In this document: piece by piece, positions 1 through 64,000 of the stretch
How positions within the stretch are numbered: the first letter of the stretch is position 1
Layout of the letters: each line of letters starts with the position of its first letter
Source of the DNA: Minisyncoccota bacterium
GTDB lineage: Bacteria; Patescibacteriota; Minisyncoccia; Phycocordibacterales; DATDWN01
Reading direction: 5' to 3'
NCBI GenBank assembly: GCA_041658985.1
Contig: JBAZZC010000006.1
Location: 2,369 to 66,368 of the forward strand
DNA: 64,000 bases
The notes under the pieces: generated by a model
Database searches by the model: none
The model's input: the letters and a program-made list of their open reading frames with translations, nothing else
What the model was told of the DNA's origin: nothing
Translations under genes and position numbers: made by a program

Positions 1-108
1 TGCGACGAACCAATCGGACTCAAAAGGCTCGAGGCTCTACCTGAAGCAAGTCGCTGTGTGACCTGCGAAGAGAAATTCGAGGAAGACAAACAACAGCACT
101 AGCCTGCC
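1..108 (+). CDS. 3' end of a DksA/TraR-family C4 zinc-finger protein (partial at window edge, GC-rich)
   Basis: Frame 3 reads ...CVTCEEKFEEDKQQH*. The CxxC spacing matches a TraR/DksA C-terminus. GC-rich, unlike the surrounding genome. A hairpin plus T-run terminator follows at ~150-215. Confidence 0.35.
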
Positions 109-224
109 CAAGTACACTTGGGGGTGTTCCGGACCGGATCCCAGCCCGGCTCCGGAGCACTCCACCCCGCACACGCCTCGTCGGCTAACCAAAATCGGCC
201 GATGAGGTTTTTGTTATTTATCCG

Positions 225-253
225 CAGGCTAACTAGTGATATAATAATCTAAG
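225..253 (+). repeat. Solo arm of the TTATCCGCACAC-type inverted-repeat family (copy F), carrying an extended -10 TGATATAAT
   Basis: TTTATCCGCAGGCTAACTAGTGATATAAT resembles the arms of copies A-E and the sequence at 29311-29339. No partner arm is visible in the window. Confidence 0.4.
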
Positions 254-273
254 TTATAAATTAAATTAACTTT

Positions 274-2043
274 ATGTATAAAAAATTAATTTTTCTTGTC
301 CTTTTTGCTTTTTTGTCTGCCTACGCAGGCGGACCGTTATCTCTTTTTGCCGCTTCGGCTTCTATTGATTATTTCTATACCAGTACAACCGTCCCCGTCG
401 GCACTCAAATTTTCTTTAGAGTCAACCCCTTAGGCTTTCCTGGTTCTATTGTGTATTCAGTCACTGATTCCCTTTCCGGGTCCAGCGTCTCCAATTCACG
501 TATAGATAGCTATGGGTCATTTGTTTGGACACCAACCTTACAGGACGTCGGCACTCACAATATTATTATCAACTTGTCAGATTCATCCGGAAATACTGCC
601 TCTGTTACTCAACAAATAACAGTGCCTTTTGTACCCACTGTTGTAATCCAAAACCTTTTTCCCAGCACCTCGGTTAACGCCAAACAAACCGTTTTCTTTA
701 ACGCTTTTGCAACAGGATTTACAAACCCAACCTATTATGCCAGTGACTCTGTTTATAATTCAAGCATGACCGCAACAAACATGAACGCTTCTGGTGGTTT
801 CAGTTGGACACCCAGAGAATTTGATGCGGGAAGTCATGTTATTACCGTACTAGTAACAGACAGCGCCGGACACAGAGCCACTGCCACACAAACTATTACT
901 GTCGGAGTAGCCACTACGACCATAACGTTACTTTCTCCAGGAAATACAGTCGCCTCCAAACAAAATGTTACTTTTAAAGTTACCCCCACAGGTTTTACAA
1001 ACCCCACCCATGCAGTATCTGATTCTGTTTCGGGAAGTAGTATTGGTAATGGAAACATAAACGGTCTTGGGATTTTTAGTTGGACCCCCACTATAAATGA
1101 TTTAGGTACCCATCTAATTACAATAAAAACAAGTGATACCTCTGGAAATACCTCAACTATTTCACAACAAATAACCGTGACCAGTCCAAAAATAGAAATT
1201 TTATCTGTAAACCCTGGCACAGCCGTTAATGTTGGAACTATCCTATCTTTCATTGCGACTTCAACTGGATTAACAAACCCAAATTACACAATTACTGATT
1301 CATTGAGTGGAACAAGTGTCTCTAAGAGCAGTAGAGCCACAACTGGTGGCTTCTCTTGGACTCCAAAAGGTAACGACTTGGGGTCGCACACCATAAGAAT
1401 ATTGGCCATGGATAATTATGGTAGTAGTGCAAATGGAGAGGTGTTAGTAACAGTCAAACCGCAAACAAATGCAGTAATTTCTTATCCTGCAGGTAGCGGA
1501 ATTGTAACCCCCCCAACAAATACTAAGACCACAGTCACAAATTATACCTTTAAAAAATATCTTTCTCTTGGGTCATCCGGTGCTGATGTTTCTGCACTAC
1601 AGACCATTCTAAAACAAAAAGGATTTTTGTCTGGAGATATTACTGGATATTATGGAAATCTAACGACAAAAGCTGTTAGAGATTTTCAGTTGTCAAAAGG
1701 TCTAGAACAAGCTGGAGTTATAGGCCCAAGAACAAGAGTGGCGTTAAATAGCTTGAGTAATACTACAACTACTTCAACTCCCCCAACCACATCAGCGACC
1801 CCAGGAGCAGGAACAAACACTGCAAAATACACATTTACTAAACCATTAACGATAGGTTCGGCCGGCACCGAAGTGTTTGAGTTACAAAAAAAATTAACCA
1901 GTCTAGGTCTATATTCTGGGCCAATTACTGGAACATATAACTCATTAACCTGGGAGGCAGTTAAAAAATTCCAATCTCAACATAACCTAGAACAAGTTGG
2001 GAGTATTGGGCCGGGCACAAGAAACGCCCTAAATAATAACTAA
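274..2043 (+). CDS. Secreted cell-surface protein with a signal peptide, four tandem ~110-aa Ig-like repeats and two C-terminal peptidoglycan-binding (PG_binding_1-like) domains
   Basis: 589-aa ORF with a hydrophobic N-terminus. The repeat motif GFTNPTY...SDS.SGSS...GGFSWTP..DLG.H.I occurs four times. The C-terminus has two copies of L.LGS.G..V..LQ..L...G.....ITG.Y...T..AV..FQ... Confidence 0.7.
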   Translation: MYKKLIFLVLFAFLSAYAGGPLSLFAASASIDYFYTSTTVPVGTQIFFRVNPLGFPGSIVYSVTDSLSGSSVSNSRIDSYGSFVWTPTLQDVGTHNIIINLSDSSGNTASVTQQITVPFVPTVVIQNLFPSTSVNAKQTVFFNAFATGFTNPTYYASDSVYNSSMTATNMNASGGFSWTPREFDAGSHVITVLVTDSAGHRATATQTITVGVATTTITLLSPGNTVASKQNVTFKVTPTGFTNPTHAVSDSVSGSSIGNGNINGLGIFSWTPTINDLGTHLITIKTSDTSGNTSTISQQITVTSPKIEILSVNPGTAVNVGTILSFIATSTGLTNPNYTITDSLSGTSVSKSSRATTGGFSWTPKGNDLGSHTIRILAMDNYGSSANGEVLVTVKPQTNAVISYPAGSGIVTPPTNTKTTVTNYTFKKYLSLGSSGADVSALQTILKQKGFLSGDITGYYGNLTTKAVRDFQLSKGLEQAGVIGPRTRVALNSLSNTTTTSTPPTTSATPGAGTNTAKYTFTKPLTIGSAGTEVFELQKKLTSLGLYSGPITGTYNSLTWEAVKKFQSQHNLEQVGSIGPGTRNALNNN

Positions 2044-2607
2044 TTATACTAATTTTTGTTCAGTGTGACTATGTATATCTCCAACTTTATTTTGGTGACT
2101 AAATATTATTCTACGAACTTCTTCTGGATGCCTAACGGTTGTCATATTAAATTCCTGACTATTTTCACTGGCAGTTTGAACTCTAATGTTTCCGAACTTT
2201 AAAAAAGTTGGGATAAAACCCTGAACATCTAATGTAACATCCTGTATTCTATCAAAACGCAGATTTGAAACCTCTCTATGAAAAATGTTTTTTTGGTCAA
2301 TTATAATAATACGTTTTTCCGTTACATACCAAACATCTAAATAGTATTTTGTCCATTCAACAAAAAAGGAAATCCACAGAAAAAGTAACCACAGTGTATA
2401 AAAAAATAAAAAAAGAGCATATTTATTTCCATAAAAATTTATATTAAAAAATTCAGGAATAAATATTTCAACTATCTTAAATAAGATAATCGGCAAAAGA
2501 GCAGCAAATAGCAAAACTGTGGCATAACCCACAAAAACGATCCAGTGTTTACGAACTTCAAAGACAACATGCTCGTCCGACTCTAGATGTAGTGCTTTGT
2601 ATAACAT
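2044..2607 (-). CDS. Membrane protein with a bPH_2/YdbT-like (membrane-flanked PH) domain
   Basis: 187-aa ORF with two TM helices followed by a soluble domain. It abuts the upstream stop with no gap. Confidence 0.5.
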   Translation of the reverse strand: MLYKALHLESDEHVVFEVRKHWIVFVGYATVLLFAALLPIILFKIVEIFIPEFFNINFYGNKYALFLFFYTLWLLFLWISFFVEWTKYYLDVWYVTEKRIIIIDQKNIFHREVSNLRFDRIQDVTLDVQGFIPTFLKFGNIRVQTASENSQEFNMTTVRHPEEVRRIIFSHQNKVGDIHSHTEQKLV

Positions 2608-2609
2608 GA

Positions 2610-2858
2610 TTAGTAATAATTTAAAGCTATAGTGGAAATCACAAACAAAGTTACCGATACTATTACAAATGTAGTCTCAGCAAGAATAACCTTAGCACTA
2701 TACATTCCATATTCAGACCAGTGATAGATAAGAGCCGCAGAGACAATCACATATAAAACAAAAAAGAGTCCTAAAACAATAGGAAGAATTGGTGTGGTAC
2801 TAAAAAAGGATGACATAAAATTTGGAAGTGCTGGAATTATGAATGGTGGTGGTTCCAT
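2610..2858 (-). CDS. Small integral membrane protein (start trimmed to MEPPPF)
   Basis: ORF 2610-2909. The extension beyond Met18 runs into repeat arm G, so the start is trimmed. Three predicted TM segments. Confidence 0.4.
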   Translation of the reverse strand: MEPPPFIIPALPNFMSSFFSTTPILPIVLGLFFVLYVIVSAALIYHWSEYGMYSAKVILAETTFVIVSVTLFVISTIALNYY

Positions 2859-2864
2859 ATAAAT

Positions 2865-3005
2865 ATTTATCCGCACACTAATTTTGCCATTGTTTTCAAT
2901 ATTCTGCAACAGAACCCTGTATAAATTCGACTTGAACTGTTTGCGTCAAAAAAATAGAAAGCCATGTTGAAAACCAGAATGATGGCAAATTTAGTGTTCG
3001 GATAT
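2865..3005. repeat. Paired-arm inverted-repeat element, family 1 copy G
   Basis: Left arm TTTATCCGCACACTAATTTTGCCATTGTTTT pairs with right arm AATGATGGCAAATTTAGTGTTCGGATA across a ~75-nt AT-rich spacer. It lies between the DedA stop and the small membrane ORF start, 7 nt from the ATG. Confidence 0.6.
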
Positions 3006-3021
3006 ACCAAATAAAGAAAAA

Positions 3022-3618
3022 CTATTCACTTTTGATAAGATACTTTTTAGCAAGCTTGCTAGATATTATAAACGAAAGAACAACAATAATAATACTTATT
3101 ACAATAAACCCAATAATATTTAGATACCCGTCTATTTTTATATATGAACTACCAATATAATACCCCAAAAACAACAAAGCAGAAGTTTTTAGAATAGTCA
3201 TTATTAAATTAATCCAAAGATATTGAAGGAAATTAACTTTAGCAATTCCCGCTGTTATCTGTATTACCGTACCCGTACCATGAAAAAATTTTGCCGCAAG
3301 GAGTGTCTTGATTTTGTGCTTTCTAAAGTGATTCTCCAAAAACTCCTCACTATTTTCATCATAGCCAAACCAGGACCCGTGTTTTTTTATCCAGACAGAC
3401 TTTTGCCAATATCTACCAACAACATAATGTAATACATCTCCCGTTAAATCACCCACAGCCAACAAAATATAAACTATATAAATATTCAACAAACCCAAAT
3501 AAATAAAAAAGCCAGAAATAACCGTGACGATTGGGCCTTCAAACACTGCGATTGGAAAAATCAGTAAGTATTTATATTGTTCTAAAAAAAACGAAATATC
3601 CGATGAGGATAAAAACAT
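3022..3618 (-). CDS. DedA/SNARE-associated family membrane protein
   Basis: 198 aa, multi-TM, with the DedA-like motif VTVISGFFIYLG...GDLTGDVLHY. Confidence 0.7.
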   Translation of the reverse strand: MFLSSSDISFFLEQYKYLLIFPIAVFEGPIVTVISGFFIYLGLLNIYIVYILLAVGDLTGDVLHYVVGRYWQKSVWIKKHGSWFGYDENSEEFLENHFRKHKIKTLLAAKFFHGTGTVIQITAGIAKVNFLQYLWINLIMTILKTSALLFLGYYIGSSYIKIDGYLNIIGFIVISIIIVVLSFIISSKLAKKYLIKSE

Positions 3619-3788
3619 ACTAAAATAATGACAATTATATAGATAAAAAGCAAGTAGAAAAATTAAATTGACTTATGGAAAAAAATTTGCTTTAATTGGC
3701 CTATCAACTGGCTCTGGGGCCTTTTTTAAATTGAACTGTATCTTTTGATTTGAAGATTTGGATGCAGTTCGCGAAAGACGAAAAAAAT

Positions 3789-3830
3789 ATGACGAGCTTT
3801 ACTCGTCGTAAAGTGAGGAATGTTTTTTGA
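3789..3830 (+). promoter_or_regulatory. 13-codon upstream ORF (MTSFTRRKVRNVF) overlapping a perfect hairpin in the typA leader
   Basis: ATG at 3789 and TGA at 3828. Codons 2-7 form the hairpin GACGAGCTTTACTCGTC. A TTGACT -35-like motif sits ~100 nt upstream. Confidence 0.25.
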
Positions 3831-3870
3831 AGTCCGACAAAGAAATGCGCCAAATATACAAATCAAACAT

Positions 3871-5673
3871 ATGGAAATTAGAAACATAGCTATCATAGCC
3901 CACGTAGATCACGGCAAGACCACACTGACTGATGCTCTTATGCGTCAAACAGGAATGGTCACAGAAGAAAACGTGACAATGGATTCAAATGCACTTGAAC
4001 TAGAACGAGGTATTACTATTTATGCAAAAAACACATCCATTTATTATCCGTCCCAAAACTCCGGTAGAGAAGTAACAAAAATAAACATTGTAGATACTCC
4101 AGGGCACTCTGATTTTGGTTCAGAGGTGGAGCGAGTGCTTCGTTCTATTGATACAGTTTTACTTTTAGTTGATGCTCAGGAAGGACCAATGCCTCAAACA
4201 AGATTTGTTTTAAAAAAATCTCTAGAACTAGGATTAAAACCAATTGTTATAATAAACAAAATTGATAAGCCCGCATCCAGACCAGAAGAAGTCCACGAAC
4301 TTGTTCTTGAACTTTTTATGGAGCTCGGAGCAAATGATGAACAGCTAAACTTCACAACTGTCTACGCAATAGGGCGAGATGGAATAGCTAAGATGAAGTT
4401 AGAAGATGAGAGTAAAGATTTGACTCCCCTACTAGAGACAATTCTAGGGGAAGTTCCACCTGCCTCTGGTGACAAAAATCTTCCAGCCAGACTTCAGTCT
4501 TTCAATTTATCATATGACAACTTTCTCGGACGACTTGCTGTTTGTCGAGTATACGAAGGCACAATAAAAAACGGCGATGCTGTTTTTGTTAAACAACATG
4601 AGGGAGGAAAAATTATTCCAGGAAAATTGACAAAGCTTTTTAGTTTTGAGGGAATAAAAAGAAAAGAAATAGAAGAAGCTGTGGCTGGAGATATTGTTAT
4701 GATAGCCGGATTGCCTTCGGTCTATATTGGAGACACAATTTGTAAAGATGAAAACGCAGAGATGCTTCCCTCTATTAACATAGACGAACCAACAATCTCT
4801 CTCAATTTTTTGGTTAATGACTCCCCCTTTGCCGGAAGAGAAGGAAAATATGTGACAGGAAGACAAATCCGAGAAAGACTAGAAAAAGAACTAGAAATAA
4901 ATGTTGGTCTGAAAATTGACTGGAATGATAATTCTCCGTCAATTGGTTATACAGTTTACGGCCGTGGCGAATTACATATTGCCATCCTTCTTGAAAACAT
5001 GCGCCGAGAAGGTTATGAACTTCAAGTGTCACAACCAAAAGTTATCATAAAAGAAAAGGATGGAGTACAACTTGAACCATTTGAGGAAGTAACCATAGAT
5101 GTTCCCGAGGAATTGGCTAGTTCTGTTATATCAAAACTGACCGAAAGAAGAGGAATTCTCATGAATGTAAAGAAAACCCACGGGCACCAGAGAGTAATTT
5201 TTGAAATCCCAACCAGAGGACTTTTGGGTTATAGAGGACAATTTATTGTAGATACAAAGGGTCTGGGAATATTAGCCTCTAGGTTTGTAGAATTTCGTCC
5301 ATATGTCGGTGAGATAAAACGCACAAGTTATGGCTCTATGGTTTCAATGGAAAGTGGTAAGGTTTTGGCTTTTGCACTAGATAATCTCCAACAAAGAGGC
5401 ACTCTTTACGTTGAGCCTGGGGTTGAGGTCTATATTGGAATGGTGATAGGAAATGTTTCCAAGGGTGATGACTTGTCAGTCAACCCAACAAAAGGCAAAC
5501 AACTATCAAACATGCGGGCTTCCGGTTCAGATGATAAAGTCTATCTTGCCGCAACATATAAATTAGATATTGAAAAAGCTATGGAGACAATGAATGCCGA
5601 TGAGTTTATAGAAATTACTCCAAAATCAGTGCGTCTCAGAAAAAAAATAGTAAAGAAACCACTACCTAAGTAG
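3871..5673 (+). CDS. typA: GTP-binding translational GTPase TypA/BipA (start moved to MEIRNIAIIAHVDHGKTT)
   Basis: G1-G4 GTPase motifs (AHVDHGKTTL, DTPGH, NKID), EF-G-like domains and a BipA-type C-terminus. The ORF upstream of Met18 is read-through. Confidence 0.9.
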   Translation: MEIRNIAIIAHVDHGKTTLTDALMRQTGMVTEENVTMDSNALELERGITIYAKNTSIYYPSQNSGREVTKINIVDTPGHSDFGSEVERVLRSIDTVLLLVDAQEGPMPQTRFVLKKSLELGLKPIVIINKIDKPASRPEEVHELVLELFMELGANDEQLNFTTVYAIGRDGIAKMKLEDESKDLTPLLETILGEVPPASGDKNLPARLQSFNLSYDNFLGRLAVCRVYEGTIKNGDAVFVKQHEGGKIIPGKLTKLFSFEGIKRKEIEEAVAGDIVMIAGLPSVYIGDTICKDENAEMLPSINIDEPTISLNFLVNDSPFAGREGKYVTGRQIRERLEKELEINVGLKIDWNDNSPSIGYTVYGRGELHIAILLENMRREGYELQVSQPKVIIKEKDGVQLEPFEEVTIDVPEELASSVISKLTERRGILMNVKKTHGHQRVIFEIPTRGLLGYRGQFIVDTKGLGILASRFVEFRPYVGEIKRTSYGSMVSMESGKVLAFALDNLQQRGTLYVEPGVEVYIGMVIGNVSKGDDLSVNPTKGKQLSNMRASGSDDKVYLAATYKLDIEKAMETMNADEFIEITPKSVRLRKKIVKKPLPK

Positions 5674-5778
5674 TAAAATCTAGAATTTCTATTGATTTTT
5701 ATTAAGAAGATGACCTCACCACACGCCGGAGTGTTGTAGTGCGTGCGATGAGGCCATTTTCTCTACAAGAACTGGGGG

Positions 5779-6102
5779 CTAGTGCTGACGGACGGCATAT
5801 CGCCACCGGTGGTTTAATCTCACGGGTGCTTGCCGTGGCCGAGTAAAGACCAAAAGAAACTGCTCGGCCCGCCTTTTCTCATCTTTTTCCAGTCGTTCCA
5901 CAGCGAAAAGCACGGCGACAATCCTGCCAAGTGGCTCCTGAGGAAACTTGTACGCCTCCCCATGCTCCACATCGCGCACGACTTCTCTTTCCACGTGCGC
6001 AAGCTCGGCGAGTTCAACCCGACTGATTGAGGGATACCTCTCTCTCCCACACCGAACAATATGACCAAACGCCCTCACGACCCGAACCATCGCCTTTGAC
6101 AT
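5779..6102 (-). CDS. GC-rich cassette gene: Xre-family helix-turn-helix regulator
   Basis: SISRVELAELAHVEREVVRDVEHGEAYKFPQEPLGRIVAVL matches the Xre HTH signature. RBS GGGGG lies before the ATG at 6102. A TTGCAA/TGATAAT promoter-like pair lies upstream and a hairpin downstream. ~60% GC. Confidence 0.5.
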   Translation of the reverse strand: MSKAMVRVVRAFGHIVRCGRERYPSISRVELAELAHVEREVVRDVEHGEAYKFPQEPLGRIVAVLFAVERLEKDEKRRAEQFLLVFTRPRQAPVRLNHRWRYAVRQH

Positions 6103-6173
6103 GCGACCCCCACGATTAGATGCCACACTCCACTTACAATCAAATCATTATCACAAAAACTTTGCAAACACAT

Positions 6174-6938
6174 TTATAAACAGTCATTTATATCAAACTC
6201 TCCAATACGTGTTCTTTTTATGTGAAAAGTTGTGGCAATAGCATCAAAAACCCCAGCAAAATCGGAGACAAGTTGTCTAACATAAAAACCACTTGATGCA
6301 GACATTGAGATTTGATCTATAACAAAATCTTTTTCCAAATTATTTACCAAAATTTCTACCCATTTGTTTAAAATTTCTTTCTGTCTGAAATCCCCAATAA
6401 CCAATTTAATTTTTGCTTTAACATCATTTAATAAATCACTACCCTTGATTGTCCTCCTAGAGATATGACCGGCTTCAAATATCTCAACCTCGTGTTTTGG
6501 TATCTCTATTTCATGAAGTTTTCCGCTTCTGGCCCAAGTTAAAAGAGGTACTCCGTTTACTGGTTTGGATGAATAGGCCGGATATTTTTGTTCAAATTTA
6601 CCAACTAGCTCTTCAACGGCTTTCTTGACCTCCACCGTTGTGGGTATACTTAATTCTTTTGTAGAAACAAGACCAAGCAAATCCAAGGTGTCGGTCGAAA
6701 ATCCCCAAAGTATTTCAAAAACATATGTTTTTTTTAAATCCAAATATTTTTCTTTTTCAAGAATTTCGACACCAGACAAGACCAAAAGAAGCCCCTCGGC
6801 AATTGGGTCAAGACGACCAGCATAGGTCATGGGAACATCAAAATATGCCTTATTTTCCATCTTAAATCTCATGACGGCCTGATTCGGTGTCTCCCCCAGT
6901 TTCTTGTATAATAAATGTTGACCACTATTTTTTTCCAT
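6174..6938 (-). CDS. truB: tRNA pseudouridine(55) synthase TruB (start trimmed to MEKNSG)
   Basis: Catalytic motif AGRLDPIAEGLL, TruB N-terminal domain and a PUA-like C-terminus. The ORF extension reads into repeat arm A. Confidence 0.8.
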   Translation of the reverse strand: MEKNSGQHLLYKKLGETPNQAVMRFKMENKAYFDVPMTYAGRLDPIAEGLLLVLSGVEILEKEKYLDLKKTYVFEILWGFSTDTLDLLGLVSTKELSIPTTVEVKKAVEELVGKFEQKYPAYSSKPVNGVPLLTWARSGKLHEIEIPKHEVEIFEAGHISRRTIKGSDLLNDVKAKIKLVIGDFRQKEILNKWVEILVNNLEKDFVIDQISMSASSGFYVRQLVSDFAGVFDAIATTFHIKRTRIGEFDINDCL

Positions 6939-6951
6939 ATACTCTGATACA

Positions 6952-7099
6952 ATTAATCCGAACACTAACTTTAGCATCGTTGCCTAGTGTTTTCGTATAT
7001 TATTACCCAATTTGATATTTACTATAGAATAATACATAGTTAATACTAAATAACAAGCAACAGTAAAAACACAATGCTAAAGTTAGTGTGCGGATAAAT
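6952..7099. repeat. Paired-arm inverted-repeat element, family 1 copy A (between divergent truB and hisS)
   Basis: Arms TTAATCCGAACACTAACTTTAGCATCGTTG and CAATGCTAAAGTTAGTGTGCGGATAAAT. The right arm ends 1 nt before the hisS ATG. The spacer is AT-rich with outward promoter-like hexamers. Confidence 0.65.
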
Positions 7100-8386
7100 A
7101 TGAGCAATAAATCAAAATTAAGCACAGAGAGTTATAAGGGGGTTAGGGATTTTTATCCTGAGGATTTATTTATTCAAAATTATATTTTTAACACCTGGCG
7201 GAGGGTTGTGGAAAGTTTTGGCTACACAGAATACAGTGCTTCAGTACTGGAACCAGCTGAACTTTACAAAGCTAAAACTGGAGAAGAAATCGTTAACGAA
7301 CAAACTTACACCTTTACTGACCGTGGAAAACGAGAGGTAACTTTGCGTCCCGAAATGACTCCAACTGTTGCCCGAATGGTTGCCCAAAAACAACATGATT
7401 TGGTTTTTCCTCTGCGTTGGTATTCAATACCAAATCTTTTCCGATATGAGAAACCACAAAAGGGGCGCCTGCGAGAACACTGGCAATTAAATGTGGATAT
7501 TTTTGGAGTTGATTCTAATTATGCTGATATTGAAATAATCACTATCGCCCACCGAATAATGAAAGGCTTTGGAGCAAAGGATGATGACTTCGTAATAAAA
7601 ATCAATAATAGAAAAATAATAAATGCTTTGTATAAAAAATTTGATTTAGATGAAGAAAAATCCCACAAAGTCTCAAAAATTATAGACAAAAAAAATAAGA
7701 TTTCTGTTGCCGGCTTTGAAGAAGCCCTGACAGAAATTATGGGTGAAAGAGCCTTAGAGTTTATTACATCCATGGAATCAAACGAAAAACTAATTGAGGC
7801 CCTAGGAAGTAATAACAAATATACAAATGAACTGGCTTCCCTCATTGAACAACTTCAGGACTCTGGAGTAACAAACATTACTTTTGACCCAACACTTATG
7901 CGTGGCTTTGATTATTATACAGATATGGTTTTTGAGGTTTTTGATTTACACCCAGATAACAACAGGTCGGTTTTTGGGGGTGGCAGATACAATGACCTTT
8001 TGGACATCTTTGGGGCACCAAAAGTACCCGCAGTCGGATTTGGAGCTGGAGACGTAACGATAAGAGACTTTATGGAAACACACGGCCTAACACCCAAGTA
8101 TAAAAAAACTATTGACCTTTATATTTGCACTACCGAAACTAAATATGTAAAAGAGGCAAATAAACTGGCCAATAATTTACGACAAAACGGTTTGAATGTA
8201 GCTGTAGATTTTAGTGACAAAAAACTCGGTGACCAGGTCAAGACAGCCCACAAACAAAATATTCCTTATGTTATTTGTGTTGGTGAAGATGAGGTAAAAT
8301 CTGGTCTGTATAAAGTAAAAAATATGGATACTGGTGAGGAAGTAAAGGCAAGGATAGATGAGATAGTGAATGCTATTAAAAAATAG
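7100..8386 (+). CDS. hisS: Histidyl-tRNA synthetase
   Basis: Class II motifs (RPEMTPTVAR, FRYEKPQKGR, GGGRYD) and a C-terminal anticodon-binding domain. Confidence 0.9.
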   Translation: MSNKSKLSTESYKGVRDFYPEDLFIQNYIFNTWRRVVESFGYTEYSASVLEPAELYKAKTGEEIVNEQTYTFTDRGKREVTLRPEMTPTVARMVAQKQHDLVFPLRWYSIPNLFRYEKPQKGRLREHWQLNVDIFGVDSNYADIEIITIAHRIMKGFGAKDDDFVIKINNRKIINALYKKFDLDEEKSHKVSKIIDKKNKISVAGFEEALTEIMGERALEFITSMESNEKLIEALGSNNKYTNELASLIEQLQDSGVTNITFDPTLMRGFDYYTDMVFEVFDLHPDNNRSVFGGGRYNDLLDIFGAPKVPAVGFGAGDVTIRDFMETHGLTPKYKKTIDLYICTTETKYVKEANKLANNLRQNGLNVAVDFSDKKLGDQVKTAHKQNIPYVICVGEDEVKSGLYKVKNMDTGEEVKARIDEIVNAIKK

Positions 8387-8409
8387 TCTCAAATTTTAAA
8401 TAATATTTT

Positions 8410-8576
8410 AGACACGTATAAATCACTGGTGTGATTTTACTATGCTCGTCAATCAAGAAAACAATCTTCCTCAGTACTGGCCCTCTCGCAAACTCCTCGT
8501 TGAGTACAACTTCGTCAAACAGTGCTTCGGGCTGGCGTACTTCGTCGTTGTTTTCTAATTGACTGTGCAATGTCTA
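8410..8576 (-). repeat. Copy 1 of a duplicated ~160-nt GC-moderate structured element (candidate ncRNA or MITE)
   Basis: ~90% identical to 47493-47646 on the opposite strand, with one 19-vs-10-nt indel. Terminal complementarity GTCAATTAGAAAACAA / TTGTTTTCTTGATTGAC. Confidence 0.5.
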
Positions 8577-8628
8577 AAATATCACTTAAAATTTTGCGAA
8601 CGGTTAGGTTCACTGTTATACTGACAAT

Positions 8629-9210
8629 ATGAAAAAAATTGTTTTTGATATTGAAACAAAAAATATATTTCAGGATGTCGGGTCAAGTGACCCAGTTGAT
8701 TTAGATATCTCCCTAGTCGGAGTTTATGATTATGAAACAAATAAGTACGACAGTTTCCTGCAAGAGGATTTTGATAAGCTGTGGGACCTAATAAAAAAGA
8801 CAGATATGTTTATAACCTTCAACGGTGACCATTTTGATATTCCCCTGCTCAATAAATACTATAAAAAAGCCGGTCACGGAGACCTCTCAAAAATTCGTTC
8901 GCTGGATTTGCTTAAAGAAATCAGAAACTGCTACGGTCGGAGAATGAAACTAGACCAAATAGCCCAAGGCACTTTCGGAGCTGGAAAAAGCGGAGATGGA
9001 CTAGAGGCGGTAGCCTGGTGGCGAAACGGAGAAATAGAGAAAATAAGAAAATATTGTCTGGACGACGTCCGTCTGACCAAAGATGTCTACGAGTATGCCC
9101 TAAAAAATAAGAAACTAATCTTCAAAGAAGGGCCTTTTACAAAAGAAATCAAATTGGATACCAAACATTGGGAGCCAGTATCAGAAGTTAAAACGCAGAG
9201 TTTGTTTTAG
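8629..9210 (+). CDS. Stand-alone DnaQ/PolB-exonuclease-like 3'-5' exonuclease (RNase H fold)
   Basis: Exo I motif FDIET and Exo II-like motif ITFNGDHFDIP. TTGCGA-17-TATACT promoter upstream. Confidence 0.5.
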   Translation: MKKIVFDIETKNIFQDVGSSDPVDLDISLVGVYDYETNKYDSFLQEDFDKLWDLIKKTDMFITFNGDHFDIPLLNKYYKKAGHGDLSKIRSLDLLKEIRNCYGRRMKLDQIAQGTFGAGKSGDGLEAVAWWRNGEIEKIRKYCLDDVRLTKDVYEYALKNKKLIFKEGPFTKEIKLDTKHWEPVSEVKTQSLF

Positions 9211-9235
9211 GTAAAAATCTTTTTTTCATCACAAT

Positions 9236-9370
9236 CTTTTCAGAGCAACCCTAAGAAATTCCAGCGAATTTCTTAAGGCCAGTCCTCACCCTCTATCTGT
9301 CAAGAGCCCTCGCTTTGCTCGGGTCTATGACAGAACCATGCTAGAGGGTTGCGGGGTCTCTGAAAAAATT
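9236..9370 (+). ncRNA. Candidate structured RNA element (multi-stem, strand uncertain)
   Basis: Closing helix CAGAGCAACCCT...AGGGTTGC(GGGGT)CTCTG. Internal perfect hairpin AAGAAATTC-CAGC-GAATTTCTT and nested stem CTGTCA...TGACAG. No family recognised. Confidence 0.25.
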
Positions 9371-9776
9371 ATGATTCAACAAGATTTTAATTTTTATTTA
9401 TCCCTAAGGTTGTGCCTTTAAAATTATTGTTTTTATAAACGAAAAAGAGGCGGCGGGGACTCTGCTGGCAGTCCCCACCCCTCTCGTGTTCCTTGGCCAG
9501 AGTGCCTCGCTCCCTCGAGAGCTACTGGCCGTCAATCCACACATCTGACCGTGTCGTGTCGCTACTGGCCAGTCGAGGTCGCCGTCGGCGCCATCTTGGT
9601 GGTTGTCGCCGCCGCCGTCGTCCTGGTCTTCGCCGTGCGTCGCTTCGTCGCCGTGGTCATTTCCTGCACCTCCTGTGTCCCGGAAAGAGTTGACGTGGAT
9701 GACGCGACTCCGCGATGCCATCCTCTATTAGCATAACAAAACAGTATTTACTGTGTCAATAGTTATCCACAGCACC

Positions 9777-10592
9777 CTAAAACACTAGAAATAGAATTAT
9801 TGCCAAGACTACCCTATACCAAATAAAGAGATTAAGGTTGTGAGTTTTAAGATAATTAATTAAAAAATTTATGGCAAATAGACCAGTAATAAAAGCCGTG
9901 ATACATCCAAGTAAAAGTGGTAAACCAAAATCCATAGAAAGTAACCCATGGCGAACTTCAAAAAGTTTTTTCAGTCCAGCCCCTAATAAAACCGGAATGG
10001 AAAGCAGGAAACTAAATCTCACAGCTTCATCTTTACTAAGACCTGCGATTAATCCACCAGAAATAGTTGAGCCAGAACGAGACATGCCTGGAACCAAAGC
10101 CAAACACTGAAACAGACCAATTATTATTCCCCTGACCCATGAGAGTGATTTGTTTTGTTTGGCTGTTTTTTCCGCATACCAAAAAAGAATACTCCCGAGA
10201 ATTAAAGTCAGGGCCACCAGCTCCACATTACGAAAAATTGTCTCCATCCAGTTTTCAAATATAAGACCAAAAAAAACGGCTGGAATTGTACCAAGCAAAA
10301 TCGCATAAATTAATGTTTTATTTGCTTGTAATTCCATGTTTTTCCGCCTAATGGTTCGCCAAACATCCTTAATTAATGGCCAAATATCTCCCCAAAAATA
10401 GATAATAAGTGCTAAGGTAGCCGATAACTGCAAAATAGCATCAAAAGCCAGACCACTTAAATCATTTGTATCAAAAAGCCTCCTGAATATGATAAGGTGG
10501 CCGGAGGACGAAACAGGAATAAATTCTGTTGCTCCTTCTATAAAACCAAGTATTATTGCTACAACGTACGTCATATAGTACAATGTTAGCAC
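9777..10592 (-). CDS. uppP: Undecaprenyl-diphosphatase (UppP/BacA)
   Basis: 271-aa polytopic membrane protein with BacA motifs (SRSGSTI, PGMSRSG-like). Confidence 0.85.
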   Translation of the reverse strand: MLTLYYMTYVVAIILGFIEGATEFIPVSSSGHLIIFRRLFDTNDLSGLAFDAILQLSATLALIIYFWGDIWPLIKDVWRTIRRKNMELQANKTLIYAILLGTIPAVFFGLIFENWMETIFRNVELVALTLILGSILFWYAEKTAKQNKSLSWVRGIIIGLFQCLALVPGMSRSGSTISGGLIAGLSKDEAVRFSFLLSIPVLLGAGLKKLFEVRHGLLSMDFGLPLLLGCITAFITGLFAINFLINYLKTHNLNLFIWYRVVLAIILFLVF

Positions 10593-10616
10593 AAAATTAA
10601 AATTAACTTAAAAAAT

Positions 10617-11309
10617 ATGAGTGTAGAAAAATTGTCTGTACCAATAGCCATCGTAATTGCCGGAGGTCTAATAGCTGGGGCTTTATATTATTCAAACACA
10701 AAGGCTCCAAGCCAAGTAGTAAACAACAATGTACCACCAACAAACAATAATCTTGAGATGAAACCTGTTTCGTCCGATGACCACATCTTAGGAAACCCAA
10801 ATGCAGATATAATAATAGTGGAATATTCAGACCCCGAATGTCCATTTTGTAAAACATTTCATACTACATTACAAAGAGTCATGACTGAATATGGCAAGGA
10901 CGGTAAGGTCGCTTGGGTTTACAGACATTTTCCTATAGACCAATTACATTCAAAAGCACGAAAAGAAGCAGAGGCAACAGAATGTGCTAATGAACTTGGT
11001 GGTGACGGAAAATTTTGGGAATATATTAACCTCTTATATCAGACAACAAATTCAAATAACTCTTTAGACCCAGCAGAGTTACCTAAAATAGCAAAAACAG
11101 TAGGACTTAATGTTGATGCGTTTAATACCTGCTTATCAAGTGGAAAATATGCTGAAAAAGTGGAAGCTAATTATCAAGATGCAGTAAAAGCCGGTGGACG
11201 AGGTACTCCGAACTCAATAATTCTTTCAAAAGATGGCACAAAAACACCCATTGAAGGAGCCATGCCTTATGAGTCTCTCAAGGGTATCATAGACGCCTTA
11301 CTGAAGTAG
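10617..11309 (+). CDS. Membrane-anchored DsbA-family thiol:disulfide oxidoreductase (CPFC active site)
   Basis: N-terminal TM segment, thioredoxin fold with YSDPECPFC, and a DsbA-like helical insertion. Confidence 0.7.
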   Translation: MSVEKLSVPIAIVIAGGLIAGALYYSNTKAPSQVVNNNVPPTNNNLEMKPVSSDDHILGNPNADIIIVEYSDPECPFCKTFHTTLQRVMTEYGKDGKVAWVYRHFPIDQLHSKARKEAEATECANELGGDGKFWEYINLLYQTTNSNNSLDPAELPKIAKTVGLNVDAFNTCLSSGKYAEKVEANYQDAVKAGGRGTPNSIILSKDGTKTPIEGAMPYESLKGIIDALLK

Positions 11310-14270
11310 TTTGCGATAACCGCAATATTTACATTCCCTATCTGAACAATATTCAGTGGTGATTTTACCACTCCAGACACTTTCTATAACAGATTGAATT
11401 TCTTGTTTCACTCGTTTTACATCATCTTCTTCTACTGGAAGTGTTATCGTTGGACACCTGCCTTTGTCATCTGGAGATACAAAAACCAGTGACGTAGAAA
11501 TCTTTTTTGTTCGCCACTCACGGTTGTTTTGCAAAAGCAATTTGTAAAAAATAAGTTGTCTAAAATAATTACCGTCATCATTTTTTGTCTCTCCTTTAAT
11601 AGCTTCAACGGACATTTTTTGCCGAGTCTTATAGTCAAAAACAGCAGTCTCATCCCCCGTATCAATAATAACATCAAGTTTGCCGTGAACAGGAATGGTT
11701 ACTTTCTCTTTTTTATATACTCCATCAAATGGAAACTTTATCCATCTTTCTGTTGACACAATTCCTTTAGTATTAAAGTGTTCAGTTAAAGCAACAGCTA
11801 CTGCAGGAGTATTTTCAATTAATTCTTTTTTTAGGGCTTCTTTGTCGCCGGGAGAAAGCAGAGATTTATCAATATATTCCGTAATTCTGGTCGCAATAAT
11901 TTTTTCTATTTTTTTAGGAGAATGTTCTTGCTCTCTCCACACTTCCGATAAGGCATCGTGCATGCTACTTCCCTTCTCGGCTGAAACTGACGGAGCCTGT
12001 GGTAATTTTAAAATACTCTCATACATAAACTTGCTTGGACATTCTAAAAAGTGATTTAAGGCCGTGACAGACAAACCATTCTCCAACAGAACTCTCTTTG
12101 CTTCACTTATCATTAAATCATTGTACTCACTATTTATAGTTTTGCCTTTTGCGTTCTCTAGGGAGATATCACTTCTAGGCAAAGAAACTGTGACAACATT
12201 GTCTTTGTGCAGTTCATCCACAAATCGAAGGGGGGTTAAGGTTTTCCCGTCTGACTCTTCTAAAGAAGACAAAATAACTGCGTGCTTGCGAGCGCGGGTT
12301 ATGGCCACATAAAACAATCGCCTAATATCTCGAACGTCGTGGTCCCTTAAATTTTTCTCTGGAAGAATAAAAGAGGAGCCGTGAGACCTCCCCACCCAAG
12401 TCTCCTCGCTGGTGTATGGCATAAAGATATAATCAAATTCTAATCCCTTTGACCCGTGAGCAGTCATGGCTTTGATTGGAAAATCTGGTGCACCGACAGA
12501 AACCTTAACGGTCTTTGATTCAGCTGACTGTCTATGAGCCAACATTATTTTCATTAACTCTGTCGGATTATCTATGTCTCCATCACGAGCCAGTGACTCT
12601 GCTAGAGTAATAATAGCTCGCCAGACATGAACAAATGATGGGTCTCTGGAGACCAGAGCGGTAAACCCAGATTCTTCTCCACAATGGATAATTCCTCCTA
12701 CCGCCCCACTATCTAACATTCTTTTTTTAATATTTAAAATAGCCGGTATCTGTTTGTCTAATTCAGAAACCTGGCCGGACCTCAGTAAACGAATAATCTC
12801 TACCGCCTTACCAAAATTCAGACCCCACATACCAATAGCTAAAGTTTTACTGAGGGCATCAATTTTTGATGGGTCTACAACATATTCAATTAAATCAAAG
12901 AAGGCCATGCCAATAGGGTGATGAAAAATATCTAAACTTCTTTCCGAAGAAACAGAAATACCATGTGATTCAAGGACCCTTAAAACCCTTTCTAATTCAC
13001 GATTCCTTCTTGTAATAACCGCCACTGTCGCCTTGGGTTCATCTTTGGAAATTTTTCTAAGCTCATCTACCAAATATTTTTCGGTGGCAGAAGTGTTTTC
13101 TCCGATGACTATATCAAGAGGCCTCTTTTTTAAATCACTCCCAGGTTTTAACTGTACTCTGAGGTCTACATACTGCCCCTCATCATAATTATTTTCAATC
13201 ATAGCAAAACTGGCGTCCAATATTCCTTGATGTGACCGATAATTAGTGTTAAGAGCAATGACTTCCATGGATGGCCATCTTTTTTGCAGAGATAAAAAGT
13301 TGTCCACCGAGGCCCCTTGAAAACGATATATAGCCTGCTTTTCATCACCAACTATAAAAATATTTGGGGTCTCAAAAAATTCGGCAATTAAACTAATAAT
13401 ATAATTCTGGGCATCATTTGTGTCCTGATGTTCATCAACTAGTATGTAAAGAAATCTTTCTTGGACCAACCTCAACAACAGCTGGTCGGTACGCAAAGCC
13501 ACAAGAAATTCTATTATTAAATCATCATAGTCACGTAACTTTGCAGAATTTTTTTCTTCTTCGTATTTTTCGTATAAGTCAGCAAATAAAAAAGTCTTGT
13601 CTAATTTTTCTAATTTTTCTAGTGCCTCTGCTTTTAATTTGCCTTTGGTGATTCCTCTGGTAGATATATTTGACTCGTCATTTTTTGTTTTTTTTGTTTC
13701 TGCTTTGACATATTCCCGTACCATACTAGGAGTTAGGGCTTCTTTTTTTGAATCAGATATGGCTTTGATTATGGAAGATATGTAGGCGTCTGGCCGACTA
13801 AGCGGTCTAAGGGAAGTAAATCTTTGGTCTGTGAGAATGGAGCGGACGATCGATTCCTGTTCAACATCCGTCATTTGTTTAAAATCTCCTATCCTAATAA
13901 AGTGGTCAGGATATTCAGCCATCATAGCAGAAGCAAATCCATGAAAGGTGTGAATGTAAACATCGTGAGCCTCACTACCAATTACTTCCCGAAGTTTTTC
14001 TCGCATGGCTTTTACTCCAGCATCAGTATAGGTAATGGCTAAAATGCCGTGTGCTGGTGTGTCTGTTTTTCGTAAAATTTGAGCGATTCGTAGAGTCAAA
14101 ATTGTGGTTTTCCCGGTACCTGGACCAGCCACTACCAAAACCGGACCATCAATAGTATCAACCGCTTTTTTTTGTTCTGCGTTTAGTTTTTTATATTTTT
14201 CCTCAAATTCTTTACTAGAGATCATATGTATAGGATAACACGAAAATAGTTCCGTGTTGATTGGGGACAT
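11298..14270 (-). CDS. UvrD/PcrA-family SF1 helicase fused to a C-terminal Cas4/RecB-type PD-(D/E)xK nuclease with a 4-Cys cluster (AddA/AdnB-like)
   Basis: Walker A GPGTGKT, SF1 motifs and a DEHQD box. The C-terminus has ...CPSKF... plus VIIDTGDETAVFDYKT plus C-SDRE-C-KY-C. Confidence 0.85.
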   Translation of the reverse strand: MSPINTELFSCYPIHMISSKEFEEKYKKLNAEQKKAVDTIDGPVLVVAGPGTGKTTILTLRIAQILRKTDTPAHGILAITYTDAGVKAMREKLREVIGSEAHDVYIHTFHGFASAMMAEYPDHFIRIGDFKQMTDVEQESIVRSILTDQRFTSLRPLSRPDAYISSIIKAISDSKKEALTPSMVREYVKAETKKTKNDESNISTRGITKGKLKAEALEKLEKLDKTFLFADLYEKYEEEKNSAKLRDYDDLIIEFLVALRTDQLLLRLVQERFLYILVDEHQDTNDAQNYIISLIAEFFETPNIFIVGDEKQAIYRFQGASVDNFLSLQKRWPSMEVIALNTNYRSHQGILDASFAMIENNYDEGQYVDLRVQLKPGSDLKKRPLDIVIGENTSATEKYLVDELRKISKDEPKATVAVITRRNRELERVLRVLESHGISVSSERSLDIFHHPIGMAFFDLIEYVVDPSKIDALSKTLAIGMWGLNFGKAVEIIRLLRSGQVSELDKQIPAILNIKKRMLDSGAVGGIIHCGEESGFTALVSRDPSFVHVWRAIITLAESLARDGDIDNPTELMKIMLAHRQSAESKTVKVSVGAPDFPIKAMTAHGSKGLEFDYIFMPYTSEETWVGRSHGSSFILPEKNLRDHDVRDIRRLFYVAITRARKHAVILSSLEESDGKTLTPLRFVDELHKDNVVTVSLPRSDISLENAKGKTINSEYNDLMISEAKRVLLENGLSVTALNHFLECPSKFMYESILKLPQAPSVSAEKGSSMHDALSEVWREQEHSPKKIEKIIATRITEYIDKSLLSPGDKEALKKELIENTPAVAVALTEHFNTKGIVSTERWIKFPFDGVYKKEKVTIPVHGKLDVIIDTGDETAVFDYKTRQKMSVEAIKGETKNDDGNYFRQLIFYKLLLQNNREWRTKKISTSLVFVSPDDKGRCPTITLPVEEDDVKRVKQEIQSVIESVWSGKITTEYCSDRECKYCGYRKLLQ

Positions 14271-14288
14271 GGTGACCTCAACACGGAA

Positions 14289-14486
14289 CTATTCAGCGAC
14301 ACAAACTGGAACTGGAGGTAAGACAACCGCCTTCCAGACCCCTTCTTGGTGATTGAACTCCATATCCTCAAGAAGTTTCCAGCACTCATCACAGTAGCGA
14401 TACCCCTGAAAAATGACACGAACTTTCTTTCCGTGGCAGAATGGGCAACGCCTCTCGCCATCCTTGATATACGAAGCTTCAATCAT
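14289..14486 (-). CDS. Small C4 zinc-ribbon protein co-transcribed upstream of the helicase-nuclease
   Basis: CPFCHG...YCDEC. RBS GGAGGT lies 4 nt before the ATG at 14486. Palindrome ATGACCATGGGGTCAT sits just upstream. 18 nt separate it from the helicase start. Confidence 0.5.
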   Translation of the reverse strand: MIEASYIKDGERRCPFCHGKKVRVIFQGYRYCDECWKLLEDMEFNHQEGVWKAVVLPPVPVCVAE

Positions 14487-14562
14487 GTGACCTCCAAAAA
14501 ACAAATATGACCCCATGGTCATTTCGCATTTATAGTAACATTTTATATTTTTTTACACAAAC

Positions 14563-14620
14563 AAAAAAGCCTCGTGCCGGTGGGGATGCCCACATTGGGC
14601 ACCCCACCTACACGAGACCG
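14563..14620 (-). terminator. Rho-independent terminator of GC-island gene 1
   Basis: GGTGGGGATGCCCA-CAT-TGGGCACCCCACC stem followed by a U-run on the minus strand. Confidence 0.6.
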
Positions 14621-14622
14621 CG

Positions 14623-15240
14623 TCAGAAGTTCAGCCTTAGACCGGCCGAACCCCCAACTTTCTTCCCTTCCTTGACCGGCGCGACCCAGAGGTCGAACGG
14701 ACCGAACGACCTCTCAATGTACGGCCCGGTTCCGACGAACCGAGTGGAATTGGCCCCGAGCTTCCAGGAGCCGAGACGGACGGTGCCGGTGTACCGATAC
14801 CAGTATCCGCTCCCGCCGTTCTCATGTGAACTCTCAAGAGTCACTCGACCCTTGCTAATCCACAAGTTGCCTGCGAAGCGAAGTGGCTTCCTGTTGGTCT
14901 CCGCACCAACCAAGAAAGCCACCTGGATGGAGTCAACGGGGGCAAACGTCAGACCGACGAGCCCTTCGGCCCATTTCTCGGTTGACCACTGTCCCCCATC
15001 CTCTGTCCACTGGTTCGTGCCCCACCCCCACACGGCCCACCCGAACTTGCCCTTGATGGGGCCTTCCAGATAGACCGTAACCGAGGGGCTCGTATGCCCC
15101 CCAACGTACTCGTTGTACGATTCGACGAATCGAGTTGGCTCCTGCGCCGACGCCGGCACAAGTGAGGCCACCATCATGACGAGCAAGATGATGACCGTGA
15201 CACCGAAAGTCCGCGGACGAGTATCCAGTGTGATGTCCAT
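14623..15240 (-). CDS. GC-rich secreted protein, possibly an outer-membrane beta-barrel (signal peptide, C-terminal ...LRLNF)
   Basis: 205 aa with an SP ending ASAQ. It has alternating hydrophobic beta-strand-like segments and a C-terminal Phe. ~62% GC with its own promoter and terminator. Confidence 0.5.
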   Translation of the reverse strand: MDITLDTRPRTFGVTVIILLVMMVASLVPASAQEPTRFVESYNEYVGGHTSPSVTVYLEGPIKGKFGWAVWGWGTNQWTEDGGQWSTEKWAEGLVGLTFAPVDSIQVAFLVGAETNRKPLRFAGNLWISKGRVTLESSHENGGSGYWYRYTGTVRLGSWKLGANSTRFVGTGPYIERSFGPFDLWVAPVKEGKKVGGSAGLRLNF

Positions 15241-15254
15241 TGAAACCTCTTTGG

Positions 15255-15330
15255 AATCGGCTGGGGCGACATGCCCCTCTGCTCACAACAATAGCACCAA
15301 AATATTAAATTGTCAATATAAAATTTTGAT
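15255..15330 (-). promoter_or_regulatory. Promoter/5'UTR module of island gene 1 (TTGACA-17-TATTGT, then a GGGGC..GCCCC hairpin)
   Basis: 40 nt are nearly identical to 16085-16125 upstream of the paralogue. Confidence 0.5.
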
Positions 15331-15333
15331 ACG

Positions 15334-15384
15334 AAAAAAGCCCCGTGCCTGCGGAACCCGAGATGGGTTCCGCCGCACGAGACC
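15334..15384 (-). terminator. Rho-independent terminator of GC-island gene 2
   Basis: GCGGAACCC-GAGAT-GGGTTCCGC followed by a U-run. The outer flanks are shared with the terminator at 14563-14620. Confidence 0.6.
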
Positions 15385-15389
15385 GCGCA

Positions 15390-16064
15390 CTACTTGGTCG
15401 ACGCCCAGTGGACACCGACGTAGTACATGTACTGCTTCGCGTTCCCGTTCCGAGAGACGCTCCCGGTAACCGAGAAGTTGTTGTTGACCCTCTGGGTGTA
15501 CGACACCCCAGGGATCCGGTTCAGCGGGTCGTCGAGGAAGTTGAGAAGCGTGTAAGTCAAGCCGACAGGCCCGATATTGGCGTTGAAGCTCGCCAAGTAC
15601 CCAATCCACAGCTTCTCGGGGTTAACCCCGGAGCGCCAGTTCCTCGGCTCGACGCCGATGAACAGACACGGCCACTGAAAAGTCCCTACCGAGACCTCCT
15701 GCCCGGCAATCTTGCCGACCGGCAGACTCATATTCAGGTAGGGACCGACCCACGGAGAGCCCTGGAAGTGCCCAGCCGAACCGGCGACGGTTCCTGTGAG
15801 CTTTCCGAGCTTGAACTCGGGCCCCCAGACAACCCACGCCTGCTCCTGCTGAAATGCCACCTCGAGAAGATGGCCCCGGCCGTTCTTGAAGTCGACGATC
15901 CCGGTTATGCCAGAGCTGATCGGATCCTCACCGGCGGACACCGTGGCACCGGACAGCTTGTAGCCGCCGGGGTCCGCAGGCGGAGTCGCCGTCTGTGCCT
16001 GCGCCGCGAACGGCGTGAGACAGAGGACAAACAGGATGGATGCGACGAGTGTCTGTCTCTTCAC
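15390..16064 (-). CDS. Paralogous GC-rich secreted protein (GTG start, signal peptide ...AAQAQ)
   Basis: Start moved to the GTG at 16064, behind the duplicated promoter module. N-terminal signal peptide; overall similar architecture to 14623-15240. Confidence 0.45.
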   Translation of the reverse strand: MKRQTLVASILFVLCLTPFAAQAQTATPPADPGGYKLSGATVSAGEDPISSGITGIVDFKNGRGHLLEVAFQQEQAWVVWGPEFKLGKLTGTVAGSAGHFQGSPWVGPYLNMSLPVGKIAGQEVSVGTFQWPCLFIGVEPRNWRSGVNPEKLWIGYLASFNANIGPVGLTYTLLNFLDDPLNRIPGVSYTQRVNNNFSVTGSVSRNGNAKQYMYYVGVHWASTK

Positions 16065-16084
16065 GTTGGTCCTTTCGGTATCTT

Positions 16085-16140
16085 GGAGGCGACATGCCCC
16101 TCTGCTCACAACAATAGCACCAAACATCCATTTTGTCAAT
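16085..16140 (-). promoter_or_regulatory. Duplicated promoter/5'UTR module of island gene 2
   Basis: TTGACA...TATTGT plus the same GC hairpin as upstream of gene 1. Confidence 0.45.
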
Positions 16141-16202
16141 ATATCTCCTCCCCCCACCTTCACACAATAAAACCTTTAATCTCGTTGAACTAAAATCTTT
16201 TT

Positions 16203-16310
16203 GGAACATCCGCAGGCTTCCAGCATAGTTCTGTCAAGGCATCCCTTCTTGACAGATGGAAGCCGAGGACATGAACAAACCCAAGCGCTGGCTTGGGTTT
16301 GTGTTTTCAA
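16203..16310 (+). ncRNA. Candidate small RNA: nested 5' hairpin plus an intrinsic terminator, with no upstream plus-strand gene
   Basis: GCTTCCA..CTGTCAAG..CTTGACAG..TGGAAGC followed by CAAACCCAAGC-GCTG-GCTTGGGTTTG and TGTTTT. Confidence 0.2.
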
Positions 16311-16339
16311 AAAGGTTTTGGTGAAAAAGAGATTAAAAA

Positions 16340-17659
16340 TTAATAATAACTTCTCAGTCGATTTATCTTCTCATGCTGTCTTATCTTCTCATGTGCCTTG
16401 GCTTCAATCTGTCTGATACGCTCACGAGTAACCCCAAACTCCTTCCCCACTTCTTCTAGGGTATGCGTCACACCATCAACTAACCCGTGTCGAAGCTCTA
16501 AAATCTTTCTCTCTTTCTCTGGTAAGTCATTTAGAATTTCCTTGACTTGGTCAGAAATAATTCGTCTAGCCGACTCCTGCTCTGGAGACAATATTTTTTC
16601 ATCAGCCAAAAAGTCACCGAGTTTGCTTTTACTATCATCTTCATTTTCTCCTATCGGAGCTTCAAGCGAAAGAGTGCTTTGGTCAATTTTTTCAATAGTA
16701 TAAATTTTATCAACAGGAAGATTCATTTCAATAGCAATCTCTTCTGGTAGTGGGTCACGCCCCAAGTCCTGACTAAGACGCCTGACTACCTGTTTATACT
16801 TGGCAATGGTTTCCACCATGTGCACTGGAACACGAATGGTTCGTGACTGGTCCGCTAAAGCCCGAGTGATGGCCTGACGAATCCACCAGGTAGCATAGGT
16901 AGAAAACTTGTAACCCTTAGTCCAATCAAACTTACTAACGGCCTTAAAAAGGCCCAGGTTTCCCTCTTGTATGAGGTCAAGAAGCGTAAGGTCAGGACTT
17001 CGGTTAGCATATTTCTTGGCAATGGAAACCACCAAGCGTAAGTTAGCACGTGCTAAAAGATTTATAGCCTCAATATCTCCTTTTTCTATACGTTTTGCCA
17101 GTTCCTTTTCTTGACCACCGGAGATAAGTTGATATTGGCCAATTTCTTTAAGATACATCTGGATTGAATCGTAGGAAGATTCCCCACCACGACCATATGA
17201 ATATTTTTTGTTTAAGAGGTCATCACTTAAAGGCGACTCCAATAGTCCGCCCCCCTCCAAAATATCAATACCACTTACTGATAATTTTTCATAGAGTTCA
17301 TCGAGAAAAATAATATCATCTTCAATTGTTGGAAATTCTTTCAGAATCTCATCATAAGTTACATAACCTCTTTCTTTACCTTTGGCTAAAAGCCTAATTA
17401 ACCCCTCGCTTTGTTTATCAGCTTTTTTCATCACCACCTCTTTTTTCTTGGGGAGTGTCTTTGAAGCTCTCATAGCTAAAGAAGTTCTGCTCTTTTTCTT
17501 TTTGCGAATTTTTGGTACAACAAATTTTTTAGATTTTTGTAACTTACGTTTTATGTGTTTTTTGGATGCCTTTACCTTAGCTTTTACCAATTTTTTAGTA
17601 TGCTGTCGTGGTTTATGCCCAGTCTCTTTCTTGTTTTTTGTTTTTTTCTTTTTTTTCAT
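16340..17659 (-). CDS. rpoD: RNA polymerase sigma-70 (RpoD) with an ~80-aa Lys-rich N-terminal tail
   Basis: Regions 1.2, 2 ([12 protein letters not shown]), 3 and 4 ([20 protein letters not shown]). The N-terminus is a [11 protein letters not shown]... low-complexity tail. Confidence 0.9.
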
Positions 17660-17660
17660 T

Positions 17661-19397
17661 TTATATTATTTTGCTTTTAATTAAATTGATTTGTTGTGAC
17701 AAAACCTGACACTCTTCTAAATATTTTGATATTTCCTTTTCGTTTTTTGATTGTTCAGCTTTTTGAAGATTTATCATGGCTATAGCAAACTCTTGTTTCA
17801 AATATTCTTCCTCCAATCCTAAAAGCAAATAATCAATATCCTTTTTTAAATTATTTTTGCCACCATAGTAACTTTCTATTTCAAACAAAAGTAGGTCCCT
17901 TTCTTTCTCGTGTTGACTTACAAGTTGTTCCATTCTGTCTCCAAAAATTTCTTTGGCTTTTTTTTCTATTTCTTCAATATCAATATTATTTTCTGTCGTA
18001 GCTTGCGCCTTATATGTTAAAGGGTTCAATCCTTTTTGCCATATAATAATACCCAAGATTCTTCTTTCCATAGCTTCTATACGTTTTCTTGGTATAGAAA
18101 CCTGCCCCTCATCTTTTAAAATATTTACGGAATCCGTTCCGACCAATTTCAAATCATCCCACAGAGCCTCCTCTTTTATAAAGGTTTTTTGGGCAATGCT
18201 TTTTATAAAGTGAGCTTTTTCTATGGTACTAGTTAGTAAAGCAATATAAGGTAAGACATTTTTTCTTATCTCTTGGCCAAGTTTGCGGGGTTCTAGATTA
18301 CGAGAAAGCAAATTATCTGTGTAAAAATCGATTATGTGTTTAGAATTTTTTAAACACTCTCTCAGTTTTGTTGGGTCATCCTTAGCTAAATCAGCTGGGT
18401 CAAACCCTTCTGGTATGGTAGCCAACTTTAATTCCATACCCATAGAAAGTGCTAAACGACTACTTCTATCCGAAGCAGAGAAACCAGCACTGTCGCCATC
18501 ATATGACATAATAATTCTGTTTGAAAGTCGACGAAGTTTAATGAGATGATTTTCGGTCAGAGCTGTACCAGACGAAGCAACTGTATTTGTAATACCAACC
18601 TGATGGAGCATTATTAAGTCCATTTGCCCTTCTACCAAAATTGAATAATCTTTTAGTCGGATGTCTTTTTTGGCTTTATCCAACCCGAACAAAATTTCTG
18701 ATTTATTAAATAGAGCCGTTTCTGGACTATTGAGATATTTTGGCGATTTGTCATCAGAAATCAGAATCCTTCCCGAAAAACCAACCACTCTTCCTGATGA
18801 GTCATTAATTGGAAACATAATTCTCCCACGAAAAGTGTCGTAGTGGGAATCTTCTGTACCCTCTTTTCTTTTTATTAAACCAACAGAAAGCATGTCTTTC
18901 GGAGTTACATCTCTATCTAAAAGATATTCGTATAAATCTCGCCACTCTACAGAACTTAAACCCAGACGAAAATCTTTTATTGTTTTATCTGTTATCCCCC
19001 TATTATAGAGATAATCCAGGGCTTGTTTGTCTTCTGATAACCTTTTCTCATAAAAGAAAACGGCTTGTTCTAAAATTGAGTGTAGCTTTTGTTTTTCTGT
19101 TTTTTCCCCGGCATTATATTGTTCCAATTCTACTCCCGCTTTTTCAGCTAGAACTTTCAAACTACCAATAAAATCCAGCCCTTCAAACTCCTGAACAAAG
19201 GTAAATATATCCCCCTTGGCCTGACATCCAAAACAATAATAACTTCCCCTATCTGGAGAAACAAAAAAGGATGGTGTCTTTTCATTATGAAATGGACACT
19301 TACCTTTAAAATTACTTCCCGCTTTCTCTAACTTCATATAACTAGAGATAAGTGAGACAATATCTATTTTTGATTTGATTTGGTCTACAGAGGACAT
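17661..19397 (-). CDS. dnaG: DNA primase DnaG
   Basis: Zinc-binding domain [11 protein letters not shown]...CFGC, TOPRIM domain (EGQMD) and a C-terminal helical domain. Its stop lies 2 nt from the rpoD start. Confidence 0.9.
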
Positions 19398-19505
19398 GGA
19401 TTTAAAATGAGTCTACAAAGTCCTTAAAGTCAAAAGTCTTTAAAGTAGATACCCCCATCCTGGATTAGCTTTATGGACTTTATAGACTTTATGAACTTTT
19501 GACTG

Positions 19506-22500
19506 TTATTGATAACGGTTTCGTTCGTCAATGATTTCTGGTCTAGCGGCTCTCATTTCAGCAATCATGTCGTACTTTTTACTACCCTTAAACCCTGTTC
19601 CAGCTGGAATAAGCCGTCCAAGAATAACATTCTCCATAAGTCCGGCTAGTTTATCGGCTGTGCCTTTAATGGCACTTGATATAAGCATTCGTGTTGTATG
19701 CTGAAAGGCTGCTGCTGCCAAGAAACTCTTTCGCGACAAAGATACATCTGTGATACCCATAACCACACCCTCGGCTTTTGCTTCTTCTAATCCAAGTTCT
19801 TTCAATCTTGCATTTTCTTCAGCAAGAAAAGCTAGTTCAACTAAATCCCCCTCCAAAAAGATACTGTCCCCAGGATTTTTTACTCTCTTTCTCGAGAACA
19901 TTTGTCGCACGATGGTTTCAATGTGTTTTCTGGAAACATTTTCACCCTGAAGTTCATAAGGTTTGTTAATTTCGTGAATAATATAATCAATCGTCTTGTC
20001 CTTACCTGCATATCTGAAAAGCTCATCTATATCAGCCGAACCATCTGTAATCATCTCTCCTTTTTTTACCTCATCACCAATCTTGACTAAAATTGTTCGA
20101 CTAAGAGAAATTGAATACTCAATCTTATCTTTACTCTTTGTTCTATCTTCTAAAATTGGGGTAATAACAATTACCTTTTCTTTGTCGGTCACCCTTATAT
20201 CAGAAATTGTACCAGACACTGAACAAACAACTGCTGGATTTTTTGGTTTTCTTTTTTCAAACAATTCCTCTACTCTAGGAAGACCAGAAACGATATCTCC
20301 AGCAACTGATGCTGTACCTCCTGCGTGGAAAGTTCTCATTGTCAGCTGTGTTCCTGGCTCTCCAATCGCTTGTCCAGCCACTGTACCAACAGCCTCACCA
20401 AGTTCAACCACCTTATTTTTACCAAGATCAGCTCCATAACATTTCACACAAATACCATTTAGGGTTTTACATGAAAGTGGAGACCTTACGTTAACAGAAG
20501 TAACACCCACCATCTCTATTTCCTGAGCTTCTTTTTTGTTAATCAATTGGTCTTTTTTAAACATGACTTTTCCATTCTTATCTACAACATCAGCAGCCAA
20601 AAATCTCCCTTTTATGTGTTTTGCAATAGGAATTTCTATTCCTGATATGGCAAATTTATCTATAACCACACCCTCCTTTGTTCCACAATCCTCTTCTGTG
20701 ATAATTGTATCTTGAGCTACGACGAACATTTTCCTAGTTAGATATCCAGATTTAGCCGTGTTAAGAGCAGTATCGGTTAGACCTTTTCTAGCTCCGTGGG
20801 TGGTAATAAAATATTCAAGTGGAGTAAGACCCTCCTTTGAACAAGAAATTATCGGGAAATCAATAGTCTCCCCCGCTGTGTTTGTAATAAGTCCCTTCAT
20901 ACCAGCCATTTGGGTAATATTTCCCATCGTACCTCGAGCACCCGACGACACCATGTCTATAACCGAACCGTTTTTTGGAAGAGTTGCGGGCATAAGCTTT
21001 TCTACTTCAGCTTTTGCGGCATGCCAGATTTCTATAGTTTGTCTTAAGCGTTCTTCTTTAGAAATAAGTCCTGTATTAAAGTGTTCCATTATGGCATCGG
21101 CTTTCTTTCTAGATTTATCAATAATATCCTTTTTGCCTTCCGGAATTAAAATATCATCTATTCCCCAAGTTGTACCAGAATGGGTAGCATATTTGAATCC
21201 GAAATTTTTAATTTTGTCTATAATAACCGCCACATTTTCAATGCCATATTTTTCTATCAGGTCGTCAACCAAAAAAGTTGTCTTCTTTTTATTTATTTCT
21301 CCATTTATGAAAGGATAATCCTTTGGAAGAACCGAATTAAACAGCAAACGCCCCACAGTTGTCTCAAATAACTTCCCGTTAAATTGTCTGTATCTCTCTG
21401 ATTCAGAAGGCAAGACTTTTATTTTTGCTCTAAACGATACAGCCTCAAGGTCATAGGCGGTAATAGCTGTGTTTGGAGATGAGAAAAATTTTCCTTCTCC
21501 CTTTTCACCATCAATTTCTTTTGTCATCCAATAACAACCCAAAACGATATCAAGCATTTTAGCAGACACGGTTGGGTCTCCTGAACCAGGTTTTAAGATG
21601 TTTTTATCTGACGCCATTATTTCTCTAGCTTCTAATTGAGCTTCGTCGGATAACGGCACATGAACAGCCATTTGGTCACCGTCGAAATCGGCATTAAATG
21701 CTGAACAAACCAAAGGATGAAGTTGAATGGCATTTCCTTCTATCAGAACTGGTTTAAAGGCTTGAATACCGAGACGATGTAAAGTTGGCGCACGGTTTAG
21801 AAGAACATATTTACCAGAGATAACTTCCTCAAGAATAGCCCAAACTTCTGGAATACCATCTTCTATAAGCTTACTAGCTCCTCTTATATTGTATGCAAGT
21901 TCTTTTTGTATAATTTGTGAAATAATAAAAGGTTTAAAAAGCTCTAAGGCCATGTGTTTTGGTAGACCACATTGATTTAGGTGTAAATCTGGACCAACGA
22001 CAATCACAGACCTTCCAGAATAATCTACTCTTTTACCCAAAAGATTTTGTCGAAACAAACCTCTTTTTCCCTTAAGATTGTCGGCGATGGATTTTAATGG
22101 TCGTCTCTGTGACTGGTTTATGGCACCAGATGCCGAACCATGTCTTATGGTGTTATCTATAAGAGCATCAACTGCTTCTTGAAGAATTCTTTTTTCGTTT
22201 CGCAAGATAACATCTGGAGCATGGATTTCCTTTAGCTTTTTTAATCGATTGTTTCTATTTATAACTCGTCTATATAGGTCATTAACATCCGACGTAGCAT
22301 ATCTACCACCATCAAGTGGAACCATTGGTCGAAGAGCAGGTGGCATAACAGGAATGTTTATCAAGAACATCCATTCAGGTCTTATGTTGGAGTTAATCAT
22401 TGCCCCAATGACATTGATTCTTTTGTTTATCTTTGCAACATCCAAACTATTGGCTTTTTCCAATTCTTTTTTAAGTTGAGATAAGAGTTTATGTAGGTCA

Positions 22501-23183
22501 ATTTTTTTGAAGATATTATAAATTGCCTCAGCTCCTATACCAGCCTCAAAAAGGGTTCCGTATTTCATCCCAAAATTATAATATTCTATCTCGTCTAGCA
22601 CTCTACCCTCTTGGATAGATTCTATTTCTCGTTTTGCATTAAGAAGCATTTCTTTAACTACTTCTTTTGTTTTTTCATCCTGGAGAGATTTGATTTTCGC
22701 TTTGTATTCTGAATCAAGGTCCTTTAATGTCCGAGTCCTGTCTTCTTCTGAAACTTTCGTGATAATATATCCGGCAAAATAAATCACTTTTTCTATATCT
22801 GCTGTAGGAATACCCAAAACCAAACTAATGCGACTTGGCATTGATTTCAAAAACCAGATGTGTGAGACAACTGTCGCAAGCTCTATATGTCCCATTCTCT
22901 CCCTACGAACAATAGACCTGGTTATTTCCACCCCACATTTTTCACAAACAATTCCCTTGTAACGAATACCACGATATTTTCCACAATAACATTCGTAGTC
23001 CTTATCTGGACCAAAGATTTTCTCATCAAAAAGACCATTTTTTTCACTACGCTGTGTCCTATAATTTATTGTTTCCGGTTTAGTTACTTCGCCAAAAGAC
23101 CATTCCTTTATTCTTTCAGGAGAAGCTACTTTCAAAGCTATTGTTTCAAAATTATTTGGGTCTGTTGTTGTTCTTGTTTTCAT
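19506..23183 (-). CDS. rpoC: RNA polymerase beta' subunit
   Basis: Zn finger CYCGKYRG...CEKCGVE, catalytic NADFDGDQM and trigger loop. 1225 aa. Confidence 0.95.
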
Positions 23184-23230
23184 CTTTTTTGTTTAGAAAT
23201 TAGAAATTAAAAATTAGAAATTTATTTATC

Positions 23231-26200
23231 TTAACTTTCTAATCTTTCCCCATTTATATCTTTCGACCCTTTTTTAATCTGAACATCTAAAGCAAGCCCT
23301 CGTAAATTATTTAGAAGAACATTGAAAGATGCTGGCGTGTTGAGCTGAGTAATCGGCAGACCCTTAACAATGGCATCAAAAGCCGCTGACCTACCAATAA
23401 TGTCATCTGATTTGATAGTTAGAATTTCTTGTAGTGTATGTGCTGCCCCGTGACCCAAAAGTGCCCAGACTTCCATTTCTCCAAATCTCTGTCCTCCATT
23501 CTGAGCTTTTCCACCAAGAGGTTGCTGTGTAATAAGAGAGTATGGACCAATAGAACGCATGTGAATCTTGTCTTCCACCATGTGATGCAGTTTAAGAATA
23601 TACATGTAACCAACAGCAACATCTTGCTCAAAAGCTTCACCAGTTCGGCCGTCAAAAAGTTTCATTTTTCCAGTTTCACTGAATCCTGCTTTTTTTAATT
23701 CGTCCTTGATTTCCTCACCAGTTGCTCCAGCAAACGGAGGAACAATTGCTTGGTAACCCAAGGTATGCGCTGCTAATCCTAAGTGAAGCTCTAGGATTTG
23801 TCCCAAGTTCATACGAGACGGCACACCAAGCGGAGTCAAAATAACATCAATAGGTGTACCATCCACCATATATGGCATATCTTCCTCTGGAAGGATTCTT
23901 GAAATAACACCTTTGTTTCCGTGTCGTCCAGCAAGTTTGTCTCCTACTGAGACATTTCGAAGTTGAGCCACCTCAATATGAATTCTTTTTATAATACCAG
24001 AATCTAATTTATCACCATTTTCTCTTGAAAAAATTTGGACCTTTATGATTCGCCCTTTTTTACCACCCTCCATTCTTTTTGATGTATCTTTTACATCATG
24101 AGCCTTCTCCCCAAAGAGTGAGCGCAACAATCTTTCTTCTGGAGTAAGTTGGGTTTCTCCTTTTGGAGTAATTTTACCAACGAGAATATCTCCCGGTCTA
24201 ACTTCTGCTCCGACTTGGACAATACCATCCTCTGCAAGGTTTTTTAATTTTGCCTCACCTACATTAGGAATATCACAAGTAGTAACTTCTGGACCCAATT
24301 TTGTATCCCGAACATTAACCACAAATTCTTCTATGTGAATAGATGTGAATTTACTGTCTTTTACCACCCTTTCAGAGAGAATAATAGCGTCTTCATAGTT
24401 TGAGCCACTCCAAGACATAAAGGCAACTAACATGTTCTGTCCGATTGCTGATTGTCCATCCTTGCTTGCTGATGTGTCTGCAATTATTTCTCCTTTTTTT
24501 ATCTTGTCACCAACATTAACCCTTGGTCTCTGATGGAAAGCTGTAAAGTTATTTGTTCGAGAAAATCTTATAAGTTCGTACTCTTTATATTTGTCCTGAT
24601 TGTTTTTCGTAATGATTTTTATGCCGTCAGAATGAGTAACAACCCCATCTTCAGTTGCTATAACTAGTCTGCCGGTATCTCGTAAGGCATCCGCTTCTAT
24701 ACCTGTAGCAACAAGAGGTACCTCTGAAATAACACAAGGTGTAGCTTGTCTCTGCATATTAGAAGCCATAAGGGCTCGGTTTGCTTCATCATGGTTTAGA
24801 AATGGAATCATTGATGTAGAAATAGAGAAAGCTTGGTTGGTTGAAACATCAATAAAATCGACTTTATCTCTTGAAATAATACCGGGGTTCCCTTCTGTAC
24901 GAATCTCAACATCATCCACTAAAATTTTTCCATTTTCATCTACCGGGGTCGCCGCATGAGCAATGGCATAGCTTTCCTCTTCAGAAGCATTTAGAAATAC
25001 AATTTCATCAGTTACTACTCCCTTTTTAACTTTTGCATATGGGGTCTCTATCATTCCAAAACTATTAATTCTGGCGTAGATGGCCAAACGTAAAACCAGA
25101 CCAATGTTTGGACCCTCTGGCGTATTAATCGGACAAAGTCGTCCATAGTGAGAATGATGCACGTCACGAACCTCATATCCTGCTCTTGTACGATTAAGAC
25201 CTCCGGGACCAAGTGCAGACAACGTTCGCAAATATTCTATTTCAGAAAGAGGATTTGTCTGGTCCATAAAGTGAGAAAGTTGGTTCGTGGTGAAAAATTC
25301 TTTAATACGTGCCTGAAGTGGCTTTGGAGATATAAATTGAACAGGTAAGGTAACGTCGGTATCAATAGTAGACATTCTGTTTTGAATGTTTCTTTTGATT
25401 TGAGCCATGCCTGTACGGATTTTCTGTTGAAAAAGCTCCCCAACAAATCTCACTCTGCGACTACCAAGATGGTCAATGTCGTCTTCCATAGCATCCGGAG
25501 TGTTGTTTAGAAAAGCCACATGAGAAATTATAGTAACTAGATCATCAAGGGAGATGGTCTTTTTCTTGAGTTCCTTGTCGTCCATTTTTTTATTGAATCG
25601 CTTATTAAATCGATATCTTCCGACAGGAGAGAGGTCGTATCTTTCCTCTTCAAAAATTGAGTTAACAAACTCACGAGCATTTTCGGCTGTGGCCAAATCA
25701 CCATCACGTAATCTTTTGTGTATTTCAATGAAAGCATCATCTACACTCTTGTCTCTGTCTTTCAGTAAGGTTTTTTCTATGGTTTGAGTTGCAAACTTGT
25801 CATCAGCAAAAAGCTTTTTAATCCCCGCATCATCTTTGGCCCCTAAAACCCTAAGAAGGGTTGTACAGACAAATTTTCTTTTGCGGTCAATACGCACATA
25901 AACCACCCCATCTAGGTCAGATTCAATTTCTACCCAAGCCCCACGAGAAGGTATAATCTTGGCCCCAAAAAGTTTGCGCCCTTTTATTTCAGAAGCAGTA
26001 AAAAACACTCCATATGAGCGTGCTAACTGAGGAACAATAACTCGTTCAATTCCAGAAATAATAAAGGTACCGTGGGAAGTCATCAAAGGAAAATCAGCCA
26101 TAAAAATCTCCTGCTCCTTTTCTGTGCCAAGAACATGATTCTTTAATTTTACCTTAACCTTGAGGGGTGCTTCGTAGGAAAGTTTGTTATCTTTTGCAAA

Positions 26201-26428
26201 ATACTCATCATGTTTAGCCTGGGCCAATTCAAAACCAGTAAAATCTAGAGTAAACTTCTTTTCCGAAAAATCTTTTATAGAAGAAAATTCTTCAAAGACT
26301 TCTTTTAGTCCCTTTTCTACAAGCCATTTAAAAGAGTCCAGTTGTGGTTCAACAAAGTTCGGCGTCGAAACAAGTGGCTTTTTAAAGCGACTGAAAAACT
26401 TCTGTGGACGAGCAGTTGTTGTATTCAT
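23231..26428 (-). CDS. rpoB: RNA polymerase beta subunit
   Basis: 1065 aa with the conserved rif region, GEMEVWAL and the C-terminal clamp. Confidence 0.95.
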   Translation of the reverse strand: MNTTTARPQKFFSRFKKPLVSTPNFVEPQLDSFKWLVEKGLKEVFEEFSSIKDFSEKKFTLDFTGFELAQAKHDEYFAKDNKLSYEAPLKVKVKLKNHVLGTEKEQEIFMADFPLMTSHGTFIISGIERVIVPQLARSYGVFFTASEIKGRKLFGAKIIPSRGAWVEIESDLDGVVYVRIDRKRKFVCTTLLRVLGAKDDAGIKKLFADDKFATQTIEKTLLKDRDKSVDDAFIEIHKRLRDGDLATAENAREFVNSIFEEERYDLSPVGRYRFNKRFNKKMDDKELKKKTISLDDLVTIISHVAFLNNTPDAMEDDIDHLGSRRVRFVGELFQQKIRTGMAQIKRNIQNRMSTIDTDVTLPVQFISPKPLQARIKEFFTTNQLSHFMDQTNPLSEIEYLRTLSALGPGGLNRTRAGYEVRDVHHSHYGRLCPINTPEGPNIGLVLRLAIYARINSFGMIETPYAKVKKGVVTDEIVFLNASEEESYAIAHAATPVDENGKILVDDVEIRTEGNPGIISRDKVDFIDVSTNQAFSISTSMIPFLNHDEANRALMASNMQRQATPCVISEVPLVATGIEADALRDTGRLVIATEDGVVTHSDGIKIITKNNQDKYKEYELIRFSRTNNFTAFHQRPRVNVGDKIKKGEIIADTSASKDGQSAIGQNMLVAFMSWSGSNYEDAIILSERVVKDSKFTSIHIEEFVVNVRDTKLGPEVTTCDIPNVGEAKLKNLAEDGIVQVGAEVRPGDILVGKITPKGETQLTPEERLLRSLFGEKAHDVKDTSKRMEGGKKGRIIKVQIFSRENGDKLDSGIIKRIHIEVAQLRNVSVGDKLAGRHGNKGVISRILPEEDMPYMVDGTPIDVILTPLGVPSRMNLGQILELHLGLAAHTLGYQAIVPPFAGATGEEIKDELKKAGFSETGKMKLFDGRTGEAFEQDVAVGYMYILKLHHMVEDKIHMRSIGPYSLITQQPLGGKAQNGGQRFGEMEVWALLGHGAAHTLQEILTIKSDDIIGRSAAFDAIVKGLPITQLNTPASFNVLLNNLRGLALDVQIKKGSKDINGERLES

Positions 26429-26461
26429 ATAAAATATGTTTGTAAAAATCTTGCCTTATTA

Positions 26462-26604
26462 ATAAATCCGAACACCAACTTTGACATCGTTACTTCTGTC
26501 CCAAGTTTTGCTAACCAGACTTATCTATGTGTCCATCAATACTTAATGGGTCATATCATTAAAGTAACAATGGGACAATGTCAAAGTTGGTGTGCGGATA
26601 AAAA
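26462..26604. repeat. Paired-arm inverted-repeat element, family 1 copy B (rpoB upstream/leader region)
   Basis: Arms AATCCGAACACCAACTTTGACATCGTTACTTCTGTCCCA and TGGGACAATGTCAAAGTTGGTGTGCGGATAAAA. The arm-specific variants CCAACTTTGAC co-vary in both arms. Confidence 0.65.
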
Positions 26605-26615
26605 CGAACACAAAC

Positions 26616-26648
26616 ACAAAGAGACCCTTTCCCCAAAGGGCTCTGTTT
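26616..26648 (-). terminator. Intrinsic terminator closing the lexA-DUF167 operon ahead of rpoB (hairpin is near-symmetric)
   Basis: AGAGACCCTTT-CCCC-AAAGGGCTCT with T-runs on both sides. Confidence 0.55.
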
Positions 26649-26811
26649 CTGTTATTAATTTTTTAGCGATTTTGTCGCAAAATAGTGTAAGCGGACCAAT
26701 TAACCTTGTAATCCCTTCACTTTCCACCAAGACTCAATCGTATGAAGTTAAAACTGAGTATACGTCAAGAGCATATTATCTGTCAAGTAAAGTCAACAGA
26801 GTTATCCACAG

Positions 26812-26922
26812 TTTATCCAGGCACCAAGTAGACAAGAAAAACACACCCTTACTAGCCACTTCTGTACATCGATGAACACAGATTAATTAATACTAATGAG
26901 TTATACTTGTCTACTTGGTGCC
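26812..26922. repeat. Family-2 inverted-repeat element, module 1 (arms TTTATCCAGGCACCAAGTAGACAAG)
   Basis: 25-bp perfect inverted arms across a ~60-nt spacer that contains ACTAGCCACTTCTGTACATCGATGAACA. Confidence 0.6.
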
Positions 26923-26949
26923 TGGATGAATTCACAGTGGGTTTGACAC

Positions 26950-27070
26950 CTACATCCAGGCACTAATTGAATGAGTGTAATTCCTTGATATTAATCTATT
27001 TATGTTCATCGATGTACAGAAGTGGCTAGTAGAGATATTTTCTTCTCATTCAATTAGTGCCTGGATAAAT
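26950..27070. repeat. Family-2 inverted-repeat element, module 2 (arms ATCCAGGCACTAATTGAATGAG), an inverted and diverged copy of module 1
   Basis: Its spacer carries the reverse complement of the same 30-nt core. The arms are perfect within this copy but differ from module 1 after ATCCAGGCAC. Confidence 0.6.
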
Positions 27071-27327
27071 TAGTCTGGAATTTCAAAAATCTTCCTCTTG
27101 GACGTTGCCCCAGAAACCAACCTTACAAGAGATGGAGCAATATCAAAATATTTTGCCAATACTTTAATAATGGCTTCGTTGGCTTTTCCTCCTACAGGCA
27201 CCTCTTTTACTGAAACTTTGTATTCTACCATCCCCTGTCCACCTTTATCAAAATCAAGTGTTGGCTGTCCGACACGTTCCACCACTTCAATCTTTGCTTT
27301 TGGTTTAGCTATAACTACAATCCTCAT
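27070..27327 (-). CDS. DUF167/YggU-family small protein
   Basis: 85 aa with a YggU-like fold signature (...EGKANEAIIKVLAKYF...). Overlaps the lexA stop. Confidence 0.55.
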   Translation of the reverse strand: MRIVVIAKPKAKIEVVERVGQPTLDFDKGGQGMVEYKVSVKEVPVGGKANEAIIKVLAKYFDIAPSLVRLVSGATSKRKIFEIPD

Positions 27328-27328
27328 T

Positions 27329-27907
27329 TTAATATTTTCGGATTACTCCGCGTACTATCGCTGCTACCTTCAGGTCATACTGTGGATAAATTGGTGAATA
27401 GTTTTTATTGGCCGGTTTTAGATAAACTAATCCCCCCTTCTTTTTAAAATACTTCATAGTCCAACCCCCGTCAACTTCTGCAATAACAATATCTCCATCC
27501 TTTGGGTCTCCCTTTCTTTCCACCAGAACCAAGTCACCCTCTTTTATACCCTCATCTATCATTGAGTCACCTTTTACTTCTAATAAATAAGTTCCCTCTT
27601 TATTACCCACAAGATATTCATCTAAGCTCAAAGAATCAAATATGTTGGCATCAACAGAGGTTGGAATACCCGCCTCAACCAAACCAAGAAGTGGAATCTC
27701 TCCAAAAATTTTCATGGGGGTCAGTCTCCCGCTTGAGTCCTTATCAACCACCTCATCCTCAACCAACTTATTGATTAATTTGTAAACAGCATTTTTTGAC
27801 CTGAATCCAACAAGAGACATTATTTCCTTGTACCCAGGCATTCTCCGATTTTTTTGATAGAAAGAGATAATTTTATTTTTTTGTGAGATGTATTTTTCTT
27901 CAGACAT
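27329..27907 (-). CDS. lexA: LexA repressor (S24 peptidase)
   Basis: N-terminal wHTH, cleavage site near AG, and the catalytic Ser and Lys in GDSM...KGDPKDGDIVIAEVDGGWTMKYFKK. Confidence 0.85.
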   Translation of the reverse strand: MSEEKYISQKNKIISFYQKNRRMPGYKEIMSLVGFRSKNAVYKLINKLVEDEVVDKDSSGRLTPMKIFGEIPLLGLVEAGIPTSVDANIFDSLSLDEYLVGNKEGTYLLEVKGDSMIDEGIKEGDLVLVERKGDPKDGDIVIAEVDGGWTMKYFKKKGGLVYLKPANKNYSPIYPQYDLKVAAIVRGVIRKY

Positions 27908-27912
27908 ACTAG

Positions 27913-28055
27913 TTTATCCGCACACTAACTCTGGTATCGTTGCCTCGTCTCCAGATTTAGTTGTGGTTATTTTTATTTGCGTTTATAAAAGTAATAAATT
28001 TAATATTAATTATGGCAACACTGGAGACAATACCAGAGTTAGTGTTCGGATTAAT
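27913..28055. repeat. Paired-arm inverted-repeat element, family 1 copy C (between the small ORF and lexA)
   Basis: Arms TTTATCCGCACACTAACTCTGGTATCGTTGCCTCGTCTCCAG and CTGGAGACAATACCAGAGTTAGTGTTCGGATTAAT (~40 bp). The left arm ends 5 nt before the lexA ATG. Confidence 0.65.
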
Positions 28056-28255
28056 TAAACTGTACTAAATGCTCTCCCAAACCAATTATTAGCAGACCTA
28101 TTTTCTTTCTTAACTTCTGCCAATCTGGATAAAATAAATCTATGCCTTTTTGCTTCCCTTGCATACGATAAACCTTTTATGATTTTGTGGTCAATAACAT
28201 CATTTAAAACTTCCAATTCACTTCTCAATATTTTTTCTAAATTTTGTTTACTCAT
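28055..28255 (-). CDS. Hypothetical 66-aa basic protein, first gene of the lexA operon (likely SOS-controlled)
   Basis: The ORF lies 36 nt downstream of the LexA box and co-directional with lexA. No family recognised. Confidence 0.4.
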   Translation of the reverse strand: MSKQNLEKILRSELEVLNDVIDHKIIKGLSYAREAKRHRFILSRLAEVKKENRSANNWFGRAFSTV

Positions 28256-28290
28256 GATGTTTGTTATTAAAATTTATATATAGATAGTAT

Positions 28291-28306
28291 AGTGAACTAC
28301 GGTTCA
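28291..28306. promoter_or_regulatory. LexA (SOS) box, Cheo-type GTGAAC-N4-GTTCAC
   Basis: Perfect 6+4+6 dyad GTGAACTACGGTTCAC matching the Gram-positive-type GAAC-N4-GTTC consensus. It sits between the divergent lexA operon and the IS transposase. Confidence 0.6.
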
Positions 28307-28339
28307 CCCGTCAAGTAGGTAGATGTGGATAACTCCACG

Positions 28340-29340
28340 CATATCCCTTGACAACATAATTACAGGGTATATACTTAGGGTATGAAAACAAACAAATACA
28401 CAATACAAGACTTAAAAAACCAGTTCCCCACAGACGAGGTTTGTGCGGAATACATCTTTGACTCCCTACATAGCCGTAAATGCTCATGTGGTGGCGAATA
28501 CAAGCAATTAAAGGGTCGTAGACAGTTTCAATGCTCTAAATGTAGGTATCAGGTAGCCCCGACTGTTAACACCATATTTCACAAATCACCCACCCCACTA
28601 ACTCTCTGGTTTCATGCTTTGTTTGTTTTCTCTACTTCAAAGTCTGGTCTTTCTGCAAAGAACCTAGAAAGCCAAATTGGTGTAACCTATAAATGTGCTT
28701 GGAGGATGTTAAACCAGATTAAGAAGGCACTAAAACAAAGTGGCGATAAATTAAAAGGTGTTGTAGAAACTGACGCTGGATATTTTGGTGGTGTAAAAAA
28801 CGCAGGTAGAAACAATGAGAACTTAAGTGAATCTATGAGAGCTAAAGCTGTTGTTTTAATAGCAGTAGAAAGAAATGGAAACATTAAAGCTAAAATAAGC
28901 GAAAACGCCACAGCAGACAGCCTTGAAAAGTTTGTGAGAGATAGTGTAGAAGAAAAGGCAATATTACTATCTGATAACGCAAGGGGTTTTAACAGATTAA
29001 ACAAAAACTATAGGCATTTCTCAGTCAATCACAGTAAAGGCGAATATGTGAGATACAAAACTCATGTAAACACAGTAGAGACATTCATTTCTCACCTAAA
29101 ACGAAGTATCGGGGGGACATTTAAGAGCGTTTCAAAGAAACACCTGCAGTCTTACCTAGACGCTTTTGTCTTTCATTATAACAATCGGCACAACGACAGA
29201 GAGAGGTTTTCTTCTTTGCTCGGTGCTGTATTACAGTCTTAAGGGTAAATAGGAAACTTGACTTTTTCATATAAATAGTATAAACATTATAACTTATACA
29301 CAGGTATTTTGCATCCGTAGGTAATAGTGATATAATTACA
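28340..29340 (+). mobile_element. Approximate extent of the IS1595-family insertion (ends not resolved)
   Basis: A ~20-nt imperfect direct repeat, AGTAGGTAGATGTGGATAA and CGTAGGTAATAGTGATATAA, flanks the transposase. The right flank resembles a family-1 arm. No clean terminal inverted repeat or target-site duplication was found. Confidence 0.3.
28382..29242 (+). CDS. IS1595-family (ISXO2-like) transposase
   Basis: N-terminal zinc ribbon (CSCGG...CSKCRY) plus a DDE domain. TTGACA-16-TATACT promoter ends 6 nt before the ATG, suggesting a leaderless mRNA. Confidence 0.8.
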   Translation: MKTNKYTIQDLKNQFPTDEVCAEYIFDSLHSRKCSCGGEYKQLKGRRQFQCSKCRYQVAPTVNTIFHKSPTPLTLWFHALFVFSTSKSGLSAKNLESQIGVTYKCAWRMLNQIKKALKQSGDKLKGVVETDAGYFGGVKNAGRNNENLSESMRAKAVVLIAVERNGNIKAKISENATADSLEKFVRDSVEEKAILLSDNARGFNRLNKNYRHFSVNHSKGEYVRYKTHVNTVETFISHLKRSIGGTFKSVSKKHLQSYLDAFVFHYNNRHNDRERFSSLLGAVLQS

Positions 29341-29394
29341 AAAGTTCGCAAATTAATGCTTTTTGTCAAGGCAAGATGAGATGAGGGGAATATT

Positions 29395-29484
29395 TGCGGA
29401 GGATACAGGGATTGAACCTGTGTAACGGTATTAAGCGTGTTGTCGGTGTCGTAGACCGATGCATTACCACTCTGCCAATCCTCC
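29395..29484 (-). tRNA. tRNA gene: anticodon loop CUACGAC gives ACG (Arg) tentatively, with an atypically long ~21-nt variable region
   Basis: Reverse complement has GGAGGAT acceptor stem, AGTGGTAA D-loop, TCGGT/ACCGA anticodon stem, ACAGG-TTCAATC-CCTGT T-arm and ATCCTCC 3' acceptor. No encoded CCA. Confidence 0.5.
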
Positions 29485-29754
29485 TTTTATCTTGTCTTGA
29501 TAAAGAACATTAGTTTTAACAATTACCGCTTAGGCGGTTTTTGTTTTGTATAAAAAACACTCCCGTCAACAGCCAATAATGGTTAGATTATTAGCTAATG
29601 ACTGGAGTCTTTAATAAAAACCACACTTTTAACTGATAATGTAACTAAGCTGTTGAACTTCCGAACAGAAAACTTGAAGTTACCCCTAATTATATCAGTT
29701 TTACTAGACACGCACAAGGGATTTTGGTCAATTTTACTATTGACATCAACTATT

Positions 29755-29931
29755 TTCTGTATTTGAAAGTTTTTCTTTCTTAATAGACTTTCTCTTCTCT
29801 CTCCAAAGTATAAACCATACTACACCAATAATAACTAGAAGAAATACCCCTTTAGTTTCTAAAGTGATTTCCCAGAAGACTTTTATTAAATCTATTACTA
29901 ATCTAGATACTGAACCCATATTTTTATATTA
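29755..29931 (-). CDS. 58-aa single-TM membrane peptide
   Basis: MGSVSRLVIDLIKVFWEITLETKGVFLLVIIGVVWFILWREKRK... Absent from the ORF track, which omits ORFs under 60 aa. Confidence 0.3.
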
Positions 29932-30000
29932 TATAGAGGTGTTTGAACTATTTAATTTATTTTTTCGGTGTCTCTTTGCCAATGTAAAAGTTTAGTTAAG

Positions 30001-30147
30001 GAGCATAAATCTCATCGGGAACACATCCATCTGAAGGACTCCCCTGAGAAGGTTCTGAAGGAGAAATTACAGCTTGTACTATGAACCACAATACGAGCAC
30101 TATAACTAAAACAAATATCCAGTCAGATAGATTTTTCATATATTTTA
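30001..30147 (-). CDS. 48-aa secreted/membrane peptide
   Basis: MKNLSDWIFVLVIVLVLWFIVQAVISPSEPSQGSPSDGCVPDEIYAP. Overlaps the start of the upstream gene by 3 nt. Confidence 0.3.
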
Positions 30148-30660
30148 TTTATTTTTTGGTTTGTCTAAATCTTCAGGAGTAAAGCCATTTTCAGATAGTA
30201 GTATATCTCTAAAATAAATACCCCCAATCCTTCTTACAGTTTCAAGGCTCATCCCATATTTATAGGAAGTCTCTTTTAGTTTAGATTCAAAATCTCCAAA
30301 ATCTAGTTTATCAAAACAATCAAAGGCATTCTCTTGAATATCATATTGATTTGTTAAATCTTTTTTAAATCCACACCTAGAAATAAGCATGTTTTTGTTT
30401 TTATTAATATATTCTTTTAGTCCACTATTTTCTAATATCTCAACTCCCCTAGGAAGTAGTTTTATTGGTGAAGCTGAACCAAAAGCGTTATCCATCCTAC
30501 CCTCAAGTTTAGTGATACTTTCTTTAATCCACGTTATTGAGGTTTCAATACCTGTAAAACGTCCTCCAGATTTCCATGCAATAATAATAAGAGAACCTGA
30601 GATAGTTACGATTACTCCAATAAATTGAGGCCATCCAATTTGTATAACAAGATTTTCCAT
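30145..30660 (-). CDS. Membrane-anchored hypothetical protein (N-terminal TM plus 140-aa soluble domain)
   Basis: 171-aa ORF with no recognisable family. Part of a four-gene small-protein operon next to the tRNA and IS. Confidence 0.45.
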   Translation of the reverse strand: MENLVIQIGWPQFIGVIVTISGSLIIIAWKSGGRFTGIETSITWIKESITKLEGRMDNAFGSASPIKLLPRGVEILENSGLKEYINKNKNMLISRCGFKKDLTNQYDIQENAFDCFDKLDFGDFESKLKETSYKYGMSLETVRRIGGIYFRDILLSENGFTPEDLDKPKNK

Positions 30661-30743
30661 TTGATTTAATTATATCATTTTTAACAATAAAGGAATAACG
30701 AGACACATTACTCCTAATGGGGAGGAGTGCGGGTATATGACTT

Positions 30744-30971
30744 TTATTCCTTTATTTCAACGTGTTTCCACCACCCTATAAAGATACTAAGCATAACAGC
30801 CGAAAAAACAAACAATGCCCACCATTTTGAGGAAAAAGGTTCAAATTGTAAACCCCTGATAAATAAATCCAAAATGTTAGTAATAAAAAATGTACCTATA
30901 AGAAATCCCACCATCCTTACAATTTTATTCATAACATCATTATAGACTAGTTTATTTATATTTGAAAACAT
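30744..30971 (-). CDS. 75-aa two-TM membrane protein
   Basis: Hydrophobic ORF heading the operon. Confidence 0.35.
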   Translation of the reverse strand: MFSNINKLVYNDVMNKIVRMVGFLIGTFFITNILDLFIRGLQFEPFSSKWWALFVFSAVMLSIFIGWWKHVEIKE

Positions 30972-31095
30972 GAGTTATGTCGCTATGGGATATGCATGGA
31001 TAACTCAAAAGAAAAACTGACTGTTTAATTTATTTCAAGATTGTGATAGATTTACGGTAGACACGGGCCAAGAGGCCCAAACAAGGAGCTAGACA

Positions 31096-31317
31096 ATGCG
31101 ACTGCGAGTACAACTACCAGCTCTTGAGATCCAACCCCCGAACTTCGACGATTTTTCTTCTGGGAGAACTATCCCAGAGACTGTTCCGAAGAGATGGCGA
31201 CTGCGAGAAGGCGATATCATTCCGTGGAAGTTCAAGATGTTCAACGGAACCGCCATCGTGGTCTCGGCGACAACTATTTCTGGAGAGTGTGTCGCTACTC
31301 TCAAGAACGGGCTCTAG
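31096..31317 (+). CDS. GC-rich cassette gene: 73-aa hypothetical protein
   Basis: RBS CAAGGAG 8 nt before the ATG. Followed by the terminator CCGCCTACACAACCCGTTGTGTGAGGCGG plus TTTGTGTTT at 31337-31375. Confidence 0.45.
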   Translation: MRLRVQLPALEIQPPNFDDFSSGRTIPETVPKRWRLREGDIIPWKFKMFNGTAIVVSATTISGECVATLKNGL

Positions 31318-31336
31318 TTCGTCGCCCGATAACCCC

Positions 31337-31375
31337 CCGCCTACACAACCCGTTGTGTGAGGCGGGTTTGTGTTT
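31337..31375 (+). terminator. Intrinsic terminator of the 31096 cassette
   Basis: 13-bp stem with a 3-nt loop, followed by a T-run. Confidence 0.6.
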
Positions 31376-31862
31376 ACACAATGTCACCTATTATTGGATT
31401 AACCAAGTCAGCATAGTCAGTTGATTTCATTCCGATAGAAAAACTTTTGTCTCCTGCATTAAAAATAATTTTTTCTTGCTGTAACAATCCCCTATCAACA
31501 TAAATAGATAGGTTAAACAAGTTCCCAAAGGGCGGAACTCCCCCAAGCAGTACCCCATTTGTGATTTTCAAAACCTCTTCTTCTGTGGCAAATCTGATAT
31601 CAGACAGACCAAACTGTTCTTTTATTTTTGCTGTATCAAATTTTTTACTGCCTTGTACAACAAACATTACAAAAAGTTTGCCAACGCCAGGCTTTTTTAC
31701 CCGAGTAATAAGAGCTTTTGCTCCCTGGTCTATTGTGTAGCCAGTACGAACCCTTGAGGCTTCCTCACTTGTCCTCACCGGCTCGTGTTCAAAGGTCTCA
31801 AACCAATAACCACTGTTTGTTAAAATTCTCTTTATTATCTCCGTTAGCTGGTGGTAAATCAC
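31374..31862 (-). CDS. YbaK/ProX-type aminoacyl-tRNA deacylase
   Basis: 162 aa with the YbaK fold motif (...GGVPPFGN...). Confidence 0.65.
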   Translation of the reverse strand: MIYHQLTEIIKRILTNSGYWFETFEHEPVRTSEEASRVRTGYTIDQGAKALITRVKKPGVGKLFVMFVVQGSKKFDTAKIKEQFGLSDIRFATEEEVLKITNGVLLGGVPPFGNLFNLSIYVDRGLLQQEKIIFNAGDKSFSIGMKSTDYADLVNPIIGDIV

Positions 31863-31946
31863 GAGTAATAAACTATAAGATTTATAAAATTGAAAGCGAT
31901 TCCTTTCACAAGGAGACTTCTTGAAGAATTAATGAGAAAATCCTCT

Positions 31947-32789
31947 TTAATCATTAATAAAAGCCCCGTACATAGTAGATAAACCATTACTGAAATAAAT
32001 ACTTCTTATCGCCTTCTTTTTCGGGTTATCATTTATGATTTCATTTTTTAAATAATGTTCACCAAGTTTTCCTTCTGTTCTTACTTCTTCAATTCCACAC
32101 AAAGGCCTCAATTGTTCTTCAAAATATAAAAAGAGTCTTTTTGGAGCGTTTATATCACTACCCTCTAGAGAAGATGTTGATGTAATACCATTTTTTTTAA
32201 GAAGTTCGTAGGCTTTAGTTCTTACTTCTGCTACCATATCATACACCATATCTCGGACCCCAGAATTTACTGGATTTCCACTATCATTAAATGATTCATC
32301 AATTTTTGAAATTATTTTATCAACTTCTTTTTCTAATACTTTAATTTCTGCTTTTATTCCCTCATCTCTTATTTCTATTCCACGATCTATTACAGCTTCC
32401 CCTTGAATTTCTTCAAAAACAGCAGGCTGGGAAGCTAATAAAGCAAGTCTCTCTTTTTCGGCGTCAAATTGATTCTTGCGTATCCTTATCAATCCTTCAA
32501 CTTTTTTTAATTCGGCCTCATCAGATCTGGTAAATTCGCCAGTTTCTCTCATACTAACAAACATAGTTCGTAATGTCTCGGCTTCCTGTAATAACTCAAA
32601 TAACCCTGGAAGGTTACTGGCCAATTCCCTATGTAACTTAACTTTTTCCTCTAGATAAGATTGTTGTCTTTTTTTTAATCTGACTATTGTTTCTCTTAAT
32701 AGTCTTGTTTGCTCCACAATTCCATCTTCAGTCAAATCAGCATCTTCATTTTTTTCCACTTCTTCTGTTTTAGATCCTTCTTCGCTCAT
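31947..32789 (-). CDS. Coiled-coil hypothetical protein (start trimmed to MSEEGSK)
   Basis: ~280 aa, Glu/Lys-rich and heptad-like. No family recognised. Confidence 0.4.
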   Translation of the reverse strand: MSEEGSKTEEVEKNEDADLTEDGIVEQTRLLRETIVRLKKRQQSYLEEKVKLHRELASNLPGLFELLQEAETLRTMFVSMRETGEFTRSDEAELKKVEGLIRIRKNQFDAEKERLALLASQPAVFEEIQGEAVIDRGIEIRDEGIKAEIKVLEKEVDKIISKIDESFNDSGNPVNSGVRDMVYDMVAEVRTKAYELLKKNGITSTSSLEGSDINAPKRLFLYFEEQLRPLCGIEEVRTEGKLGEHYLKNEIINDNPKKKAIRSIYFSNGLSTMYGAFIND

Positions 32790-33029
32790 GTTTTTATAAG
32801 CTAATTCTAATAACATTATTCTACTCCCCCTAAAAAAGATTACAAGGCCCAAATCCCTAAGGAGTCTCCTTGGGGAATGGTCATCGTTCTAGTAGACAGC
32901 AAAATTTTACAATAAAACCCCGCCGTAGAAAATCTACGCGGGGTCCAGAAACACGGGAGGGCTAAGGTCAAAGGGTCCAAGAAGGACACAGTGACCTTAG
33001 CCCTAAGTGCTAACTTGCCTGCCCCGTAG

Positions 33030-33389
33030 TCAGCTTTGCTGTACTACTGGGGCGAGAACGGCAGACATGTTGATGACGTTGAAGTCGCCACCCAGCCAGC
33101 GCACGTCCCAACGCCATTTGCCGTCGAGGTTGCCCCAGTAGAGGTACAGGACGCAACGAAGACCACCTGGGTTCCGAAGAACCGTGCCATCAAAGGTGAT
33201 GAACTGGATGTTCCCGTTCACCCGTTCCTTCCATGTCTCGGGAATGAGGTGCTGATTGCACCAGAAGAACAGAAACACGACCGCGTCGAGGCGGATGTGC
33301 CTCAAGGCCACCAGTCGTTTCAGCCTCTTTTCGCCTTTAACCGACAACTCGCCAGTCTTGAGCGTCGACACCAGGCGAACTTGGTCCAT
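33030..33389 (-). CDS. GC-rich cassette gene B (119 aa, hypothetical)
   Basis: ~58% GC and co-directional with 33477-33719. Confidence 0.35.
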   Translation of the reverse strand: MDQVRLVSTLKTGELSVKGEKRLKRLVALRHIRLDAVVFLFFWCNQHLIPETWKERVNGNIQFITFDGTVLRNPGGLRCVLYLYWGNLDGKWRWDVRWLGGDFNVINMSAVLAPVVQQS

Positions 33390-33476
33390 ATTGATCTCGG
33401 TCAGCCCGAGTGAGCGAACGTCCTGTTCCTCACTGCCCGTGAGACCGTTGCCATTGGCTGGACCTTTCCAGATCGT

Positions 33477-33719
33477 CTAGCCCGTGCCGATGAAGGCGGA
33501 GTCGAACGATTTGGGTCGGTCGATAATGACCCTGAACGCACTGACGATAAGGCGAGCACCGTTCTTGAGGAAGGCGGTGAATCTCTTACCGAATTCCTCG
33601 GGTGTGAGTTCGATCACTTCATTCTGAAGTGACCCTCCGTCGAGTTCATCCCAGTTGACCTGGGTTCCAACCCGAGCAGAGATTTGCAGAGCTTGACCGC
33701 GTGATACGGCTTGACTCAT
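33477..33719 (-). CDS. GC-rich cassette gene A (80 aa, hypothetical)
   Basis: ATG at 33719. A 16-bp perfect inverted repeat lies just upstream. Confidence 0.35.
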   Translation of the reverse strand: MSQAVSRGQALQISARVGTQVNWDELDGGSLQNEVIELTPEEFGKRFTAFLKNGARLIVSAFRVIIDRPKSFDSAFIGTG

Positions 33720-33756
33720 GACATCTCTCCCTTTCTTGCTAGAGGACTCCCGATGT

Positions 33757-33809
33757 GGTAGTCATAGCCAAAAAATCTCATATCTATAAGACCTTTTGGC
33801 TATGACTAC
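33757..33809. promoter_or_regulatory. 16-bp perfect inverted repeat GTAGTCATAGCCAAAA-N21-TTTTGGCTATGACTAC (operator-like)
   Basis: Lies between the capA-like gene's 3' end and the start of the GC cassette at 33477-33719. Confidence 0.4.
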
Positions 33810-33870
33810 TCGCAAGTTAGTGTGTTAAAGAACTTGATCTACTACATTAGACACCTTTTAGGTAACCACG

Positions 33871-34917
33871 TCAAGATATCGGGGTAATTTCAAAACTACA
33901 TCCAGCCGGATTTAGACTTTTTAAATACTTCTCACAAAAAACAGTTCTTTCATCACCCACCATAAATTCTGGAGCAAATACTTTTATATTAAATGGAAAC
34001 AAAGTATAAACACTTTTTGAGTCCTGAAATTCAACTCCCACCCCAAGCCCCACAGTTGTATCTCCAAAATTTTGGTCGAAAACAAAATTACCAAGAGAAT
34101 AGAAAACCATTTTACCTTTATATATTTCCATCGGCTCTACCACATGTGGATGGTGACCAAATATAACGTCAGCCCCGTTGTCTATAAGCTTATGAGCTAT
34201 ATCAATTTGTGTACTATTGGCTTCTAGTTTGTATTCTTCTCCCCAATGAATATTAACTACGATATAATCATTTTCTGAATCTAGTTTCTTTATTAAAGCA
34301 TAAGCCTTGTCGGTAAGAGCTGGCGAAATCGTCTGGTCTATTCCTACAAAAGCCATCCTTTTATCATTAACCATAACCAACCTATAACTTTCTTCTAGTT
34401 CTTGATCTCCAATATAACTGATCCCAAATTGCTTTAGATACTGTTTGGTGCTTTCATACCCGACAGAAAAACAGTCACGGCTATGGTTGTTGGCAATATT
34501 GACCATATTTATACCAATGGTTTTTAATAATTCGGGAGTAGTAGAAGCAAATTGAAAGTTATAAGCCTTTTGCTGACACTCGTTTCTATCCATTTCCACA
34601 ATAGGACCTTCTAGGTTTGCAATAATAATGTCAAATTTATCTATAAAATCAAAATCTCTCTTGATGTATTCAAATGGGTCACGCCCTCGGTTTTCTATTA
34701 TATTTCTCACCCCTCTGTCAAACATGACATCACCAAAATTTAAAACGGACGGATAGTTCTTTTGGACAACATCTTGTTTTGTCATATCAACGATACTAGC
34801 CTTCATCTTATCCTTCGACATATCAAAAGAGTAATTATAAATATAATAGTTTGTGCCAAAAAAGAGGGTGAGTAGTATACCTAATAATAAACATTGCAAA
34901 CTATTCATGTTTTGCAT
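33871..34917 (-). CDS. CapA/PgsA-family metallophosphatase (poly-gamma-glutamate/capsule synthesis-like)
   Basis: N-terminal TM segment, DRG...GNHE-like metallophosphoesterase motifs (ANNHSRD, GHHPHV). Confidence 0.65.
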   Translation of the reverse strand: MQNMNSLQCLLLGILLTLFFGTNYYIYNYSFDMSKDKMKASIVDMTKQDVVQKNYPSVLNFGDVMFDRGVRNIIENRGRDPFEYIKRDFDFIDKFDIIIANLEGPIVEMDRNECQQKAYNFQFASTTPELLKTIGINMVNIANNHSRDCFSVGYESTKQYLKQFGISYIGDQELEESYRLVMVNDKRMAFVGIDQTISPALTDKAYALIKKLDSENDYIVVNIHWGEEYKLEANSTQIDIAHKLIDNGADVIFGHHPHVVEPMEIYKGKMVFYSLGNFVFDQNFGDTTVGLGVGVEFQDSKSVYTLFPFNIKVFAPEFMVGDERTVFCEKYLKSLNPAGCSFEITPIS

Positions 34918-34973
34918 TTTAACACAAAATCAGAAATCCAATTTACTACGATATATCGTAGTAAATTGAAATT

Positions 34974-36647
34974 TTATAAAAACAGCCTAGCCAGACGCAA
35001 TTTAAGATAACTTGTCTTCTTTTTTTGTTTTGCCATTAAATTATACACCGGAGAAAGGGTTGTGGTTTTGGTCTTTTTGAAAGCCAACAAAATATCATCC
35101 AACTCACTCCGCTTCAGTTCCCTTTTTAAATATGTCACATCTGGACATTTTTTCGCTATTATCAAGTCTTCAATATGGGAGACAATGGTTTCTTGTTTTA
35201 CTCCCCTGGCCTCGGCAATATCTTTTAATGGAACTTCTTGTTCTAAAAATCCAGCTGTTATTTCCTGTGAAGATTTCTTGACCTCCTTATTCTGCTCTTT
35301 TTCTTTTCGTCGAATTTTTACTTTTTCTTCCGGCTCAATCTTTTTCATCCATTCTTTTTGTTTCTCCAAAATTTCTTCTCGCGACATACTGTCAAGTCGC
35401 GTTCTTGACACCTCAGAATCCTTCTGAAATTTTTGGTCCATCTCTAATACTTCTAAATCCACCTCCAAAGACATGTCGTTAAAACCCAAGAGTTTCATCC
35501 CATCTAAAGATCTAACTCTTGAGAGAGCCACATAACCCATTCCTCTTACAAACGACTTGGACAAATCCACTTCCATAGCATCCAGAGACATTCCTTGACT
35601 TTTGTGTACCGTTATGGCCCAAGCGAGACGAAGAGGACGCTGTGAAATTTCGGCCTTGACTTTTCCTTCTTCCTCAATTTTCCACGATTGAGGCGTAACA
35701 GAAAACTTCATACCATTATTTGTTTCCACAATTGGGTCGCCAAAAGAATTAAAATCTACCACTACTCCCAATGTACCATTTACATACCCACCTTCAGCGT
35801 GGTTTTTAGTAAACATAACTCTTGCTCCCTTTTTTAATTCAAGCACTTCTGGTGAAAGACAGTTTTTCTTCAGGGTCTCTGCTAGATTCCGTGCGCCTTT
35901 TGATGTCATGTGATAATCTTTTTTTGGAGTACTCAAAAGGTCAAGGTATTTTTTGTTAACCACATCCACATCTATATTGTGAGTGTATAGTCTAGTAGAT
36001 TCCTTGCCTGACTGCGGGTCCTTATCTAGACGAGATTTTAGAAGTTCAAGTGTCTCAACATCAACTTTATTTTTTCTAATTTTGTTTAATATAGAAAGAT
36101 AGACATTGTCTTTTTGGCGATGTTGCTCGGATATGTAACAAACTGTTAGTTTCGCATCTTTCCAACAATCAGCTTTGTAAGCAAACTCGGACTCCACAAC
36201 ATTTCCACGAGTAACAGGAGGGAGTTGAAAAAAATCTCCAGACAAAATAACTTGCATTCCGCCAAACGGCCTTTCGTTATGTTTCATTTGCCTGCAAATC
36301 CACTCAATGAGGTCTAGTCTAAAATGATGAAGCATGGAAACTTCATCTATTATCAAAACCCTTGTTCTCTCAAATCTTTTATAGAGATAGGCTCTCTGCA
36401 TCATTTCATCTATATCTCTGTCAGTTAAAACATCTCGCACACCAATTCCCGACCAAGAATGTATAGTCATACCACCAAGATGGGTAGCGGCGATACCAGT
36501 AGAGGCGGTTACCGCAACATCCACAGCATGTGATTTTAAATATTGAATGTAAGAATTAAGCACGTGAGTTTTACCGCTCCCCGCAGGACCGGTCAGAAAG
36601 ACATTTTTACCCATTTTTAATATATCCAGAGCTTCTTGTTGAGTCAC
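34974..36647 (-). CDS. Pif1/RecD-family SF1B helicase with a C-terminal HTH-like tail
   Basis: Walker A GPAGSGKT and Pif1 motifs (DEVSM, VTVHKSQG). 557 aa. Confidence 0.8.
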   Translation of the reverse strand: MTQQEALDILKMGKNVFLTGPAGSGKTHVLNSYIQYLKSHAVDVAVTASTGIAATHLGGMTIHSWSGIGVRDVLTDRDIDEMMQRAYLYKRFERTRVLIIDEVSMLHHFRLDLIEWICRQMKHNERPFGGMQVILSGDFFQLPPVTRGNVVESEFAYKADCWKDAKLTVCYISEQHRQKDNVYLSILNKIRKNKVDVETLELLKSRLDKDPQSGKESTRLYTHNIDVDVVNKKYLDLLSTPKKDYHMTSKGARNLAETLKKNCLSPEVLELKKGARVMFTKNHAEGGYVNGTLGVVVDFNSFGDPIVETNNGMKFSVTPQSWKIEEEGKVKAEISQRPLRLAWAITVHKSQGMSLDAMEVDLSKSFVRGMGYVALSRVRSLDGMKLLGFNDMSLEVDLEVLEMDQKFQKDSEVSRTRLDSMSREEILEKQKEWMKKIEPEEKVKIRRKEKEQNKEVKKSSQEITAGFLEQEVPLKDIAEARGVKQETIVSHIEDLIIAKKCPDVTYLKRELKRSELDDILLAFKKTKTTTLSPVYNLMAKQKKKTSYLKLRLARLFL

Positions 36648-36733
36648 TGTGTTATTGTATCAGTTTGAAAGTTCTTTATAACACTTGACAAATACTAATA
36701 ATGGTTTAATATCTCTTTTGGAAGGAGCCCAAT

Positions 36734-36946
36734 ATGACTGAGTACAGGACAGTAGCTGGCCCGACTATTTCAACAATACAGATAGGGGGGGTCAGCAACG
36801 CGACAGTGACAGACATGGAGAATCCGTGTCTCAACAAAATGGTCAAAGAAGGGTGGGAGATTCACGCCGTCATCACCCATCACTCCATCAACCCCGACTG
36901 CACCGCAATCGCATTCATTATGGAGAGAAAGGTGGAGGAGGAATAA
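36734..36946 (+). CDS. GC-rich cassette gene: DUF4177-like 70-aa protein
   Basis: RBS GGAAGGAG. MTEYRTV...LNKMVKEGWEIHAVI resembles DUF4177. Terminator CCGCCGAGAAACCGCCAAACGGTCTCCGGCGG plus TTTTCT at 36950-36990. Confidence 0.45.
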   Translation: MTEYRTVAGPTISTIQIGGVSNATVTDMENPCLNKMVKEGWEIHAVITHHSINPDCTAIAFIMERKVEEE

Positions 36947-37171
36947 CACCGCCGAGAAACCGCCAAACGGTCTCCGGCGGTTTTCTCAATTAAAAATCTC
37001 GTTGAGTCATGTCTTGAGAAAGGCCTTTCGCAGGAGTTTAGAAAATAAAGGAAGTATTCTGACTATTATTTTCTTGAACGACGAGAAGTTCGCTAGCTCA
37101 CCAGAGCTAGATAGATTGCCTTTCGAGAGATATGACGAGAAAGAGATTTTGAAAGTATTTATAGTGAAAAA

Positions 37172-37831
37172 TTATTTGCTCTCTTTTTTCCATTTTTCAA
37201 TTTCCGTATGATTTCCTGAAAGTAGAACTTTTGGCACTTTATATTTTTTTCCTTTATATTCAAAAATTTCGGGGCGAGTATAAACATCATGACTTGAAAT
37301 ACGAGATTCTTCTAGAGAATCAAAATTGCCGAGTACACCCTTCACCTGCCTTGCTACACAATCTAGAACAACCATAGCTGGTAGTTCCCCACCAGTTAAT
37401 ACGAAAGGTCCGACAGAGACTTCTTCCATTTTAAATATTTTTTTTACCCGTGCATCTATGCCCTCATATCTACCACAAACAAAAATGATATCTGTGTATT
37501 TTTTTGCTGTTTTTTTTGCATAGTCAGTTGTAAATTGTTTTCCACCAGGTGAGAAAAATACAATCTTTATTTTTGATTTTGTACTCAACTTGGACATCCG
37601 ATGTCCAAGTGCTTTTTGAATGGCTTTTATTACTGGAAGCGCTTGCAGTACCATCCCCGGGCCACCACTATATGGTTTCTGGTCTATATGTCTCCATTTA
37701 TTATCAGAAAAATCCCGAGGATTATAGAAACTAACTTTTATTTTTTTATCTTTTATGGCCCGCGCAATAATAGACTCGTTTAGATACGAGCTGAAACTGT
37801 TAGGAAATAGTGTAATAATGTGAAATCGCAT
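37172..37831 (-). CDS. trmD: tRNA (guanine37-N1)-methyltransferase TrmD
   Basis: SPOUT knot motifs (CGRYEGIDAR, PFVLTGGE). TTCAAA...TATAAAT ends 5 nt before the ATG, suggesting a leaderless mRNA. Confidence 0.9.
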   Translation of the reverse strand: MRFHIITLFPNSFSSYLNESIIARAIKDKKIKVSFYNPRDFSDNKWRHIDQKPYSGGPGMVLQALPVIKAIQKALGHRMSKLSTKSKIKIVFFSPGGKQFTTDYAKKTAKKYTDIIFVCGRYEGIDARVKKIFKMEEVSVGPFVLTGGELPAMVVLDCVARQVKGVLGNFDSLEESRISSHDVYTRPEIFEYKGKKYKVPKVLLSGNHTEIEKWKKESK

Positions 37832-37927
37832 TTAATATTTATAACACAAATTCTATGTTTTGAACAGACACGAAAAAGGAGGGGTGGCATCCCCCTCCTC
37901 TAGCCACACGACACCAGACCCAGATGT

Positions 37928-38233
37928 CTAGCCGACGACCTTACGAAATAGCCTCGCAAATTCGGCTGGTCCGTACACATCCACCTTGTGACCAGGGAAT
38001 ATCACGACCTTATCCCCGGAATTAACAAAGTTTCTGGTGCCGTCAACCACGAAATCGTACCGTGGAAAATTCTTGTGTTGGTTGCAGGTGTATGAATCCG
38101 TGGCGTCACAGGAGCACCGAACGAGTTTGACCACGAAGATGTTGCTGTTCGGGCCTGACGGAGCGAAAGTCTGTACTTTCACCCGCACAGGAATGGTCTC
38201 GTACGCTTCTGGCTCGACAGATCTGTTACTCAT
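37928..38233 (-). CDS. GC-rich cassette gene (101 aa) inserted between the KH gene and trmD
   Basis: Own promoter TTGACT-17-TACTAT, RBS GGGGGT, and terminator AGGAGGGG-GATGCCA-CCCCTCCT plus U-run at 37880-37915. Confidence 0.45.
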   Translation of the reverse strand: MSNRSVEPEAYETIPVRVKVQTFAPSGPNSNIFVVKLVRCSCDATDSYTCNQHKNFPRYDFVVDGTRNFVNSGDKVVIFPGHKVDVYGPAEFARLFRKVVG

Positions 38234-38317
38234 AATACCCCCAAAAAACTGGTTGTCATTGATGTTCCAATCTGATAGTAGAATGTGCCAAATTAACAAA
38301 TTAGTCAATATAAACAA

Positions 38318-38345
38318 AAAACACCCGGCAGGTGTTTTTTGTTTA
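38318..38345. terminator. Bidirectional intrinsic terminator (AAAAAACACC-CGGCA-GGTGTTTTTT)
   Basis: Closes the rpsP-KH transcript before the GC cassette. The stem is flanked by A-runs and T-runs on both strands. Confidence 0.55.
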
Positions 38346-38489
38346 AAATTTAATTTAAATTTATATCTTTAAGGTCCTAAAGGATAATTTTGAGTGAAGT
38401 TCAAGGCGCGAAGTTTTGTTTGTGACCAAGCTGTATAGAAATACTGCGCGTGGAACAAACAAAACAAGCAACGCAGAAATTCGCCAAAA

Positions 38490-38804
38490 TTAGATCTTTA
38501 GGTCGGCCATTGCGTCGTCAAGGGATTTCGTCGCTCCAGCCTTTACCTCTGGCATGCTTCCTGCCGGCTCATTGATTTTTAAATTTACTCTTGAGTTGTT
38601 TTTCATTCCAACTACACGAAGTAGTGTTCTGATAGCCTTTGCTGTATTTCCCTCACGACCAATTATTTTACCCATATCGTCCTTGTGAACGTCTAGGTTC
38701 ATAAGCACTCCCATTTCATCTACTGTCCTCACGATTTTTACATCTTCTGGGTGTTCAACTAATGCCTTAACCACGAAATCTAAAAATTTTACGTCGTTTT
38801 CCAT
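38490..38804 (-). CDS. KH-domain RNA-binding protein (YlqC-like)
   Basis: GKIIGREGNTAKAIRTLL KH motif. Downstream of rpsP as in rpsP-ylqC operons. Confidence 0.8.
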   Translation of the reverse strand: MENDVKFLDFVVKALVEHPEDVKIVRTVDEMGVLMNLDVHKDDMGKIIGREGNTAKAIRTLLRVVGMKNNSRVNLKINEPAGSMPEVKAGATKSLDDAMADLKI

Positions 38805-38964
38805 AATGAATTCTATCGATTAATTGTAAAAGAATACAGAAATATTATATCAACAAAAATTGACTTTCGTCAAACCCGGTAGTGAATTTTGGCATAGGCG
38901 CAGCCATGCTCTGAAAGAGCAATGCCAAAATCTACTACCAGGTCAAACTATCTATTTTAGATGC

Positions 38965-39393
38965 TTATTCTGTTGCTTTCTCTTCAGTCGGAGTGACTGT
39001 TTCTACTGGAGCCTCTACAACAACCTCTGCCTCGGCTGGAGTTTCAACAACTTCTTCTTTGGTCTCTTCTACTGACTCTGTCTTTACTGCCGCCTCTTCT
39101 TTTGCTTCCTTAACGATTGGTTTTTTCAAAGGTAACACATTGATTTTCTTACCATCAATGATTTTTTTCGTCACAAGCATATTATGAACGGTGTGAGAGG
39201 TTTGAGCTCCTTTTGACATCCAATAGGTAACTCTGTCCGCTTTAAAAGTCGAGTCCTCTCCGTGTCTAGAATCAAAATTGCCTAGATTTTCTAAATATTT
39301 ACCACTCTTTGTTGAGTTCTTTGAGTCAGTCAAAACCAACCGAAATGTCGGTTCGTGTTTTCTTCCCACTCTTTGTAATCTAATTTTTAGCAT
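38965..39393 (-). CDS. rpsP: Ribosomal protein S16 with a ~60-aa acidic Glu/Val/Thr-rich C-terminal extension
   Basis: MLKIRLQRVGRKHEPTFRLV... followed by a KEAKEEAAVKTESVEETKEEVV... tail. Confidence 0.85.
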   Translation of the reverse strand: MLKIRLQRVGRKHEPTFRLVLTDSKNSTKSGKYLENLGNFDSRHGEDSTFKADRVTYWMSKGAQTSHTVHNMLVTKKIIDGKKINVLPLKKPIVKEAKEEAAVKTESVEETKEEVVETPAEAEVVVEAPVETVTPTEEKATE

Positions 39394-39712
39394 TATAGAA
39401 CCTAATTCAAAAATAATTGTTAATAAAATAATAAATACTTGATTGTCTAAACACCATAATTTTGGCAAAAAATAGAGTTTCGTCAGTCGCTCGTACAGTT
39501 GTACGCCTCCCTCCTCATCTTCTATTTTTTTCTCAAAATTCTGCTGTTTATACTAATCATTATTTTCTGAATTAGGTTCTGATATACTAACAGAATAAAT
39601 CAAAACGGTCAATTTTAACCAAAAAACGAAAAGGTGCTCGCGACTTGTATCCAACGATCGGACAGCACGAACACCTTTTCCCGACATCAAACTGGTTGTC
39701 ATGAAGCGCCCC

Positions 39713-39979
39713 CTACTCCTTTTGACCACCCGCCTTTACTTTATTGAGAGCCATTTCTTTCTCAAGGGAGAAAAACTCGGCTCTTTTAATCCTCTGGGAG
39801 AGAGCATAAATCCAGCTTACATTGCAGGGGTCGTGGGCTTTTACCCACTCAAGGTAAGCTTTCCCTTCCGTGATGAGTTGGTACATCCACTCAAGAGGAT
39901 CTTCCGGGTGAAGCTTTCTAAGGGCTTCAGCGCAGTCGACAAGTTCTTGTTCCACTTGAACCTTGTTTTGTTTTCCCAT
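39713..39979 (-). CDS. Moderately GC-rich 88-aa hypothetical protein with its own RBS and terminator
   Basis: RBS GGAGGTG and a terminator hairpin plus T6 at ~39610-39665. Confidence 0.4.
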   Translation of the reverse strand: MGKQNKVQVEQELVDCAEALRKLHPEDPLEWMYQLITEGKAYLEWVKAHDPCNVSWIYALSQRIKRAEFFSLEKEMALNKVKAGGQKE

Positions 39980-40082
39980 TTTTTCACCTCCTTCGTGGGA
40001 AAATGGATTGGGTTGTCGGGTTACAAATCTAACAAGAATATATCATTTTTTGTTAATTGAGTAAATATGCTATAATGCTGGC

Positions 40083-42050
40083 GTGAAGATAGATTTAAAA
40101 AAGAAGGTTTTAGTGGGACCCATAAGCATCAACACAAAAGGTGTTGGTTTTTTTGACATAATTGATAAGGACAGCATAGAAATCCAGCCACAATACGTTA
40201 ATAGGGCCTTCCATGGAGATACAGTAGAGATTTCCCTGACTGGAAAAAGGATAAAAGGAAGAGAGCAGGGCAAGGTCAACAAAATAATTCAAAGGATAAA
40301 AACAGAATTTGTCGGAGTTGTAGATAAACATGATGGAAGTATTTTTATTATTCCAGACGATAAAAGATTGTATGTGGACATATTTTTACCAGAAGAAACA
40401 AAAGTCACTGCCGGAGATAAGGTTTTAGTAAAAATCGTTGATTGGGAAGCAAAAAATCTCCAGGGCAACCTCTTAAAAGTCATTGGTAAGAAAGGTGAAA
40501 ACAACACAGAAATGGAATCTATCGTCCTGGAGAAAGGTTTTAGAATTGAATTCCCTGTGGAAGTGCAGAGAGAGGCAGAAAAGATAAAAAATGAATATAA
40601 AAACCATTTCGAAGCCGAGGCAAAAAACAGAAAAGACATGAGAAGTATAACAACCATGACCATAGACCCGGCAGATGCCAAAGACTTTGACGATGCTATC
40701 TCCTTTCAGGATTTAGGAAATAATCAATACGAAATTGGTGTTCATATTGCCGATGTCTCGTATTTTGTAACCCCAAACACAAAACTTGATAAAGAATCAG
40801 AAAAAAGAGGACTGTCTGTCTACCTTGTTGACCGAACAATTCCAATGCTCCCAGAAATTCTTTCTAACGACTTGTGTTCCCTGAACCCAAATGAAGACAA
40901 GTTTACTTTTTCTGCCGTATTTACCTTAAATAGCAATGGTGATGTAGAAAAGGAATGGTTTGGTCGCACAGTAATACATAGTGACAAAAGATTTTCATAT
41001 GAGGAAGCGCAGGATGTTATAGACGGCCTGCCTGCCATGCCTGCGCATGCAGGGCAGGCAGGGAAAAAGCAAGGGTCCCACCAAAAAGAGCTTCGTAAAC
41101 TAAAAGAAATCGCTCAAAAACTGGAGAAGAAAAAATATCATGGCGGAGCAATAAACTTTGAAACAGAAGAAGTAAAATTTGAGTTAGACAAAGCCGGTAA
41201 GCCGATTCGTGTTTATAAAAAAAGTCGCCTAGAAACACACAAACTGGTAGAAGAGTTCATGCTTTTAGCCAATCGAGCGGTAGCAAAATTTGTTTTCATG
41301 TCACAAAATAAAGACATCCGTAAAAAAGGCGCCCAGAGTGTCTACAGAATTCACGCCAACCCAGACCCAGAAAGAATACAAAACTTGGCTATATTTTTAA
41401 AAGCCCTTGGTTTTGAATTGAAAAATAAAGATGGACACGTAACTTCAAAAGATATAAATAAACTTTTGGAGGAAGTTGAGGGTACACCAAACGAGGAACT
41501 GATAAAAACAGCCACTATCCGTAGTATGGCCAAAGCGGTTTATTCCACAAAAAATATCGGGCACTTTGGTCTGGCTTTCACATATTACACACACTTCACT
41601 TCACCCATCCGCCGGTATCCAGACCTTCTTGTTCATAGATTTCTTGAAAGAGAATTAAAGGGAGGAAAAATAGAACAAAACGAGTATCAAAAATTTGAAC
41701 AAATCTGTTTGGAATCCAGCGAGCTTGAAAAGAAAGCCTCTGATGCAGAAAGAGCAAGTATAAAATACAAACAAGTAGAATACATGACAGAACATGTCGG
41801 ACAGGATTATGATGGAACAATAACTGGTGTGACGGAGTGGGGTATCTACATAGAAGAAAAAGAAACAAAGTGTGAGGGTATGGTAAAACTTCGTGATTTA
41901 GATGATGACTACTACTCACTTGATGAAAAAAATTACACCCTGAAAGGAGAAAAAACTGGACGAAAATTTACTTTGGGTGATTCTGTGAGATTTCGGGTTG
42001 TGTCAGCCGATATGGAAAAAAGGGTCTTAGATTATAAACTGTTGGACTAA
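40083..42050 (+). CDS. rnr: Ribonuclease R (RNB family 3'-5' exoribonuclease)
   Basis: Cold-shock-like N-terminus, RNB catalytic domain (DPADAKDFDDAIS) and a C-terminal S1 domain. Confidence 0.85.
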   Translation: MKIDLKKKVLVGPISINTKGVGFFDIIDKDSIEIQPQYVNRAFHGDTVEISLTGKRIKGREQGKVNKIIQRIKTEFVGVVDKHDGSIFIIPDDKRLYVDIFLPEETKVTAGDKVLVKIVDWEAKNLQGNLLKVIGKKGENNTEMESIVLEKGFRIEFPVEVQREAEKIKNEYKNHFEAEAKNRKDMRSITTMTIDPADAKDFDDAISFQDLGNNQYEIGVHIADVSYFVTPNTKLDKESEKRGLSVYLVDRTIPMLPEILSNDLCSLNPNEDKFTFSAVFTLNSNGDVEKEWFGRTVIHSDKRFSYEEAQDVIDGLPAMPAHAGQAGKKQGSHQKELRKLKEIAQKLEKKKYHGGAINFETEEVKFELDKAGKPIRVYKKSRLETHKLVEEFMLLANRAVAKFVFMSQNKDIRKKGAQSVYRIHANPDPERIQNLAIFLKALGFELKNKDGHVTSKDINKLLEEVEGTPNEELIKTATIRSMAKAVYSTKNIGHFGLAFTYYTHFTSPIRRYPDLLVHRFLERELKGGKIEQNEYQKFEQICLESSELEKKASDAERASIKYKQVEYMTEHVGQDYDGTITGVTEWGIYIEEKETKCEGMVKLRDLDDDYYSLDEKNYTLKGEKTGRKFTLGDSVRFRVVSADMEKRVLDYKLLD

Positions 42051-42091
42051 AACCTAATAATGTTGTATAATGCCAGAGGAGGTGTCACGCC

Positions 42092-42520
42092 ATGGTAGCA
42101 AGAGTGTTGCAATGGCTTCAAGTGATGCCATTGAAAAAGAAGCGAGAGAAAAAACTCCGCGGAGTCGCCCTTGCAGTAAAGATCGCGGGTGACATCGCAG
42201 AAGCTGGACTGCTTAGGGTGGTGGAGAGAGATGACAATCCACCTGGAGAGGTCTGCGCCAAAATCAGAGTCTACACCAGACTGAGGGTAACTACCAAGAT
42301 AGAGGGTACGGAACCACCAGTCTACTACTCCGAATGGAAAGAGTTCAGGTGGTGGGTCAATCTTCGCCCAAAACACTTTCCAGCAAGTGTGGAAAACCCA
42401 GGTCCCCTGATTCCAGAAGCACACCAGATTCACTCTATTGAATTCTGGTTCGCAAAGAAAAGAAGCTGTCGGCATCTCGCCGACCCCAGTACACATCTCA
42501 CGATCAAATCGTGGGAATGA
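42092..42520 (+). CDS. GC-rich cassette gene (142 aa, hypothetical)
   Basis: TTGGAC-17-TATAAT promoter overlapping the rnr stop, RBS AGAGGAGG, and a downstream CCCCC...GGGGG hairpin. Confidence 0.4.
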   Translation: MVARVLQWLQVMPLKKKREKKLRGVALAVKIAGDIAEAGLLRVVERDDNPPGEVCAKIRVYTRLRVTTKIEGTEPPVYYSEWKEFRWWVNLRPKHFPASVENPGPLIPEAHQIHSIEFWFAKKRSCRHLADPSTHLTIKSWE

Positions 42521-42579
42521 TAACCCCCAAGTGAATCGTTTTCGTGACGGTGAACAAGGGGGTTTCGCGTTTTAAAAAA

Positions 42580-44613
42580 TTATAATCTTTCAAGTATCTT
42601 TACTACTCCTTTATTTGCATCAACCTCTACAATGTCTCCATCTTTCAGTATTTGAGTTGCAATCCTTGTTCCAATAATACATGGTTTTTTGAGTTCCCTA
42701 GCAGTAATAGCTGCATGAGAAGTGATTCCTCCCTCATCAGTTATAATTGCACCAGCTTTTAATACAGCAGGTAAAAAGTCAGTTGTGGTCATAGGAGAAA
42801 CAATAACATCTCCTTCCATCACCTCCCCCACCTGTTCTCTTCGTCTTAAGATTTTTACTTTACCAGTCACCCTCCCCTTTTGAGCGATTTCGCCTCTTAT
42901 CTCATTAGACCCCTCCCCACTTACAACATCTTTTTTAAAAATAAAGTTTGGATGTAATTTATTAAATTCATCTAGGGTTATCATTAATCTTTCTGCCCCT
43001 TGAACCGCAAGAAAATGCTCCCTTCGTTTTTTTAATATATCAATATCTGGAATTGAATCTAGCTCGTCAAAGAAAATTGTTGTCTCTAAACCTTTTAATT
43101 CTGGATACAAACTAATAAGACTGTTACGAATAACTATGTCGTTTTTTGCAAAGAAGTCGTCTTCGTTTCGCATTTCAATAGCCTTATCCATCACATTTTT
43201 TGGTGTCCTATCATCTAAAGTAGAGTAATAGTACGGAATATAATAAGCCATGGTCTCTTTTGATATTTCAATCAATTTCTTTATCTTTTCAATAGAGAGC
43301 ATCTTTTCTTCCCACAATTTATGGATTGCTGACAATTTTTCTTTGTATTTTTTCAGAACTTCATCCATAAATTCCGAAGTTTCAGAGTTTTTCTTTAAAA
43401 TAGTACTTGATAACCACCTAGTAGCCCTTACATTTTCCCAAACTTCAATACTTCCTTGACTCATATAGTTAATAATGATTGGAGTATATGGATTTTTCCA
43501 ACCATATTCTTTTTCAACTGCTTCAGAACAGCCATAAGGCCACATTTCCTGCATTATGTACGTTGTGTCACGAGTTATTTTTTCAAAAATTATTTTTCTT
43601 GGTCCAAATATTGTGGTTAATGTTTTTTTCCAAAAACCATTTTGACTCTTTTGATTTGGTTTTTCTTTTAATAAGGTTGTGATTGGACGGCTTTGTAAAA
43701 TATAAAAATTTCCACCCTCAAGTGCCCACTCAATGTCACAAGGAAAATCGTAGTGATTCTCAATTTTTATTATTAAGTCAGCCAACTCAAGAATTTGTGC
43801 TTCTGTAAGAACTTGAGATGAGGCTTTGGGTTCTGAAATATCTAGCCATTCATTACCACCAGTCTCTGCACGATAAAGCCCCCTCGTTTGAGTGGAGATA
43901 TTCGTATCAATAATTTCTCTTGGTTCTTTTTCAACGACATAAGAATTTGGGGTAATCTGTCCTGATACAATTGCTTCGCCCAAGCCAAACCCGGCTTCTA
44001 TTACTATTTGATTTTTGTCTTCTGTAACAGGATGAACAGAAAAGGCAACGCCTGATATTTCGGAATCAACCATTTTTTGAACAACAACTGCTACTGATAT
44101 TTTAGTTGTGTGCAAGCCCTTTTCAAACCTGTAAAATATAGCTCTCGGGGTAAAGAGAGAGGCCCAACATTTTTGAATATTTTCAAGTAAATTTTCTTCT
44201 TTTGTATTTAAAAATGAATCAAGTTGTCCCGCCCAAGCGTTTTCTGTTCCATCTTCGGCCGTAGCAGAAGAGCGAACGGCAACAAATTTAGCATCTAATT
44301 CTTTAAACTGTTTTTTTATTTCATCTACAATATTCTCTGGTATTGTTACATTCTTAATTAGACCTTGTATTTTTTCTGAAACATTTTCTACTGTGTGTAT
44401 TTCTCTGTGGTCAACCCCATAAAGAGCACTATCAATTTCTTGAATCAAATCCGACTCTTTTATAAACTGGTCAAAAGCTGTGGACAAGATAATAAATCCA
44501 GAAGGTATCGGCATCCCCGCCTGTGCCATTTCACCAAGGGAGGCACCCTTACCTCCAGCCAAAGTAACATCTTTTTTATTTATCTCTGTAAATTTTTTAG
44601 TAAAATTCCACAT
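42580..44613 (-). CDS. PEP-utilising enzyme family protein with an N-terminal PpsA-like ATP-grasp and a C-terminal phosphohistidine swivel domain; no obvious PEP/pyruvate TIM barrel
   Basis: N-terminal KGASLGEM...GFIILSTAFDQF and C-terminal GGITSHAAITARELKKPCIIG. 677 aa. Confidence 0.65.
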   Translation of the reverse strand: MWNFTKKFTEINKKDVTLAGGKGASLGEMAQAGMPIPSGFIILSTAFDQFIKESDLIQEIDSALYGVDHREIHTVENVSEKIQGLIKNVTIPENIVDEIKKQFKELDAKFVAVRSSATAEDGTENAWAGQLDSFLNTKEENLLENIQKCWASLFTPRAIFYRFEKGLHTTKISVAVVVQKMVDSEISGVAFSVHPVTEDKNQIVIEAGFGLGEAIVSGQITPNSYVVEKEPREIIDTNISTQTRGLYRAETGGNEWLDISEPKASSQVLTEAQILELADLIIKIENHYDFPCDIEWALEGGNFYILQSRPITTLLKEKPNQKSQNGFWKKTLTTIFGPRKIIFEKITRDTTYIMQEMWPYGCSEAVEKEYGWKNPYTPIIINYMSQGSIEVWENVRATRWLSSTILKKNSETSEFMDEVLKKYKEKLSAIHKLWEEKMLSIEKIKKLIEISKETMAYYIPYYYSTLDDRTPKNVMDKAIEMRNEDDFFAKNDIVIRNSLISLYPELKGLETTIFFDELDSIPDIDILKKRREHFLAVQGAERLMITLDEFNKLHPNFIFKKDVVSGEGSNEIRGEIAQKGRVTGKVKILRRREQVGEVMEGDVIVSPMTTTDFLPAVLKAGAIITDEGGITSHAAITARELKKPCIIGTRIATQILKDGDIVEVDANKGVVKILERL

Positions 44614-44615
44614 AT

Positions 44616-46868
44616 TTATTTGGCTATTGTCACTGCTTGGTCAAAAGCCACAGACAAAAGCTTAGACCCGCCACCCATACCCATAGTTACACCATATAGA
44701 ACTCCGGCGCGAGACATTGTTTCGCGGTTGTGGGTAATTAAAATTAGTTGAGAATATTTTGAAAGATTTTCTATCATATCTCCGTATTTTTTTGAATTTG
44801 CTTCATCCAGCGCTGCGTCTGTTTCATCTAGAATAATAAACGGTGGTGGATTAACTTGAGAAACAGCAAAAAGTAAGGCGATGGAGGTCAGGGCCCTTTC
44901 GCCACCAGAGAGCATCATAAGTCCTTTTATTTTTTTCTTTGGAAGATTCACCTCTATATCTATTCCTTCCTCTACTTCCTCTGGAACTGTATCCTCCAGA
45001 GTTGGGTCTTCCTCGAGAAGCAAATCATCTACTTCTTTCTTTTTGTGCTTCGGCGGTGCCACGACGGAAAGCCTTGCTTCTCCCCCCCCAAACATAACAG
45101 CAAAATATTCTTTAAACTGAATGTTTATTTTATCAACTCCATTTTTAAACTCTGTTGAAAGTCGCACATCTAAATCAGCAATTAGTTCTGTCAGAGACTG
45201 TGCTGATTTTTCCAAATCAGTTAATTCTTTTTCCAAAAAGGCATCCCTTTCACTCACTTCCGTATATTCCTTTAAAACGTCAGTACCTTCTGTCCCTCCA
45301 GCGTCCTCAAGACGGATTTTTGTTTTCTCTATTTTGCGACGACGTTCTTCCTGTGCACTTCTTGGTTCGTCAAAATCAAATAAAAGAGACTGAAACTGTA
45401 AGACGTGAGTGCCAAGCATCATACCAAGTTCCGTCAGTTCTCTTTTGAAATCCTCACGAACCAGACGAAGTGTCTCTTCCTCTGCTTTTAAACTGTGTAG
45501 TTTGGAGCGAACTTCTTGCGATTCGGACATAATTCGAAAAACCGCTTTCTCAGCATCACGATTTGAATCTTTTTCTTTCTCTATTTTATTTTGCAGGGCT
45601 GTATATTGGTTAGTTAATCCATTTTCTTTATTCTTTATCTCTTCCAGAGACTCTTCAATTTGCCTCTTTGAGTTTTTAAGATTTTCAATATCTTTGGTGG
45701 CCTCAGAAAGAAGTGAGCTGTCAACCTTTTCCTTGTTTTTGTCCACAAATCTCGAGAGCAATTCCCCAACCTCGTCCAGTGCCGTCAGTAACTTCTCCAA
45801 ACTGCCATCTCTTTTTGCCTCTTTTATTTTTTCTTCAATTTGAGAAGATAGTGTTTCCACAGAAACTAAAGTTACGGTCTTGTGCTCTAAGGAATGTGCT
45901 ATTTCCTCCTGTTTTTTGACCATCCTGACAAGTGAAGAAATCTCGCCATCAAGTTTGCCGGCCTCACGAAACAAACCATCTTTTTCTTCACGAATTTTTT
46001 GTAATTCTCTCTCCAGTGTAATAAGTTCTTCCGATGTGGCATCTTTATGTTTACTACTATCTAAAATATGTTTAGCCTCTTCTAGTTCTGTATTGAGCTC
46101 TTTTTCTTTTTCTAGCAATGGCAACTTTTGACTTTCGACTTTTGACTTTTGACTACTAATATATTCTTCTTCTCGTCTGCAATATTCAAGAGCATCTTTT
46201 TGTAATTCATCGCGAAGCTCAATTGATTTTTGAACTTTTTCAACTTGTTTTTTCAGGAAGCGAATGTGTGGCATTATTTCTCGACGAAGTGATTGGGTTT
46301 GAGTAATGTTTTCTCTTGTCTTTTCCAACTTTCTTTCACTTTCTTGTTTTTTATATTGATACATCTTGAGACCCAAGGCGTCCTCTATCATTGATTTTCT
46401 TTCTTTTATATTTGCATTGAGAATTCTGTCCGCTTCACCTTGGGAAATAATATGATGCCCCGATGAGCCAATATGGGCAGAAGCCAAAAGTTCCACCACA
46501 TCACGAAGGCGCACCTGTGAGCCATTTATTATGTACTCATTTACCGAATCACGATGAACTACTCGTTCAATGGTGACTGTTTCATAATCAATCGGGAGAA
46601 ATTTACTACTATTATCAAAGATGATTTTTACACTAGCTCTGTTTGCCCTCGGTGTATCATTTGAGCCATTCCAGATTAAATCTTCACCCTTTTTTCCACG
46701 AAGAGACTTAATGGATTGTTCACCCAAAACGAAACTAAAGGCTTCAGCCACATTTGACTTACCAGAACCATTTGGCCCAACAATAGCCGAAATTTTAGAC
46801 GTGAACTGAAGCTCGCTCTTTTTAGCAAAGGATTTAAACCCGTTTAGTTCAATACTTTTTAAATACAT
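44616..46868 (-). CDS. smc: Short SMC-like chromosome-segregation ATPase (750 aa, coiled coil, no recognisable hinge)
   Basis: Walker A GPNGSGKSN and C-terminal signature LSGGERALTSIALLFA with Walker B ILDETDAALD. Confidence 0.75.
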   Translation of the reverse strand: MYLKSIELNGFKSFAKKSELQFTSKISAIVGPNGSGKSNVAEAFSFVLGEQSIKSLRGKKGEDLIWNGSNDTPRANRASVKIIFDNSSKFLPIDYETVTIERVVHRDSVNEYIINGSQVRLRDVVELLASAHIGSSGHHIISQGEADRILNANIKERKSMIEDALGLKMYQYKKQESERKLEKTRENITQTQSLRREIMPHIRFLKKQVEKVQKSIELRDELQKDALEYCRREEEYISSQKSKVESQKLPLLEKEKELNTELEEAKHILDSSKHKDATSEELITLERELQKIREEKDGLFREAGKLDGEISSLVRMVKKQEEIAHSLEHKTVTLVSVETLSSQIEEKIKEAKRDGSLEKLLTALDEVGELLSRFVDKNKEKVDSSLLSEATKDIENLKNSKRQIEESLEEIKNKENGLTNQYTALQNKIEKEKDSNRDAEKAVFRIMSESQEVRSKLHSLKAEEETLRLVREDFKRELTELGMMLGTHVLQFQSLLFDFDEPRSAQEERRRKIEKTKIRLEDAGGTEGTDVLKEYTEVSERDAFLEKELTDLEKSAQSLTELIADLDVRLSTEFKNGVDKINIQFKEYFAVMFGGGEARLSVVAPPKHKKKEVDDLLLEEDPTLEDTVPEEVEEGIDIEVNLPKKKIKGLMMLSGGERALTSIALLFAVSQVNPPPFIILDETDAALDEANSKKYGDMIENLSKYSQLILITHNRETMSRAGVLYGVTMGMGGGSKLLSVAFDQAVTIAK

Positions 46869-47005
46869 TTCGTCTTCTAGTATATCAAATTTTTTTCATA
46901 ACAGAAAAAACAATAACAAAGGAAAAAAGTAATCTACTAAAATAATTTGACAAAACCGTCCTTTAATAGGATCATATTGGCTGGACCCTTTCAAGGAGGC
47001 CCGTT

Positions 47006-47326
47006 TTGAAAGCTAGAGGCTTCAACCTTTTCGCACTCGGCGCTCTGTTCGGAGTTCTCCTAACGGCAGGTGTTGGCCGATACAAGGCCAACGACCAGCC
47101 GACGGAGGTCGTCACGAACCACGACTGGACGTGGGTCAAGGTGGAAAACCTCGTGGGCGTACCCACGAAGGGACACGACTACAGTTTCGGTGACATGTGT
47201 AGCATCATGCCTGGCGGGGTACTGGAGGTCCAAAGAAAGGTGGACCCCTGGGTAGTGCTGGAGTACACAAGTCCCCGAGAACCAACCGAGCCCGAGTGTG
47301 GGAGAGCGGGACCATTTTCAGCATGA
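47006..47326 (+). CDS. GC-rich cassette gene: small secreted protein (TTG start, signal peptide)
   Basis: RBS AGGAGG 7 nt before the TTG. TTGACA promoter upstream. Two hairpins follow, the second with T6, at 47372-47460. Confidence 0.45.
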   Translation: MKARGFNLFALGALFGVLLTAGVGRYKANDQPTEVVTNHDWTWVKVENLVGVPTKGHDYSFGDMCSIMPGGVLEVQRKVDPWVVLEYTSPREPTEPECGRAGPFSA

Positions 47327-47492
47327 AGCTGGCTGAGTTCGACAGACGATGGCCTGCGACACGATAAGTACCTCATGGGATCCTGTAGACTGACAATGCG
47401 TCACTCTACAGGATCCCAGCCCCCGAATTGGAAAACTCCGTTCGGTGGGTTTTTTCGTTTAAAAATCACAATATTGAGTTATAACTTTTTCA

Positions 47493-47646
47493 AGACATTG
47501 CACAGTCAATTAGAAAACAACGACGAAGTACGCCAGCCCGAAGCACTGTTTGAGCGTAGCGAGTTTGCGAAAGGGCCAGTACTGAGGAAGATTGTTTTCT
47601 TGATTGACGAGCATAGTAAAATCGCACCAGCGATTTATACGTGTCT
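47493..47646 (+). repeat. Copy 2 of the duplicated ~160-nt structured element
   Basis: See 8410-8576. Immediately precedes the rnc stop. Confidence 0.5.
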
Positions 47647-47671
47647 TGAAAAAGTTAGTAACGAAATAATT

Positions 47672-48367
47672 TTATTGCCAACCACGAGTTACCAGAGCTG
47701 AGCGGGCTGCAGCCTGTTCCGCCTCCTGTTTGGAAACACCATCACCTGTGGCTACTAAATCTTTGCCAACATATACACCAACCGTGAATCTTTTTTCGTG
47801 GTCAGGTCCGGCTTCTTTTATTGTTTTATATGCAGGAGTAATACCATCAAACTCCTGAGCTTTTTCTTGAAACAAGCTTTTAGCGTCAACGTGACTCCCT
47901 GTTGAAATTATATTTTCTATCTTTGGTGTAAAATTTTTCTCAATGAAGTCTTTTGCGGAATCATATCCTTGGTCAATGTAAATCGCACCAATAAGAGCTT
48001 CTAAAGCATTGGCTAGAATATATTGTCTGGCGCGCCCAACATCTTTGCTCTCACCTTTTGAGAGCAGTAAGTAATCACCCATTCCAAGAACCGTAGCAAT
48101 CTGGGAACAAGTATCTGCATTTACTAAGGCCGACCTGTAAGCGGTTAGTTCCCCCTCGGCCCTGTCTTCATATTTTTTAAATAAATAGTCGGTGATAACC
48201 AATTCCAAAACAGCATCGCCAAGAAATTCCAATCTTTCATTGTGTGCCAGACCAGATTGTTTGTTTTCATTTATATATGAACGATGAACAAAAGCCTGCG
48301 TCAAAAGAGCCTCATCTTTAAATGACAGCCCCGCCTCTTTTTGAAATTTTGCAAAATCTGTTGTCAT
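47672..48367 (-). CDS. rnc: Ribonuclease III
   Basis: Signature ERLEFLGDAVLELVITDYLF and a C-terminal dsRBD. Confidence 0.9.
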   Translation of the reverse strand: MTTDFAKFQKEAGLSFKDEALLTQAFVHRSYINENKQSGLAHNERLEFLGDAVLELVITDYLFKKYEDRAEGELTAYRSALVNADTCSQIATVLGMGDYLLLSKGESKDVGRARQYILANALEALIGAIYIDQGYDSAKDFIEKNFTPKIENIISTGSHVDAKSLFQEKAQEFDGITPAYKTIKEAGPDHEKRFTVGVYVGKDLVATGDGVSKQEAEQAAARSALVTRGWQ

Positions 48368-48374
48368 GGTATTT

Positions 48375-48480
48375 ATACGAATATGCGAACAATGCGAATC
48401 TACGAATGGCTACGAATTAAATGCTGGTTTGATTGTGTTATTCGTTGACATTCGCATCATTCGTTACATTTGTATATTCG
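48375..48480. repeat. Converging arrays of hexamer ACGAAT (x5) and its complement ATTCGT/ATTCGC (x4) in the nusB-rnc intergenic region
   Basis: TATACGAATATGCGAACAATGCGAATCTACGAATGGCTACGAAT ... ATTCGTTGACATTCGCATCATTCGTTACATTTGTATATTCGTATC. Confidence 0.5.
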
Positions 48481-48483
48481 TAT

Positions 48484-49392
48484 CTACTTCTTCAGTAGTA
48501 TATTTATCGCCTTGGTAATTAGTGGCAATATATCATTATAGAAGTTTAAGTCAATTATGTCGGCTAGCTTAAACCATTTAGCATCATCAAGCCCACCCTT
48601 GGCTTCTGGATGTAAATCTTGGTATTTTGCCTCAGCTAAAAAATACGTAACGTGTTTTCTTATCTTGCCTTTTTCTGGATGATAGGTTGGGTATTCATTT
48701 TCACCAAGTTTTTCTTTTATTTTTATATCAAGCCCCAACTCCTCTTTTATTTCTCGAATAGTTCCGTTCTCAACACTTTCATTTTTTGTCTCTTCCGAAT
48801 CACCAATTTTCCCTTTTGATAAAGTCCAGTGACCAAAGACATCGTGAACTAAAGCAAGATAAATATCTTCTCCATCCTTGGCATAAACAACCGCACCACC
48901 CAAATGTTGCATGGGAATATTTGTCGGCATATGCACTTTCCTTTTGTCTTTTGATGTTTCTTCTTTACCGGGCTCTCCCAGTTCTTTGTAAACCGCACCC
49001 AAAACTCCATTAACAAATTTACTTGAGGTCTCTCCACCAAAGGCTTTAGACAGTTCAATGGCCTCGTTTATAGCAACCTTTGGAGGAACTTCCCCTCTAT
49101 CAGAGAACAACAGTTCGTATAACCCAATACGAAGAATATTTCTGTCTATAATACTTATTTTATCTATTGGCCAGTCAGGAGCTGCCTTTTCTATAATCAA
49201 ATCTATATCTTTTTGTTTTTCCAAAACACCGTCTAGTAAATTCTCCATAAATGAAAAATCTCCGTGACCCGGAGCAAATTCCTGTACATTGCGCTTAAAA
49301 ATAGTAGGTATTTCTTTTTTATCTTTTGAGGCAAAGTCCCACTCAAAGAGTGTTTGTAATACTATACTTCTGGAAAGGTGCCTGTTTGCCAT
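48484..49392 (-). CDS. NusB antitermination factor fused to a C-terminal NUDIX hydrolase
   Basis: NusB fold at residues 1-135. The Nudix box GKIGDSEETKNESVENGTIREIKEELGL lies in the C-terminal half. Single uninterrupted 302-aa ORF. Confidence 0.7.
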   Translation of the reverse strand: MANRHLSRSIVLQTLFEWDFASKDKKEIPTIFKRNVQEFAPGHGDFSFMENLLDGVLEKQKDIDLIIEKAAPDWPIDKISIIDRNILRIGLYELLFSDRGEVPPKVAINEAIELSKAFGGETSSKFVNGVLGAVYKELGEPGKEETSKDKRKVHMPTNIPMQHLGGAVVYAKDGEDIYLALVHDVFGHWTLSKGKIGDSEETKNESVENGTIREIKEELGLDIKIKEKLGENEYPTYHPEKGKIRKHVTYFLAEAKYQDLHPEAKGGLDDAKWFKLADIIDLNFYNDILPLITKAINILLKK

Positions 49393-49486
49393 TAAACTAG
49401 TGATTAGGTTCTAGTAACTAGGTTTTAGTATATCAAGAAACATATTCCCTGCCTAGACACTAGAACCTATAACCTTAAACCTAATC

Positions 49487-49702
49487 TTATCTGTCCTCTT
49501 TCTTTGAAAGCTTTTCTCTCTTTGTTCTCTTAGCAATCTTCGCCTGCATATCAATAACTACTCTACCCTTATACTGGCCAGTAACAATAGATGCTCTGTG
49601 ACGTAAGTGCGGAACATTTGTGTTTTTGTCCAAAGTTACAGCAGGAGAAGACAATCGGTGATGAGACCGAGTTCTGTTTCGCTGACTCTTTGTATGACGC
49701 AT
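49487..49702 (-). CDS. rpmF: Probable ribosomal protein L32 (bL32), Cys-less (zinc-free) variant
   Basis: MRHTKSQRNRTRSHHRLSSPAVT...YKGRVV matches the L32 pattern K.R.RR..H.L..P with the Cys positions replaced. Confidence 0.5.
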   Translation of the reverse strand: MRHTKSQRNRTRSHHRLSSPAVTLDKNTNVPHLRHRASIVTGQYKGRVVIDMQAKIAKRTKREKLSKKEDR

Positions 49703-49850
49703 TCTTACAACCATAATTAAAAATCATAACATATCTGTTTTAAAAAAACAACTTTACATACATAAAATAAATCCCAACTTACTTACTACCTCATTATTAT
49801 AAATTAGACAAAAATGTGCGACCGCATTATTTTGTCTAATTTATGACTTA

Positions 49851-50456
49851 CTATCCTTTAGTATAATTTGACACAAACCGACAAAAACTCTTTCGGTGAA
49901 TGTCGGATAGACCAACTTTTTTTAAAACTCCTCGGTGTCTCAAAGTTCCATACCCTTTATGAATTTCAAGCCCATATTTTGGATATTTTTTTGCTAGTCG
50001 ACACATCAAGGTATCGCGAGACACTTTTGCTAATATTGAGGCCCAAGCTATTATTTTTTCCTTTTCATCACCCCTTATGATTGTCCTTTGATTAATAAAT
50101 TTTTTTGGCGCCTTAAGACCACCATCTAATAAAATTTTTAATTCACAATTTTTAATTTTTAATTTTTCAAAACCTTTTTCAATCGCAAATCTAATGGCAA
50201 ACGAAATTCCTTTCTTATCAATAATTCTATTTGAAACATTTACCACCACATAGGAAATTTCTGTGTGTTTTAAATATTTTGCATATTTTTGACGAAGTTC
50301 TGGAGAGAGTTTTTTGCTATCTTTTCCAAGTGGTGGTAGACTTTTGTTTCTCTTTAATTTTTTATACAAATTTTCTTCACAAACAACCACACAAACTGTA
50401 ACTGGTCCTGCCAAAGGCCCCCTTCCTACTTCATCAATTCCTACTATATATTTCAT
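49851..50456 (-). CDS. rnhB: Ribonuclease HII
   Basis: GIDEVGRGPLAGPV catalytic motif. 201 aa. Confidence 0.85.
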   Translation of the reverse strand: MKYIVGIDEVGRGPLAGPVTVCVVVCEENLYKKLKRNKSLPPLGKDSKKLSPELRQKYAKYLKHTEISYVVVNVSNRIIDKKGISFAIRFAIEKGFEKLKIKNCELKILLDGGLKAPKKFINQRTIIRGDEKEKIIAWASILAKVSRDTLMCRLAKKYPKYGLEIHKGYGTLRHRGVLKKVGLSDIHRKSFCRFVSNYTKG

Positions 50457-50631
50457 TTCGTTATTTTAACATACCCTATGTTTACCTAAATAATTTTTTA
50501 TGATATTTCAATTTGGTACAATATATTGTATCAAATTGAAATATTGGAGAGATTGTTTTTTTATAAAAACAAAAAGAGCCGTCGGCGCACGAAACGCAAA
50601 CGGACTCTTTGGAAAAAACGTACTGACACAC

Positions 50632-50898
50632 TTACTTGCGCTTGGCAAGTCGTTGAAGCGCATTATCCGCTTCACGGACTTGCGTCGTCAGGCGAAATAC
50701 CTCAAGACGCAAATCCTCACACTCACGAACCAGACGAACAGCGTTTGCCAAAAGGCTAATCTTGGCGTTGGCATCTGGGTCTGGATTGCCAGAATCAACA
50801 CCATCCTTGAGAAACCTGATTTGGACAAGCATCAGGGCTTTGAAAGCATCAAGGGGAATCTCGAGCTTCCTTCCTGTTACCAACTCTTGCGTACTCAT
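50632..50898 (-). CDS. GC-rich cassette gene b (89 aa), N-terminal paralogue of 50910-51248
   Basis: RBS GGAGGA. Terminator AAGAGCCGT...ACGGACTCTT plus U-run at 50565-50625. Confidence 0.4.
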   Translation of the reverse strand: MSTQELVTGRKLEIPLDAFKALMLVQIRFLKDGVDSGNPDPDANAKISLLANAVRLVRECEDLRLEVFRLTTQVREADNALQRLAKRK

Positions 50899-50909
50899 AC
50901 TTCCTCCAA

Positions 50910-51248
50910 TCAAGAACCTGTTGTTGTCTTGGCCTGCAGTTCAACGAGGCCACAGGTGCATGGCTTGGCCTCGTGAACAACGACACCACCATGACCGATG
51001 ACGGCCGGAACCATGGTGCACCCGTCTGTGTGCTGGATGTACGGCTTCAGCGCCTCGACCTTCGCACGAAGGTCAGCGAGTTCGCGAACCGCAAGGACAG
51101 CAGGCTCGAGGACTTCTTCCTGCTCTCTGGTGTAACCATCACCACCCCCGGTCCTGAGGTAATGAATTTTGATCAGGATTTTCTGCAACACCCGATCAAG
51201 AGAGTCGACGAGCTTTCTTCCTTTGACCAAATCACTCAGGTCGTCCAT
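50910..51248 (-). CDS. GC-rich cassette gene a (113 aa) with a CxC motif near the C-terminus
   Basis: RBS GGGAGG. N-terminus ...LVKGRKLVDSLD... parallels ...LVTGRKLEIPLD... of gene b. Its stop lies 12 nt upstream of gene b's start codon. Confidence 0.4.
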   Translation of the reverse strand: MDDLSDLVKGRKLVDSLDRVLQKILIKIHYLRTGGGDGYTREQEEVLEPAVLAVRELADLRAKVEALKPYIQHTDGCTMVPAVIGHGGVVVHEAKPCTCGLVELQAKTTTGS

Positions 51249-51389
51249 TGACTTTGCCTCCCACCACAAAATACCACTACTTTTCCCAAATATCAAGCCC
51301 CTCTCCACCATAATGATGACATGCTATAATGTGAATCGAGCCTGTATTCACTTTATAACTTTCTACTTTATAACTTTATAACTCCTCAC

Positions 51390-54300
51390 ATGTCATCGAA
51401 ATTTATTCATCTACACACCCACTCCCACTATTCTCTTCTTAACGCCTTACCAAAAATTGAGGCCCTTATTTCTGAAGCTAAAAAATATGATATGCCAGCA
51501 TTAGCTCTAACCGACAACTGCAACTTATATGGAGCTATTGAATTTTATAAAGCCTGTAAGAAAAAGGAGGTGAAACCAATAATCGGCATTGATGCCTATG
51601 TTGCTTATCGCTCAAGACACGACAAACAAACTGGAGTTGATAAGGAGCGCTATCGACTAGTTCTTCTTGCAGAAAATGAGGTGGGTTATAAAAATTTAAT
51701 TAAACTGGTTACATATGCTCACCTAGAGGGTTTTTACTACAAACCCAGAGTTGACCGTGAGCTTTTAGAAAAATATCACGAAGGACTTATTGCTATCGCC
51801 CCATCTTTTTCTAGTGACATCTTGAAATCACTTCAGCTGGCTAACGACGAGCAAGCAATGGAAAGATTGACTTGGTACAAACAAGTCTTTGATGGTACAA
51901 GTCAAAATCCAAACTTTTTTCTTGAGGTAACCCATCACCCAGAAATGAAAGGTCACGACAAAGATATGGAAAGAATTGTGGAATTTGCCACACGCACAAA
52001 TACACCTTTAGTTGCCGCACATGATGTTTACTATATAAACAAAGAAGACCGTGTGGCTCGAGATACTTTACTTGCGGTTCAATCTCAGAATGATGAAAAA
52101 ATAGAAGAAGGAGATGATGATTTTTCTTTCATAAGTCCAGAACAAGCAGAAAAATATTTTAAAGATTTACCAGATGCACTTGAAAATAACGCAAAAATTG
52201 TTGATAGATGTAATTTAGAAATTTCAATCGGCAAATGGTTTCTACCAAATTATGTTGTGGAAAGTGGTCTATCATATGACGACGAACTTCGTCGAATTAC
52301 AGAAGAAGGTATAAAAAAACGAGGGCTAAAGAAAACCCCAGAAATTGAGGAAAGAATGGAATATGAATTAAAAATAATAAAAGATAAGGGATATGCATCA
52401 TATTTTTTGGTTGTATCTGACCTCCTACGTTTTGCCCATGAAAATGGCATCTTAACTACAATTAGAGGCTCTGTCGCTGGTTCTCTGGTTACCTATCTTG
52501 CTGGTATTACAAACGTAGACCCGATTCTTTACATGCTTCCTTTTGAAAGATTTTTAAACCCAGAAAGACCATCAGCACCAGATATTGATATGGATTTTGC
52601 CGATACTAAACGAGATGAAGTGATAGATTATGCAAGACAAAAATACGGCGTTGATAAAGTAGCCCAAATAGGAACCTTTGGAACAATGGCTGCTCGCGGA
52701 GCAGTGCGAGATGTTACTCGTGCTCTCGGATTTCCATATGGAACCGGTGATGCAATTGCAAAACTTATTCCAATGGGAGCCCAAGGTTTTCCAATGACAC
52801 TTGATAGAGCCATAAAGGAAACTCCGGAACTCAAACAAATGTACGAAACGGATGTAGATGTAAAAAAAATAATCGACATGGCAAAAAAGATAGAGGGGTG
52901 TGCAAGACACATTTCTGTTCACGCTGCTGGTGTTGTTATTTCTCCGACACCACTCACTGACTATGTACCACTTCAATACGATACTAAGGGTGACAACAAG
53001 ATTATAACTCAATATGACATGAATGATGTTGGTGAAGACGGTGTTGGTCTTCTAAAGTTTGATTTTCTTGGAATAAGAAACCTTTCTATCTTAGCTGATG
53101 CGGTAAAACTAACTGAAAAATTGGAGGGTGTAAAAGTAGACATTGAAAATGTTCCAATAGATGATAAAAAAACTTTTGAGATGCTGGCCAAGGGAGAAAC
53201 CGTCGGGCTCTTTCAACTTAATGGTGATGGAATGACACACGCTCTTATGGAACTTGTACCGACGGCTATATACGACATTAATCTCATGGTTGCTCTTTAT
53301 CGTCCTGGACCAATGGATAACATTTATGAATACATAGCCAGAAAACATGGCAAGAAGCCAGTAACATATTTACACCCAAAAATGAAGGGTTTTTTGGAAA
53401 GAACTTATGGAGTACTGGTTTATCAGGACGACTTGCTTTACACCGCTATTGAAGTTGCAGGATACACTTGGGGTGAAGCAGATAAATTTCGAAAAGCCGT
53501 TGGAAAGAAAATCCGTGAAGAAATGGCTAAACAGCACGTTAAATTCGTAGAAGGCTGTCAGAAACACGGAGGGATGTCAGAAAAAAAGGCGGAAGAACTT
53601 TGGAACCTATTTGAACCATTCCAGGGTTACGGTTTCAACAAAGCCCATGCCGCAAGTTATGGAAAAGTTGCTTACCAGACAGCCTATATGAAAGCCAACT
53701 TTCCTGCTGTCTACATGTCTGCTGTTCTAACAGCCGAATCTGGTGATGTAGAAAAAATCGCAGAAATAATCAGCGAATGTAAAAGAATGGGTATCCCTGT
53801 TTTACCTCCAGACGTCAATGAATCTTTTGAAGGCTTCACGGTCATTAAGAAAAGTGGTGAAAACGAAAAGGACGCTATTCGATTCGGACTAACAACAATT
53901 AAAAACTTTGGGGAAGGAATCGCCTCATCAATTATTGCCGAGAGAAAAGCCGGTGGAAAATTTACTTCTCTTTCAGATTTTCTTCGTCGCATAAAAGATA
54001 AAAATTTGAATAAAAAATCTCTTGAATCACTTATAAAAACCGGTGCCATGGATTTATTTGGAGACAGAGCAGAAATGTTACACAATTTGGATAGAATACT
54101 TGCATTCAGTAAAGAAGAAAGAGGTAAGGGTGATGCCCAGGATTCGCTTTTCGTCGGAATCGCCGAGGTCATATCTGCTGGTGATATCATTCTTGAACCA
54201 ACACCAAAAACAAACCCGACAGATAAATTAATGTGGGAAAAAGAACTTCTTGGGCTTTATATTTCTGGACACCCCCTGGAAAGCTTCAAACACAAATTAG

Positions 54301-54596
54301 AAAACAAAGAAACAAACATTAAAAAAATAAAAGATAAGGCCAAAGAAAGAGAAGCTGTGGTCGTAGGCGGAATTATTGAGGAGATTAGAAGCGTTACAAC
54401 AAAAAATGGTGAAAAAATGGTTTTCCTTAAACTGGCCGACTTAACAGATTCAATTGAAGCGGTAGCTTTTCCAAAAGTCTTTGAAGAATTTCAAGATATT
54501 TTGATTCCAGAAAGTTGTGTGGTTATAAAGGGCACATTTTCCACCAGAAACGCCGGAAAAAGTATTTTGATTGATAAGGTGAAATTGATGGAGTAA
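51390..54596 (+). CDS. dnaE: DNA polymerase III alpha subunit
   Basis: PHP domain HLHTHSHYSLL, Pol IIIalpha catalytic core (GLLKFDFLGIRNLS) and an OB fold. 1068 aa. Confidence 0.95.
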   Translation: MSSKFIHLHTHSHYSLLNALPKIEALISEAKKYDMPALALTDNCNLYGAIEFYKACKKKEVKPIIGIDAYVAYRSRHDKQTGVDKERYRLVLLAENEVGYKNLIKLVTYAHLEGFYYKPRVDRELLEKYHEGLIAIAPSFSSDILKSLQLANDEQAMERLTWYKQVFDGTSQNPNFFLEVTHHPEMKGHDKDMERIVEFATRTNTPLVAAHDVYYINKEDRVARDTLLAVQSQNDEKIEEGDDDFSFISPEQAEKYFKDLPDALENNAKIVDRCNLEISIGKWFLPNYVVESGLSYDDELRRITEEGIKKRGLKKTPEIEERMEYELKIIKDKGYASYFLVVSDLLRFAHENGILTTIRGSVAGSLVTYLAGITNVDPILYMLPFERFLNPERPSAPDIDMDFADTKRDEVIDYARQKYGVDKVAQIGTFGTMAARGAVRDVTRALGFPYGTGDAIAKLIPMGAQGFPMTLDRAIKETPELKQMYETDVDVKKIIDMAKKIEGCARHISVHAAGVVISPTPLTDYVPLQYDTKGDNKIITQYDMNDVGEDGVGLLKFDFLGIRNLSILADAVKLTEKLEGVKVDIENVPIDDKKTFEMLAKGETVGLFQLNGDGMTHALMELVPTAIYDINLMVALYRPGPMDNIYEYIARKHGKKPVTYLHPKMKGFLERTYGVLVYQDDLLYTAIEVAGYTWGEADKFRKAVGKKIREEMAKQHVKFVEGCQKHGGMSEKKAEELWNLFEPFQGYGFNKAHAASYGKVAYQTAYMKANFPAVYMSAVLTAESGDVEKIAEIISECKRMGIPVLPPDVNESFEGFTVIKKSGENEKDAIRFGLTTIKNFGEGIASSIIAERKAGGKFTSLSDFLRRIKDKNLNKKSLESLIKTGAMDLFGDRAEMLHNLDRILAFSKEERGKGDAQDSLFVGIAEVISAGDIILEPTPKTNPTDKLMWEKELLGLYISGHPLESFKHKLENKETNIKKIKDKAKEREAVVVGGIIEEIRSVTTKNGEKMVFLKLADLTDSIEAVAFPKVFEEFQDILIPESCVVIKGTFSTRNAGKSILIDKVKLME

Positions 54597-54641
54597 TCAT
54601 AATTTATCATTACTCAACTTAAAAATTATTTAATATCTCAT

Positions 54642-55028
54642 TTACGCCATGGCTGAAATGGAAGAGTTGTATGGTTGTGCTAATTTAAATGTTTTGAATT
54701 TATTCCTTATTTTTATCTCCTCAAGGTAGCTTAGAAATTGTTTTGGCAGTGGTGACGGCCCGACCCAAATACTCTTTTGTATCATGACATATCCAAATTT
54801 AATTAAATGTCGCCTAAACCAATCTCTTTCTTTTTTTAGCTCGTGTGGAATATCATACATGACGATAAGATTTTTTGGTAAACTTTTATTGAAAGGAGAC
54901 TGGAAAGAAATATGATATGGGTTTCTTTTTTTTATTACTGATTTGTTGTTTTGTTTTTTAGTAGATACTGGTAAACCAAACATATTTACTTTCACACCTT
55001 TATAATTAAAAATTTTTTGCTTACCCAT
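54642..55028 (-). CDS. Solo Cas2/VapD-superfamily protein with a ~45-aa Lys-rich N-terminal extension
   Basis: LIVMYDIPHELKKERDWFRRHLIKFGYVMIQKSIWVG parallels the Cas2 pattern (ILMFDMP..ERK.YRKFRKFL..GF.M.Q.SVY). No cas1 or CRISPR array nearby. Confidence 0.45.
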   Translation of the reverse strand: MGKQKIFNYKGVKVNMFGLPVSTKKQNNKSVIKKRNPYHISFQSPFNKSLPKNLIVMYDIPHELKKERDWFRRHLIKFGYVMIQKSIWVGPSPLPKQFLSYLEEIKIRNKFKTFKLAQPYNSSISAMA

Positions 55029-55050
55029 ATATTCTATTATACACTACTAT

Positions 55051-55078
55051 CCCCATATACGCCATGGCGTATATGGGG
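55051..55078. promoter_or_regulatory. 28-bp perfect palindrome CCCCATATACGCCATGGCGTATATGGGG overlapping the -35 region of the Cas2-like gene
   Basis: It lies directly upstream of TGTATAAT (extended -10), which ends 8 nt before the ATG of 54642-55028, suggesting a leaderless mRNA. Confidence 0.5.
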
Positions 55079-55159
55079 ATATACAGTATTGTTAGTGTTT
55101 TTATATAGTTGTTTGTATAACAAAGGGCTGGTCGAGTTGACCAGCCCCAAGAACACACA

Positions 55160-55714
55160 TCAGTCTCTGTCGGCCCTGTGCCGATCTGATTCGGTACGCT
55201 TCACAGCATGTGTGGCACGTTCTGCTCGCACCTGCGCCACAATCTTGCGTTTCCGCTCGAGGAGATCGGTCGGGGAGCCAGGATCACCACACAGTTGTTG
55301 TAGATAGAATTCGCTCAGGCGCCGAGCACCTGCCAGACTGGCTTTGTCACGAGCAGGCTCAGAGTGAAGCCGGATGAGGTGGAAAGCCTCGTTCTGATCC
55401 ACTCGAGCAATATGCTCAATGACGGCCACCCAAACAGCTGACAGAAGAGAATTTCTGTAGATCTCCTTGAAAATCTCCAGGTCCCCGATCTGTTGGAGTT
55501 GACGCAGAGCATCGTAGGCTGCATCCTGGTCTACTCCAATTGCAATCTCGTACAGCCGGCGCCCCAACCGGAATGCATCCGCTACACTCCTTGCAAAAAC
55601 CTTGCGATACTTACGAAAGAACTCTGTGTCTTTCGTAGTCACTTCATGTTCTGAGAGAATCTGAAGTGTTGAGTTGATCTCCGTTCCCGTCATGGACGAA
55701 AGTAAGCTGGCCAT
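55160..55714 (-). CDS. GC-rich cassette gene (184 aa, hypothetical)
   Basis: TTGACA-16-TATAAAT promoter and RBS GGAG. Terminator GGGCTGGTC-AACTC-GACCAGCCC plus U-run at 55110-55145. Confidence 0.45.
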   Translation of the reverse strand: MASLLSSMTGTEINSTLQILSEHEVTTKDTEFFRKYRKVFARSVADAFRLGRRLYEIAIGVDQDAAYDALRQLQQIGDLEIFKEIYRNSLLSAVWVAVIEHIARVDQNEAFHLIRLHSEPARDKASLAGARRLSEFYLQQLCGDPGSPTDLLERKRKIVAQVRAERATHAVKRTESDRHRADRD

Positions 55715-55881
55715 ATGGCTGGCTCCTTCTAATAAGGTAACTGCTGGCTCGGGATGAGCTGGCTCAAAGTTACCCTTTCCGTGTTTATTTATACTCTAAA
55801 AGCTACGTCTGTCAACAGAATGAGGAGAGTTCTTCTACATTTGACATTGACACAAGATTTAAGATTTTGTAGGATAAAAAG

Positions 55882-55944
55882 GTGAAATCAGCATTAAGAA
55901 CTACAACAACCACAACAACAACTATTCTGCCCTCCTCGAGGTAG
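55882..55944 (+). CDS. thrS leader peptide, 20 codons with eight consecutive Thr codons (MKSALRTTTTTTTTILPSSR)
   Basis: GTG start with AGGA 6 nt upstream. The codons are ACT ACA ACA ACC ACA ACA ACA ACT. A terminator hairpin follows 29 nt after the stop, and thrS starts at 56044. Confidence 0.4.
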   Translation: MKSALRTTTTTTTTILPSSR

Positions 55945-55972
55945 TGGTTTTGTTAAAATCAAACTTTAACTG

Positions 55973-56004
55973 AACGGGCCTCGAAAGAGGGCCGTTTCGT
56001 TTTT
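55973..56004 (+). terminator. Attenuator terminator between the Thr leader peptide and thrS
   Basis: AACGGGCCTC-GAAA-GAGGGCCGTT plus TCGTTTTT. The leader 3' segment GCCCTCCTCGAGG can pair alternatively with CCTCGA / GAGGGC. Confidence 0.5.
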
Positions 56005-56043
56005 ATTAGATTATTTAATACAAATAGGATAATATATAAACAT

Positions 56044-57801
56044 ATGGAAAAGGAAAAATTAGAGAAAATAAGACATTCACTCTCACACCTCATGAGTATG
56101 GCAGTCCAAGAACTGTATCCACAAGTTGGCCTGGGAGTTGGACCAGCCATTGATAATGGTTTTTATCAAGACTACGACTTACCAGAAGCAATTACCCCAG
56201 AAATTCTACCGAAACTAGAGAAACGAATCAGAGAAATGATAAAAGAAAATATTGAGTTCAAACAACACAATATGGATTTTGACAAAGCTTACAAATTATA
56301 CGTTCACGACCCTTATAAAACTTGGTTTATTGATGATTTGAAAGCACGAGGAGAAAAATATGTTAGCTTTTATAAATCTGATTGGTTCGACAACCTCTGT
56401 GCCGGTCCACACGTTAATTCAACCAAGGAAATTGACCCTGAAACCTTTCGGTTAGACAGAATTGCTGGAGCGTATTGGCGAGGAGATGAAAAAAATAAAA
56501 TGCTTACTCGTATTTATGGACTAGCTTTTGAATCAAAAGAGGTTCTGGATGCATATATCCTCCAACAAGAAGAAGCTAAGAAAAGAGACCACAGAAAGCT
56601 TGGTGTAGAGCTTGACCTTTTTCACTTTTCAGACACCGTTGGTAAGGGTCTTCCCCTCTTTACTCCAAAAGGAGCAACTATCAGGCGCGAACTGGAAAGA
56701 TTTATTATTGATGAAGAAATAAAACGTGGATATTTACACGTTAAGACACCAGACCTTGCTAGGTTGGACCTGTTCAAAAAATCTGGTCATTATCCTCATT
56801 ACAAAGATTCAATGTATGCCCCAATAAAGATTGATGATGAAGAATTTATGCTAAGACCCATGACCTGTCCTCATCACTTTGAACTTTACCTGAGACAACC
56901 ACACAGTTATCGTGAGTTACCAATGAGAATTGCCGAACTTGCCCAACTCTATCGCTACGAACAATCTGGTGAATTGTCGGGGCTTCTTCGAGTGAGAACA
57001 TTTTGCTTGGCCGATGCTCATATAATTTGTGCGTCACCCGAACAAGCTGTTTCTGAAATTGGTAAAGCCTTGGACCTCATAGAATATGTTTCTGGGGTTT
57101 TTGGACTCAAGCATGGAGAAAATTTCTGGTATAGATTATCTTTGGGCGACAGAAATAACACCGAAAAATATTTTAAAAATGACTCCGCCTGGGACATGGG
57201 TGAGGACCTTCTAAGAAAACACCTACAATCTCGCGGTTCTTATTTTGTTGAGGCGCCGGGAGAGGCTGCATTTTACGGACCAAAGGTTGATATCCAAATG
57301 AAAAATATTAACGGAAAAGAGGACACTGCTTTCACTGTGCAGTATGATTTTTGTATGCCGGAGAGATTTGACCTGACTTACACAGCAGAAGACGGTTCCA
57401 AAAAACAGGCTGTGGTAGTTCATCGGTCATCTATTGGTGCGATTGAACGCATAATGGCCTTTCTCATTGAACACTATGCTGGAAACTTCCCTCTTTGGCT
57501 TTCTCCGGTGCAAATCAAAGTAATTCCAGTCAGGACAAACCATAATGAGTATGCAAAAAAAGTTTTTGATTTGTTAAAAGAAAGTGGAATTCGTGCAGAG
57601 ATTGATGTTGAGGATTCAAATCTTGGAGGAAAAGTTCGAGAGACCAAAAATCAAAGAATTCCATATTGGATTGTTGTTGGAGACAAAGAAGTAGAAGCAG
57701 ATAAAGTTAATCTAGAATCTCGTGACGCAGGTCAGCTTGGACAAATGACAGCCAAAGAGTTGGTTTCAAAACTCTTAGAAGAAATCAAACACAAAAAATA
57801 A
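56044..57801 (+). CDS. thrS: Threonyl-tRNA synthetase (short form lacking the N-terminal TGS domain)
   Basis: Editing-domain HxxxH (HSLSHLM), class II core and C-terminal anticodon-binding domain. 585 aa. Confidence 0.95.
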   Translation: MEKEKLEKIRHSLSHLMSMAVQELYPQVGLGVGPAIDNGFYQDYDLPEAITPEILPKLEKRIREMIKENIEFKQHNMDFDKAYKLYVHDPYKTWFIDDLKARGEKYVSFYKSDWFDNLCAGPHVNSTKEIDPETFRLDRIAGAYWRGDEKNKMLTRIYGLAFESKEVLDAYILQQEEAKKRDHRKLGVELDLFHFSDTVGKGLPLFTPKGATIRRELERFIIDEEIKRGYLHVKTPDLARLDLFKKSGHYPHYKDSMYAPIKIDDEEFMLRPMTCPHHFELYLRQPHSYRELPMRIAELAQLYRYEQSGELSGLLRVRTFCLADAHIICASPEQAVSEIGKALDLIEYVSGVFGLKHGENFWYRLSLGDRNNTEKYFKNDSAWDMGEDLLRKHLQSRGSYFVEAPGEAAFYGPKVDIQMKNINGKEDTAFTVQYDFCMPERFDLTYTAEDGSKKQAVVVHRSSIGAIERIMAFLIEHYAGNFPLWLSPVQIKVIPVRTNHNEYAKKVFDLLKESGIRAEIDVEDSNLGGKVRETKNQRIPYWIVVGDKEVEADKVNLESRDAGQLGQMTAKELVSKLLEEIKHKK

Positions 57802-57823
57802 TTATTAGCCTAATTATACTTCG

Positions 57824-58057
57824 ATGAAAAAAAGATTATATAAGAGTGAGGAAGATAAAGTATTCGCTGGAGTAATTGGAGGTATTGCGGAATATTTTGA
57901 TATGGACCCAACAATTCTCCGACTTCTTTATATTCTAATAGCTGTCCTAACGGGGTTGGTTCCGGCTATTATTGGCTACATCATCGCAGCCCTCATTGTC
58001 CCCCACAAACCAAGAGTTTACCACGTGGAACACACCGAACCAGAAAAAACCGCTTAA
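57824..58057 (+). CDS. PspC-domain membrane protein
   Basis: VFAGVIGGIAEYFDMDPTILRLLYIL motif plus a TM segment. Confidence 0.6.
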   Translation: MKKRLYKSEEDKVFAGVIGGIAEYFDMDPTILRLLYILIAVLTGLVPAIIGYIIAALIVPHKPRVYHVEHTEPEKTA

Positions 58058-58077
58058 CAAAGCGATCTTTTGGCTTA

Positions 58078-60180
58078 TTAGATATCAATATTGGCGCGAG
58101 TGGCATTAGACTGGATAAATGACTTCCTGGCTGGAACGTCAGTTCCCATGAGGACATCAAAAACCTTGTCTGCAGAAACAGTATCGTCAACTACAACTTG
58201 TTTTAGGATTCTTCTTGCTGGGTCCATTGTTGTCTCCCACAATTCTTCCGAGTTCATTTCTCCAAGACCTTTGTAACGCTGAATATTTATTCGTCCCGAT
58301 GCCGATGTTGCTTTCTTTGATTGCTTTCCCTCTTTTTCCGATTCATCCTCCTCTAGTTCACTTTCAACCTCGGCACTGGTATTGTTTTCAATCTCGTCAA
58401 TTTCGGCAATAGGACGACCAACAATTTTTGCTTTTTCTTCATCAGAATATGCGTAAAACACTTCCTTACCTTTTTTTATTTTATAAAGTGGCGGTTGTGC
58501 AATATAAACAAACCCACCATCAATAAGCGGTCTGAAATATCTGTAAAGCAAAGTCAAAATAAGTGTGCGAATATGCGCACCATCAACATCAGCATCCGTT
58601 GCTATGATTATTTTGTGATAGCGAAGTTTAGAAACATCAAATGTGTCGCCTATTGCCGTCCCCAAAGCAATAACTAAATTCCTGATTTGCTCTGATTCAA
58701 GAAGTCTATCCAGTCTTGCTCTCTCAATATTTAAAATTTTTCCTCGGAGTGGAAGTATGGCCTGTGTTCGTCTGTCTCGCCCAGTCTTTGCCGTACCACC
58801 AGCAGAATCTCCTTCCACAATAAACAATTCTGAATCTTCTGCGCTTTTACTTTGACAATCCGCAAGTTTTCCTGGAAGGGTCATGCCTTCCAAAGCGCCC
58901 TTTCGTAAAACAGAATCTTTGGCTGCCTTTGCGGCTTTTCTGGCCTTCAGGGCAATAACTACCTTATTGATTATAGCCTTAGCATCATCGGGATTTTCTT
59001 CTAGAAAATAGGTAAAGGCTTCGGAAAAAACTGTATTAACAGAACTTTGTGCCTCCACAGAGCCTAATTTTGCCTTTGTTTGACCCTCAAATTGAACTTC
59101 ACGAAGCATAACTGAAATAACTGCAGTCAAGCCTTCCAGCACGTCTTCCCCTGTAAAATTATCCTCCGAATCTTTAATTAAATTATTTTTTCTACCATAT
59201 GTATTTAATGTTCTAGTCAGTGCTGTTTTAAAACCAGTAACATGTGTTCCGCCTTCGGAGTTATAAATATTATTCGCAAAAGGTAAAAGCCTACAAGAAA
59301 TATCATCTACATATTGAAGAGATATTTCCACTGATTCATATTCGTTGGTTTTCTTTTCTATGTAAAAAACATTTTTATGAATCGGTTTTTGGTCACTGTT
59401 GTAAAATTTTACAAGAGACAGAAGACCCCCCTCAAAATAAAACGTCATTGAAGGAATCTCTAGTCCCAGTTCAGTTATATTAAAAACTTCATCTTCTTTT
59501 ATTTTTCCCGTAAAGCCTCTGGCATCATTTACTACAATTCTCAAACCCTTAACAAGATATGCCTGTTGACGAAGATGTTCTACGATATTATTAAAATCAA
59601 ACTCAACAATTGGAAAAATTGATTTATCTGGCTCAAATATAACAATCGTTCCGTTTTGCTTAGTCGTTCCGATTTTTTTTACAGCCGCTTTCTTTTTTCC
59701 CTGAGAATATTCTTGCATGTAAATTCCTCCATCTTTATATACTGTAACTTTACAATAAATAGAAAGTGCATTTACAACAGAAGCTCCCACACCGTGAAGA
59801 CCTCCAGAGACCTTATAGCCACCATCCTCACCCCCAAACTTACCTCCGGCGTGAAGTGTGGTCATAATTGTCTCAAGTGCAGAAACTTTCGTCTGTTTAT
59901 GAATGTCCACCGGAATACCACGACCGTTGTCTGTAACACGCACACGATTTCCGGGTAAAAGAGTAACTTCAATGTGGTTGGCAAAACCTCCCATCGCCTC
60001 GTCGCGAGAGTTGTCAAATATCTCCGTTATAAGGTGATGAAGTCCATCGGGCCCTGTTGTACCTATGTACATACCTGGGCGCTTCCTGACGGGCTCTAGG
60101 CCCTCTAAAATGGTGATTGCATCTGCCCCGTAAGAGTCTGTCGTAGCTTTCGCCTTATATGTCTTTGGGTTCTTGGCCAT
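58078..60180 (-). CDS. gyrB: DNA gyrase subunit B
   Basis: GHKL ATPase (HAGGKFGG), TOPRIM (EGDSAGG) and a GyrB C-terminal tail. 700 aa. Confidence 0.95.
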   Translation of the reverse strand: MAKNPKTYKAKATTDSYGADAITILEGLEPVRKRPGMYIGTTGPDGLHHLITEIFDNSRDEAMGGFANHIEVTLLPGNRVRVTDNGRGIPVDIHKQTKVSALETIMTTLHAGGKFGGEDGGYKVSGGLHGVGASVVNALSIYCKVTVYKDGGIYMQEYSQGKKKAAVKKIGTTKQNGTIVIFEPDKSIFPIVEFDFNNIVEHLRQQAYLVKGLRIVVNDARGFTGKIKEDEVFNITELGLEIPSMTFYFEGGLLSLVKFYNSDQKPIHKNVFYIEKKTNEYESVEISLQYVDDISCRLLPFANNIYNSEGGTHVTGFKTALTRTLNTYGRKNNLIKDSEDNFTGEDVLEGLTAVISVMLREVQFEGQTKAKLGSVEAQSSVNTVFSEAFTYFLEENPDDAKAIINKVVIALKARKAAKAAKDSVLRKGALEGMTLPGKLADCQSKSAEDSELFIVEGDSAGGTAKTGRDRRTQAILPLRGKILNIERARLDRLLESEQIRNLVIALGTAIGDTFDVSKLRYHKIIIATDADVDGAHIRTLILTLLYRYFRPLIDGGFVYIAQPPLYKIKKGKEVFYAYSDEEKAKIVGRPIAEIDEIENNTSAEVESELEEDESEKEGKQSKKATSASGRINIQRYKGLGEMNSEELWETTMDPARRILKQVVVDDTVSADKVFDVLMGTDVPARKSFIQSNATRANIDI

Positions 60181-60424
60181 GATTTTCTGGTATTTTTCTT
60201 TAATTATATAGTATGTATTATAGCAAAAAGTGGAGTCAGAAGCTAGTCTTTTTTGGTATTATTTTGCGTCTTTGTGTGGATATGTTAGACTTATTTTATG
60301 AGCAAAAATCTACAGCAAAACACAGTTGGATTTTTCTTCTTTAGCACTCAATCCCGAGAGCCGATGTTTGTGCTGTAGAAACCCCAAAAACTTACAACCT
60401 AAACACCAGCTCTCGAGGCTGGTG

Positions 60425-60570
60425 TTTACCCGCTACACTAACTTTACCATTGTTTTTGTATTCTAATTCAAAATGTTGTTGAATAGTGTTTTTTTCATGA
60501 GACTACTGAAAATAATAGTAGTATTCTGTTAGAAAAACAGAATGATGGTAAAGTTAGTGTGCGGGTTTAC
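60425..60570. repeat. Paired-arm inverted-repeat element, family 1 copy D (between divergent gyrB and pheS)
   Basis: Arms TTTACCCGCTACACTAACTTTACCATTG and AATGATGGTAAAGTTAGTGTGCGGGTTTAC. The arm-specific variants CCCGC and TTTACCAT co-vary. Confidence 0.6.
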
Positions 60571-60602
60571 TTTTTAATAATTTTTAACTAAACTATAAAA
60601 AC

Positions 60603-61418
60603 ATGAAAAAAACCATCTATAAAGTGCCAACAGACGAACAAGATAAGCTCTTAAAAGAGTTGGAAGGCAGGAGTGATACAGAGGCAGTACGAATAAAACA
60701 CTACTTAGCCATGGAGGACTTGTCTCGAACAAAAGGCAACCCTTTATGTGAAATTGTAGAAAAAGTAACAAATTTACCGAATTTGAAGGATTTTGACCAC
60801 ATTAATATCCCAGAAGTTATACCAACAAGTATAATCTTTGATTTGTTCGGTTTTTCGGCTGATCATCCAGCTCGAAGTAAATCTGACACATATTATGTAG
60901 ACGAGAAAAATGTTTTGCGTACGCACGATACGGTTATGTGGTATTACTATTTCAACTTACCAGAAGTAAAAGAAAAAATAGCAAGGGGTGAGGATTTGGG
61001 AGTCTTCTGTTATGGTAAAGTCTACCGTAAGGATGAGATAGACCGAAAACACATGAATATTTTCCACCAAATGGGCGCTCTTTATCTTGTGCCAGACAGT
61101 AAAAGAACGGTACCGTTTGATGAATTAAAAAAGGTGTTGGCAGATATTGTAGAAACAGTTTTCGGAAAAGAGATAAAATATCGTTTCTCTCCTGAGACAT
61201 TCCCCTACACAGACCCATCGACTGAAGTCGAAGTTGAAATAAATAACGAATGGTTTGAGATACTAGGTAGTGGTATGCCAAAAAAGGAGGTTTTGAAAAA
61301 TTTTGGTATTGAAGGTTATAACGGTTGGGCTTTTGGATTTGGTCTGGAAAGACTAGCTATAATTGACATGGAATTACCTGATATTCGCCGCTTTGGTCAA
61401 AAGACCCAAGGGTTATAA
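60603..61418 (+). CDS. pheS: Phenylalanyl-tRNA synthetase catalytic core of mitochondrial/monomeric type (no N-terminal coiled coil), truncated by a frameshift
   Basis: HPARSKSDTYYV, LRTH, GKVYRKDEIDRKHMNIFHQ, motif 2 YRFSPETFPYTDPSTEVEVEI and motif 3 AFGFGLERLAII. Ends ...DIRRFGQKTQGL*. Confidence 0.8.
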   Translation: MKKTIYKVPTDEQDKLLKELEGRSDTEAVRIKHYLAMEDLSRTKGNPLCEIVEKVTNLPNLKDFDHINIPEVIPTSIIFDLFGFSADHPARSKSDTYYVDEKNVLRTHDTVMWYYYFNLPEVKEKIARGEDLGVFCYGKVYRKDEIDRKHMNIFHQMGALYLVPDSKRTVPFDELKKVLADIVETVFGKEIKYRFSPETFPYTDPSTEVEVEINNEWFEILGSGMPKKEVLKNFGIEGYNGWAFGFGLERLAIIDMELPDIRRFGQKTQGL

Positions 61419-61741
61419 AGCAATTAAAGCTTGGCCAAAAATTCGTAGAGGTCAGTAAATATCCACCTATCGTCCGTGATATTTCATTTGTTGTCAAAAA
61501 TGATTTCATACCAAATGATTATTTTGACCTGGTTAGAGAAACAGCCCCCAATCTTGTTGAAGAAGTTCATCTGTTGGACAAATATGAAAATGAAGAAAAA
61601 TTCGGAAAAGAGATGGTAAGTTATGCTTTTAGAATTACCTACCGCTCCACAGAAAGAACTCTTGCTTCCGAGGAAATAGATGTGATTCACAAAAAACTTG
61701 AACAGGAAACTACAAGAATATTCAACGCAAAGGTTCGTTAA
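61403..61741 (+). pseudogene. Frame-shifted continuation encoding an FDX-ACB (ferredoxin-fold anticodon-binding) domain. Together with 60603-61418 it would form a ~379-aa monomeric PheRS.
   Basis: The -1 frame reads DPRVIKQLKLGQKFVEVSKYPPIVRDISFVVKNDF...RITYRSTERTLASEEID, which is typical of FDX-ACB. The junction is at the A-run CAAAAGACCC near 61398-61404. One extra A would restore DIRRFGQKDPRVIKQL, matching the PheS C-terminal consensus. Confidence 0.55.
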
Positions 61742-61753
61742 ACAACATTAAAA

Positions 61754-63001
61754 ATGCCTGATATTTCAAATATAATTACATATATATTTTTATTTATATC
61801 TCTTTACTTTGAGGTCTTTATCCTTATTACTTACTTTGAAAACCGTCTCGAAATAAAAAGTGAGGAAAATTTTATAACCCTCGGAGTAAAAAAATATCCA
61901 ACAGTTACAATAATAGTTCCGTGTTGGAATGAAGAATTTACTGTTTCAAAAACTATACATTCTTTGCTCTCTCTGGATTATCCAAAAAGTAAGCTGAAAA
62001 TAATGGTTATAGATGATGGCTCCACAGACAAAACTTGGGAGAAAATCCAAAAGTTCAAAAATAATTCGCAGGTTGAAATATACACCAAGACCAATGGGGG
62101 TAAATACACCGCATTAAACTTTGGAATCTCAAAAATGAGTAGTGATTTGGTGGGTTGTCTCGACGCGGATTCATATGTTCATAAAGATGCACTAAAAAAT
62201 ATTGTGGTTTATTTTCAAGACAAAGAAACAATGGCCGTTGCTCCATCGGTAAGGTTGTGGCAACCAAAAGGCCCTCTTCAACTTTTGCAAAAAGTAGACT
62301 ATGCTTTTGGAATATTTAACAGAAAGATGTTTCATTATTTGCAAGCTGTCTATATTACACCAGGACCGTTCTCCATATTCAGACTTGATGTCTTCAAAAA
62401 ACTCGGAGGGTACAGACACGCTCATAATACAGAAGATATAGAGATTGCCCTCAGAATGCAGAAGAACGGTTACAAAATTGTTCACGCTCATAATGCTATG
62501 GTTTATACAGTCGCTCCAAACAGTTTAAGAAAATTACTCAAACAAAGGACCCGATGGGTTTATGGTTTTATTAAAAACGCTGGTGATTACAGACAAATGT
62601 TTTTCAAAAGAAAATACGGAAATCTCGGAGTTTTTATTTTGCCTATGGCTGCGATTTCAATTATTTCTATCTTAAGTATTGCCAGTATCTCAATCATTAG
62701 TGTATTAAATCTTTTATCGAACAAGTACTTGGAAATACAAGCTGTGGGATTAAGTTTTCATTGGCCATTTAGCAGGTTTGAGTGGTTTTATGTAAACACA
62801 GAAATCATCTCAATTGTTGCAATAATAACCACTGTCGGAACAATAACAATGATAGTAATCTCAAAAAGAATGGCTGAAGGAAAATTCAATCTTGGAATGG
62901 ACTTGATATATTTTCTAACATTGTATATGTTTATAGCGCCCTTGTGGATTGGTAAAGCAGTCTACAATGTCATATTCAGCATTAAAGCCTCCTGGAGATA
63001 A
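61754..63001 (+). CDS. Family-2 glycosyltransferase (membrane-embedded, cellulose/chitin-synthase-like topology)
   Basis: GT-A motifs (DDGSTD, DAD, QRTRW-like QxxRW) with N-terminal and C-terminal TM segments. Confidence 0.75.
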   Translation: MPDISNIITYIFLFISLYFEVFILITYFENRLEIKSEENFITLGVKKYPTVTIIVPCWNEEFTVSKTIHSLLSLDYPKSKLKIMVIDDGSTDKTWEKIQKFKNNSQVEIYTKTNGGKYTALNFGISKMSSDLVGCLDADSYVHKDALKNIVVYFQDKETMAVAPSVRLWQPKGPLQLLQKVDYAFGIFNRKMFHYLQAVYITPGPFSIFRLDVFKKLGGYRHAHNTEDIEIALRMQKNGYKIVHAHNAMVYTVAPNSLRKLLKQRTRWVYGFIKNAGDYRQMFFKRKYGNLGVFILPMAAISIISILSIASISIISVLNLLSNKYLEIQAVGLSFHWPFSRFEWFYVNTEIISIVAIITTVGTITMIVISKRMAEGKFNLGMDLIYFLTLYMFIAPLWIGKAVYNVIFSIKASWR

Positions 63002-63142
63002 ATCCGCACACTAACTCTAGCATTGTCTTTTTTGTTGCAGGGGTTAGTATCAAAATAATAGATTTTATTAATATAATAGTAGATAGCATTACTAAGTTTG
63101 GAAAGACGATGCAACGATGCCAGAGTTAGTGTGCGGATAAAA
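63000..63142. repeat. Paired-arm inverted-repeat element, family 1 copy E (between the GT2 stop and the next gene's start)
   Basis: Arms AAATCCGCACACTAACTCTAGCATTGTC and GATGCCAGAGTTAGTGTGCGGATAAAAC. The left arm starts at the GT2 stop codon and the right arm ends 1 nt before the ATG at 63144. Confidence 0.65.
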
Positions 63143-63143
63143 C

Positions 63144-63848
63144 ATGGAACCAAAAAAAATAAGCTCAAAAAAATATCTGTTTTCTTTTATTATTACCGCA
63201 ATAATATTTGCGACTGCGATTTACCTTAGTAATTATTTTAGTCAGAAAAAACTAGATGAAATAAGAAACATCCAAGACAAAATATCTATTGACATCCTCT
63301 CCTCAGAAACTCAATTTTCCTTGCTCGAACAATCTCTTTGTAAAGATTTGGGTACAGGAACGTTGTCTTCTGAGCTCGGTGAGCTCGAAAACAAGCTAAC
63401 ATATACAGAAAACACCAGAGGGACAAATGACCCGGAAGTTTCAACCCTTAAAAGATATTATTCCCTTCTGGAAATCAAGGACTATCTGTTAATGAATAAG
63501 ATAAGTGAAAAATGCAAGAAAACACCACTCTCAATAATATATTTTTATTCAACAAATAATGACTGCCTGGACTGCGAAAAGGAGGGCTATGTATTAACCA
63601 AACTTAGAGAAACCTATCCAGAGCTACGAATATACTCTTTTGACTACAACCTAGACCTGTCAGCGGTTAAAACTCTCATATCTATAAATAAAATTAAAAA
63701 CGAACTCCCTGCTCTTATAATTAAAGAGAAAACTTATTATGGTTTTCAAAGTATAGAAGATTTGGAGAAAATTATACCAGAATTACAGACACTCAAAAAA
63801 GAAAAAGAGGCCACAAGCACAACGGCTACAACGACAAAGAGAGATTAG
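63144..63848 (+). CDS. Membrane-anchored hypothetical protein with a CxxC (CLDC) motif, possibly thioredoxin-like
   Basis: N-terminal TM segment, coiled region, ...NNDCLDCEKEG... and a Thr-rich C-terminal tail. Confidence 0.45.
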   Translation: MEPKKISSKKYLFSFIITAIIFATAIYLSNYFSQKKLDEIRNIQDKISIDILSSETQFSLLEQSLCKDLGTGTLSSELGELENKLTYTENTRGTNDPEVSTLKRYYSLLEIKDYLLMNKISEKCKKTPLSIIYFYSTNNDCLDCEKEGYVLTKLRETYPELRIYSFDYNLDLSAVKTLISINKIKNELPALIIKEKTYYGFQSIEDLEKIIPELQTLKKEKEATSTTATTTKRD

Positions 63849-64000
63849 GGGTTTTTAATATACTTATTCATCCTCCACTTTCTACCCTTTCCCTTGTTTA
63901 AATTTTTAAAATAAGGTGTTAGAGAATGACAATTTGGACACAGCAATCTCAAGTTTGCTTCTTTGTTGTTTTCTGAATTACCATCAATGTGATCTACCTC

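Follow-up and report, generated by a model that had tools for sequence, protein, structure and literature searches.

GC-rich gene units between core genes of an AT-rich Paceibacteria-type chromosome: a probable moron-like flexible genome

Acquired DNA is usually AT-richer than its host, and GC islands in AT-rich genomes are usually structured non-coding RNA genes. Integron cassettes are promoterless, attC-terminated and arrayed beside an integrase, and phage morons are reportedly associated with the names of Juhala and Hendrix. A moron is transcribed independently, from a promoter to a terminator of its own, and lies between two genes that relatives have side by side; it differs from its flanks in GC content and spreads horizontally (PMC3594210). 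The part of Oliveira et al. 2017 drawn on here places chromosomal hotspots of horizontal gene transfer, which have core genes on both sides, at about 1% of chromosomal regions (PMC5635113). The window that we analysed, 64,000 nucleotides in length, comes from the chromosome of a bacterium of Paceibacteria type (Patescibacteria/CPR); between conserved housekeeping genes of this AT-rich chromosome it holds some 14 small, GC-rich gene units that stand alone (Table 1). We lean towards the reading that the flexible genome of this bacterium consists of autonomous moron-like cassettes in slots between core genes.

GC islands were called where 200-nt sliding GC exceeded 0.47. An earlier sequence-only reading had described GC-rich cassettes amid AT-rich housekeeping genes, and this picture was borne out: every one of its intervals was recovered, with the 14 units showing a GC content of 0.47-0.65 (z = 2.7-7.6) against 0.377 +/- 0.036, maximum 0.49, for the core genes (300-nt windows inside 41 core genes). 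Its count and borders needed revision, however, as the interval 14540-16320 comprises two units and the GC unit i03 is confined to 9447-9760, distinct from a separate structured non-coding element at 9230-9365. GC3 is bimodal, at 0.51-0.77 in cassette ORFs and 0.17-0.36 in core genes, and in the cassette ORFs GC3 exceeds GC2, a pattern typical of coding sequence. Thirteen intergenic sites with cassettes lie in ~56 kb, about one per 4 kb, and their neighbours include the core genes rpoB/C, dnaE, rpsP and trmD; i08 sits within the conserved rpsP-KH-trmD gene array.

Table 1. The GC-rich units of the window, with their reading frames, signals and GC content as a fraction.
Unit	Position	Strand	ORF and product	Signals and setting	GC
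i01	1..215	+	3' end of DksA/TraR-type zinc-finger gene, stop codon 100-102	after the stop, GC-rich 3' region, then hairpin terminator ~150-210, -21.5 kcal/mol	0.57 (z 5.4)
i02	5700..6165	-	single-gene unit, 5779-6102 (107 aa), possible HTH protein	terminator hairpin -28.7 kcal/mol	0.55 (z 4.8)
i03	9447..9760	-	GC-rich transcript; sole SD-led ORF 9562-9660 (32 aa)	promoter TTGACA-18-TATGCT with TG; promoter and terminator are top scan matches	0.65 (z 7.6)
i04a	14565..15320	-	14623-15240 (205 aa), signal peptide	terminator -40.7 kcal/mol	0.60 (GC3 0.73)
i04b	15335..16143	-	15390-16064 (about 224 aa), signal peptide	promoter TTGACA-17-TATTGT with TG	0.62
i05	31040..31372	+	31096-31317 (73 aa)	AAGGAG SD; terminator (found by scan) common to convergent ybaK-like gene	0.54
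i06	32915..33875	-	two-gene unit: i06a 33477-33719 (80 aa), i06b 33030-33389 (119 aa)		0.56
i07	36685..36995	+	36734-36946 (70 aa)	promoter TTGACA-16-TAATAT, GGAAGGAG SD, terminator	
i08	37870..38310	-	37928-38233 (101 aa)	terminator found by scan	
i09	39620..40070	-	39713-39979 (88 aa)	between back-to-back S16 and RNase R promoters	
i10	42055..42580	+	42092-42520 (142 aa)	TGTTGTATAAT promoter, AGAGGAGGTG SD	
i11	46947..47460	+	47006-47326 (106 aa), N-terminal hydrophobic anchor	promoter TTGACA-17-GATCAT	0.56
i12	50590..51340	-	i12a 50910-51245 and i12b 50632-50898, paralogous		
i13	55120..55830	-	55160-55714 (184 aa), helical-repeat protein	promoter TTGACA-17-TATAAA, structured 5'UTR	

Taken alone, the compositional contrast would speak for assembly or binning chimeras, with the reads of a GC-rich organism joined into an AT-rich contig. 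However, the identical sequence, with the same proteins and junctions, is present in ENA, two NCBI MAGs, JGI and Logan single-run assemblies, including a 3,961-nt Logan contig that is 100% identical over i08, i09 and their flanks. Since independent assemblies carry identical sequence, chimerism is excluded; the same architecture also recurs in independent relatives, and the probability left to this explanation is negligible.

Nearly all units follow one plan, in which a promoter of the unit's own and a ribosome-binding site of GGAGG type precede one or two small ORFs and a strong hairpin terminator closes the unit. Completeness had been claimed for each unit, but 1-215 holds only the 3' end of a gene with its terminator and the coding capacity of i03 is doubtful. 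The claims of a strong SD and of GC-stem terminators proved correct: an SD motif precedes 13 of the 15 cassette starts and 2 of the 41 starts in core genes (Fisher p = 5e-9), and the median terminator hairpin reaches -21 kcal/mol in cassettes and -5.5 in core genes (Mann-Whitney p = 4e-7). Near-consensus promoters were recovered in part: TTGACA/extended -10 promoters are the best scan matches at i03, i04a, i04b, i07 and i11, but promoter-scan totals overall show no excess over shuffles. Direct reading of the sequence places the GC-rich stretch on the transcribed region, with promoters remaining AT-rich. Cassette promoters resemble resident ones, and i04a and i04b share theirs: the DNA common to these two units comprises a 56-nt promoter/5'UTR segment (direct repeat D5, 88% identity) and the outer terminator stem. 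Many core genes of the window appear to be leaderless, the promoter running right up to the start codon; core genes of ~40 relatives are likewise without an SD, and their -10-like boxes peak 6-10 nt upstream of the start codon. The same division between SD-led accessory genes and SD-less core genes is found in L174 and L081. Because it runs from a promoter through an SD-led 5'UTR and one or two small ORFs to a strong intrinsic terminator, a unit can be transcribed and translated independently and is insulated from its neighbours.

The cassette proteins are ORFans. For i04a, a 12-strand porin-like beta-barrel with the end ...LRLNF is predicted (AlphaFold model, pLDDT 68), with Foldseek matches to porins, KdgM, NanC and the intimin beta-domain, and the alignment of its nine-member family displays conserved residues; the i13 model is all-alpha at pLDDT 92.7 and returned no PDB match. 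Judging from the conserved family alignment and these two predicted models, the products are real proteins. Besides the barrel and i13, a presumed helical-repeat binder, the predicted set comprises a DksA/TraR finger, a putative HTH protein and two further proteins that have a membrane anchor or signal peptide. Among the domains proposed earlier, the DksA/TraR-like tail of i01 is upheld by Pfam zf-dskA_traR (E 1.9e-8, 34.6 bits vs 24.9-bit cut-off), whilst the Xre HTH call for i02 is weak (no Pfam match; NCBIfam HipB/Xre-type match at E 6e-4, below cut-off), as is the DUF4177 call for i07 (Pfam E 4e-4, 21 bits vs 25-bit cut-off). Of two suggested paralogous pairs, i12a/i12b stands (33% identity, E 3e-8), but the i04a and i04b proteins show no significant similarity.

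The islands might instead be structured non-coding RNA genes in which the ORFs are incidental. Such a reading draws on i03, which may be non-coding because its only SD-led ORF has 32 aa and is followed by a long GC-rich region (neither this ORF nor one of 105 aa has a Pfam match), and on the neighbouring GC-rich elements 9236-9365 and 16196-16312, which fold strongly at z -4.7 to -6.5. Yet no tRNA or Rfam family lies within any island, the ORFs extend from SD to terminator with the coding-type excess of GC3 over GC2, the protein families show amino-acid conservation and one fold prediction, that of i13, is confident; we thus consider this reading very improbable.

Comparison with relatives reveals a core gene order that is kept, with slots that are empty, hold diverged orthologues or hold unrelated cassettes, and with gap lengths at orthologous sites from about 0 to > 1 kb. 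The empty sites for which a search had been advised exist: those of i08 and i09 are exact in the closest relative, L167, and the slots empty in L014 are those of i06 (27 nt between YbaK and PGA_cap genes), i07 (352 nt, 29% GC, no cassette), i09, i11 (87 nt) and i12 (14 nt, as in L002; 63 nt in L007). Replacement is seen at the i05 slot, where L014 has a non-homologous 71-aa SD-led ORF, and at the i10 slot, where L002, L006, L007 and L014 have an unrelated 75-aa family; L014 also has a GC-rich 227-aa cassette of its own at a place where 136 nt stand in the window, and inserts of host-like GC occur in some AT-rich relatives (L008, L066, L071). Diverged orthologues are found for i08 in L014 (41% aa) and L170, for i09 in L169 (27-29% aa identity, E 4e-7, promoter and terminator conserved) and for i10 in L167 (same promoter and SD); L173 carries an orthologous i13 cassette in the same slot and L082 an orthologous rpoD-i04a arrangement with i04b absent. 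Orthologues in all relatives had been named beforehand as a sign of old native genes, and the outcome is mixed: they are present in some relatives, whilst in others the slot is empty or its content replaced. Between the window and L169, dS is 0.09 for KH, with 100% aa identity, 1.74 for the S16 gene next to it and 1.24 for i09: a sharp recombination boundary adjoins i09. Neither an integrase or att site nor a target-site duplication or shared boundary repeat was found at the cassettes. As relatives differ in cassette content, the cassettes are a horizontally exchanged gene set of fast turnover. Exchange among related Patescibacteria would use homologous recombination within flanking core genes, probably once DNA has been taken up, and the proteins may evolve fast because they act on the cell surface or as regulators when the cell deals with a host or with phages.

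Homologues were obtained for six cassette families (i04a, i13, i12, i08, i09 and i10). Searches of large protein databases, which covered i04a and i13, gave 9 homologues among 5.8 billion proteins and 12 family representatives among 1.84 billion proteins, respectively, and i12 has weak homologues in other Paceibacteria loci. All homologues with readable flanks lie on Patescibacteria-type contigs, and several occupy the same slot. Beside AT-rich flanking genes the homologues are GC3-rich relative to these genes despite saturated synonymous sites, and in four families GC3 stays high between lineages in which dS is saturated; the GC contrast is thus a lasting trait of the families and not a fresh foreign signature. 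The i13 homologue in L174 has a GC3 below that of its GC-rich neighbours, indicating that the family keeps its own composition.

These findings bear on direct capture from a high-GC non-CPR organism, for example the host of an episymbiont, whereby genes brought an SD and a terminator along and have yet to drift in composition towards the recipient. The GC, GC3, SD and strong terminators, all atypical of core genes here, would agree with such an origin, as would the empty sites in relatives and the outer-membrane-type beta-barrel with C-terminal Phe modelled for i04a, a trait of two-membrane bacteria. However, capture from a high-GC host is unsupported given the Patescibacteria-type flanks and GC-rich homologues at saturated synonymous divergence; homologues of i04a and i13 are also few, the promoters are of resident type, one being common to i04a and i04b, and no plasmid, phage, PHROG or viral-contig matches to the cassettes were found. 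The codon-usage check advised for tracing a donor did not yield one: cassette usage is nearly flat, no sampled donor matched well, and the correlation with GC-rich Paceibacteria core genes is moderate (r = 0.57), with G-ending codons preferred in cassettes and C-ending codons in those core genes. From the earlier proposal of repeated foreign acquisition, horizontal turnover between relatives is upheld, but a high-GC host or other non-CPR donor is not supported, and we judge direct capture distinctly improbable.

Some weight, though clearly less than even odds, remains with native lineage-specific genes that were inherited vertically and lost differentially, their GC-richness being actively maintained, for example by selection for stable structured mRNAs or for regulated translation that depends on an SD where the system is otherwise leaderless. 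High GC3 in four families at saturated dS, the coincidence of GC-rich stretch and transcribed region beside AT-rich promoters, the same-slot orthologues in L082, L173, L169, L014 and L167 and the low GC3 of the i13 homologue relative to its L174 neighbours all accord with this. Vertical inheritance fits poorly, however, with non-homologous cassettes in one slot of different relatives, the abrupt change in divergence between KH and S16/i09, exact empty sites in the closest relative and the additional i04b missing from L082. High GC3 with saturated synonymous sites itself fits in-place maintenance and repeated import equally. These observations are best fitted by a pool of moron-like cassettes that related Patescibacteria exchange; GC-richness would then be a property of the cassette families themselves, and its upkeep may involve continual re-import from a GC-richer pool, GC-biased gene conversion or mRNA selection.

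In comparison with known systems, the cassettes resemble integron gene cassettes in being small, mostly single-ORF, exchangeable and function-orphan units, but they are dispersed, carry a promoter and terminator of their own and lack a shared boundary repeat, and a candidate structured element occurs just 1-2 times per locus. With the hotspots, as far as described in the part of Oliveira et al. 2017 drawn on here (PMC5635113), they share variable content between core genes, rapid turnover, the lack of a recognisable mobility gene in the slot and compatibility with homologous recombination in the flanks; they differ in that 13 cassette-bearing intergenic sites occur in ~56 kb, in that a slot holds one single- or two-gene unit with complete expression signals and in being GC-richer than the host. 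Unlike phage morons, they lie among core genes of a bacterial chromosome rather than in a phage or prophage, match no PHROG family or viral contig, are unusually dense and have a translation start unlike that of core genes; like morons, they combine an own promoter and terminator with insertion between genes, differing GC and horizontal spread.

GC content across the window averages 38.7%, and a 200-nt scan recovered as GC islands all the intervals that an earlier sequence-only reading had listed as compositionally foreign cassettes. We delimited 14 units (i01 to i13, with i04a and i04b counted separately), which jointly occupy ~12.5% of the first 55.8 kb and whose GC of 0.47–0.65 corresponds to z = 2.7–7.6 against 300-nt windows within 41 core genes (0.377 ± 0.036, maximum 0.49), the core genes being the AT-rich housekeeping genes that flank the cassettes. 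GC3 is 0.51–0.77 in the cassette ORFs as opposed to 0.17–0.36 in the core genes. Read in the direction of transcription, nearly every unit exhibits a common build: a promoter of the resident type (either an extended -10 element or TTGACA spaced by 16–18 nt), a 5'UTR that contains a GGAGG-type Shine-Dalgarno (SD) motif, one or two ORFs of 70–225 aa and a GC-rich hairpin followed by a T run. An SD motif precedes 13 of the 15 cassette starts versus 2 of the 41 core starts (Fisher p = 5e-9), and the median best terminator hairpin reaches -21 kcal/mol in cassettes versus -5.5 in core genes (p = 4e-7). No overall enrichment emerged from generic promoter and terminator scans, although their top-scoring sites were nonetheless found on cassettes. 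The proposal that each unit carries its own promoter and terminator thus appears, from the sequence, to hold for most of them: no promoter is visible for i01, which the window edge cuts, and those of i05 and i12 were not clearly identified. The initial observation is confirmed with minor corrections: the 14.5–16.3 kb block, taken as one cassette, holds two units; the cassette at 1–215 is the tail of a DksA/TraR zinc-finger gene; in that at 9230–9730, positions 9230–9365 form a separate structured element and i03 may be non-protein-coding; and, of two supposed paralogous pairs, i12a/i12b are paralogues, whilst i04a/i04b have common regulatory DNA but no significant protein similarity.

The large ORFs of the window encode RpoB, RpoC, DnaG, RpoD, DnaE, GyrB, SMC, BipA, HisRS, ThrRS, RNase R, RNase III, RNase HII, TrmD, S16, a NusB-Nudix fusion and similar proteins, and this housekeeping content identifies the window as bacterial chromosome. 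Among species-level genomes, the nearest are MAGs that carry the label Patescibacteria, Paceibacterota, Parcubacteria or Saccharibacteria, and their RNase R shares no more than 80% identity with the window's. Exact protein look-ups placed the window sequence on ENA contig k141_991391 (235,949 nt) and also in two NCBI 'Candidatus Paceibacterota' MAGs, JGI data and a Logan single-run assembly. An assembly artefact was rejected as the source of the cassettes, given that the same material was recovered from independent assemblies: nine cassette proteins are identical residue for residue in independently made assemblies, and over RNase R, i09, S16, KH, i08 and TrmD the window matches a 3,961-nt Logan contig at 100% identity.

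GC islands of AT-rich genomes are usually accounted for by structured RNA genes. ARAGORN and Rfam (gathering threshold over the whole window, E-value threshold in two sub-regions) returned no tRNA or Rfam family in any GC island and found only a tRNA-Arg, so this explanation does not apply and was rejected for the cassettes as a group. The tRNA-Arg(ACG) itself is 89 nt long, unusual for a bacterial tRNA-Arg, and may contain an intron or insertion. Separately, a family of strongly folding GC-rich hairpins of ~80–130 nt (z -4.7 to -6.5; conserved core GTCAAG...TTGACA), without an Rfam match, has two members in the window and recurs in contigs of relatives at 1–2 copies per locus (Table). In the window as in the related contig L082, a copy separates rpoD from the i04 cassettes; the family may represent a small RNA not yet described. 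At six intergenic sites, two outward-facing inverted copies of a conserved motif of ~29 nt (ACAATGCCAAAGTTAGTGTGCGGATAAA and its complement) enclose a non-conserved spacer of ~85 nt. Only a few nt separate the end of the ACAATGCCAAAGTTAGTGTGCGGATAAA motif from the start codons (ATG) of HisRS, a LexA-like S24 peptidase and a 234-aa gene; the motif is also present upstream of rpoB and near gyrB, and could be a shared promoter/leader or regulator box.

Table. Positions of individual features in the window and in contigs of relatives (L handles), and third-position GC of cassette homologues and their flanking genes.
Feature	Locus	Position (nt)	GC3	Flank GC3
Inverted motif pair	window	2866-3006		
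Inverted motif pair	window	6953-7098		
Inverted motif pair	window	26463-26602		
Inverted motif pair	window	27913-28054		
Inverted motif pair	window	60426-60564		
Inverted motif pair	window	62999-63141		
GC-rich hairpin	window	9236-9365		
GC-rich hairpin	window	16196-16312		
GC-rich hairpin	L014	21436-21517		
GC-rich hairpin	L006	15824-15905		
GC-rich hairpin	L082	956-1038		
GC-rich hairpin	L088	1623-1703		
GC-rich hairpin	L003	754-834		
Zinc-ribbon ORF, 77 aa	window	14289-14522		
IS1595 transposase	window	28382-29242		
tRNA-Arg(ACG)	window	29396-29484		
Conserved non-coding stretch	window	38357-38490		
Insert in S16 5'UTR	window	~39394-39590		
PPDK_N gene, 677 aa	window	42580-44613		
Palindrome	window	55060-55110		
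Six-gene GC-rich block	L081	331-5291		
i04a homologues			0.56-0.76	0.32-0.46
i13 homologue	L173		0.63	0.35
i09 homologue	L169		0.59	0.32
i08 homologue	L014		0.40	0.32

Core genes almost always lack an SD motif, in the window as in about 40 relatives that span the whole GC range, and their -10-like (TATAAT-like) hexamers are most frequent 6–10 nt ahead of the start codon, so that a leaderless state is probable for many core mRNAs; the pattern extends over the contigs L001–L080, L174 and L081 (33 to 56% GC). The cassettes exhibit 5'UTRs of 25–125 nt with a strong SD motif, and thus accessory and core genes start translation differently. The same split, with core genes devoid of SD and accessory genes led by it, is seen in two further contigs of relatives (L174 and L081). 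A crude SD scan in relatives, a noisy test with a high background, gave 39–48% for GC3-rich rare ORFs versus 23% for the background. No description of such a division in translation start between accessory and core genes was found in the literature searched. On L081, an i04a homologue and a Band_7 protein are encoded in a six-gene GC-rich block (0.53–0.59 versus 0.46 for its neighbours); three genes of this block carry an SD motif, and the neighbouring MraZ, RsmH and PBP genes have none.

Close relatives (L167, L169 and L170) were obtained via exact look-up of the KH protein, the best other relative among metagenome contigs being only 72% identical. The gene order Pif1-TrmD-KH-S16-RNase R-SMC-RNase III-NusB/Nudix-75aa-RNase HII-DnaE is kept in about a dozen relatives, with gaps between these genes that range from ~0 to >1 kb and are often GC-richer than background. 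In the closest relative with readable DNA (L167, ~85% nucleotide identity), the slot of i09 is an exact empty site, where the promoters of RNase R and S16 abut and the window holds ~450 nt; the i08 slot is a 199-nt AT-rich spacer, and the i10 slot contains a diverged orthologue with unchanged promoter and SD motif. The more distant L014 (RNase R 80% identical in amino acids to that of the window) has empty slots for i06 (27 nt), i09 (~0), i11 (87 nt) and i12 (14 nt), no cassette in the i07 slot, an i08 orthologue of 41% identity, and SD-led ORFs unrelated to those of the window in the i05 and i10 slots; it also exhibits its own GC-rich cassette of 227 aa in the interval from the 75-aa gene to RNase HII, which measures 136 nt in the window. 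Empty sites are hence present in both relatives, and the slot states show that the slots are fixed, with content that is gained, lost, replaced or rapidly diverged. Within the same region, a non-coding stretch of ~130 nt located 3' of the KH-domain gene is better conserved in L167, L170 and L014 than many coding regions and folds moderately (z -3.6). The S16 5'UTR contains an insert of ~190 nt with ~14-nt terminal inverted repeats (AGAACCTAATTCA...); neither L167 nor L169 has this insert, which looks like a miniature inverted-repeat transposable element (MITE). GC is host-like, at 0.35, in a 677-aa gene whose product has PPDK_N (PEP/pyruvate-binding) and PEP-utilising mobile domains; since the closest relatives have only 173–640 nt between RNase R and SMC, this gene is accessory without the GC-rich signature.

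Divergence changes abruptly next to the i09 slot. Between the window and L169, KH is 100% identical in amino acids with a dS of 0.09, the adjoining S16 has a dS of 1.74, and the i09 orthologue shows 27–29% identity and a dS of 1.24, with promoter and terminator still alignable. A step of this kind is the trace that importing a divergent segment by homologous recombination would be expected to leave. A similar contrast is seen for i13, whose dS of 2.4 to its orthologue in L173 exceeds the 0.58 of the neighbouring PaaX/Cas2-like gene (only 61 codons). We consider it fairly probable that the cassettes form a moron-like accessory pool, which related Patescibacteria exchange at fixed slots between genes. 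Of the sequence-only interpretation, horizontal turnover is borne out, but not a high-GC donor outside the Patescibacteria.

Homologues of the cassettes are scarce: nine for i04a among 5.8 billion proteins, and for i13 twelve representatives among 1.84 billion, found by exhaustive representative search (an ordinary homologue search returned the query alone). All homologues with readable flanks reside in Patescibacteria-like contigs. On L082, rpoD is followed by a structured element and the i04a orthologue, with i04b absent; on L173, the i13 orthologue occupies the same slot, adjoining the PaaX/Cas2-like gene. A near-perfect palindrome (TATCCCCATATACGCCATGGCGTATATGGGGATA) is present directly upstream of the latter gene in the window, and L173 has a similar one at the corresponding position; the palindrome may serve as an operator. 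Homologues flanked by AT-rich genes are GC3-rich relative to these (Table), despite saturated synonymous sites between the lineages, and in the GC-richer contig L174 the i13 homologue has a GC3 of 0.45, below the 0.58–0.68 of its neighbours: the families thus hold to an intermediate-to-high GC of their own, regardless of the genome in which they reside. Codon usage in the cassettes is approximately flat, with correlations of r = -0.28 to the host core and +0.57 to core genes of GC-rich Paceibacteria, and prefers G-ending codons where GC-rich Paceibacteria genomes choose C-ending ones. Homologue distribution, composition and codon usage together speak against a single capture event with a high-GC host as donor, one of the sources suggested earlier. 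The GC-richness may instead reflect continual re-import from a GC-richer circulating pool and/or active maintenance, by GC-biased gene conversion or mRNA selection.

The cassette proteins are ORFans: with the exception of the DksA/TraR tail, none gave a match above cut-off in Pfam, PHROGs, PADLOC, NCBIfam or PDB sequences. This tail, in i01, matches the PF01258 C4 zinc finger over its 33 C-terminal residues (E 1.9e-8, 34.6 bits versus a 24.9-bit cut-off). The earlier Xre and DUF4177 labels both rest on matches under curated cut-offs: i02 matches NCBIfam TIGR03070 (Xre-type HTH) weakly (E 6e-4, 19.8 bits versus 71.65) with no match in Pfam, and its product may be an HTH protein; i07 matches PF13783 (DUF4177) weakly (E 4e-4, 21 bits versus 25) in a full-length alignment. 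Signal peptides, as proposed, are carried by i04a and i04b, and i11 has a membrane anchor at its N-terminus. The hydrophobic N-terminus of i04a, ending ...ASAQ, and its C-terminus ...NF are both kept in the nine homologues. Its model, of moderate confidence (pLDDT 68), predicts a 12-strand antiparallel barrel, with Foldseek matches to porins, KdgM, NanC and the intimin beta-domain (TM up to 0.62); the predicted protein thus combines the signal peptide, even number of antiparallel strands and C-terminal aromatic residue that characterise outer-membrane beta-barrels. The lineage that carries i04a is generally thought to lack an outer membrane, and no BamA/Omp85 gene was seen within the 64-kb window. 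The i13 model predicts, at high confidence (pLDDT 92.7), an all-alpha helical-repeat protein without a PDB counterpart. Together, these products suggest a surface, secreted or regulatory theme. Between the UvrD/PD-(D/E)XK helicase gene and i04a lies a 77-aa zinc-ribbon ORF (CxxC...CxxC) of intermediate GC (0.46), which lacks an SD motif and gives weak Zn-ribbon Pfam matches.

Patescibacteria have tiny genomes, most of their biology is unknown, and little is understood of the ways in which they acquire and express accessory functions. The present locus offers a clean, dense and repeatable design: units of one or two genes with full expression signals, swapped among relatives at fixed slots and set apart from the core genome by composition, translation-initiation signal and terminator use. 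If the pattern is wider, it would provide a simple sequence rule for finding a fast-evolving gene set, likely at the host/phage interface, a test case for the persistence of GC against mutational bias, and concrete experimental candidates in the porin-like i04a and helical-repeat i13 families. A more far-reaching joint reading, which we regard as speculative and rather unlikely, would be that, in this Patescibacteria clade, a dense array of self-contained, SD-led, terminator-insulated, GC-rich cassettes is the flexible genome within an AT-rich, SD-less and often leaderless core; that two translation-initiation regimes are split by gene class; that GC is actively maintained (through biased gene conversion tied to frequent exchange, or mRNA selection); and that the cassettes encode rapidly diversifying effectors, including an outer-membrane-type 12-strand beta-barrel that could be delivered into the host-cell membrane.

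Among known systems, classical genomic islands or integrative elements were rejected: the cassettes lack tRNA adjacency and flanking direct repeats, no integrase turned up in the ORFs scanned, no boundary repeats or target-site duplications were found at them (the i09 junction included), and neither the only tRNA of the window nor its IS1595 transposase adjoins a GC island. Neither are they integron cassettes, which are promoterless and arrayed beside an integrase: here nearly every unit is promoter-equipped and dispersed, neither attC nor any other repeat family is common to the cassette borders, and none of the ORFs scanned in the window is an integrase. The hairpin element beside i03 and i04b was rejected as a shared attC-like site; it occurs at 1–2 copies per locus and was modelled as structured element R1, with two copies in the window. 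A phage or plasmid origin was likewise rejected, with no cassette homologue in viral-contig scans or plasmid tblastn and no PHROG matches or viral-contig relatives. Phage morons, under the working definition in PMC3594210, carry a promoter and a terminator of their own, interrupt gene pairs that adjoin in relatives, and deviate in GC. The cassettes match morons in promoter and terminator (as read from sequence), insertion site and GC deviation, but differ in being flanked by rpoB/C, dnaG, dnaE, gyrB, rpsP, trmD, smc and similar genes rather than by phage or prophage genes. With HGT hotspots (PMC5635113), they share core-flanked variable gene content among relatives; in contrast to these, however, the cassettes are far denser, each form one complete expression unit, and exceed their host in GC rather than in AT.

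Follow-up and report, generated by a model that had tools for sequence, protein, structure and literature searches.

Miniature palindromic DNA elements, probably mobile, in a Patescibacteria genome and their arm-bracketed nuclease-encoding long form

Described palindromic repeats and selfish nuclease genes

REPINs are REP doublets that form hairpins and are mobilised by RAYT transposases; as the available part of their description has it, they possess two highly conserved inverted ends around a spacer that is less conserved but important in its length and pairing, show frequent compensatory changes, are predicted to form a hairpin in single-stranded DNA or mRNA, and are dispersed as extragenic copies of a short unit without an internal transposase (PMC3116915). 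All of these features recall the repeat family which we describe here from a 64,000-nucleotide stretch of DNA (the window). However, the arms of this family are not palindromic REPs, it has no GTAG-type head, no RAYT was found, the gene that can lie between its arms encodes a GIY-YIG nuclease whereas the REPIN mobiliser is an HUH/Y1 enzyme, and its crossed boxes (see below) do not appear in that part of the REPIN description (PMC3116915).

The Correia elements (CREE/NEMIS) of Neisseria are also similar, being about 105-155 bp long with terminal inverted repeats of about 26 bp, lying often 5′ of genes or in the gap between promoter and gene, being co-transcribed as an RNA hairpin, and differing in presence between strains (PMC2649163). 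Their core is conserved, they contain an IHF site, the target duplicated at insertion is TA (sometimes CA), and they occur only in Neisseria (PMC2649163), whereas the elements described here have an unconserved centre, T-W-M-A or TAAA flanks and CPR hosts, and for them RNase III cleavage is a candidate process only. Classical DDE-derived MITEs are likewise short, ORF-less, multi-copy sequences with terminal inverted repeats and lineage-specific bursts, and they too have a longer partner with which only the ends are held in common; but that partner encodes a DDE transposase, where ours encodes a nuclease, no regular target-site duplication (TSD) is seen here, and inner arm and boxes co-vary here, although a DDE enzyme that transposes duplex ends has no need of this. 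The ends of the IS1595-family transposase in the window are unrelated to the element arms. The enterobacterial ERIC/IRU sequences are imperfect palindromes of about 127 bp which lie in transcribed intergenic regions in either orientation and whose structure is preserved by compensatory changes, as with our elements; but ERIC copies have a conserved whole-length consensus while here the arms alone are conserved, and we know of no nuclease-encoding long form of ERIC.

A GIY-YIG catalytic domain is encoded by the long form of our family and also by free-standing homing endonuclease genes of the GIY-YIG kind (phage T4 seg/mob, I-TevI type); in the manner of a selfish nuclease gene, the long form occupies tight intergenic slots in varied contexts. 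Homing endonucleases, however, carry a DNA-binding domain and no inverted-repeat brackets, whereas the long-form protein is an 88-aa catalytic domain only. Its best PDB matches and nearest solved relatives are 1zg2 and 1ywl, which are minimal bacterial (UPF0213) nucleases of the Slx1 family, the eukaryotic Slx1 being structure-specific (PMC1564403). That part of the literature on UPF0213 and bacterial Slx1-like proteins which was available reports no link to inverted repeats or to ORF-less derivatives. No Rfam family matches the element, and we found no paper that describes it.

Copies, anatomy and covariation of the repeat family

The repeat family is real: the arm consensus matches the window 11 times, against 0 expected from 100 shuffles, and a covariance model of the arm pairs, trained on 39 copies, recovers exactly six full copies with the core ATCCG...CGGAT (Table 1), two of them absent from the training set. 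They are palindromic elements of 134-140 bp (~137 bp), and all six fold far better than shuffled sequences, whichever strand is taken (z -6 to -10). The original prediction had defined this consensus and placed the copies correctly to within 1-4 nt, but had counted seven, although its own list gave six ranges. Its description of the spacer as unconserved agrees with our finding that the six centres are mutually unrelated, with local alignment scores of 7-17 that equal the shuffled range. Two further sequences had been put forward, a solo arm near 225-253 and an arm-like sequence at 29311-29339; the former retains most of the core but joins an extended -10 box and is possibly a remnant arm, the latter is weaker and of doubtful membership, and neither scored in the covariance-model scan of the window.

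Table 1. Elements, related hairpins and associated features in the window
Feature	Position	Strand	Remarks
Element copy 1	2869..3003	-	Class II boxes ATTCTG / GTTTTCAA; covariance model and arm consensus
Element copy 2	6956..7095	+	Between truB (start 6938, minus strand) and hisS (ATG 7100)
Element copy 3	26466..26599	+	rpoB leader, 37 nt upstream of rpoB ATG (26428, minus strand)
Element copy 4	27916..28051	-	Between 66-aa ORF stop (28055-28255, minus) and LexA-like S24 peptidase gene ATG (27907, minus)
Element copy 5	60428..60567	-	Variant arms ACCCGC, one indel; covariance-model core 60428-60566; 35 nt upstream of pheS
Element copy 6	63002..63138	+	Exactly between GT2 glycosyltransferase TAA stop (62999-63001) and ATG at 63144
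Family 2 related hairpin	26812..26930		Arms ATCCAGGCACCAAGTAGACAAG; adjoins perfect DnaA-box-like TTATCCACA at 26802-26810
Family 2 related hairpin	26953..27069		Arms ATCCAGGCACTAATTGAATGAG; inverted copy of the 26812-26930 hairpin; weak covariance-model match, 38 bits (26954-27066)
Arm-like sequence TTTATCCGCAGGCTAACT	217..253	+	13/15 core bases; runs into extended -10 box TGATATAAT; upstream of gene at 274; possibly a remnant arm
Arm-like sequence GCATCCGTAGGTAATAGTGATATAAT	29311..29339	+	Weaker than 217..253; membership doubtful
hisS extended -10 box TGATACAAT	6945..6953	+	2 nt upstream of copy 2, formerly 7 nt upstream of ATG
rnc (RNase III)	47672..48367	-	Pfam Ribonucleas_3_3 7e-40 and dsrm; context only

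Each element consists of two 22-nt inverted arms, of which the outer 15 nt (ATCCGCACACYAACT) are nearly invariant and the inner 7 nt are variable yet matched between the arms, and of an AT-rich, unconserved centre of about 55-65 nt. Next to the 22-nt stem, on its inner side, two short boxes are present on both arms in swapped order (C-Q-n-P on one arm, T-P-n-Q on the other), an architecture which exceeds the 95th percentile of shuffled controls in 51/56 copies; beyond position 22 the arms read in register are only 37% identical. In an alignment of 39 copies, pairing of the 22-bp stem reaches 97.8% and seven pairs have changed on both sides, and the crossed complementarity of the swapped boxes co-varies as well, Q:Q′ being 95.9% paired with three compensatory pairs and P:P′ having four; none of 500 shuffles attained the observed pairing or covariation values for the stem, Q:Q′ or P:P′. 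Strong covariation of the stem extends to about 60 copies in 17 assemblies, nearly all Patescibacteria by MAG taxonomy labels that are noisy. The perfect match between arms claimed for each copy holds at the variable positions, and generally so in the 39 copies, but not base for base: arm position 6 shows a recurrent A/C mismatch in four of the six copies in the window, position 14 is mismatched (T/A) in copy 1 (2869) and position 18 (A/G) in copy 6 (63002), and copy 5 (60428) carries an indel.

Insertion sites, empty sites and the nuclease-bearing long form

The distance from the terminal GGAT to the ATG is 4 nt at hisS, 5 at the 63144 gene, 8 at the lexA-like gene and 10 at the 2858 gene; it is 17 nt at truB, where the arm facing the gene is CCGAACAC and not GTGTGCGG, and 35 and 37 nt at pheS and rpoB. 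The original prediction had given 1-14 nt for the first four and truB. Of the upstream stop codons that it had in contact with the other end, that of GT2 is 0 nt away, that of the 28055 ORF 3 nt and that of the VTT/DedA-like gene 18 nt. The element between gyrB and pheS does not serve gyrB, which lies 245 nt from it. Insertion occurs at a T-W-M-A tetranucleotide followed by A's, often TAAA: a T stands at position -3 in 48/49 copies, exactly one end is AAA in 46/52, and three empty sites hold TAAA precisely at the element position. Such a target is provided by a TAA stop followed by A or by an A-rich stretch before the ATG, and this accounts for the abutment of element ends on start and stop codons. 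In copy 1 the TAAA end points towards the 82-aa gene that starts at 2858, while the distal flank TTTGGTAT adjoins the other arm.

Comparison with relatives revealed an empty orthologous site for five of the six window copies. No element stands at hisS in L128 (96% HisS identity) or L125-L127, where the site reads CTGATACAAT-AACCTAT-ATG against CTGATACAAT-TA[element]AAAT-ATG in the window; copy 2 thus lies between a leaderless-type promoter (cTGaTACAAT-N7-ATG) and the start codon of hisS. At rpoB, L045/L046 (91/90% RpoB identity) have the empty site and L002/L048 an element of a different subfamily; the lexA-like junction is empty in L002 (TAA-CTTAAAATTT-ATG). Relative L129 lacks both the pheS copy (GGTG-TTTA-CTTTTT versus GGTG-TTTA[CCCGC..GCGGG]TTTA-CTTTTT) and, at 90% GT2 identity, the GT2 copy (GGAGA-TAAA-ATATGG versus GGAGA-TAAA[TCCG..CGGA]TAAA-ACATGG). 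The site of copy 1 is also filled in L012 (7784-7919) and L126 (4369-4506), with different inner boxes there, and the same sites are occupied by different subfamilies in different species. The spread is patchy: 393 kb of sequence from 80 relatives with rpoB contains 2 elements, the 64-kb window 6. The MAG SMAG_U8111 shows a recent burst with near-identical loops (scores up to 47 of about 65), the window loops being unrelated. These precise empty sites, the patchy distribution, the burst and the long forms described below bear out the earlier suggestion of a non-classical mobile element. Its companion claim, that no TSD is seen, fares less simply: with TCCG...CGGA taken as the element proper, a 4-bp duplication of TAAA is compatible with three of five filled/empty pairs, but identical flanking 4-mers occur in only 14/49 copies, and in the very recent hisS insertion AACCT was replaced by TA+element+AA with no target duplication.

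A 302-bp form has the same arms, in the register and with the flank signature of the short elements, on either side of an 88-codon gene whose product is a minimal GIY-YIG nuclease of the Slx1/UPF0213 type (7/7 cases examined, in six gene contexts); the two forms have only the arms in common. The ORF of L026 (574-875) has a Pfam GIY-YIG match of 1.6e-14, and in L026, L021, L132, L136, L140, L144 and L146 the arms begin 26 nt before the ATG and the stop codon lies within the 3′ arm. A C-terminal S, G or N, as the 3′ arm would encode, is found in 92/120 homologues.

Proposed origin of the elements and alternative explanations

We propose that the elements are probably copies of a miniature palindromic mobile DNA element, patchily distributed in Paceibacteria (CPR/Patescibacteria), and ORF-less, non-autonomous relatives of a compact nuclease-encoding unit; short and long forms together hint at an undescribed kind of mobile element. 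The interpretation offered by the original prediction is, overall, partly supported. We infer that the short elements would be moved in trans by the GIY-YIG nuclease, or by whatever mobilises the long form, probably through an intermediate in which the arms are paired as DNA (hairpin or cruciform). Insertion would take place at T-W-M-A followed by A's, most clearly TAAA, a kind of site found most often at the junction of a TAA stop with an A and in the A-rich run that separates -10 box and ATG in leaderless-type genes. Once inserted, a copy would be transcribed as a 5′ leader or intercistronic RNA able to fold into a stem of at least 22 bp. Several observations count against this proposal: no GIY-YIG unit was seen in the 72 kb of this genome that the analysis covered, the crossed P/Q boxes have no account in it, and the flanking-junction rule is not clean, as the 14/49 identical 4-mers and the hisS replacement show. 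The converse relation, with a nuclease gene that invaded the loop of a hairpin element, could also apply.

An unlikely alternative to this mobile-element proposal is that an RNA-level function is primary, the elements being 5′-leader or intercistronic hairpins (RNase III sites, 5′-end stabilisers or translational insulators) kept by selection on mRNA, and their mobility incidental. Given their location (between -10 box and ATG, between stop and start, or in the rpoB leader past a promoter-like TTGACA-18-TATACT at 26786-26757(-)), the elements must be transcribed; a stem of at least 22 bp is of the length on which RNase III acts, rnc is present in the window, and its product is an enzyme that could cut the hairpin. 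Correia elements provide a precedent. At the 82-aa gene the element stands between promoter and ATG in three species, and this conserved promoter-element-gene order could indicate that a function has been retained and not that the site is a hot spot. In 12/49 copies, against 1.6 at other offsets, the gap between the end of a -10-like TAnnnT and the arm is exactly 2 nt, which would place transcription starts inside the arm, but the fixed T at -3 explains much of this peak, and given that T the enrichment is only about 2-fold. Against RNA as the primary level, transition mismatches in the stem show no strand bias relative to transcription (G·U on the sense strand 10, A·C 9), which argues against selection on sense RNA alone and which we counted in favour of DNA-level pairing; internal orientation relative to the gene is not fixed (24 versus 11); the nearest relatives do without the element in expressing the same essential genes; and Rfam offers no match. 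The element lacks a U-tract and so is not a terminator. As to the SD-sequestering leader or translational insulator put forward earlier, an SD is present at few genes of this genome and a leaderless-type promoter at many (the TGnTAnAAT-N6-8-start architecture recurs at other genes in the window), abutment follows the insertion target, and orientation is free; we do not uphold it.

Mobilisation in single-stranded form by an HUH/Y1 transposase (RAYT- or IS200/IS605-like) that is present in single copy, with the GIY-YIG gene as a passenger, seems improbable to us even though the family fits the REPIN description closely in its conserved inverted ends, constrained-length spacer, compensatory changes and hairpin, and even though a TSD is not seen consistently and the 3′ flank is constant where the 5′ flank varies, which recalls insertion 3′ of a target tetranucleotide. 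Single arms are not palindromic as REPs are (the longest internal stem averages 3.4, versus 3.5 in shuffles), about 41 window ORFs scanned contain no Y1/HUH domain, the flanks co-vary with no internal position and so show no guide-like pairing, and the GIY-YIG nuclease is the only gene found between arms, in 7/7 cases. We consider it very improbable that the 22-bp arms are recombination sites of invertons with a flipping promoter in the centre: internal orientation is indeed uncoupled from the flanks, orthologous elements in the window and in L012 have opposite orientations, and the AT-rich centres contain -10-like strings, but the same strain from three samples has a single orientation only, no recombinase gene lies nearby (the only transposase, of the IS1595 family, having ends unrelated to the arms), the centres are not conserved and not enriched in promoter-like matches, the empty sites indicate insertion rather than inversion, and phase variation of hisS or rpoB is implausible. 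That the arms are paired protein-binding DNA sites (DnaA-like boxes or operators of a global regulator) and not a mobile element we regard as likewise very improbable. The DnaA-box-like terminus noticed earlier is real as a resemblance only, TTATCCGCA being 8/9 identical to the DnaA box; perfect TTATCCACA boxes adjoin arms at window position 26802 and in L010/L032, and relatives share a conserved TGTGGATAAC motif on the upstream side of the rpoB promoter. However, binding sites need neither arm-to-arm covariation nor crossed boxes, close relatives have no such sites at the same genes, and the arms also bracket the nuclease ORF.

The hairpin family and its internal pairing

The arm consensus matches the window 11 times and was matched 0 times in each of 100 dinucleotide-preserving shuffles, and the same arm pairs were recovered independently by a repeat finder. 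A covariance model trained on 39 element copies, with two of the six window copies outside the training set, returned exactly six full elements from the window (coordinate table). The predicted repeat family is thus real, although its count of seven is not: six ranges had been listed and six were found. All six copies fold much better than their shuffles on both strands (z -6 to -10), and their centres resemble one another no more than shuffled sequences do. The two arms of each copy had been said to match perfectly, which does not strictly hold: there is an A/C mismatch at arm position 6 in four of the six copies, a T/A mismatch at position 14 in copy 2869 (copies are named by their start), an A/G mismatch at position 18 in copy 63002 and an indel in copy 60428. 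Those at positions 6 and 14 were found again, at the same positions, in other genomes.

Coordinates of elements and other features (window positions unless a locus from a related genome, L, is named; element cores located with the covariance model)
Feature	Location	Strand or size
Element 2869, core ATCCG...CGGAT	2869-3003	
Element 6956, core	6956-7095	
Element 26466, core	26466-26599	
Element 27916, core	27916-28051	
Element 60428, core	60428-60566	
Element 63002, core	63002-63138	
Short variant	L001 6921-6989	69 nt
Short variant	L018 3110-3185	76 nt
Mini-hairpin	L001 7084-7115	
Long element	L026 574-875	302 bp
Site where the left arm of the GIY-YIG unit meets tRNA-Leu(TAG)	L144 and L146 503-584	
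IS1595-family transposase gene	28382-29242	+
Candidate IS1595 ends	28262-28279, 29269-29286	18 nt each
Genes with extended -10 box (among others)	8629, 28382, 30145, 34974 (end 36647), 37172 (end 37831), 40083	
rpoB leader	26605-26800; also L045-L053, L118	-
DnaA-box-like sequence	26802-26810	
Second hairpin family	26812-26930, 26953-27069	
tRNA-Arg(ACG)	29396-29484	-, 89 nt
GC-rich stretch	~12000-16200	
ORFs in GC-rich stretch	14507-15073, 15345-16193	
NusB-NUDIX ORF	48484-49392	-, 302 aa
Small ORF	54642-55028 (L149 1498-1884)	-
pheS, ENA copy of the contig	L149 7459-8601	379 aa
pheS frameshift; stop	~61380-61420; 61416-61418	
RVT_1-bAvd pair	L129/L130 13684-15096	

Read inwards, the arms of about 60 copies have a 22-nt stem (S1) in common, whose outer 15 nt, ATCCGCACACYAACT, are almost invariant and whose inner 7 nt differ between copies but are matched within each. 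Beyond S1 the arms in register are only 37% identical, so that the element is no plain palindrome; instead, both arms carry two short boxes in swapped order, C-Q-(n)-P on one and T-P-(n)-Q on the other, with Q typically GTTGC and P GTGTTTTT or GTCTC, and with a second box class of RTYCTG and GTTTTT. In 51 of 56 copies this swapped-box decomposition scored higher than 95% of shuffled controls. The order along a single strand is then S1-Q-P-loop-Q'-P'-S1', and the P:P' and Q:Q' pairings cross. On the alignment of 39 copies, 97.8% of cells are paired in S1 (7 pairs changed on both sides), 95.9% in Q:Q' (3 pairs) and 86.7% in P:P' (4 pairs; the subfamilies are misaligned in part). The covariation observed was reached by 0 of 500 shuffles and the pairing was lost when partner positions were slid, which confirms the arm-to-arm matching noticed at first; RNAalifold gave S1 plus Q:Q'. 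That P:P' and Q:Q' form together as an H-type pseudoknot is, on steric reasoning, implausible where a copy has an 8-bp P helix but lacks a linker, and this suggests either two mutually exclusive states or something beyond present understanding. Variants also occur (two short elements and a mini-hairpin) in which the arms are kept and the centre is almost gone.

A scan of 185,579 species-representative genomes, requiring both arms with a 95-125-nt gap, gave 41 loci in 17 assemblies, nearly all from Patescibacteria (Paceibacterota, Zambryskibacteria, Taylorbacteria, Parcubacteria); a few hits bear the labels ‘Nitrospira’, ‘Nanoarchaeota’ or ‘archaeon’, and these contigs we take to be mis-binned. 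The window belongs to the 236-kb ENA contig ERZ27249449:k141_991391, and the nearest matches of its own proteins are from Zambryskibacteria or ‘Minisyncoccia’. Only two elements were seen in the rpoB loci of 80 relatives (393 kb), against six in the 64-kb window, and the metagenome-assembled genome SMAG_U8111 holds a subfamily with near-identical centres, which points to a recent burst. The two-arm pattern had no match among 2.9 million viral contigs, and a phage origin was rejected. Membership of a known RNA family was likewise rejected: at the Rfam gathering threshold only a tRNA passes in the window, and relaxing the search to E<=10 gave the elements nothing but hits to generic miRNA-precursor hairpin models, which scored 19-29 bits where 57-195 would have been required. 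Our literature search found no earlier description of such a family in CPR bacteria and nothing relevant on GIY-YIG genes between inverted repeats; the family is real and apparently undescribed.

Insertion sites, flanks and gene context

For five of the six window copies an empty orthologous site was found in a relative (junction table). This presence/absence comparison, suggested when the family was first noticed, supports the earlier reading of a mobile element. The hisS insertion is recent; it lies between a leaderless-type promoter and the start codon of this essential gene, five bases of the former spacer having been replaced. At the rpoB leader, the relatives L002 and L048 (85% identity) carry a different subfamily in the same site. 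The sixth copy, 2869, upstream of the 82-aa gene that starts at 2858, has counterparts at the same place in the related loci L012 and L126; their inner boxes and orientation, and slightly their junction, differ, which fits a hot spot of repeated insertion or replacement, though an element might instead have been retained there over a long time.

Empty and filled sites (slashes mark element boundaries; percentages are protein identities to the window where a protein is named)
Site	Empty in relatives	Filled in window
truB/hisS	L128 (96% HisS), L125-L127 (79-80%): CTGATACAAT-AACCTAT-ATG, 22-25-nt spacer	CTGATACAAT-TA/element/AAAT-ATG
GT2 / 234-aa gene	L129 (90% GT2): GGAGA-TAAA-ATATGG	GGAGA-TAAA/TCCG..CGGA/TAAA-ACATGG
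pheS upstream	L129: GGTG-TTTA-CTTTTT	GGTG-TTTA/CCCGC..GCGGG/TTTA-CTTTTT
rpoB leader	L045/L046 (91/90% RpoB): GAT-TTTA-TTAATAG	GTT-TTTA/TCCG..CGGA/TTTA-TTAATAAG
lexA junction	L002 (81%): TAA-CTTAAAATTT-ATG	element present

If the element is taken as TCCG...CGGA, a 4-bp duplication of TAAA is compatible with three of these five pairs but not with the hisS and lexA copies, which are flanked by TTAA and TAAA. The initial observation that no target-site duplication was seen thus appears too strict. Over all copies the 4-mers on the variable side are TAAA (14), TTCA (14), TATA (7), TTAA (7) and TACA (6), with TAAA on the other side, and the two flanking 4-mers are identical in 14 of 49. Exactly one end runs into AAA in 46 of 52 elements, and an ATG follows this end after 3-25 nt in 28 of 49 when a strict ORF criterion is applied and in about 35 of 49 when judged by eye. 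On the opposite side ATCCG is preceded by A-A-T-W-M, the T at -3 being present in 48 of 49 copies; in 14 the upstream gene ends there with T-A-A as its stop codon. The internal P/Q orientation follows this polarity only loosely (24 vs 11). Flanks and empty sites together indicate a target of T-W-M-A followed by A's, a preference sufficient to account for the abutment of start and stop codons, as it is satisfied by TAA+A and by the A-rich run from a -10 box (ending AAT) to ATG. Guide-like pairing between flank and interior, as in IS200/IS605, was rejected, the mutual information being small and not significant after multiple testing; the variable flank covaries with no internal position and so gives no sign of a guide.

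The neighbours of the window elements are ordinary housekeeping genes (truB/hisS, rpoB-rpoC, a LexA-like S24 peptidase, pheS, a GT2 glycosyltransferase, gyrB, a VTT/DedA-like protein). Shine-Dalgarno sequences are rare to almost absent in this genome, and in roughly one gene in five an extended -10 box, TGnTAnAAT, precedes the start codon by 4-8 nt, a leaderless-type arrangement; together these suggest widespread leaderless or near-leaderless mRNAs. The proposal that the element is an insulator which sequesters Shine-Dalgarno sequences is thus not supported, the abutment on start codons being explained by the insertion target. Nor does the element appear to bring promoters: sigma-70-like matches are not enriched within it, and the -10 peak in the distal flank, a TAnnnT hexamer that ends exactly 2 nt before the arm in 12 copies (mean 1.6 at other offsets), is only about 2-fold in excess once the fixed T is allowed for. 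An intrinsic terminator would have the reverse of the T's found 5′ and the A's found 3′ of the stem. The four perfect DnaA boxes of the window form no clear cluster and there is no skew switch, which speaks against a replication origin, and a rule placing the arm with C at position 6 beside the ATG was not significant (8 vs 3).

Whether the pairing serves RNA or DNA bears on any mechanism. Among 19 transition mismatches in S1, 10 are G·U and 9 A·C on the transcribed strand when polarity is taken from the genes, and counting by hand according to box orientation likewise gave no bias, so strand-specific selection on an RNA was rejected; the architecture is also symmetric between strands, and the pairing thus seems to be kept in DNA, or on both strands. 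This fits better with a DNA intermediate (hairpin or cruciform) and a structure-specific nuclease than with a function in mRNA. As inserted elements must be transcribed and rnc, the RNase III gene, lies in the window, an RNA hairpin and its cutting by RNase III would be plausible consequences; RNase III cuts Correia elements (PMC2649163).

Known systems and a GIY-YIG gene between the arms

The nearest known kinds are REPINs and Correia/ERIC-type elements, and the family departs from each in its defining features. Like REPINs as described (PMC3116915), it has conserved inverted ends, a variable spacer of constrained length and compensatory changes; yet a single REPIN arm is an imperfect palindrome (REP), whereas the longest internal stem in the 30-nt arms here averages 3.36 against 3.51 in shuffles. 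REP repeats flank a single-copy RAYT gene; in the roughly 41 ORFs scanned in the window no RAYT-type Y1/HUH domain was found, with about 72 kb of the genome readable, and the gene found between the arms elsewhere encodes a GIY-YIG protein. Correia elements duplicate TA and have a conserved core, with an IHF site in long forms; here TAAA, TTCA, TATA, TTAA or TACA stands opposite TAAA, the empty sites read TAAA, and the window centres are no more alike than shuffles. The terminal repeats of a classical MITE match those of an autonomous DDE insertion sequence, and no DDE partner was found here, the long form encoding a GIY-YIG protein instead; the target duplication of fixed length that a classical MITE has at every copy fits three of the five filled/empty pairs and not the other two. 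The window does contain an IS1595-family (ISXO2-like) DDE transposase gene, which has a TTGACA-16-TATACT promoter of its own and is missing from the syntenic region in L002; it was rejected as autonomous partner, its candidate ends being unrelated to the arms. Integron attC sites have R''/R' cores of RYYYAAC and GTTRRRY, in a cassette array beside an integron integrase; the arms' CACTAAC and GTTAGTG, read from the sequence, break this consensus at two positions each, the flanking genes are housekeeping genes, and no integrase was seen. Invertons (invertible promoters) occur in both orientations within a population and come with an invertase; three samples of the same strain showed one orientation only, and no recombinase gene lies near the elements.

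In the related locus L026 the arms are kept and an 88-codon ORF replaces the boxes and loop. Its ATG is 4 nt past the 5′ arm, and its last codons and TAG stop lie within the 3′ arm (...AAT GAG AGT TAG TGTGCGGAT); the unit is flanked by ggTATAATtc and, on the other side, by AAAC-ATG of the next gene, which encodes a DUF1003 protein. The product is a GIY-YIG catalytic domain (Pfam PF01541 at 1.6e-14, residues 1-71 of 88). A homology search returned 864 homologues, mostly of 88 aa, mostly from Paceibacterota and many on contigs of 0.5-2 kb. At all loci examined the arms stand in the same register around the gene: L026 itself, L021 (63% identity to the L026 protein), L132 (86%; CorA and CtpB as neighbours), L136 (77%; DUF3298 and XseA), L140 (69%; RecJ and RNase H), and L144 and L146 (60% and 63%; both tRNA-Leu and an aminotransferase). 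The variable part of the stem covaries among these long elements (TCTCATTT, CCTCATTT, ATTTTTGTT, CTTTTGC), the two most distant share the arm variant GCCCRCACAC, and the C-terminal residue is S, G or N in 92 of 120 homologues, as the 3′ arm would encode. In L144 and L146, from Kaiserbacteria-like genomes, the unit sits directly at the end of the tRNA-Leu(TAG) gene, its left arm overlapping the 3′ end.

The nearest solved structures, PDB 1zg2 (5e-06) and 1ywl (5e-03), have been classed as minimal bacterial Slx1-family nucleases (PMC1564403). With its catalytic domain, Slx1-like nearest relatives and no auxiliary domain, the protein belongs to the minimal Slx1/UPF0213 group of the GIY-YIG superfamily; an I-TevI-type homing endonuclease is not indicated, as these 88 residues include no DNA-binding domain, and the NCBIfam group I intron endonuclease model matched residues 4-39 only, at 24 bits against a cut-off of 56. 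Our tentative proposal, which we regard as possible rather than probable, is that this is a new class of prokaryotic mobile element, in which a minimal, single-domain Slx1/UPF0213-type GIY-YIG gene with 22-nt inverted arms mobilises itself and dozens of hairpin derivatives devoid of an ORF. Movement would pass through a structure-specific DNA intermediate, hairpin or cruciform, and insertion would occur at TAAA-like sites between a -10 box or stop codon and a start codon. Within the 72 kb of the window's genome that were readable there is no arm-bracketed GIY-YIG gene.

Genomes of CPR bacteria (Patescibacteria) are regarded as highly streamlined, and the organisms are mostly unculturable. That in some CPR lineages a selfish-looking hairpin recurs roughly every 10 kb within the scarce non-coding bases, one copy lying between the hisS promoter and start codon, makes host tolerance relevant to transcription start, leader processing and translation from leaderless messages or those with no Shine-Dalgarno sequence. 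The arm-bracketed nuclease is the most interesting lead, as it connects a defined DNA sequence with the widespread, enigmatic group of minimal Slx1/UPF0213 GIY-YIG proteins of bacteria. If it drives mobility, GIY-YIG enzymes would join the DDE, HUH, serine, tyrosine and DEDD enzymes in bacterial transposition, which would make the family a new class of bacterial mobile element and provide these proteins with their first concrete substrate and role. The family is also a strain-level marker, and it may add to contig breaks in CPR metagenome assemblies, many nuclease homologues lying on contigs of 0.5-2 kb.

Further features of the window and its relatives

About 250 nt upstream of rpoB are conserved in relatives, comprising in order TGTGGATAAC-N5-TTGAC, a promoter CTTGACGTATACT, a stretch TTTAACTTCAYACGATTGAGTYTTG...GAAGTGAAGGGATTA...TATTTTGCGACAAAATCGCTAAAAA, and a hairpin that, with its T-run, resembles a terminator. 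No Rfam family matches this region, which may act as a so far undescribed attenuator or leader of the rpoBC genes in Paceibacteria. Close by lies a second, related hairpin family, two inverted copies of each other with arms of ATCCAGGCACYAAKT plus 9 matched variable bases, adjoined by a perfect DnaA-box-like TTATCCACA. The tRNA-Arg(ACG) gene is unusually long for its type and may contain an insertion or intron. The GC-rich stretch (0.47 against about 0.38 elsewhere) may be foreign DNA, and its two tabulated ORFs have no Pfam match. A small ORF has weak Cas2-like and PaaX_M matches in precomputed annotation, with no CRISPR array noticed nearby. In the ENA copy of the contig pheS reads through, whereas it is frameshifted in the window, which points to a 1-nt difference between the two sequence copies. 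Adjoining rnc is an ORF with an unusual fusion of NusB and NUDIX hydrolase domains. In L129/L130, from the relative with the 90% identical GT2, a reverse transcriptase (RVT_1) gene adjoins a bAvd gene, a pair like those of diversity-generating retroelements, a few kb away from the stretch that is syntenic with the window end.

Follow-up and report, generated by a model that had tools for sequence, protein, structure and literature searches.

A duplicated intergenic element belongs to a superfamily of non-coding, hairpin-forming interspersed repeats of Patescibacteria

Two nearly identical intergenic segments on opposite strands of a 64,000-nt stretch of DNA from a Minisyncoccota bacterium (the window, by which this whole stretch is meant throughout) raise the question of what kind of element has been duplicated; an initial annotation, made from the sequence alone, had offered a structured non-coding RNA or a MITE as candidates and had considered coding doubtful. 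The present analysis places both copies in a superfamily of non-coding, hairpin-forming interspersed repeats of Patescibacteria (CPR), previously undescribed, and is new beyond that annotation in the strand, in the boundaries of the unit, in the size of the indel and in the family context. The duplication of a ~160-nt element on opposite strands is itself borne out by a repeat search of the window and by pairwise alignment. The conserved core of copy 1 (w1), which represents the large variant, occupies 8410-8575 with its structured strand on the minus strand, so that the start proposed earlier stands while the end has to be drawn back from 8576; the core of copy 2 (w2) lies at 47493-47646 with its structured strand on the plus strand. 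In the repeat search, 8410-8495 pairs with 47561-47646 (86 nt, 97% complementary) and 8515-8575 with 47493-47553 (61 nt, 100%, in agreement with the pairwise alignment), identity outside a single swapped segment being 97-100% rather than the ~90% first suggested. That segment is an apical hairpin module of which copy 1 carries a long, 19-nt version (8496-8514, minus strand) and copy 2 a short, 7-nt counterpart (47554-47560); the earlier reading of a 19-versus-10-nt replacement was right about the 19 and wrong about the 10, although the 12-nt difference is still a multiple of 3. Outside the swapped segment the copies differ by 3 substitutions only, and two of these constitute one compensatory pair (8425 A / 8432 T in copy 1 versus G / C in copy 2) that converts an A-U into a G-C pair within the side hairpin P3, so that the search for compensatory changes between the copies, proposed at the outset, has yielded one pair. 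The placement of the copies after hisS and before the rnc stop is confirmed by Pfam for both genes (hisS, 7088-8386, plus strand; rnc, 47672-48367, minus strand): each copy begins ~24-25 nt beyond the stop of its gene and is co-oriented with that gene on the DNA.

Neither copy belongs to a catalogued RNA family, since with Rfam 15 at the gathering threshold only a tRNA passes in the whole window, and E-value scans of both copies return chance-level snoRNA/miRNA matches only (E > 0.3). BLAST comparison with phage and plasmid collections gave nothing similar to the element, a pattern scan of viral contigs for the invariant motif gave 0 matches, and literature searches on repeats and structured RNAs of CPR bacteria turned up nothing relevant. 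Relatives do exist, however, and the loci that hold them are labelled L001 and so forth. A peptide search with the open frame led to 8 records miscalled 'hypothetical protein', and 7 loci were reached in this way; the 24-mer TTGTTTTCTTGATYGACGAGCATA from a P2 arm served to retrieve relatives, and exact-pattern scans with the invariant 22-24-mer TTGTTTTCTTGATYGACGAGCA(TA) gave 9 matches in 7 Patescibacteria MAGs, one of which holds three copies, as well as 9 matching metagenome contigs, for a total of ~21 distinct copies in Patescibacteria MAGs and metagenomes. While the Rfam half of the suggested search came back empty, a covariance model of our own (R1, built from the large variant) did find further members. 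Copies 1 and 2 score 214 and 210 bits with R1, as is to be expected because both are among its training sequences; beyond the pair, the model matches 37010-37138 (41 bits, E 1.9e-8) and 16192-16325 (29.9 bits, E 9e-6) in the window and finds shorter divergent members in other loci (L015 5372-5460, L011 6141-6227 and L032 1021-1109). A fifth window member, E, was revealed by the pairing of its outer motifs, which brings the count to five members within 64 kb, two in minus and three in plus orientation. Three zero-loop perfect palindromes at 34937, 50503 and 55048 obtain weak, hairpin-level R1 scores (17-19 bits), and their tie to the family, judged from these scores, is not firm.

The relatives allow the fold to be examined at two levels, namely its stability in single copies and its conservation among them. 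Both strands of both copies fold beyond chance (z = -5.6 to -8.8 versus dinucleotide shuffles), and the minimum free energy (MFE) is -73.5 kcal/mol on the minus strand versus -56.1 on the plus strand for copy 1, and -71.1 kcal/mol on the plus strand versus -62.7 on the minus strand for copy 2. RNAalifold on 16 canonical copies yields 54 pairs, 29 of them with double-sided changes, and 97.7% of the cells in these 16 copies are paired; 0 of 500 shuffles match the observed values, and controls in which the partner was slid are 38-44% paired. In helix P3, 8 of 10 pairs change on both sides with 100% of cells paired, and 13 of the 18 pairs of helix P2 never vary. At the level of sequence comparison, the covariation across relatives proves that a structure is conserved. 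Two features that had been noticed in the letters are likewise present, namely the short inverted-repeat termini (AGACA/TGTCT) and the long-range helix GTCAATTAGAAAACAA / TTGTTTTCTTGATTGAC, the latter being invariant in 16 relatives.

The two strands of the element are not equivalent. Of 26 copies, 23 reach their lower MFE on the structured strand, which forms 122 G-U pairs versus 76 on the other strand. Where the variable stem ends on its outer side, roughly 17 of the 26 (a by-eye count, copy 2 included) have GA opposite GA in a 2x2 loop, and this loop occurs twice in member C and in L032s. On the complementary strand these loops would become UC/UC mismatches. The 2x2 GA/GA loop is a candidate for a tandem sheared G-A motif or a k-turn, a true k-turn being defined by a 3-nt bulge besides the GA opposite GA between helices. 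The GA/GA loops, the lower MFE and the excess of G-U pairs jointly suggest that one strand has been selected, whether as RNA or as single-stranded DNA, and the folding models show the better-folding strand to be the one antisense to hisS/rnc, i.e. to the neighbour gene whose stop abuts the 3' end of the element.

The element might also encode a small protein, for instance a type I toxin, and both window copies are indeed open in two frames, as the initial annotation had noted for one of them: frame A (LHSQLENNDE..., 64/108 aa) on the structured strand and an ATG ORF (MLVNQENNLPQYWP..., 34-38 aa) on the other strand. That the indel preserves the phase, and that such ORFs have been called as genes in 8 records of metagenomes or genomes, would speak for a coding element. 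Neither frame, though, is conserved among relatives: frame A is shifted or interrupted in 8 of the 14 copies to which the peptide search did not lead, at least six copies have a shortened ATG ORF (9-16 aa in L007, L008, L010, L011, L024 and L025), all 3 inter-copy substitutions are non-synonymous or upstream of the ORF, and there is neither a Shine-Dalgarno sequence nor a Pfam match for the ORFs of the element. The apparent 'conserved residues' of the frame are the two arms of the invariant helix. Because both reading frames break in relatives, we take the element not to be coding, in keeping with the doubt first voiced, and regard the small-protein explanation as effectively refuted; in practical terms, a non-coding element has been mis-annotated repeatedly, 8 times over, as a 'hypothetical protein'.

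The real unit extends about 20-30 nt beyond the reported core on each side. In copy 1 the full hairpin spans about 8387-8603 (minus strand) and consists of the core, a copy-specific outer stem in which 8391-8409 pairs with 8576-8595, and degenerate outer motifs (TGAGA at 8387-8391 and GCGAACGG at 8596-8603); its flanks form a 17/19 inverted repeat and are unrelated to the flanks of copy 2. The latter spans about 47462-47673 (plus strand), reads AAAAUCAC ... UUGAG, outer stem (47478-47492 pairing with 47647-47662), CGA and AAUAAUUUU, and overlaps the rnc stop codon by 2 nt with this closing AAUAAUUUU. The models show each unit as one long branched hairpin, whose predicted layers can be followed from the outside inward: a short helix that closes the unit between an A-tract and a U-tract (AAAAUCUC / GAGAUUUU); the GA-opposite-GA internal loop, followed by a 10-20-bp stem that is copy-specific in sequence yet near-perfectly paired; a conserved U-run:A-run and AGACAU / GUGUCU; and lastly a three-way junction that carries P2 and P3. 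P3, with a loop of ACCA/AACA, occupies 8416-8440 in copy 1 (minus strand; GUAAAAUCAC-ACCA-GUGAUUUAUAC) and contains the 8425/8432 difference, while the arms of P2, delimited by the covariation alignment, are 8448-8464 and 8548-8563 (minus strand). In the large variant P2 comprises the invariant helix GUCAAUUAGAAAACAA / UUGUUUUCUUGAUUGAC, an optional and variable central domain, and the apical hairpin. The central domain is dispensable, being deleted in L025, and it also takes up insertions, namely a hairpin in L020 and, in L006/L022, a 76-nt block of three hairpins that itself shows compensatory changes. A hammerhead-like CUGANGA within this domain was considered and dropped, as it is not conserved among the aligned copies.

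The three remaining window members are shorter. Member C, a diverged relative at 36992-37150 (plus strand; the 41-bit R1 match), folds at -60.9 versus -44.4 on the other strand and has the complete outer scaffold AAAAUCUC-GUUGAG ... CGAGAAA-GAGAUUUU with 0 mismatches in either outer motif. Member D, a small variant at 16175-16337 (plus strand; the 29.9-bit match), folds at -76.9 kcal/mol and abuts with its 3' end the stop codon of a sigma-70 gene (16340-17659, minus strand). Member E, likewise a small variant (9213-9388, minus strand), folds at -79.6 (z -9.6) versus -60.7 on the other strand and sits between a GC-rich 105-aa ORF (9404-9721, minus strand) and the stop of an exonuclease gene (9210, plus strand). 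Shorter members share the scaffold AAAAUCUC - GUUGAG - variable stem ... variable stem' - CGAGAAA - GAGAUUUU, and C, D, E, L011s and L032s have a conserved outer AAAATCTC/GAGATTTT motif, which is degenerate in copies 1 and 2. The possibility that AAAATCTC is a DNA uptake sequence was rejected, given that it occurs 16 times in the window versus 6.7 expected, merely a 2.4-fold excess.

The surroundings of the members follow a recurrent pattern. In all five window members, as at most other loci, a convergent gene has its stop codon 0-25 nt from where the structured strand ends 3', the genes abutted being hisS, rnc, sigma-70, the exonuclease, dnaE (three times), ctpB (twice), a PPIase and others. 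GC content averages 39% over the loci as a whole, 44.6% 5' of the element and 37.9% 3' of it, and 20 of 26 copies are the more GC-rich on the 5' side (Wilcoxon p = 0.0013). A GC-rich, foreign-looking gene stands on that side of roughly half the copies, copy 1 and L023 being among those that lack one; the usual layout, seen at w2, C, E, L001, L007, L010, L014, L022, L024 and L032, starts with a small GC-rich ORF that has a promoter and a GC-rich terminator to itself; 30-50 nt further on comes the element, followed by the native stop. These ORFs are mutually unrelated and have no Pfam match. The one immediately 5' of copy 2, outside the hairpin, lies in a 58%-GC feature at 47006-47455 (plus strand) in which a 106-aa ORF (AAGGAGG, TTG start, no Pfam match) is followed by a hairpin plus an intrinsic terminator. 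That an RNA gene, for instance a tmRNA, might lie here had been considered; ARAGORN and Rfam were negative, and since the stretch reads as an ORF with a Shine-Dalgarno sequence and a terminator that idea was given up. At thrS-dnaE and at L9-ctpB the same slot 5' of the element holds different, unrelated ORFs. No sigma-70-like promoter ahead of the element is consistent among copies. On either strand the closing helix runs into a U-tract of 4-6, and the helix beside the U-tract is often short and AT-rich and is not called by a terminator consensus scan.

Comparison of orthologous sites shows that the element has been gained or lost between close relatives. On a groundwater contig (L026) whose HisS is 96% identical, 32 nt separate the hisS stop from a conserved exo-promoter block, versus 222 nt in the window, and the full hisS-exo gap is 48 nt versus 242 nt; this contig lacks the core, together with the distal 29 nt of the full hairpin of copy 1, and keeps a mini-palindrome ATCTTTTT|AAAAAGAT and the family's 3' scaffold. 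Relatives of 80% identity compared beside it have gaps of 23-37 nt. The dnaE gene of the window has no element, whereas L001, L010 and L024 carry one downstream of dnaE; the exo-bacA gap, 8 nt in L028-L031, is filled here by a GC-rich ORF and member E, the latter being absent from L028, L030 and L031. As read from these alignments, the core-less hisS relative fits gain and loss or mobility. At the rnc-smc site, where an empty allele was sought, the 90%-identical relative L032 holds a different gene (DUF5715).

Cores and peripheries differ in their degree of conservation. Core identity peaks within genomes (0.98 between w1 and w2, 0.93 between L010 and L011), and it is also high across genomes at different loci (0.95-0.96 for L001 versus the window copies, 0.986 for L009-L013), while outer stems and flanks are at background (0.38-0.39). 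The apical hairpin is distributed as a mosaic, long in L001, L002, L003, L009 and L013 and short in L005, L008, L015 and L024, and the 76-nt block of L006/L022 is the core of another member type, found in L028 (2079-2190) between truB and bipA; modules have thus been shuffled from member to member. One interpretation of the copy-specific stems, that they are an inverted target duplication or a pre-existing palindrome, is weakened along three lines: the stem and outer motif of L026 (AGATATGACGARAAAGAGATTT) are 21/22 identical to those of member C of the window, a different locus, there are conserved motifs beyond the stem, and the orthologous ctpB-site copies L007 and L023 have homologous outer stems that differ by compensatory double changes (AGTCTG/CAGACT versus AGTGAG/CTCACT), as expected of ordinary drift.

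Such polymorphism brings back the proposal of a MITE, in its classical cut-and-paste form, in which AAAATCTC...GAGATTTT would be terminal inverted repeats recognized by a remote DDE transposase and the fold would be a by-product of the palindrome. The element is a short intergenic repeat in several copies, non-coding, whose ends are inverted and whose interior varies, and its presence is polymorphic at the hisS, dnaE and exo-bacA sites. Yet a target-site duplication, TA or other, the presence of which had been named as the mark of a MITE, was found at no copy, the flanks being inverted complements rather than direct repeats, nor does one emerge when the filled and core-less (L026) alleles are compared; no transposase or autonomous parent was seen across about 25 loci, and no parent IS with such ends among the loci from the collection scans. 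Strand-asymmetric GA/GA loops and G-U pairs would go unexplained by recognition of double-stranded DNA, the compensatory changes maintain pairing in internal helices such as P3 rather than at the ends, and copies 1 and 2 combine degenerate ends with near-identical cores. The earlier alternative of "structured ncRNA or MITE" can accordingly be divided: the structure stands on covariation and the repeat family on polymorphic presence, and it is the classical MITE that fails for want of a target-site duplication, so that we consider this explanation very unlikely.

The recurrence of GC-rich ORFs beside the element suggests another route, namely that the hairpin might be a recombination site folded in single-stranded DNA, comparable to integron attC or the attP of CTX phage, that places small GC-rich cassettes beside native stops. 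The ORF-element-native stop layout recurs at the ten loci named above, an ORF and member E were gained together at exo-bacA, unrelated ORFs occupy one and the same slot at thrS-dnaE and L9-ctpB, and a strand-specific fold with non-Watson-Crick pairs of a sort stable in DNA too would suit such a site. We nonetheless hold this to be improbable, in view of the absence of an integrase or HUH enzyme near any examined copy, of the hallmarks of attC (the GTT of the 5' side faces CGAGAAA and not an AAC box), of a GC-rich neighbour at copy 1, at L023 and at about half of the copies, and of a second half-site at the other cassette boundary; moreover, the ORF of L007 was inserted at least 25 nt outside the hairpin, and orientation in the window (2 minus, 3 plus) tracks the neighbouring genes instead of one DNA strand. 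A wider version of the idea, to which we would give a similarly slim chance, is that of a dispersed gene-capture system, whereby a strand-specific folded site past stop codons repeatedly acquires GC-rich foreign genes, possibly host-derived, on its 5' side by way of an unknown enzyme. The acquired genes would bring their own promoter and terminator, and the cores would be interchangeable within a common scaffold; such a system would be functionally analogous to integron attC while being of unrelated sequence and having no arrays.

If the selected strand acts as RNA, it could do so as the product of a free-standing gene for a structured RNA that works in trans and of which each genome has one to a few copies, with the junction, the P3 loop and the tandem G-A (k-turn or loop-E-like) binding a protein and the closing stem serving as a processing stalk, e.g. 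for RNase III. Very strong covariation combined with invariant single-stranded and junction nucleotides, strand specificity with GA/GA loops, the gains and losses of domains that are typical of functional RNAs (the deletion in L025, the insertions in L006, L022 and L020), and a core that is 95-96% identical where DnaE has 86% amino-acid identity all speak for such a gene. It is at odds with the lack of a conserved promoter among copies, with a presence so sporadic that the core is missing in a 96%-identical relative, with related genomes carrying the element at different loci, with a superfamily that is heterogeneous and whose cores are interchangeable, and with a position that follows neighbouring stop codons and not a conserved gene neighbourhood. 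We therefore deem a trans-acting RNA gene unlikely.

The explanation that we favour, with confidence evenly divided between its being right and wrong, is that of a selfish, non-autonomous, structured interspersed repeat resembling ERIC and Correia elements and acting as an RNA hairpin at gene ends, a combination of selfish spread and hairpin role that we infer from the models and the comparisons above. The family would spread as non-autonomous selfish DNA through recombination or an unknown trans-acting enzyme, and the element, when transcribed, might be tolerated or selected at gene ends for its very stable RNA hairpin and flanking U-tracts. The hairpin might terminate or process RNA that, unchecked, would extend antisense into the convergent native gene; a typical source of such transcripts could be read-through from strongly promoted, acquired GC-rich genes on the 5' side. 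Such a role as an insulator fits the fixed orientation of the element as well as the foreign, strongly promoted genes 5' of it; it is opposed by copy 1, which has no co-directional gene directly upstream on the structured strand, by the large copies, which already have a proper terminator upstream, and by the helix beside the U-tract, whose shortness and AT-richness in many copies set it apart from a canonical intrinsic terminator. The lack of a consistent promoter ahead of the element also counts against this reading, as does the failure to see a target-site duplication, a transposase or an autonomous parent in about 25 loci. Furthermore, invariant stretches of 24 nt or more and the conserved junction exceed what a terminator or insulator needs, and suggest recognition by a protein or enzyme.

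Whichever of these explanations applies, five copies of an elaborate hairpin family occupy about 1.4% of the window despite the tiny, streamlined nature of CPR genomes, and the combination of covariation, strand asymmetry and invariance makes the family a strong candidate either for a new class of structured RNA or for a bacterial repeat of a new kind, and this in a clade with almost no known non-coding biology. Its placement at convergent stop codons offers a handle on transcription termination and insulation in these symbionts, and its enrichment beside GC-rich, foreign-looking genes bears on how they may take up foreign genes.

Among known systems, bidirectional intrinsic terminators resemble the family in the succession of A-tract, hairpin and U-tract between convergent genes directly past the stop codons, but the family hairpin is 130-230 nt long, branched and conserved in sequence across genomes, its U-tract helix is weak, and canonical GC-rich terminators coexist beside it. 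Integron attC sites share with it a strand-specific folded site at the 3' end of a small cassette ORF, variable sequence over conserved structure, an R-box-like base, an unpaired spacer and a variable terminal structure. Membership was rejected, as there is no RYYYAAC...GTTRRRY pair and GTTGAG occurs on the 5' side only, opposite CGAGAAA; the family copies are also solitary and dispersed, with no arrays and no intI or integrase seen in the loci, the strand that is structured is the one on which the neighbouring ORF reads in sense, and many copies have no ORF. REP sequences and RAYT-mobilised REPINs, which are recognised as single strands and stabilise upstream mRNA, are similarly hairpin-forming extragenic repeats at gene 3' ends. 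REPs, however, are 20-40 nt long with a 5' GTAG, and REPINs are two inverted REPs with the complement of the tetranucleotide on the other arm, whereas the family unit measures 130-230 nt, is branched and has YGAG/GA on the same strand on both arms, which led us to reject membership here too; no RAYT or Y1 transposase was found among the annotated neighbours of the examined loci.

Closer in kind are the longer interspersed repeats. The bcr1 repeats of the Bacillus cereus group, ~150 nt long, have a reported conserved RNA structure with compensatory changes; the present family bears no sequence relation to them (no Rfam match), has another architecture and host clade, and differs from bcr1 in that the latter has a TTTAT target duplication. 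Correia elements (CREE/NEMIS) of Neisseria are small hairpin repeats at gene ends in a transformable, recombination-prone genome, lie near 'minimal mobile element' hot spots with varying gene cassettes, are candidate RNase III or terminator elements, and have 26-bp TIRs, a TA duplication and hundreds of copies. The Patescibacteria family too shows cassette variability between conserved genes, but it does so without the TIR/TSD signature, with five members in 64 kb and with strong compensation in internal helices. ERIC/IRU and YPAL repeats of enterobacteria are imperfect palindromes of ~127-170 bp, non-coding and intergenic, co-transcribed in neighbouring mRNAs as long RNA hairpins with orientation-dependent effect and strain-variable copy number; ERICs are bounded by conserved terminal inverted repeats and duplicate their TA target on insertion. 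The present family, in contrast, has no duplication, interposes a copy-specific stem between conserved outer and inner parts, possesses a three-way junction and GA/GA loops, and is found only in Patescibacteria.

The large variant of the hairpin family, in which P2 is an invariant helix, recurs outside the window in type IV pilus gene clusters (pilM/pilN, a pilB-like ATPase, pilC); four or five copies of this variant, at the loci L002, L014, L020 and L022, are found there, in the same orientation as the pilus genes rather than convergent with them. The intergenic regions of the window also hold perfect zero-loop palindromes with arms of 17-21 bp (34937-34970, 50503-50544 and 55048-55081), and another lies at approximately 1610-1625 of L026, a contig with a 96% identical HisS from which the conserved core is absent. 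Two of these palindromes sit 3' of GC-rich ORFs, the expected place of a hairpin element, and the one at 50503 contains a TGGAGAGATT word resembling the outer motif of the hairpin family; the palindromes may be core-less scaffolds or, alternatively, operators.

The window further carries islets of 50-64% GC, as opposed to 37-39% for the genome, at 5600-6126, 9404-9740, 14400-16163, 32800-33720, 36734-36946, 46970-47450, 50665-51311 and 55160-55714, which look like horizontal acquisitions. Every islet contains small ORFs, several with signal peptides, and these ORFs have sigma-70-like promoters as well as GC-rich terminators of their own. Within islet 14400-16163, a 56-nt direct repeat (15265-15320 and 16088-16143, 88% identical) includes TTGACA-17-TATTGT and is located upstream of a pair of GC-rich (60% GC) minus-strand genes, 14623-15240 and 15390-16163; each gene encodes a signal-peptide protein, and comparison of the two proteins found no mutual similarity.

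Other inverted repeats were also found. The conserved hairpin GGTAGTAGATTTTGGCATTGCTCTTTCAGAGC...GCCAAAATTCACTACCGGG is common to two genomes with 90% identity between their Rnc proteins, occurring at 38835-38905 (minus strand) in the window and at approximately 1545-1610 in L032, where it adjoins rnhB, and it had no match among Rfam families. In a large inverted repeat at 26812-27069, a gap of 24 nt separates two arms of 117 nt that are 77% complementary, and shorter arms TTTATCCAGGCACCAAGTAGACAAG are nested inside. A long hairpin made of repeated CGAAT/ATTCG words occupies 48368-48483, in the intergenic stretch between nusB and rnc.

The minus strand at 54642-55028, between dnaE and palindrome 55048, encodes a protein of 128 aa whose central domain is Cas2-like/PaaX, and the 64-kb window holds no CRISPR array. 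The minus-strand tRNA-Arg(ACG) at 29396-29484, called at 89 nt, is unusually long for a class I tRNA and may have an intron or insertion inside.

Repeat detection additionally returned six copies of a second family (2866-3006, 6953-7098, 26463-26602, 27913-28054, 60426-60567 and 62999-63141), in which an AT-rich variable spacer of 85-90 nt separates conserved 28-nt inverted arms, TTTATCCGCACACTAAC / GTTAGTGTGCGGATAAA. Gene starts, that of hisS among them, lie directly downstream of most copies, and the arms are similar to the DnaA-box-like word TTATCCRCA.
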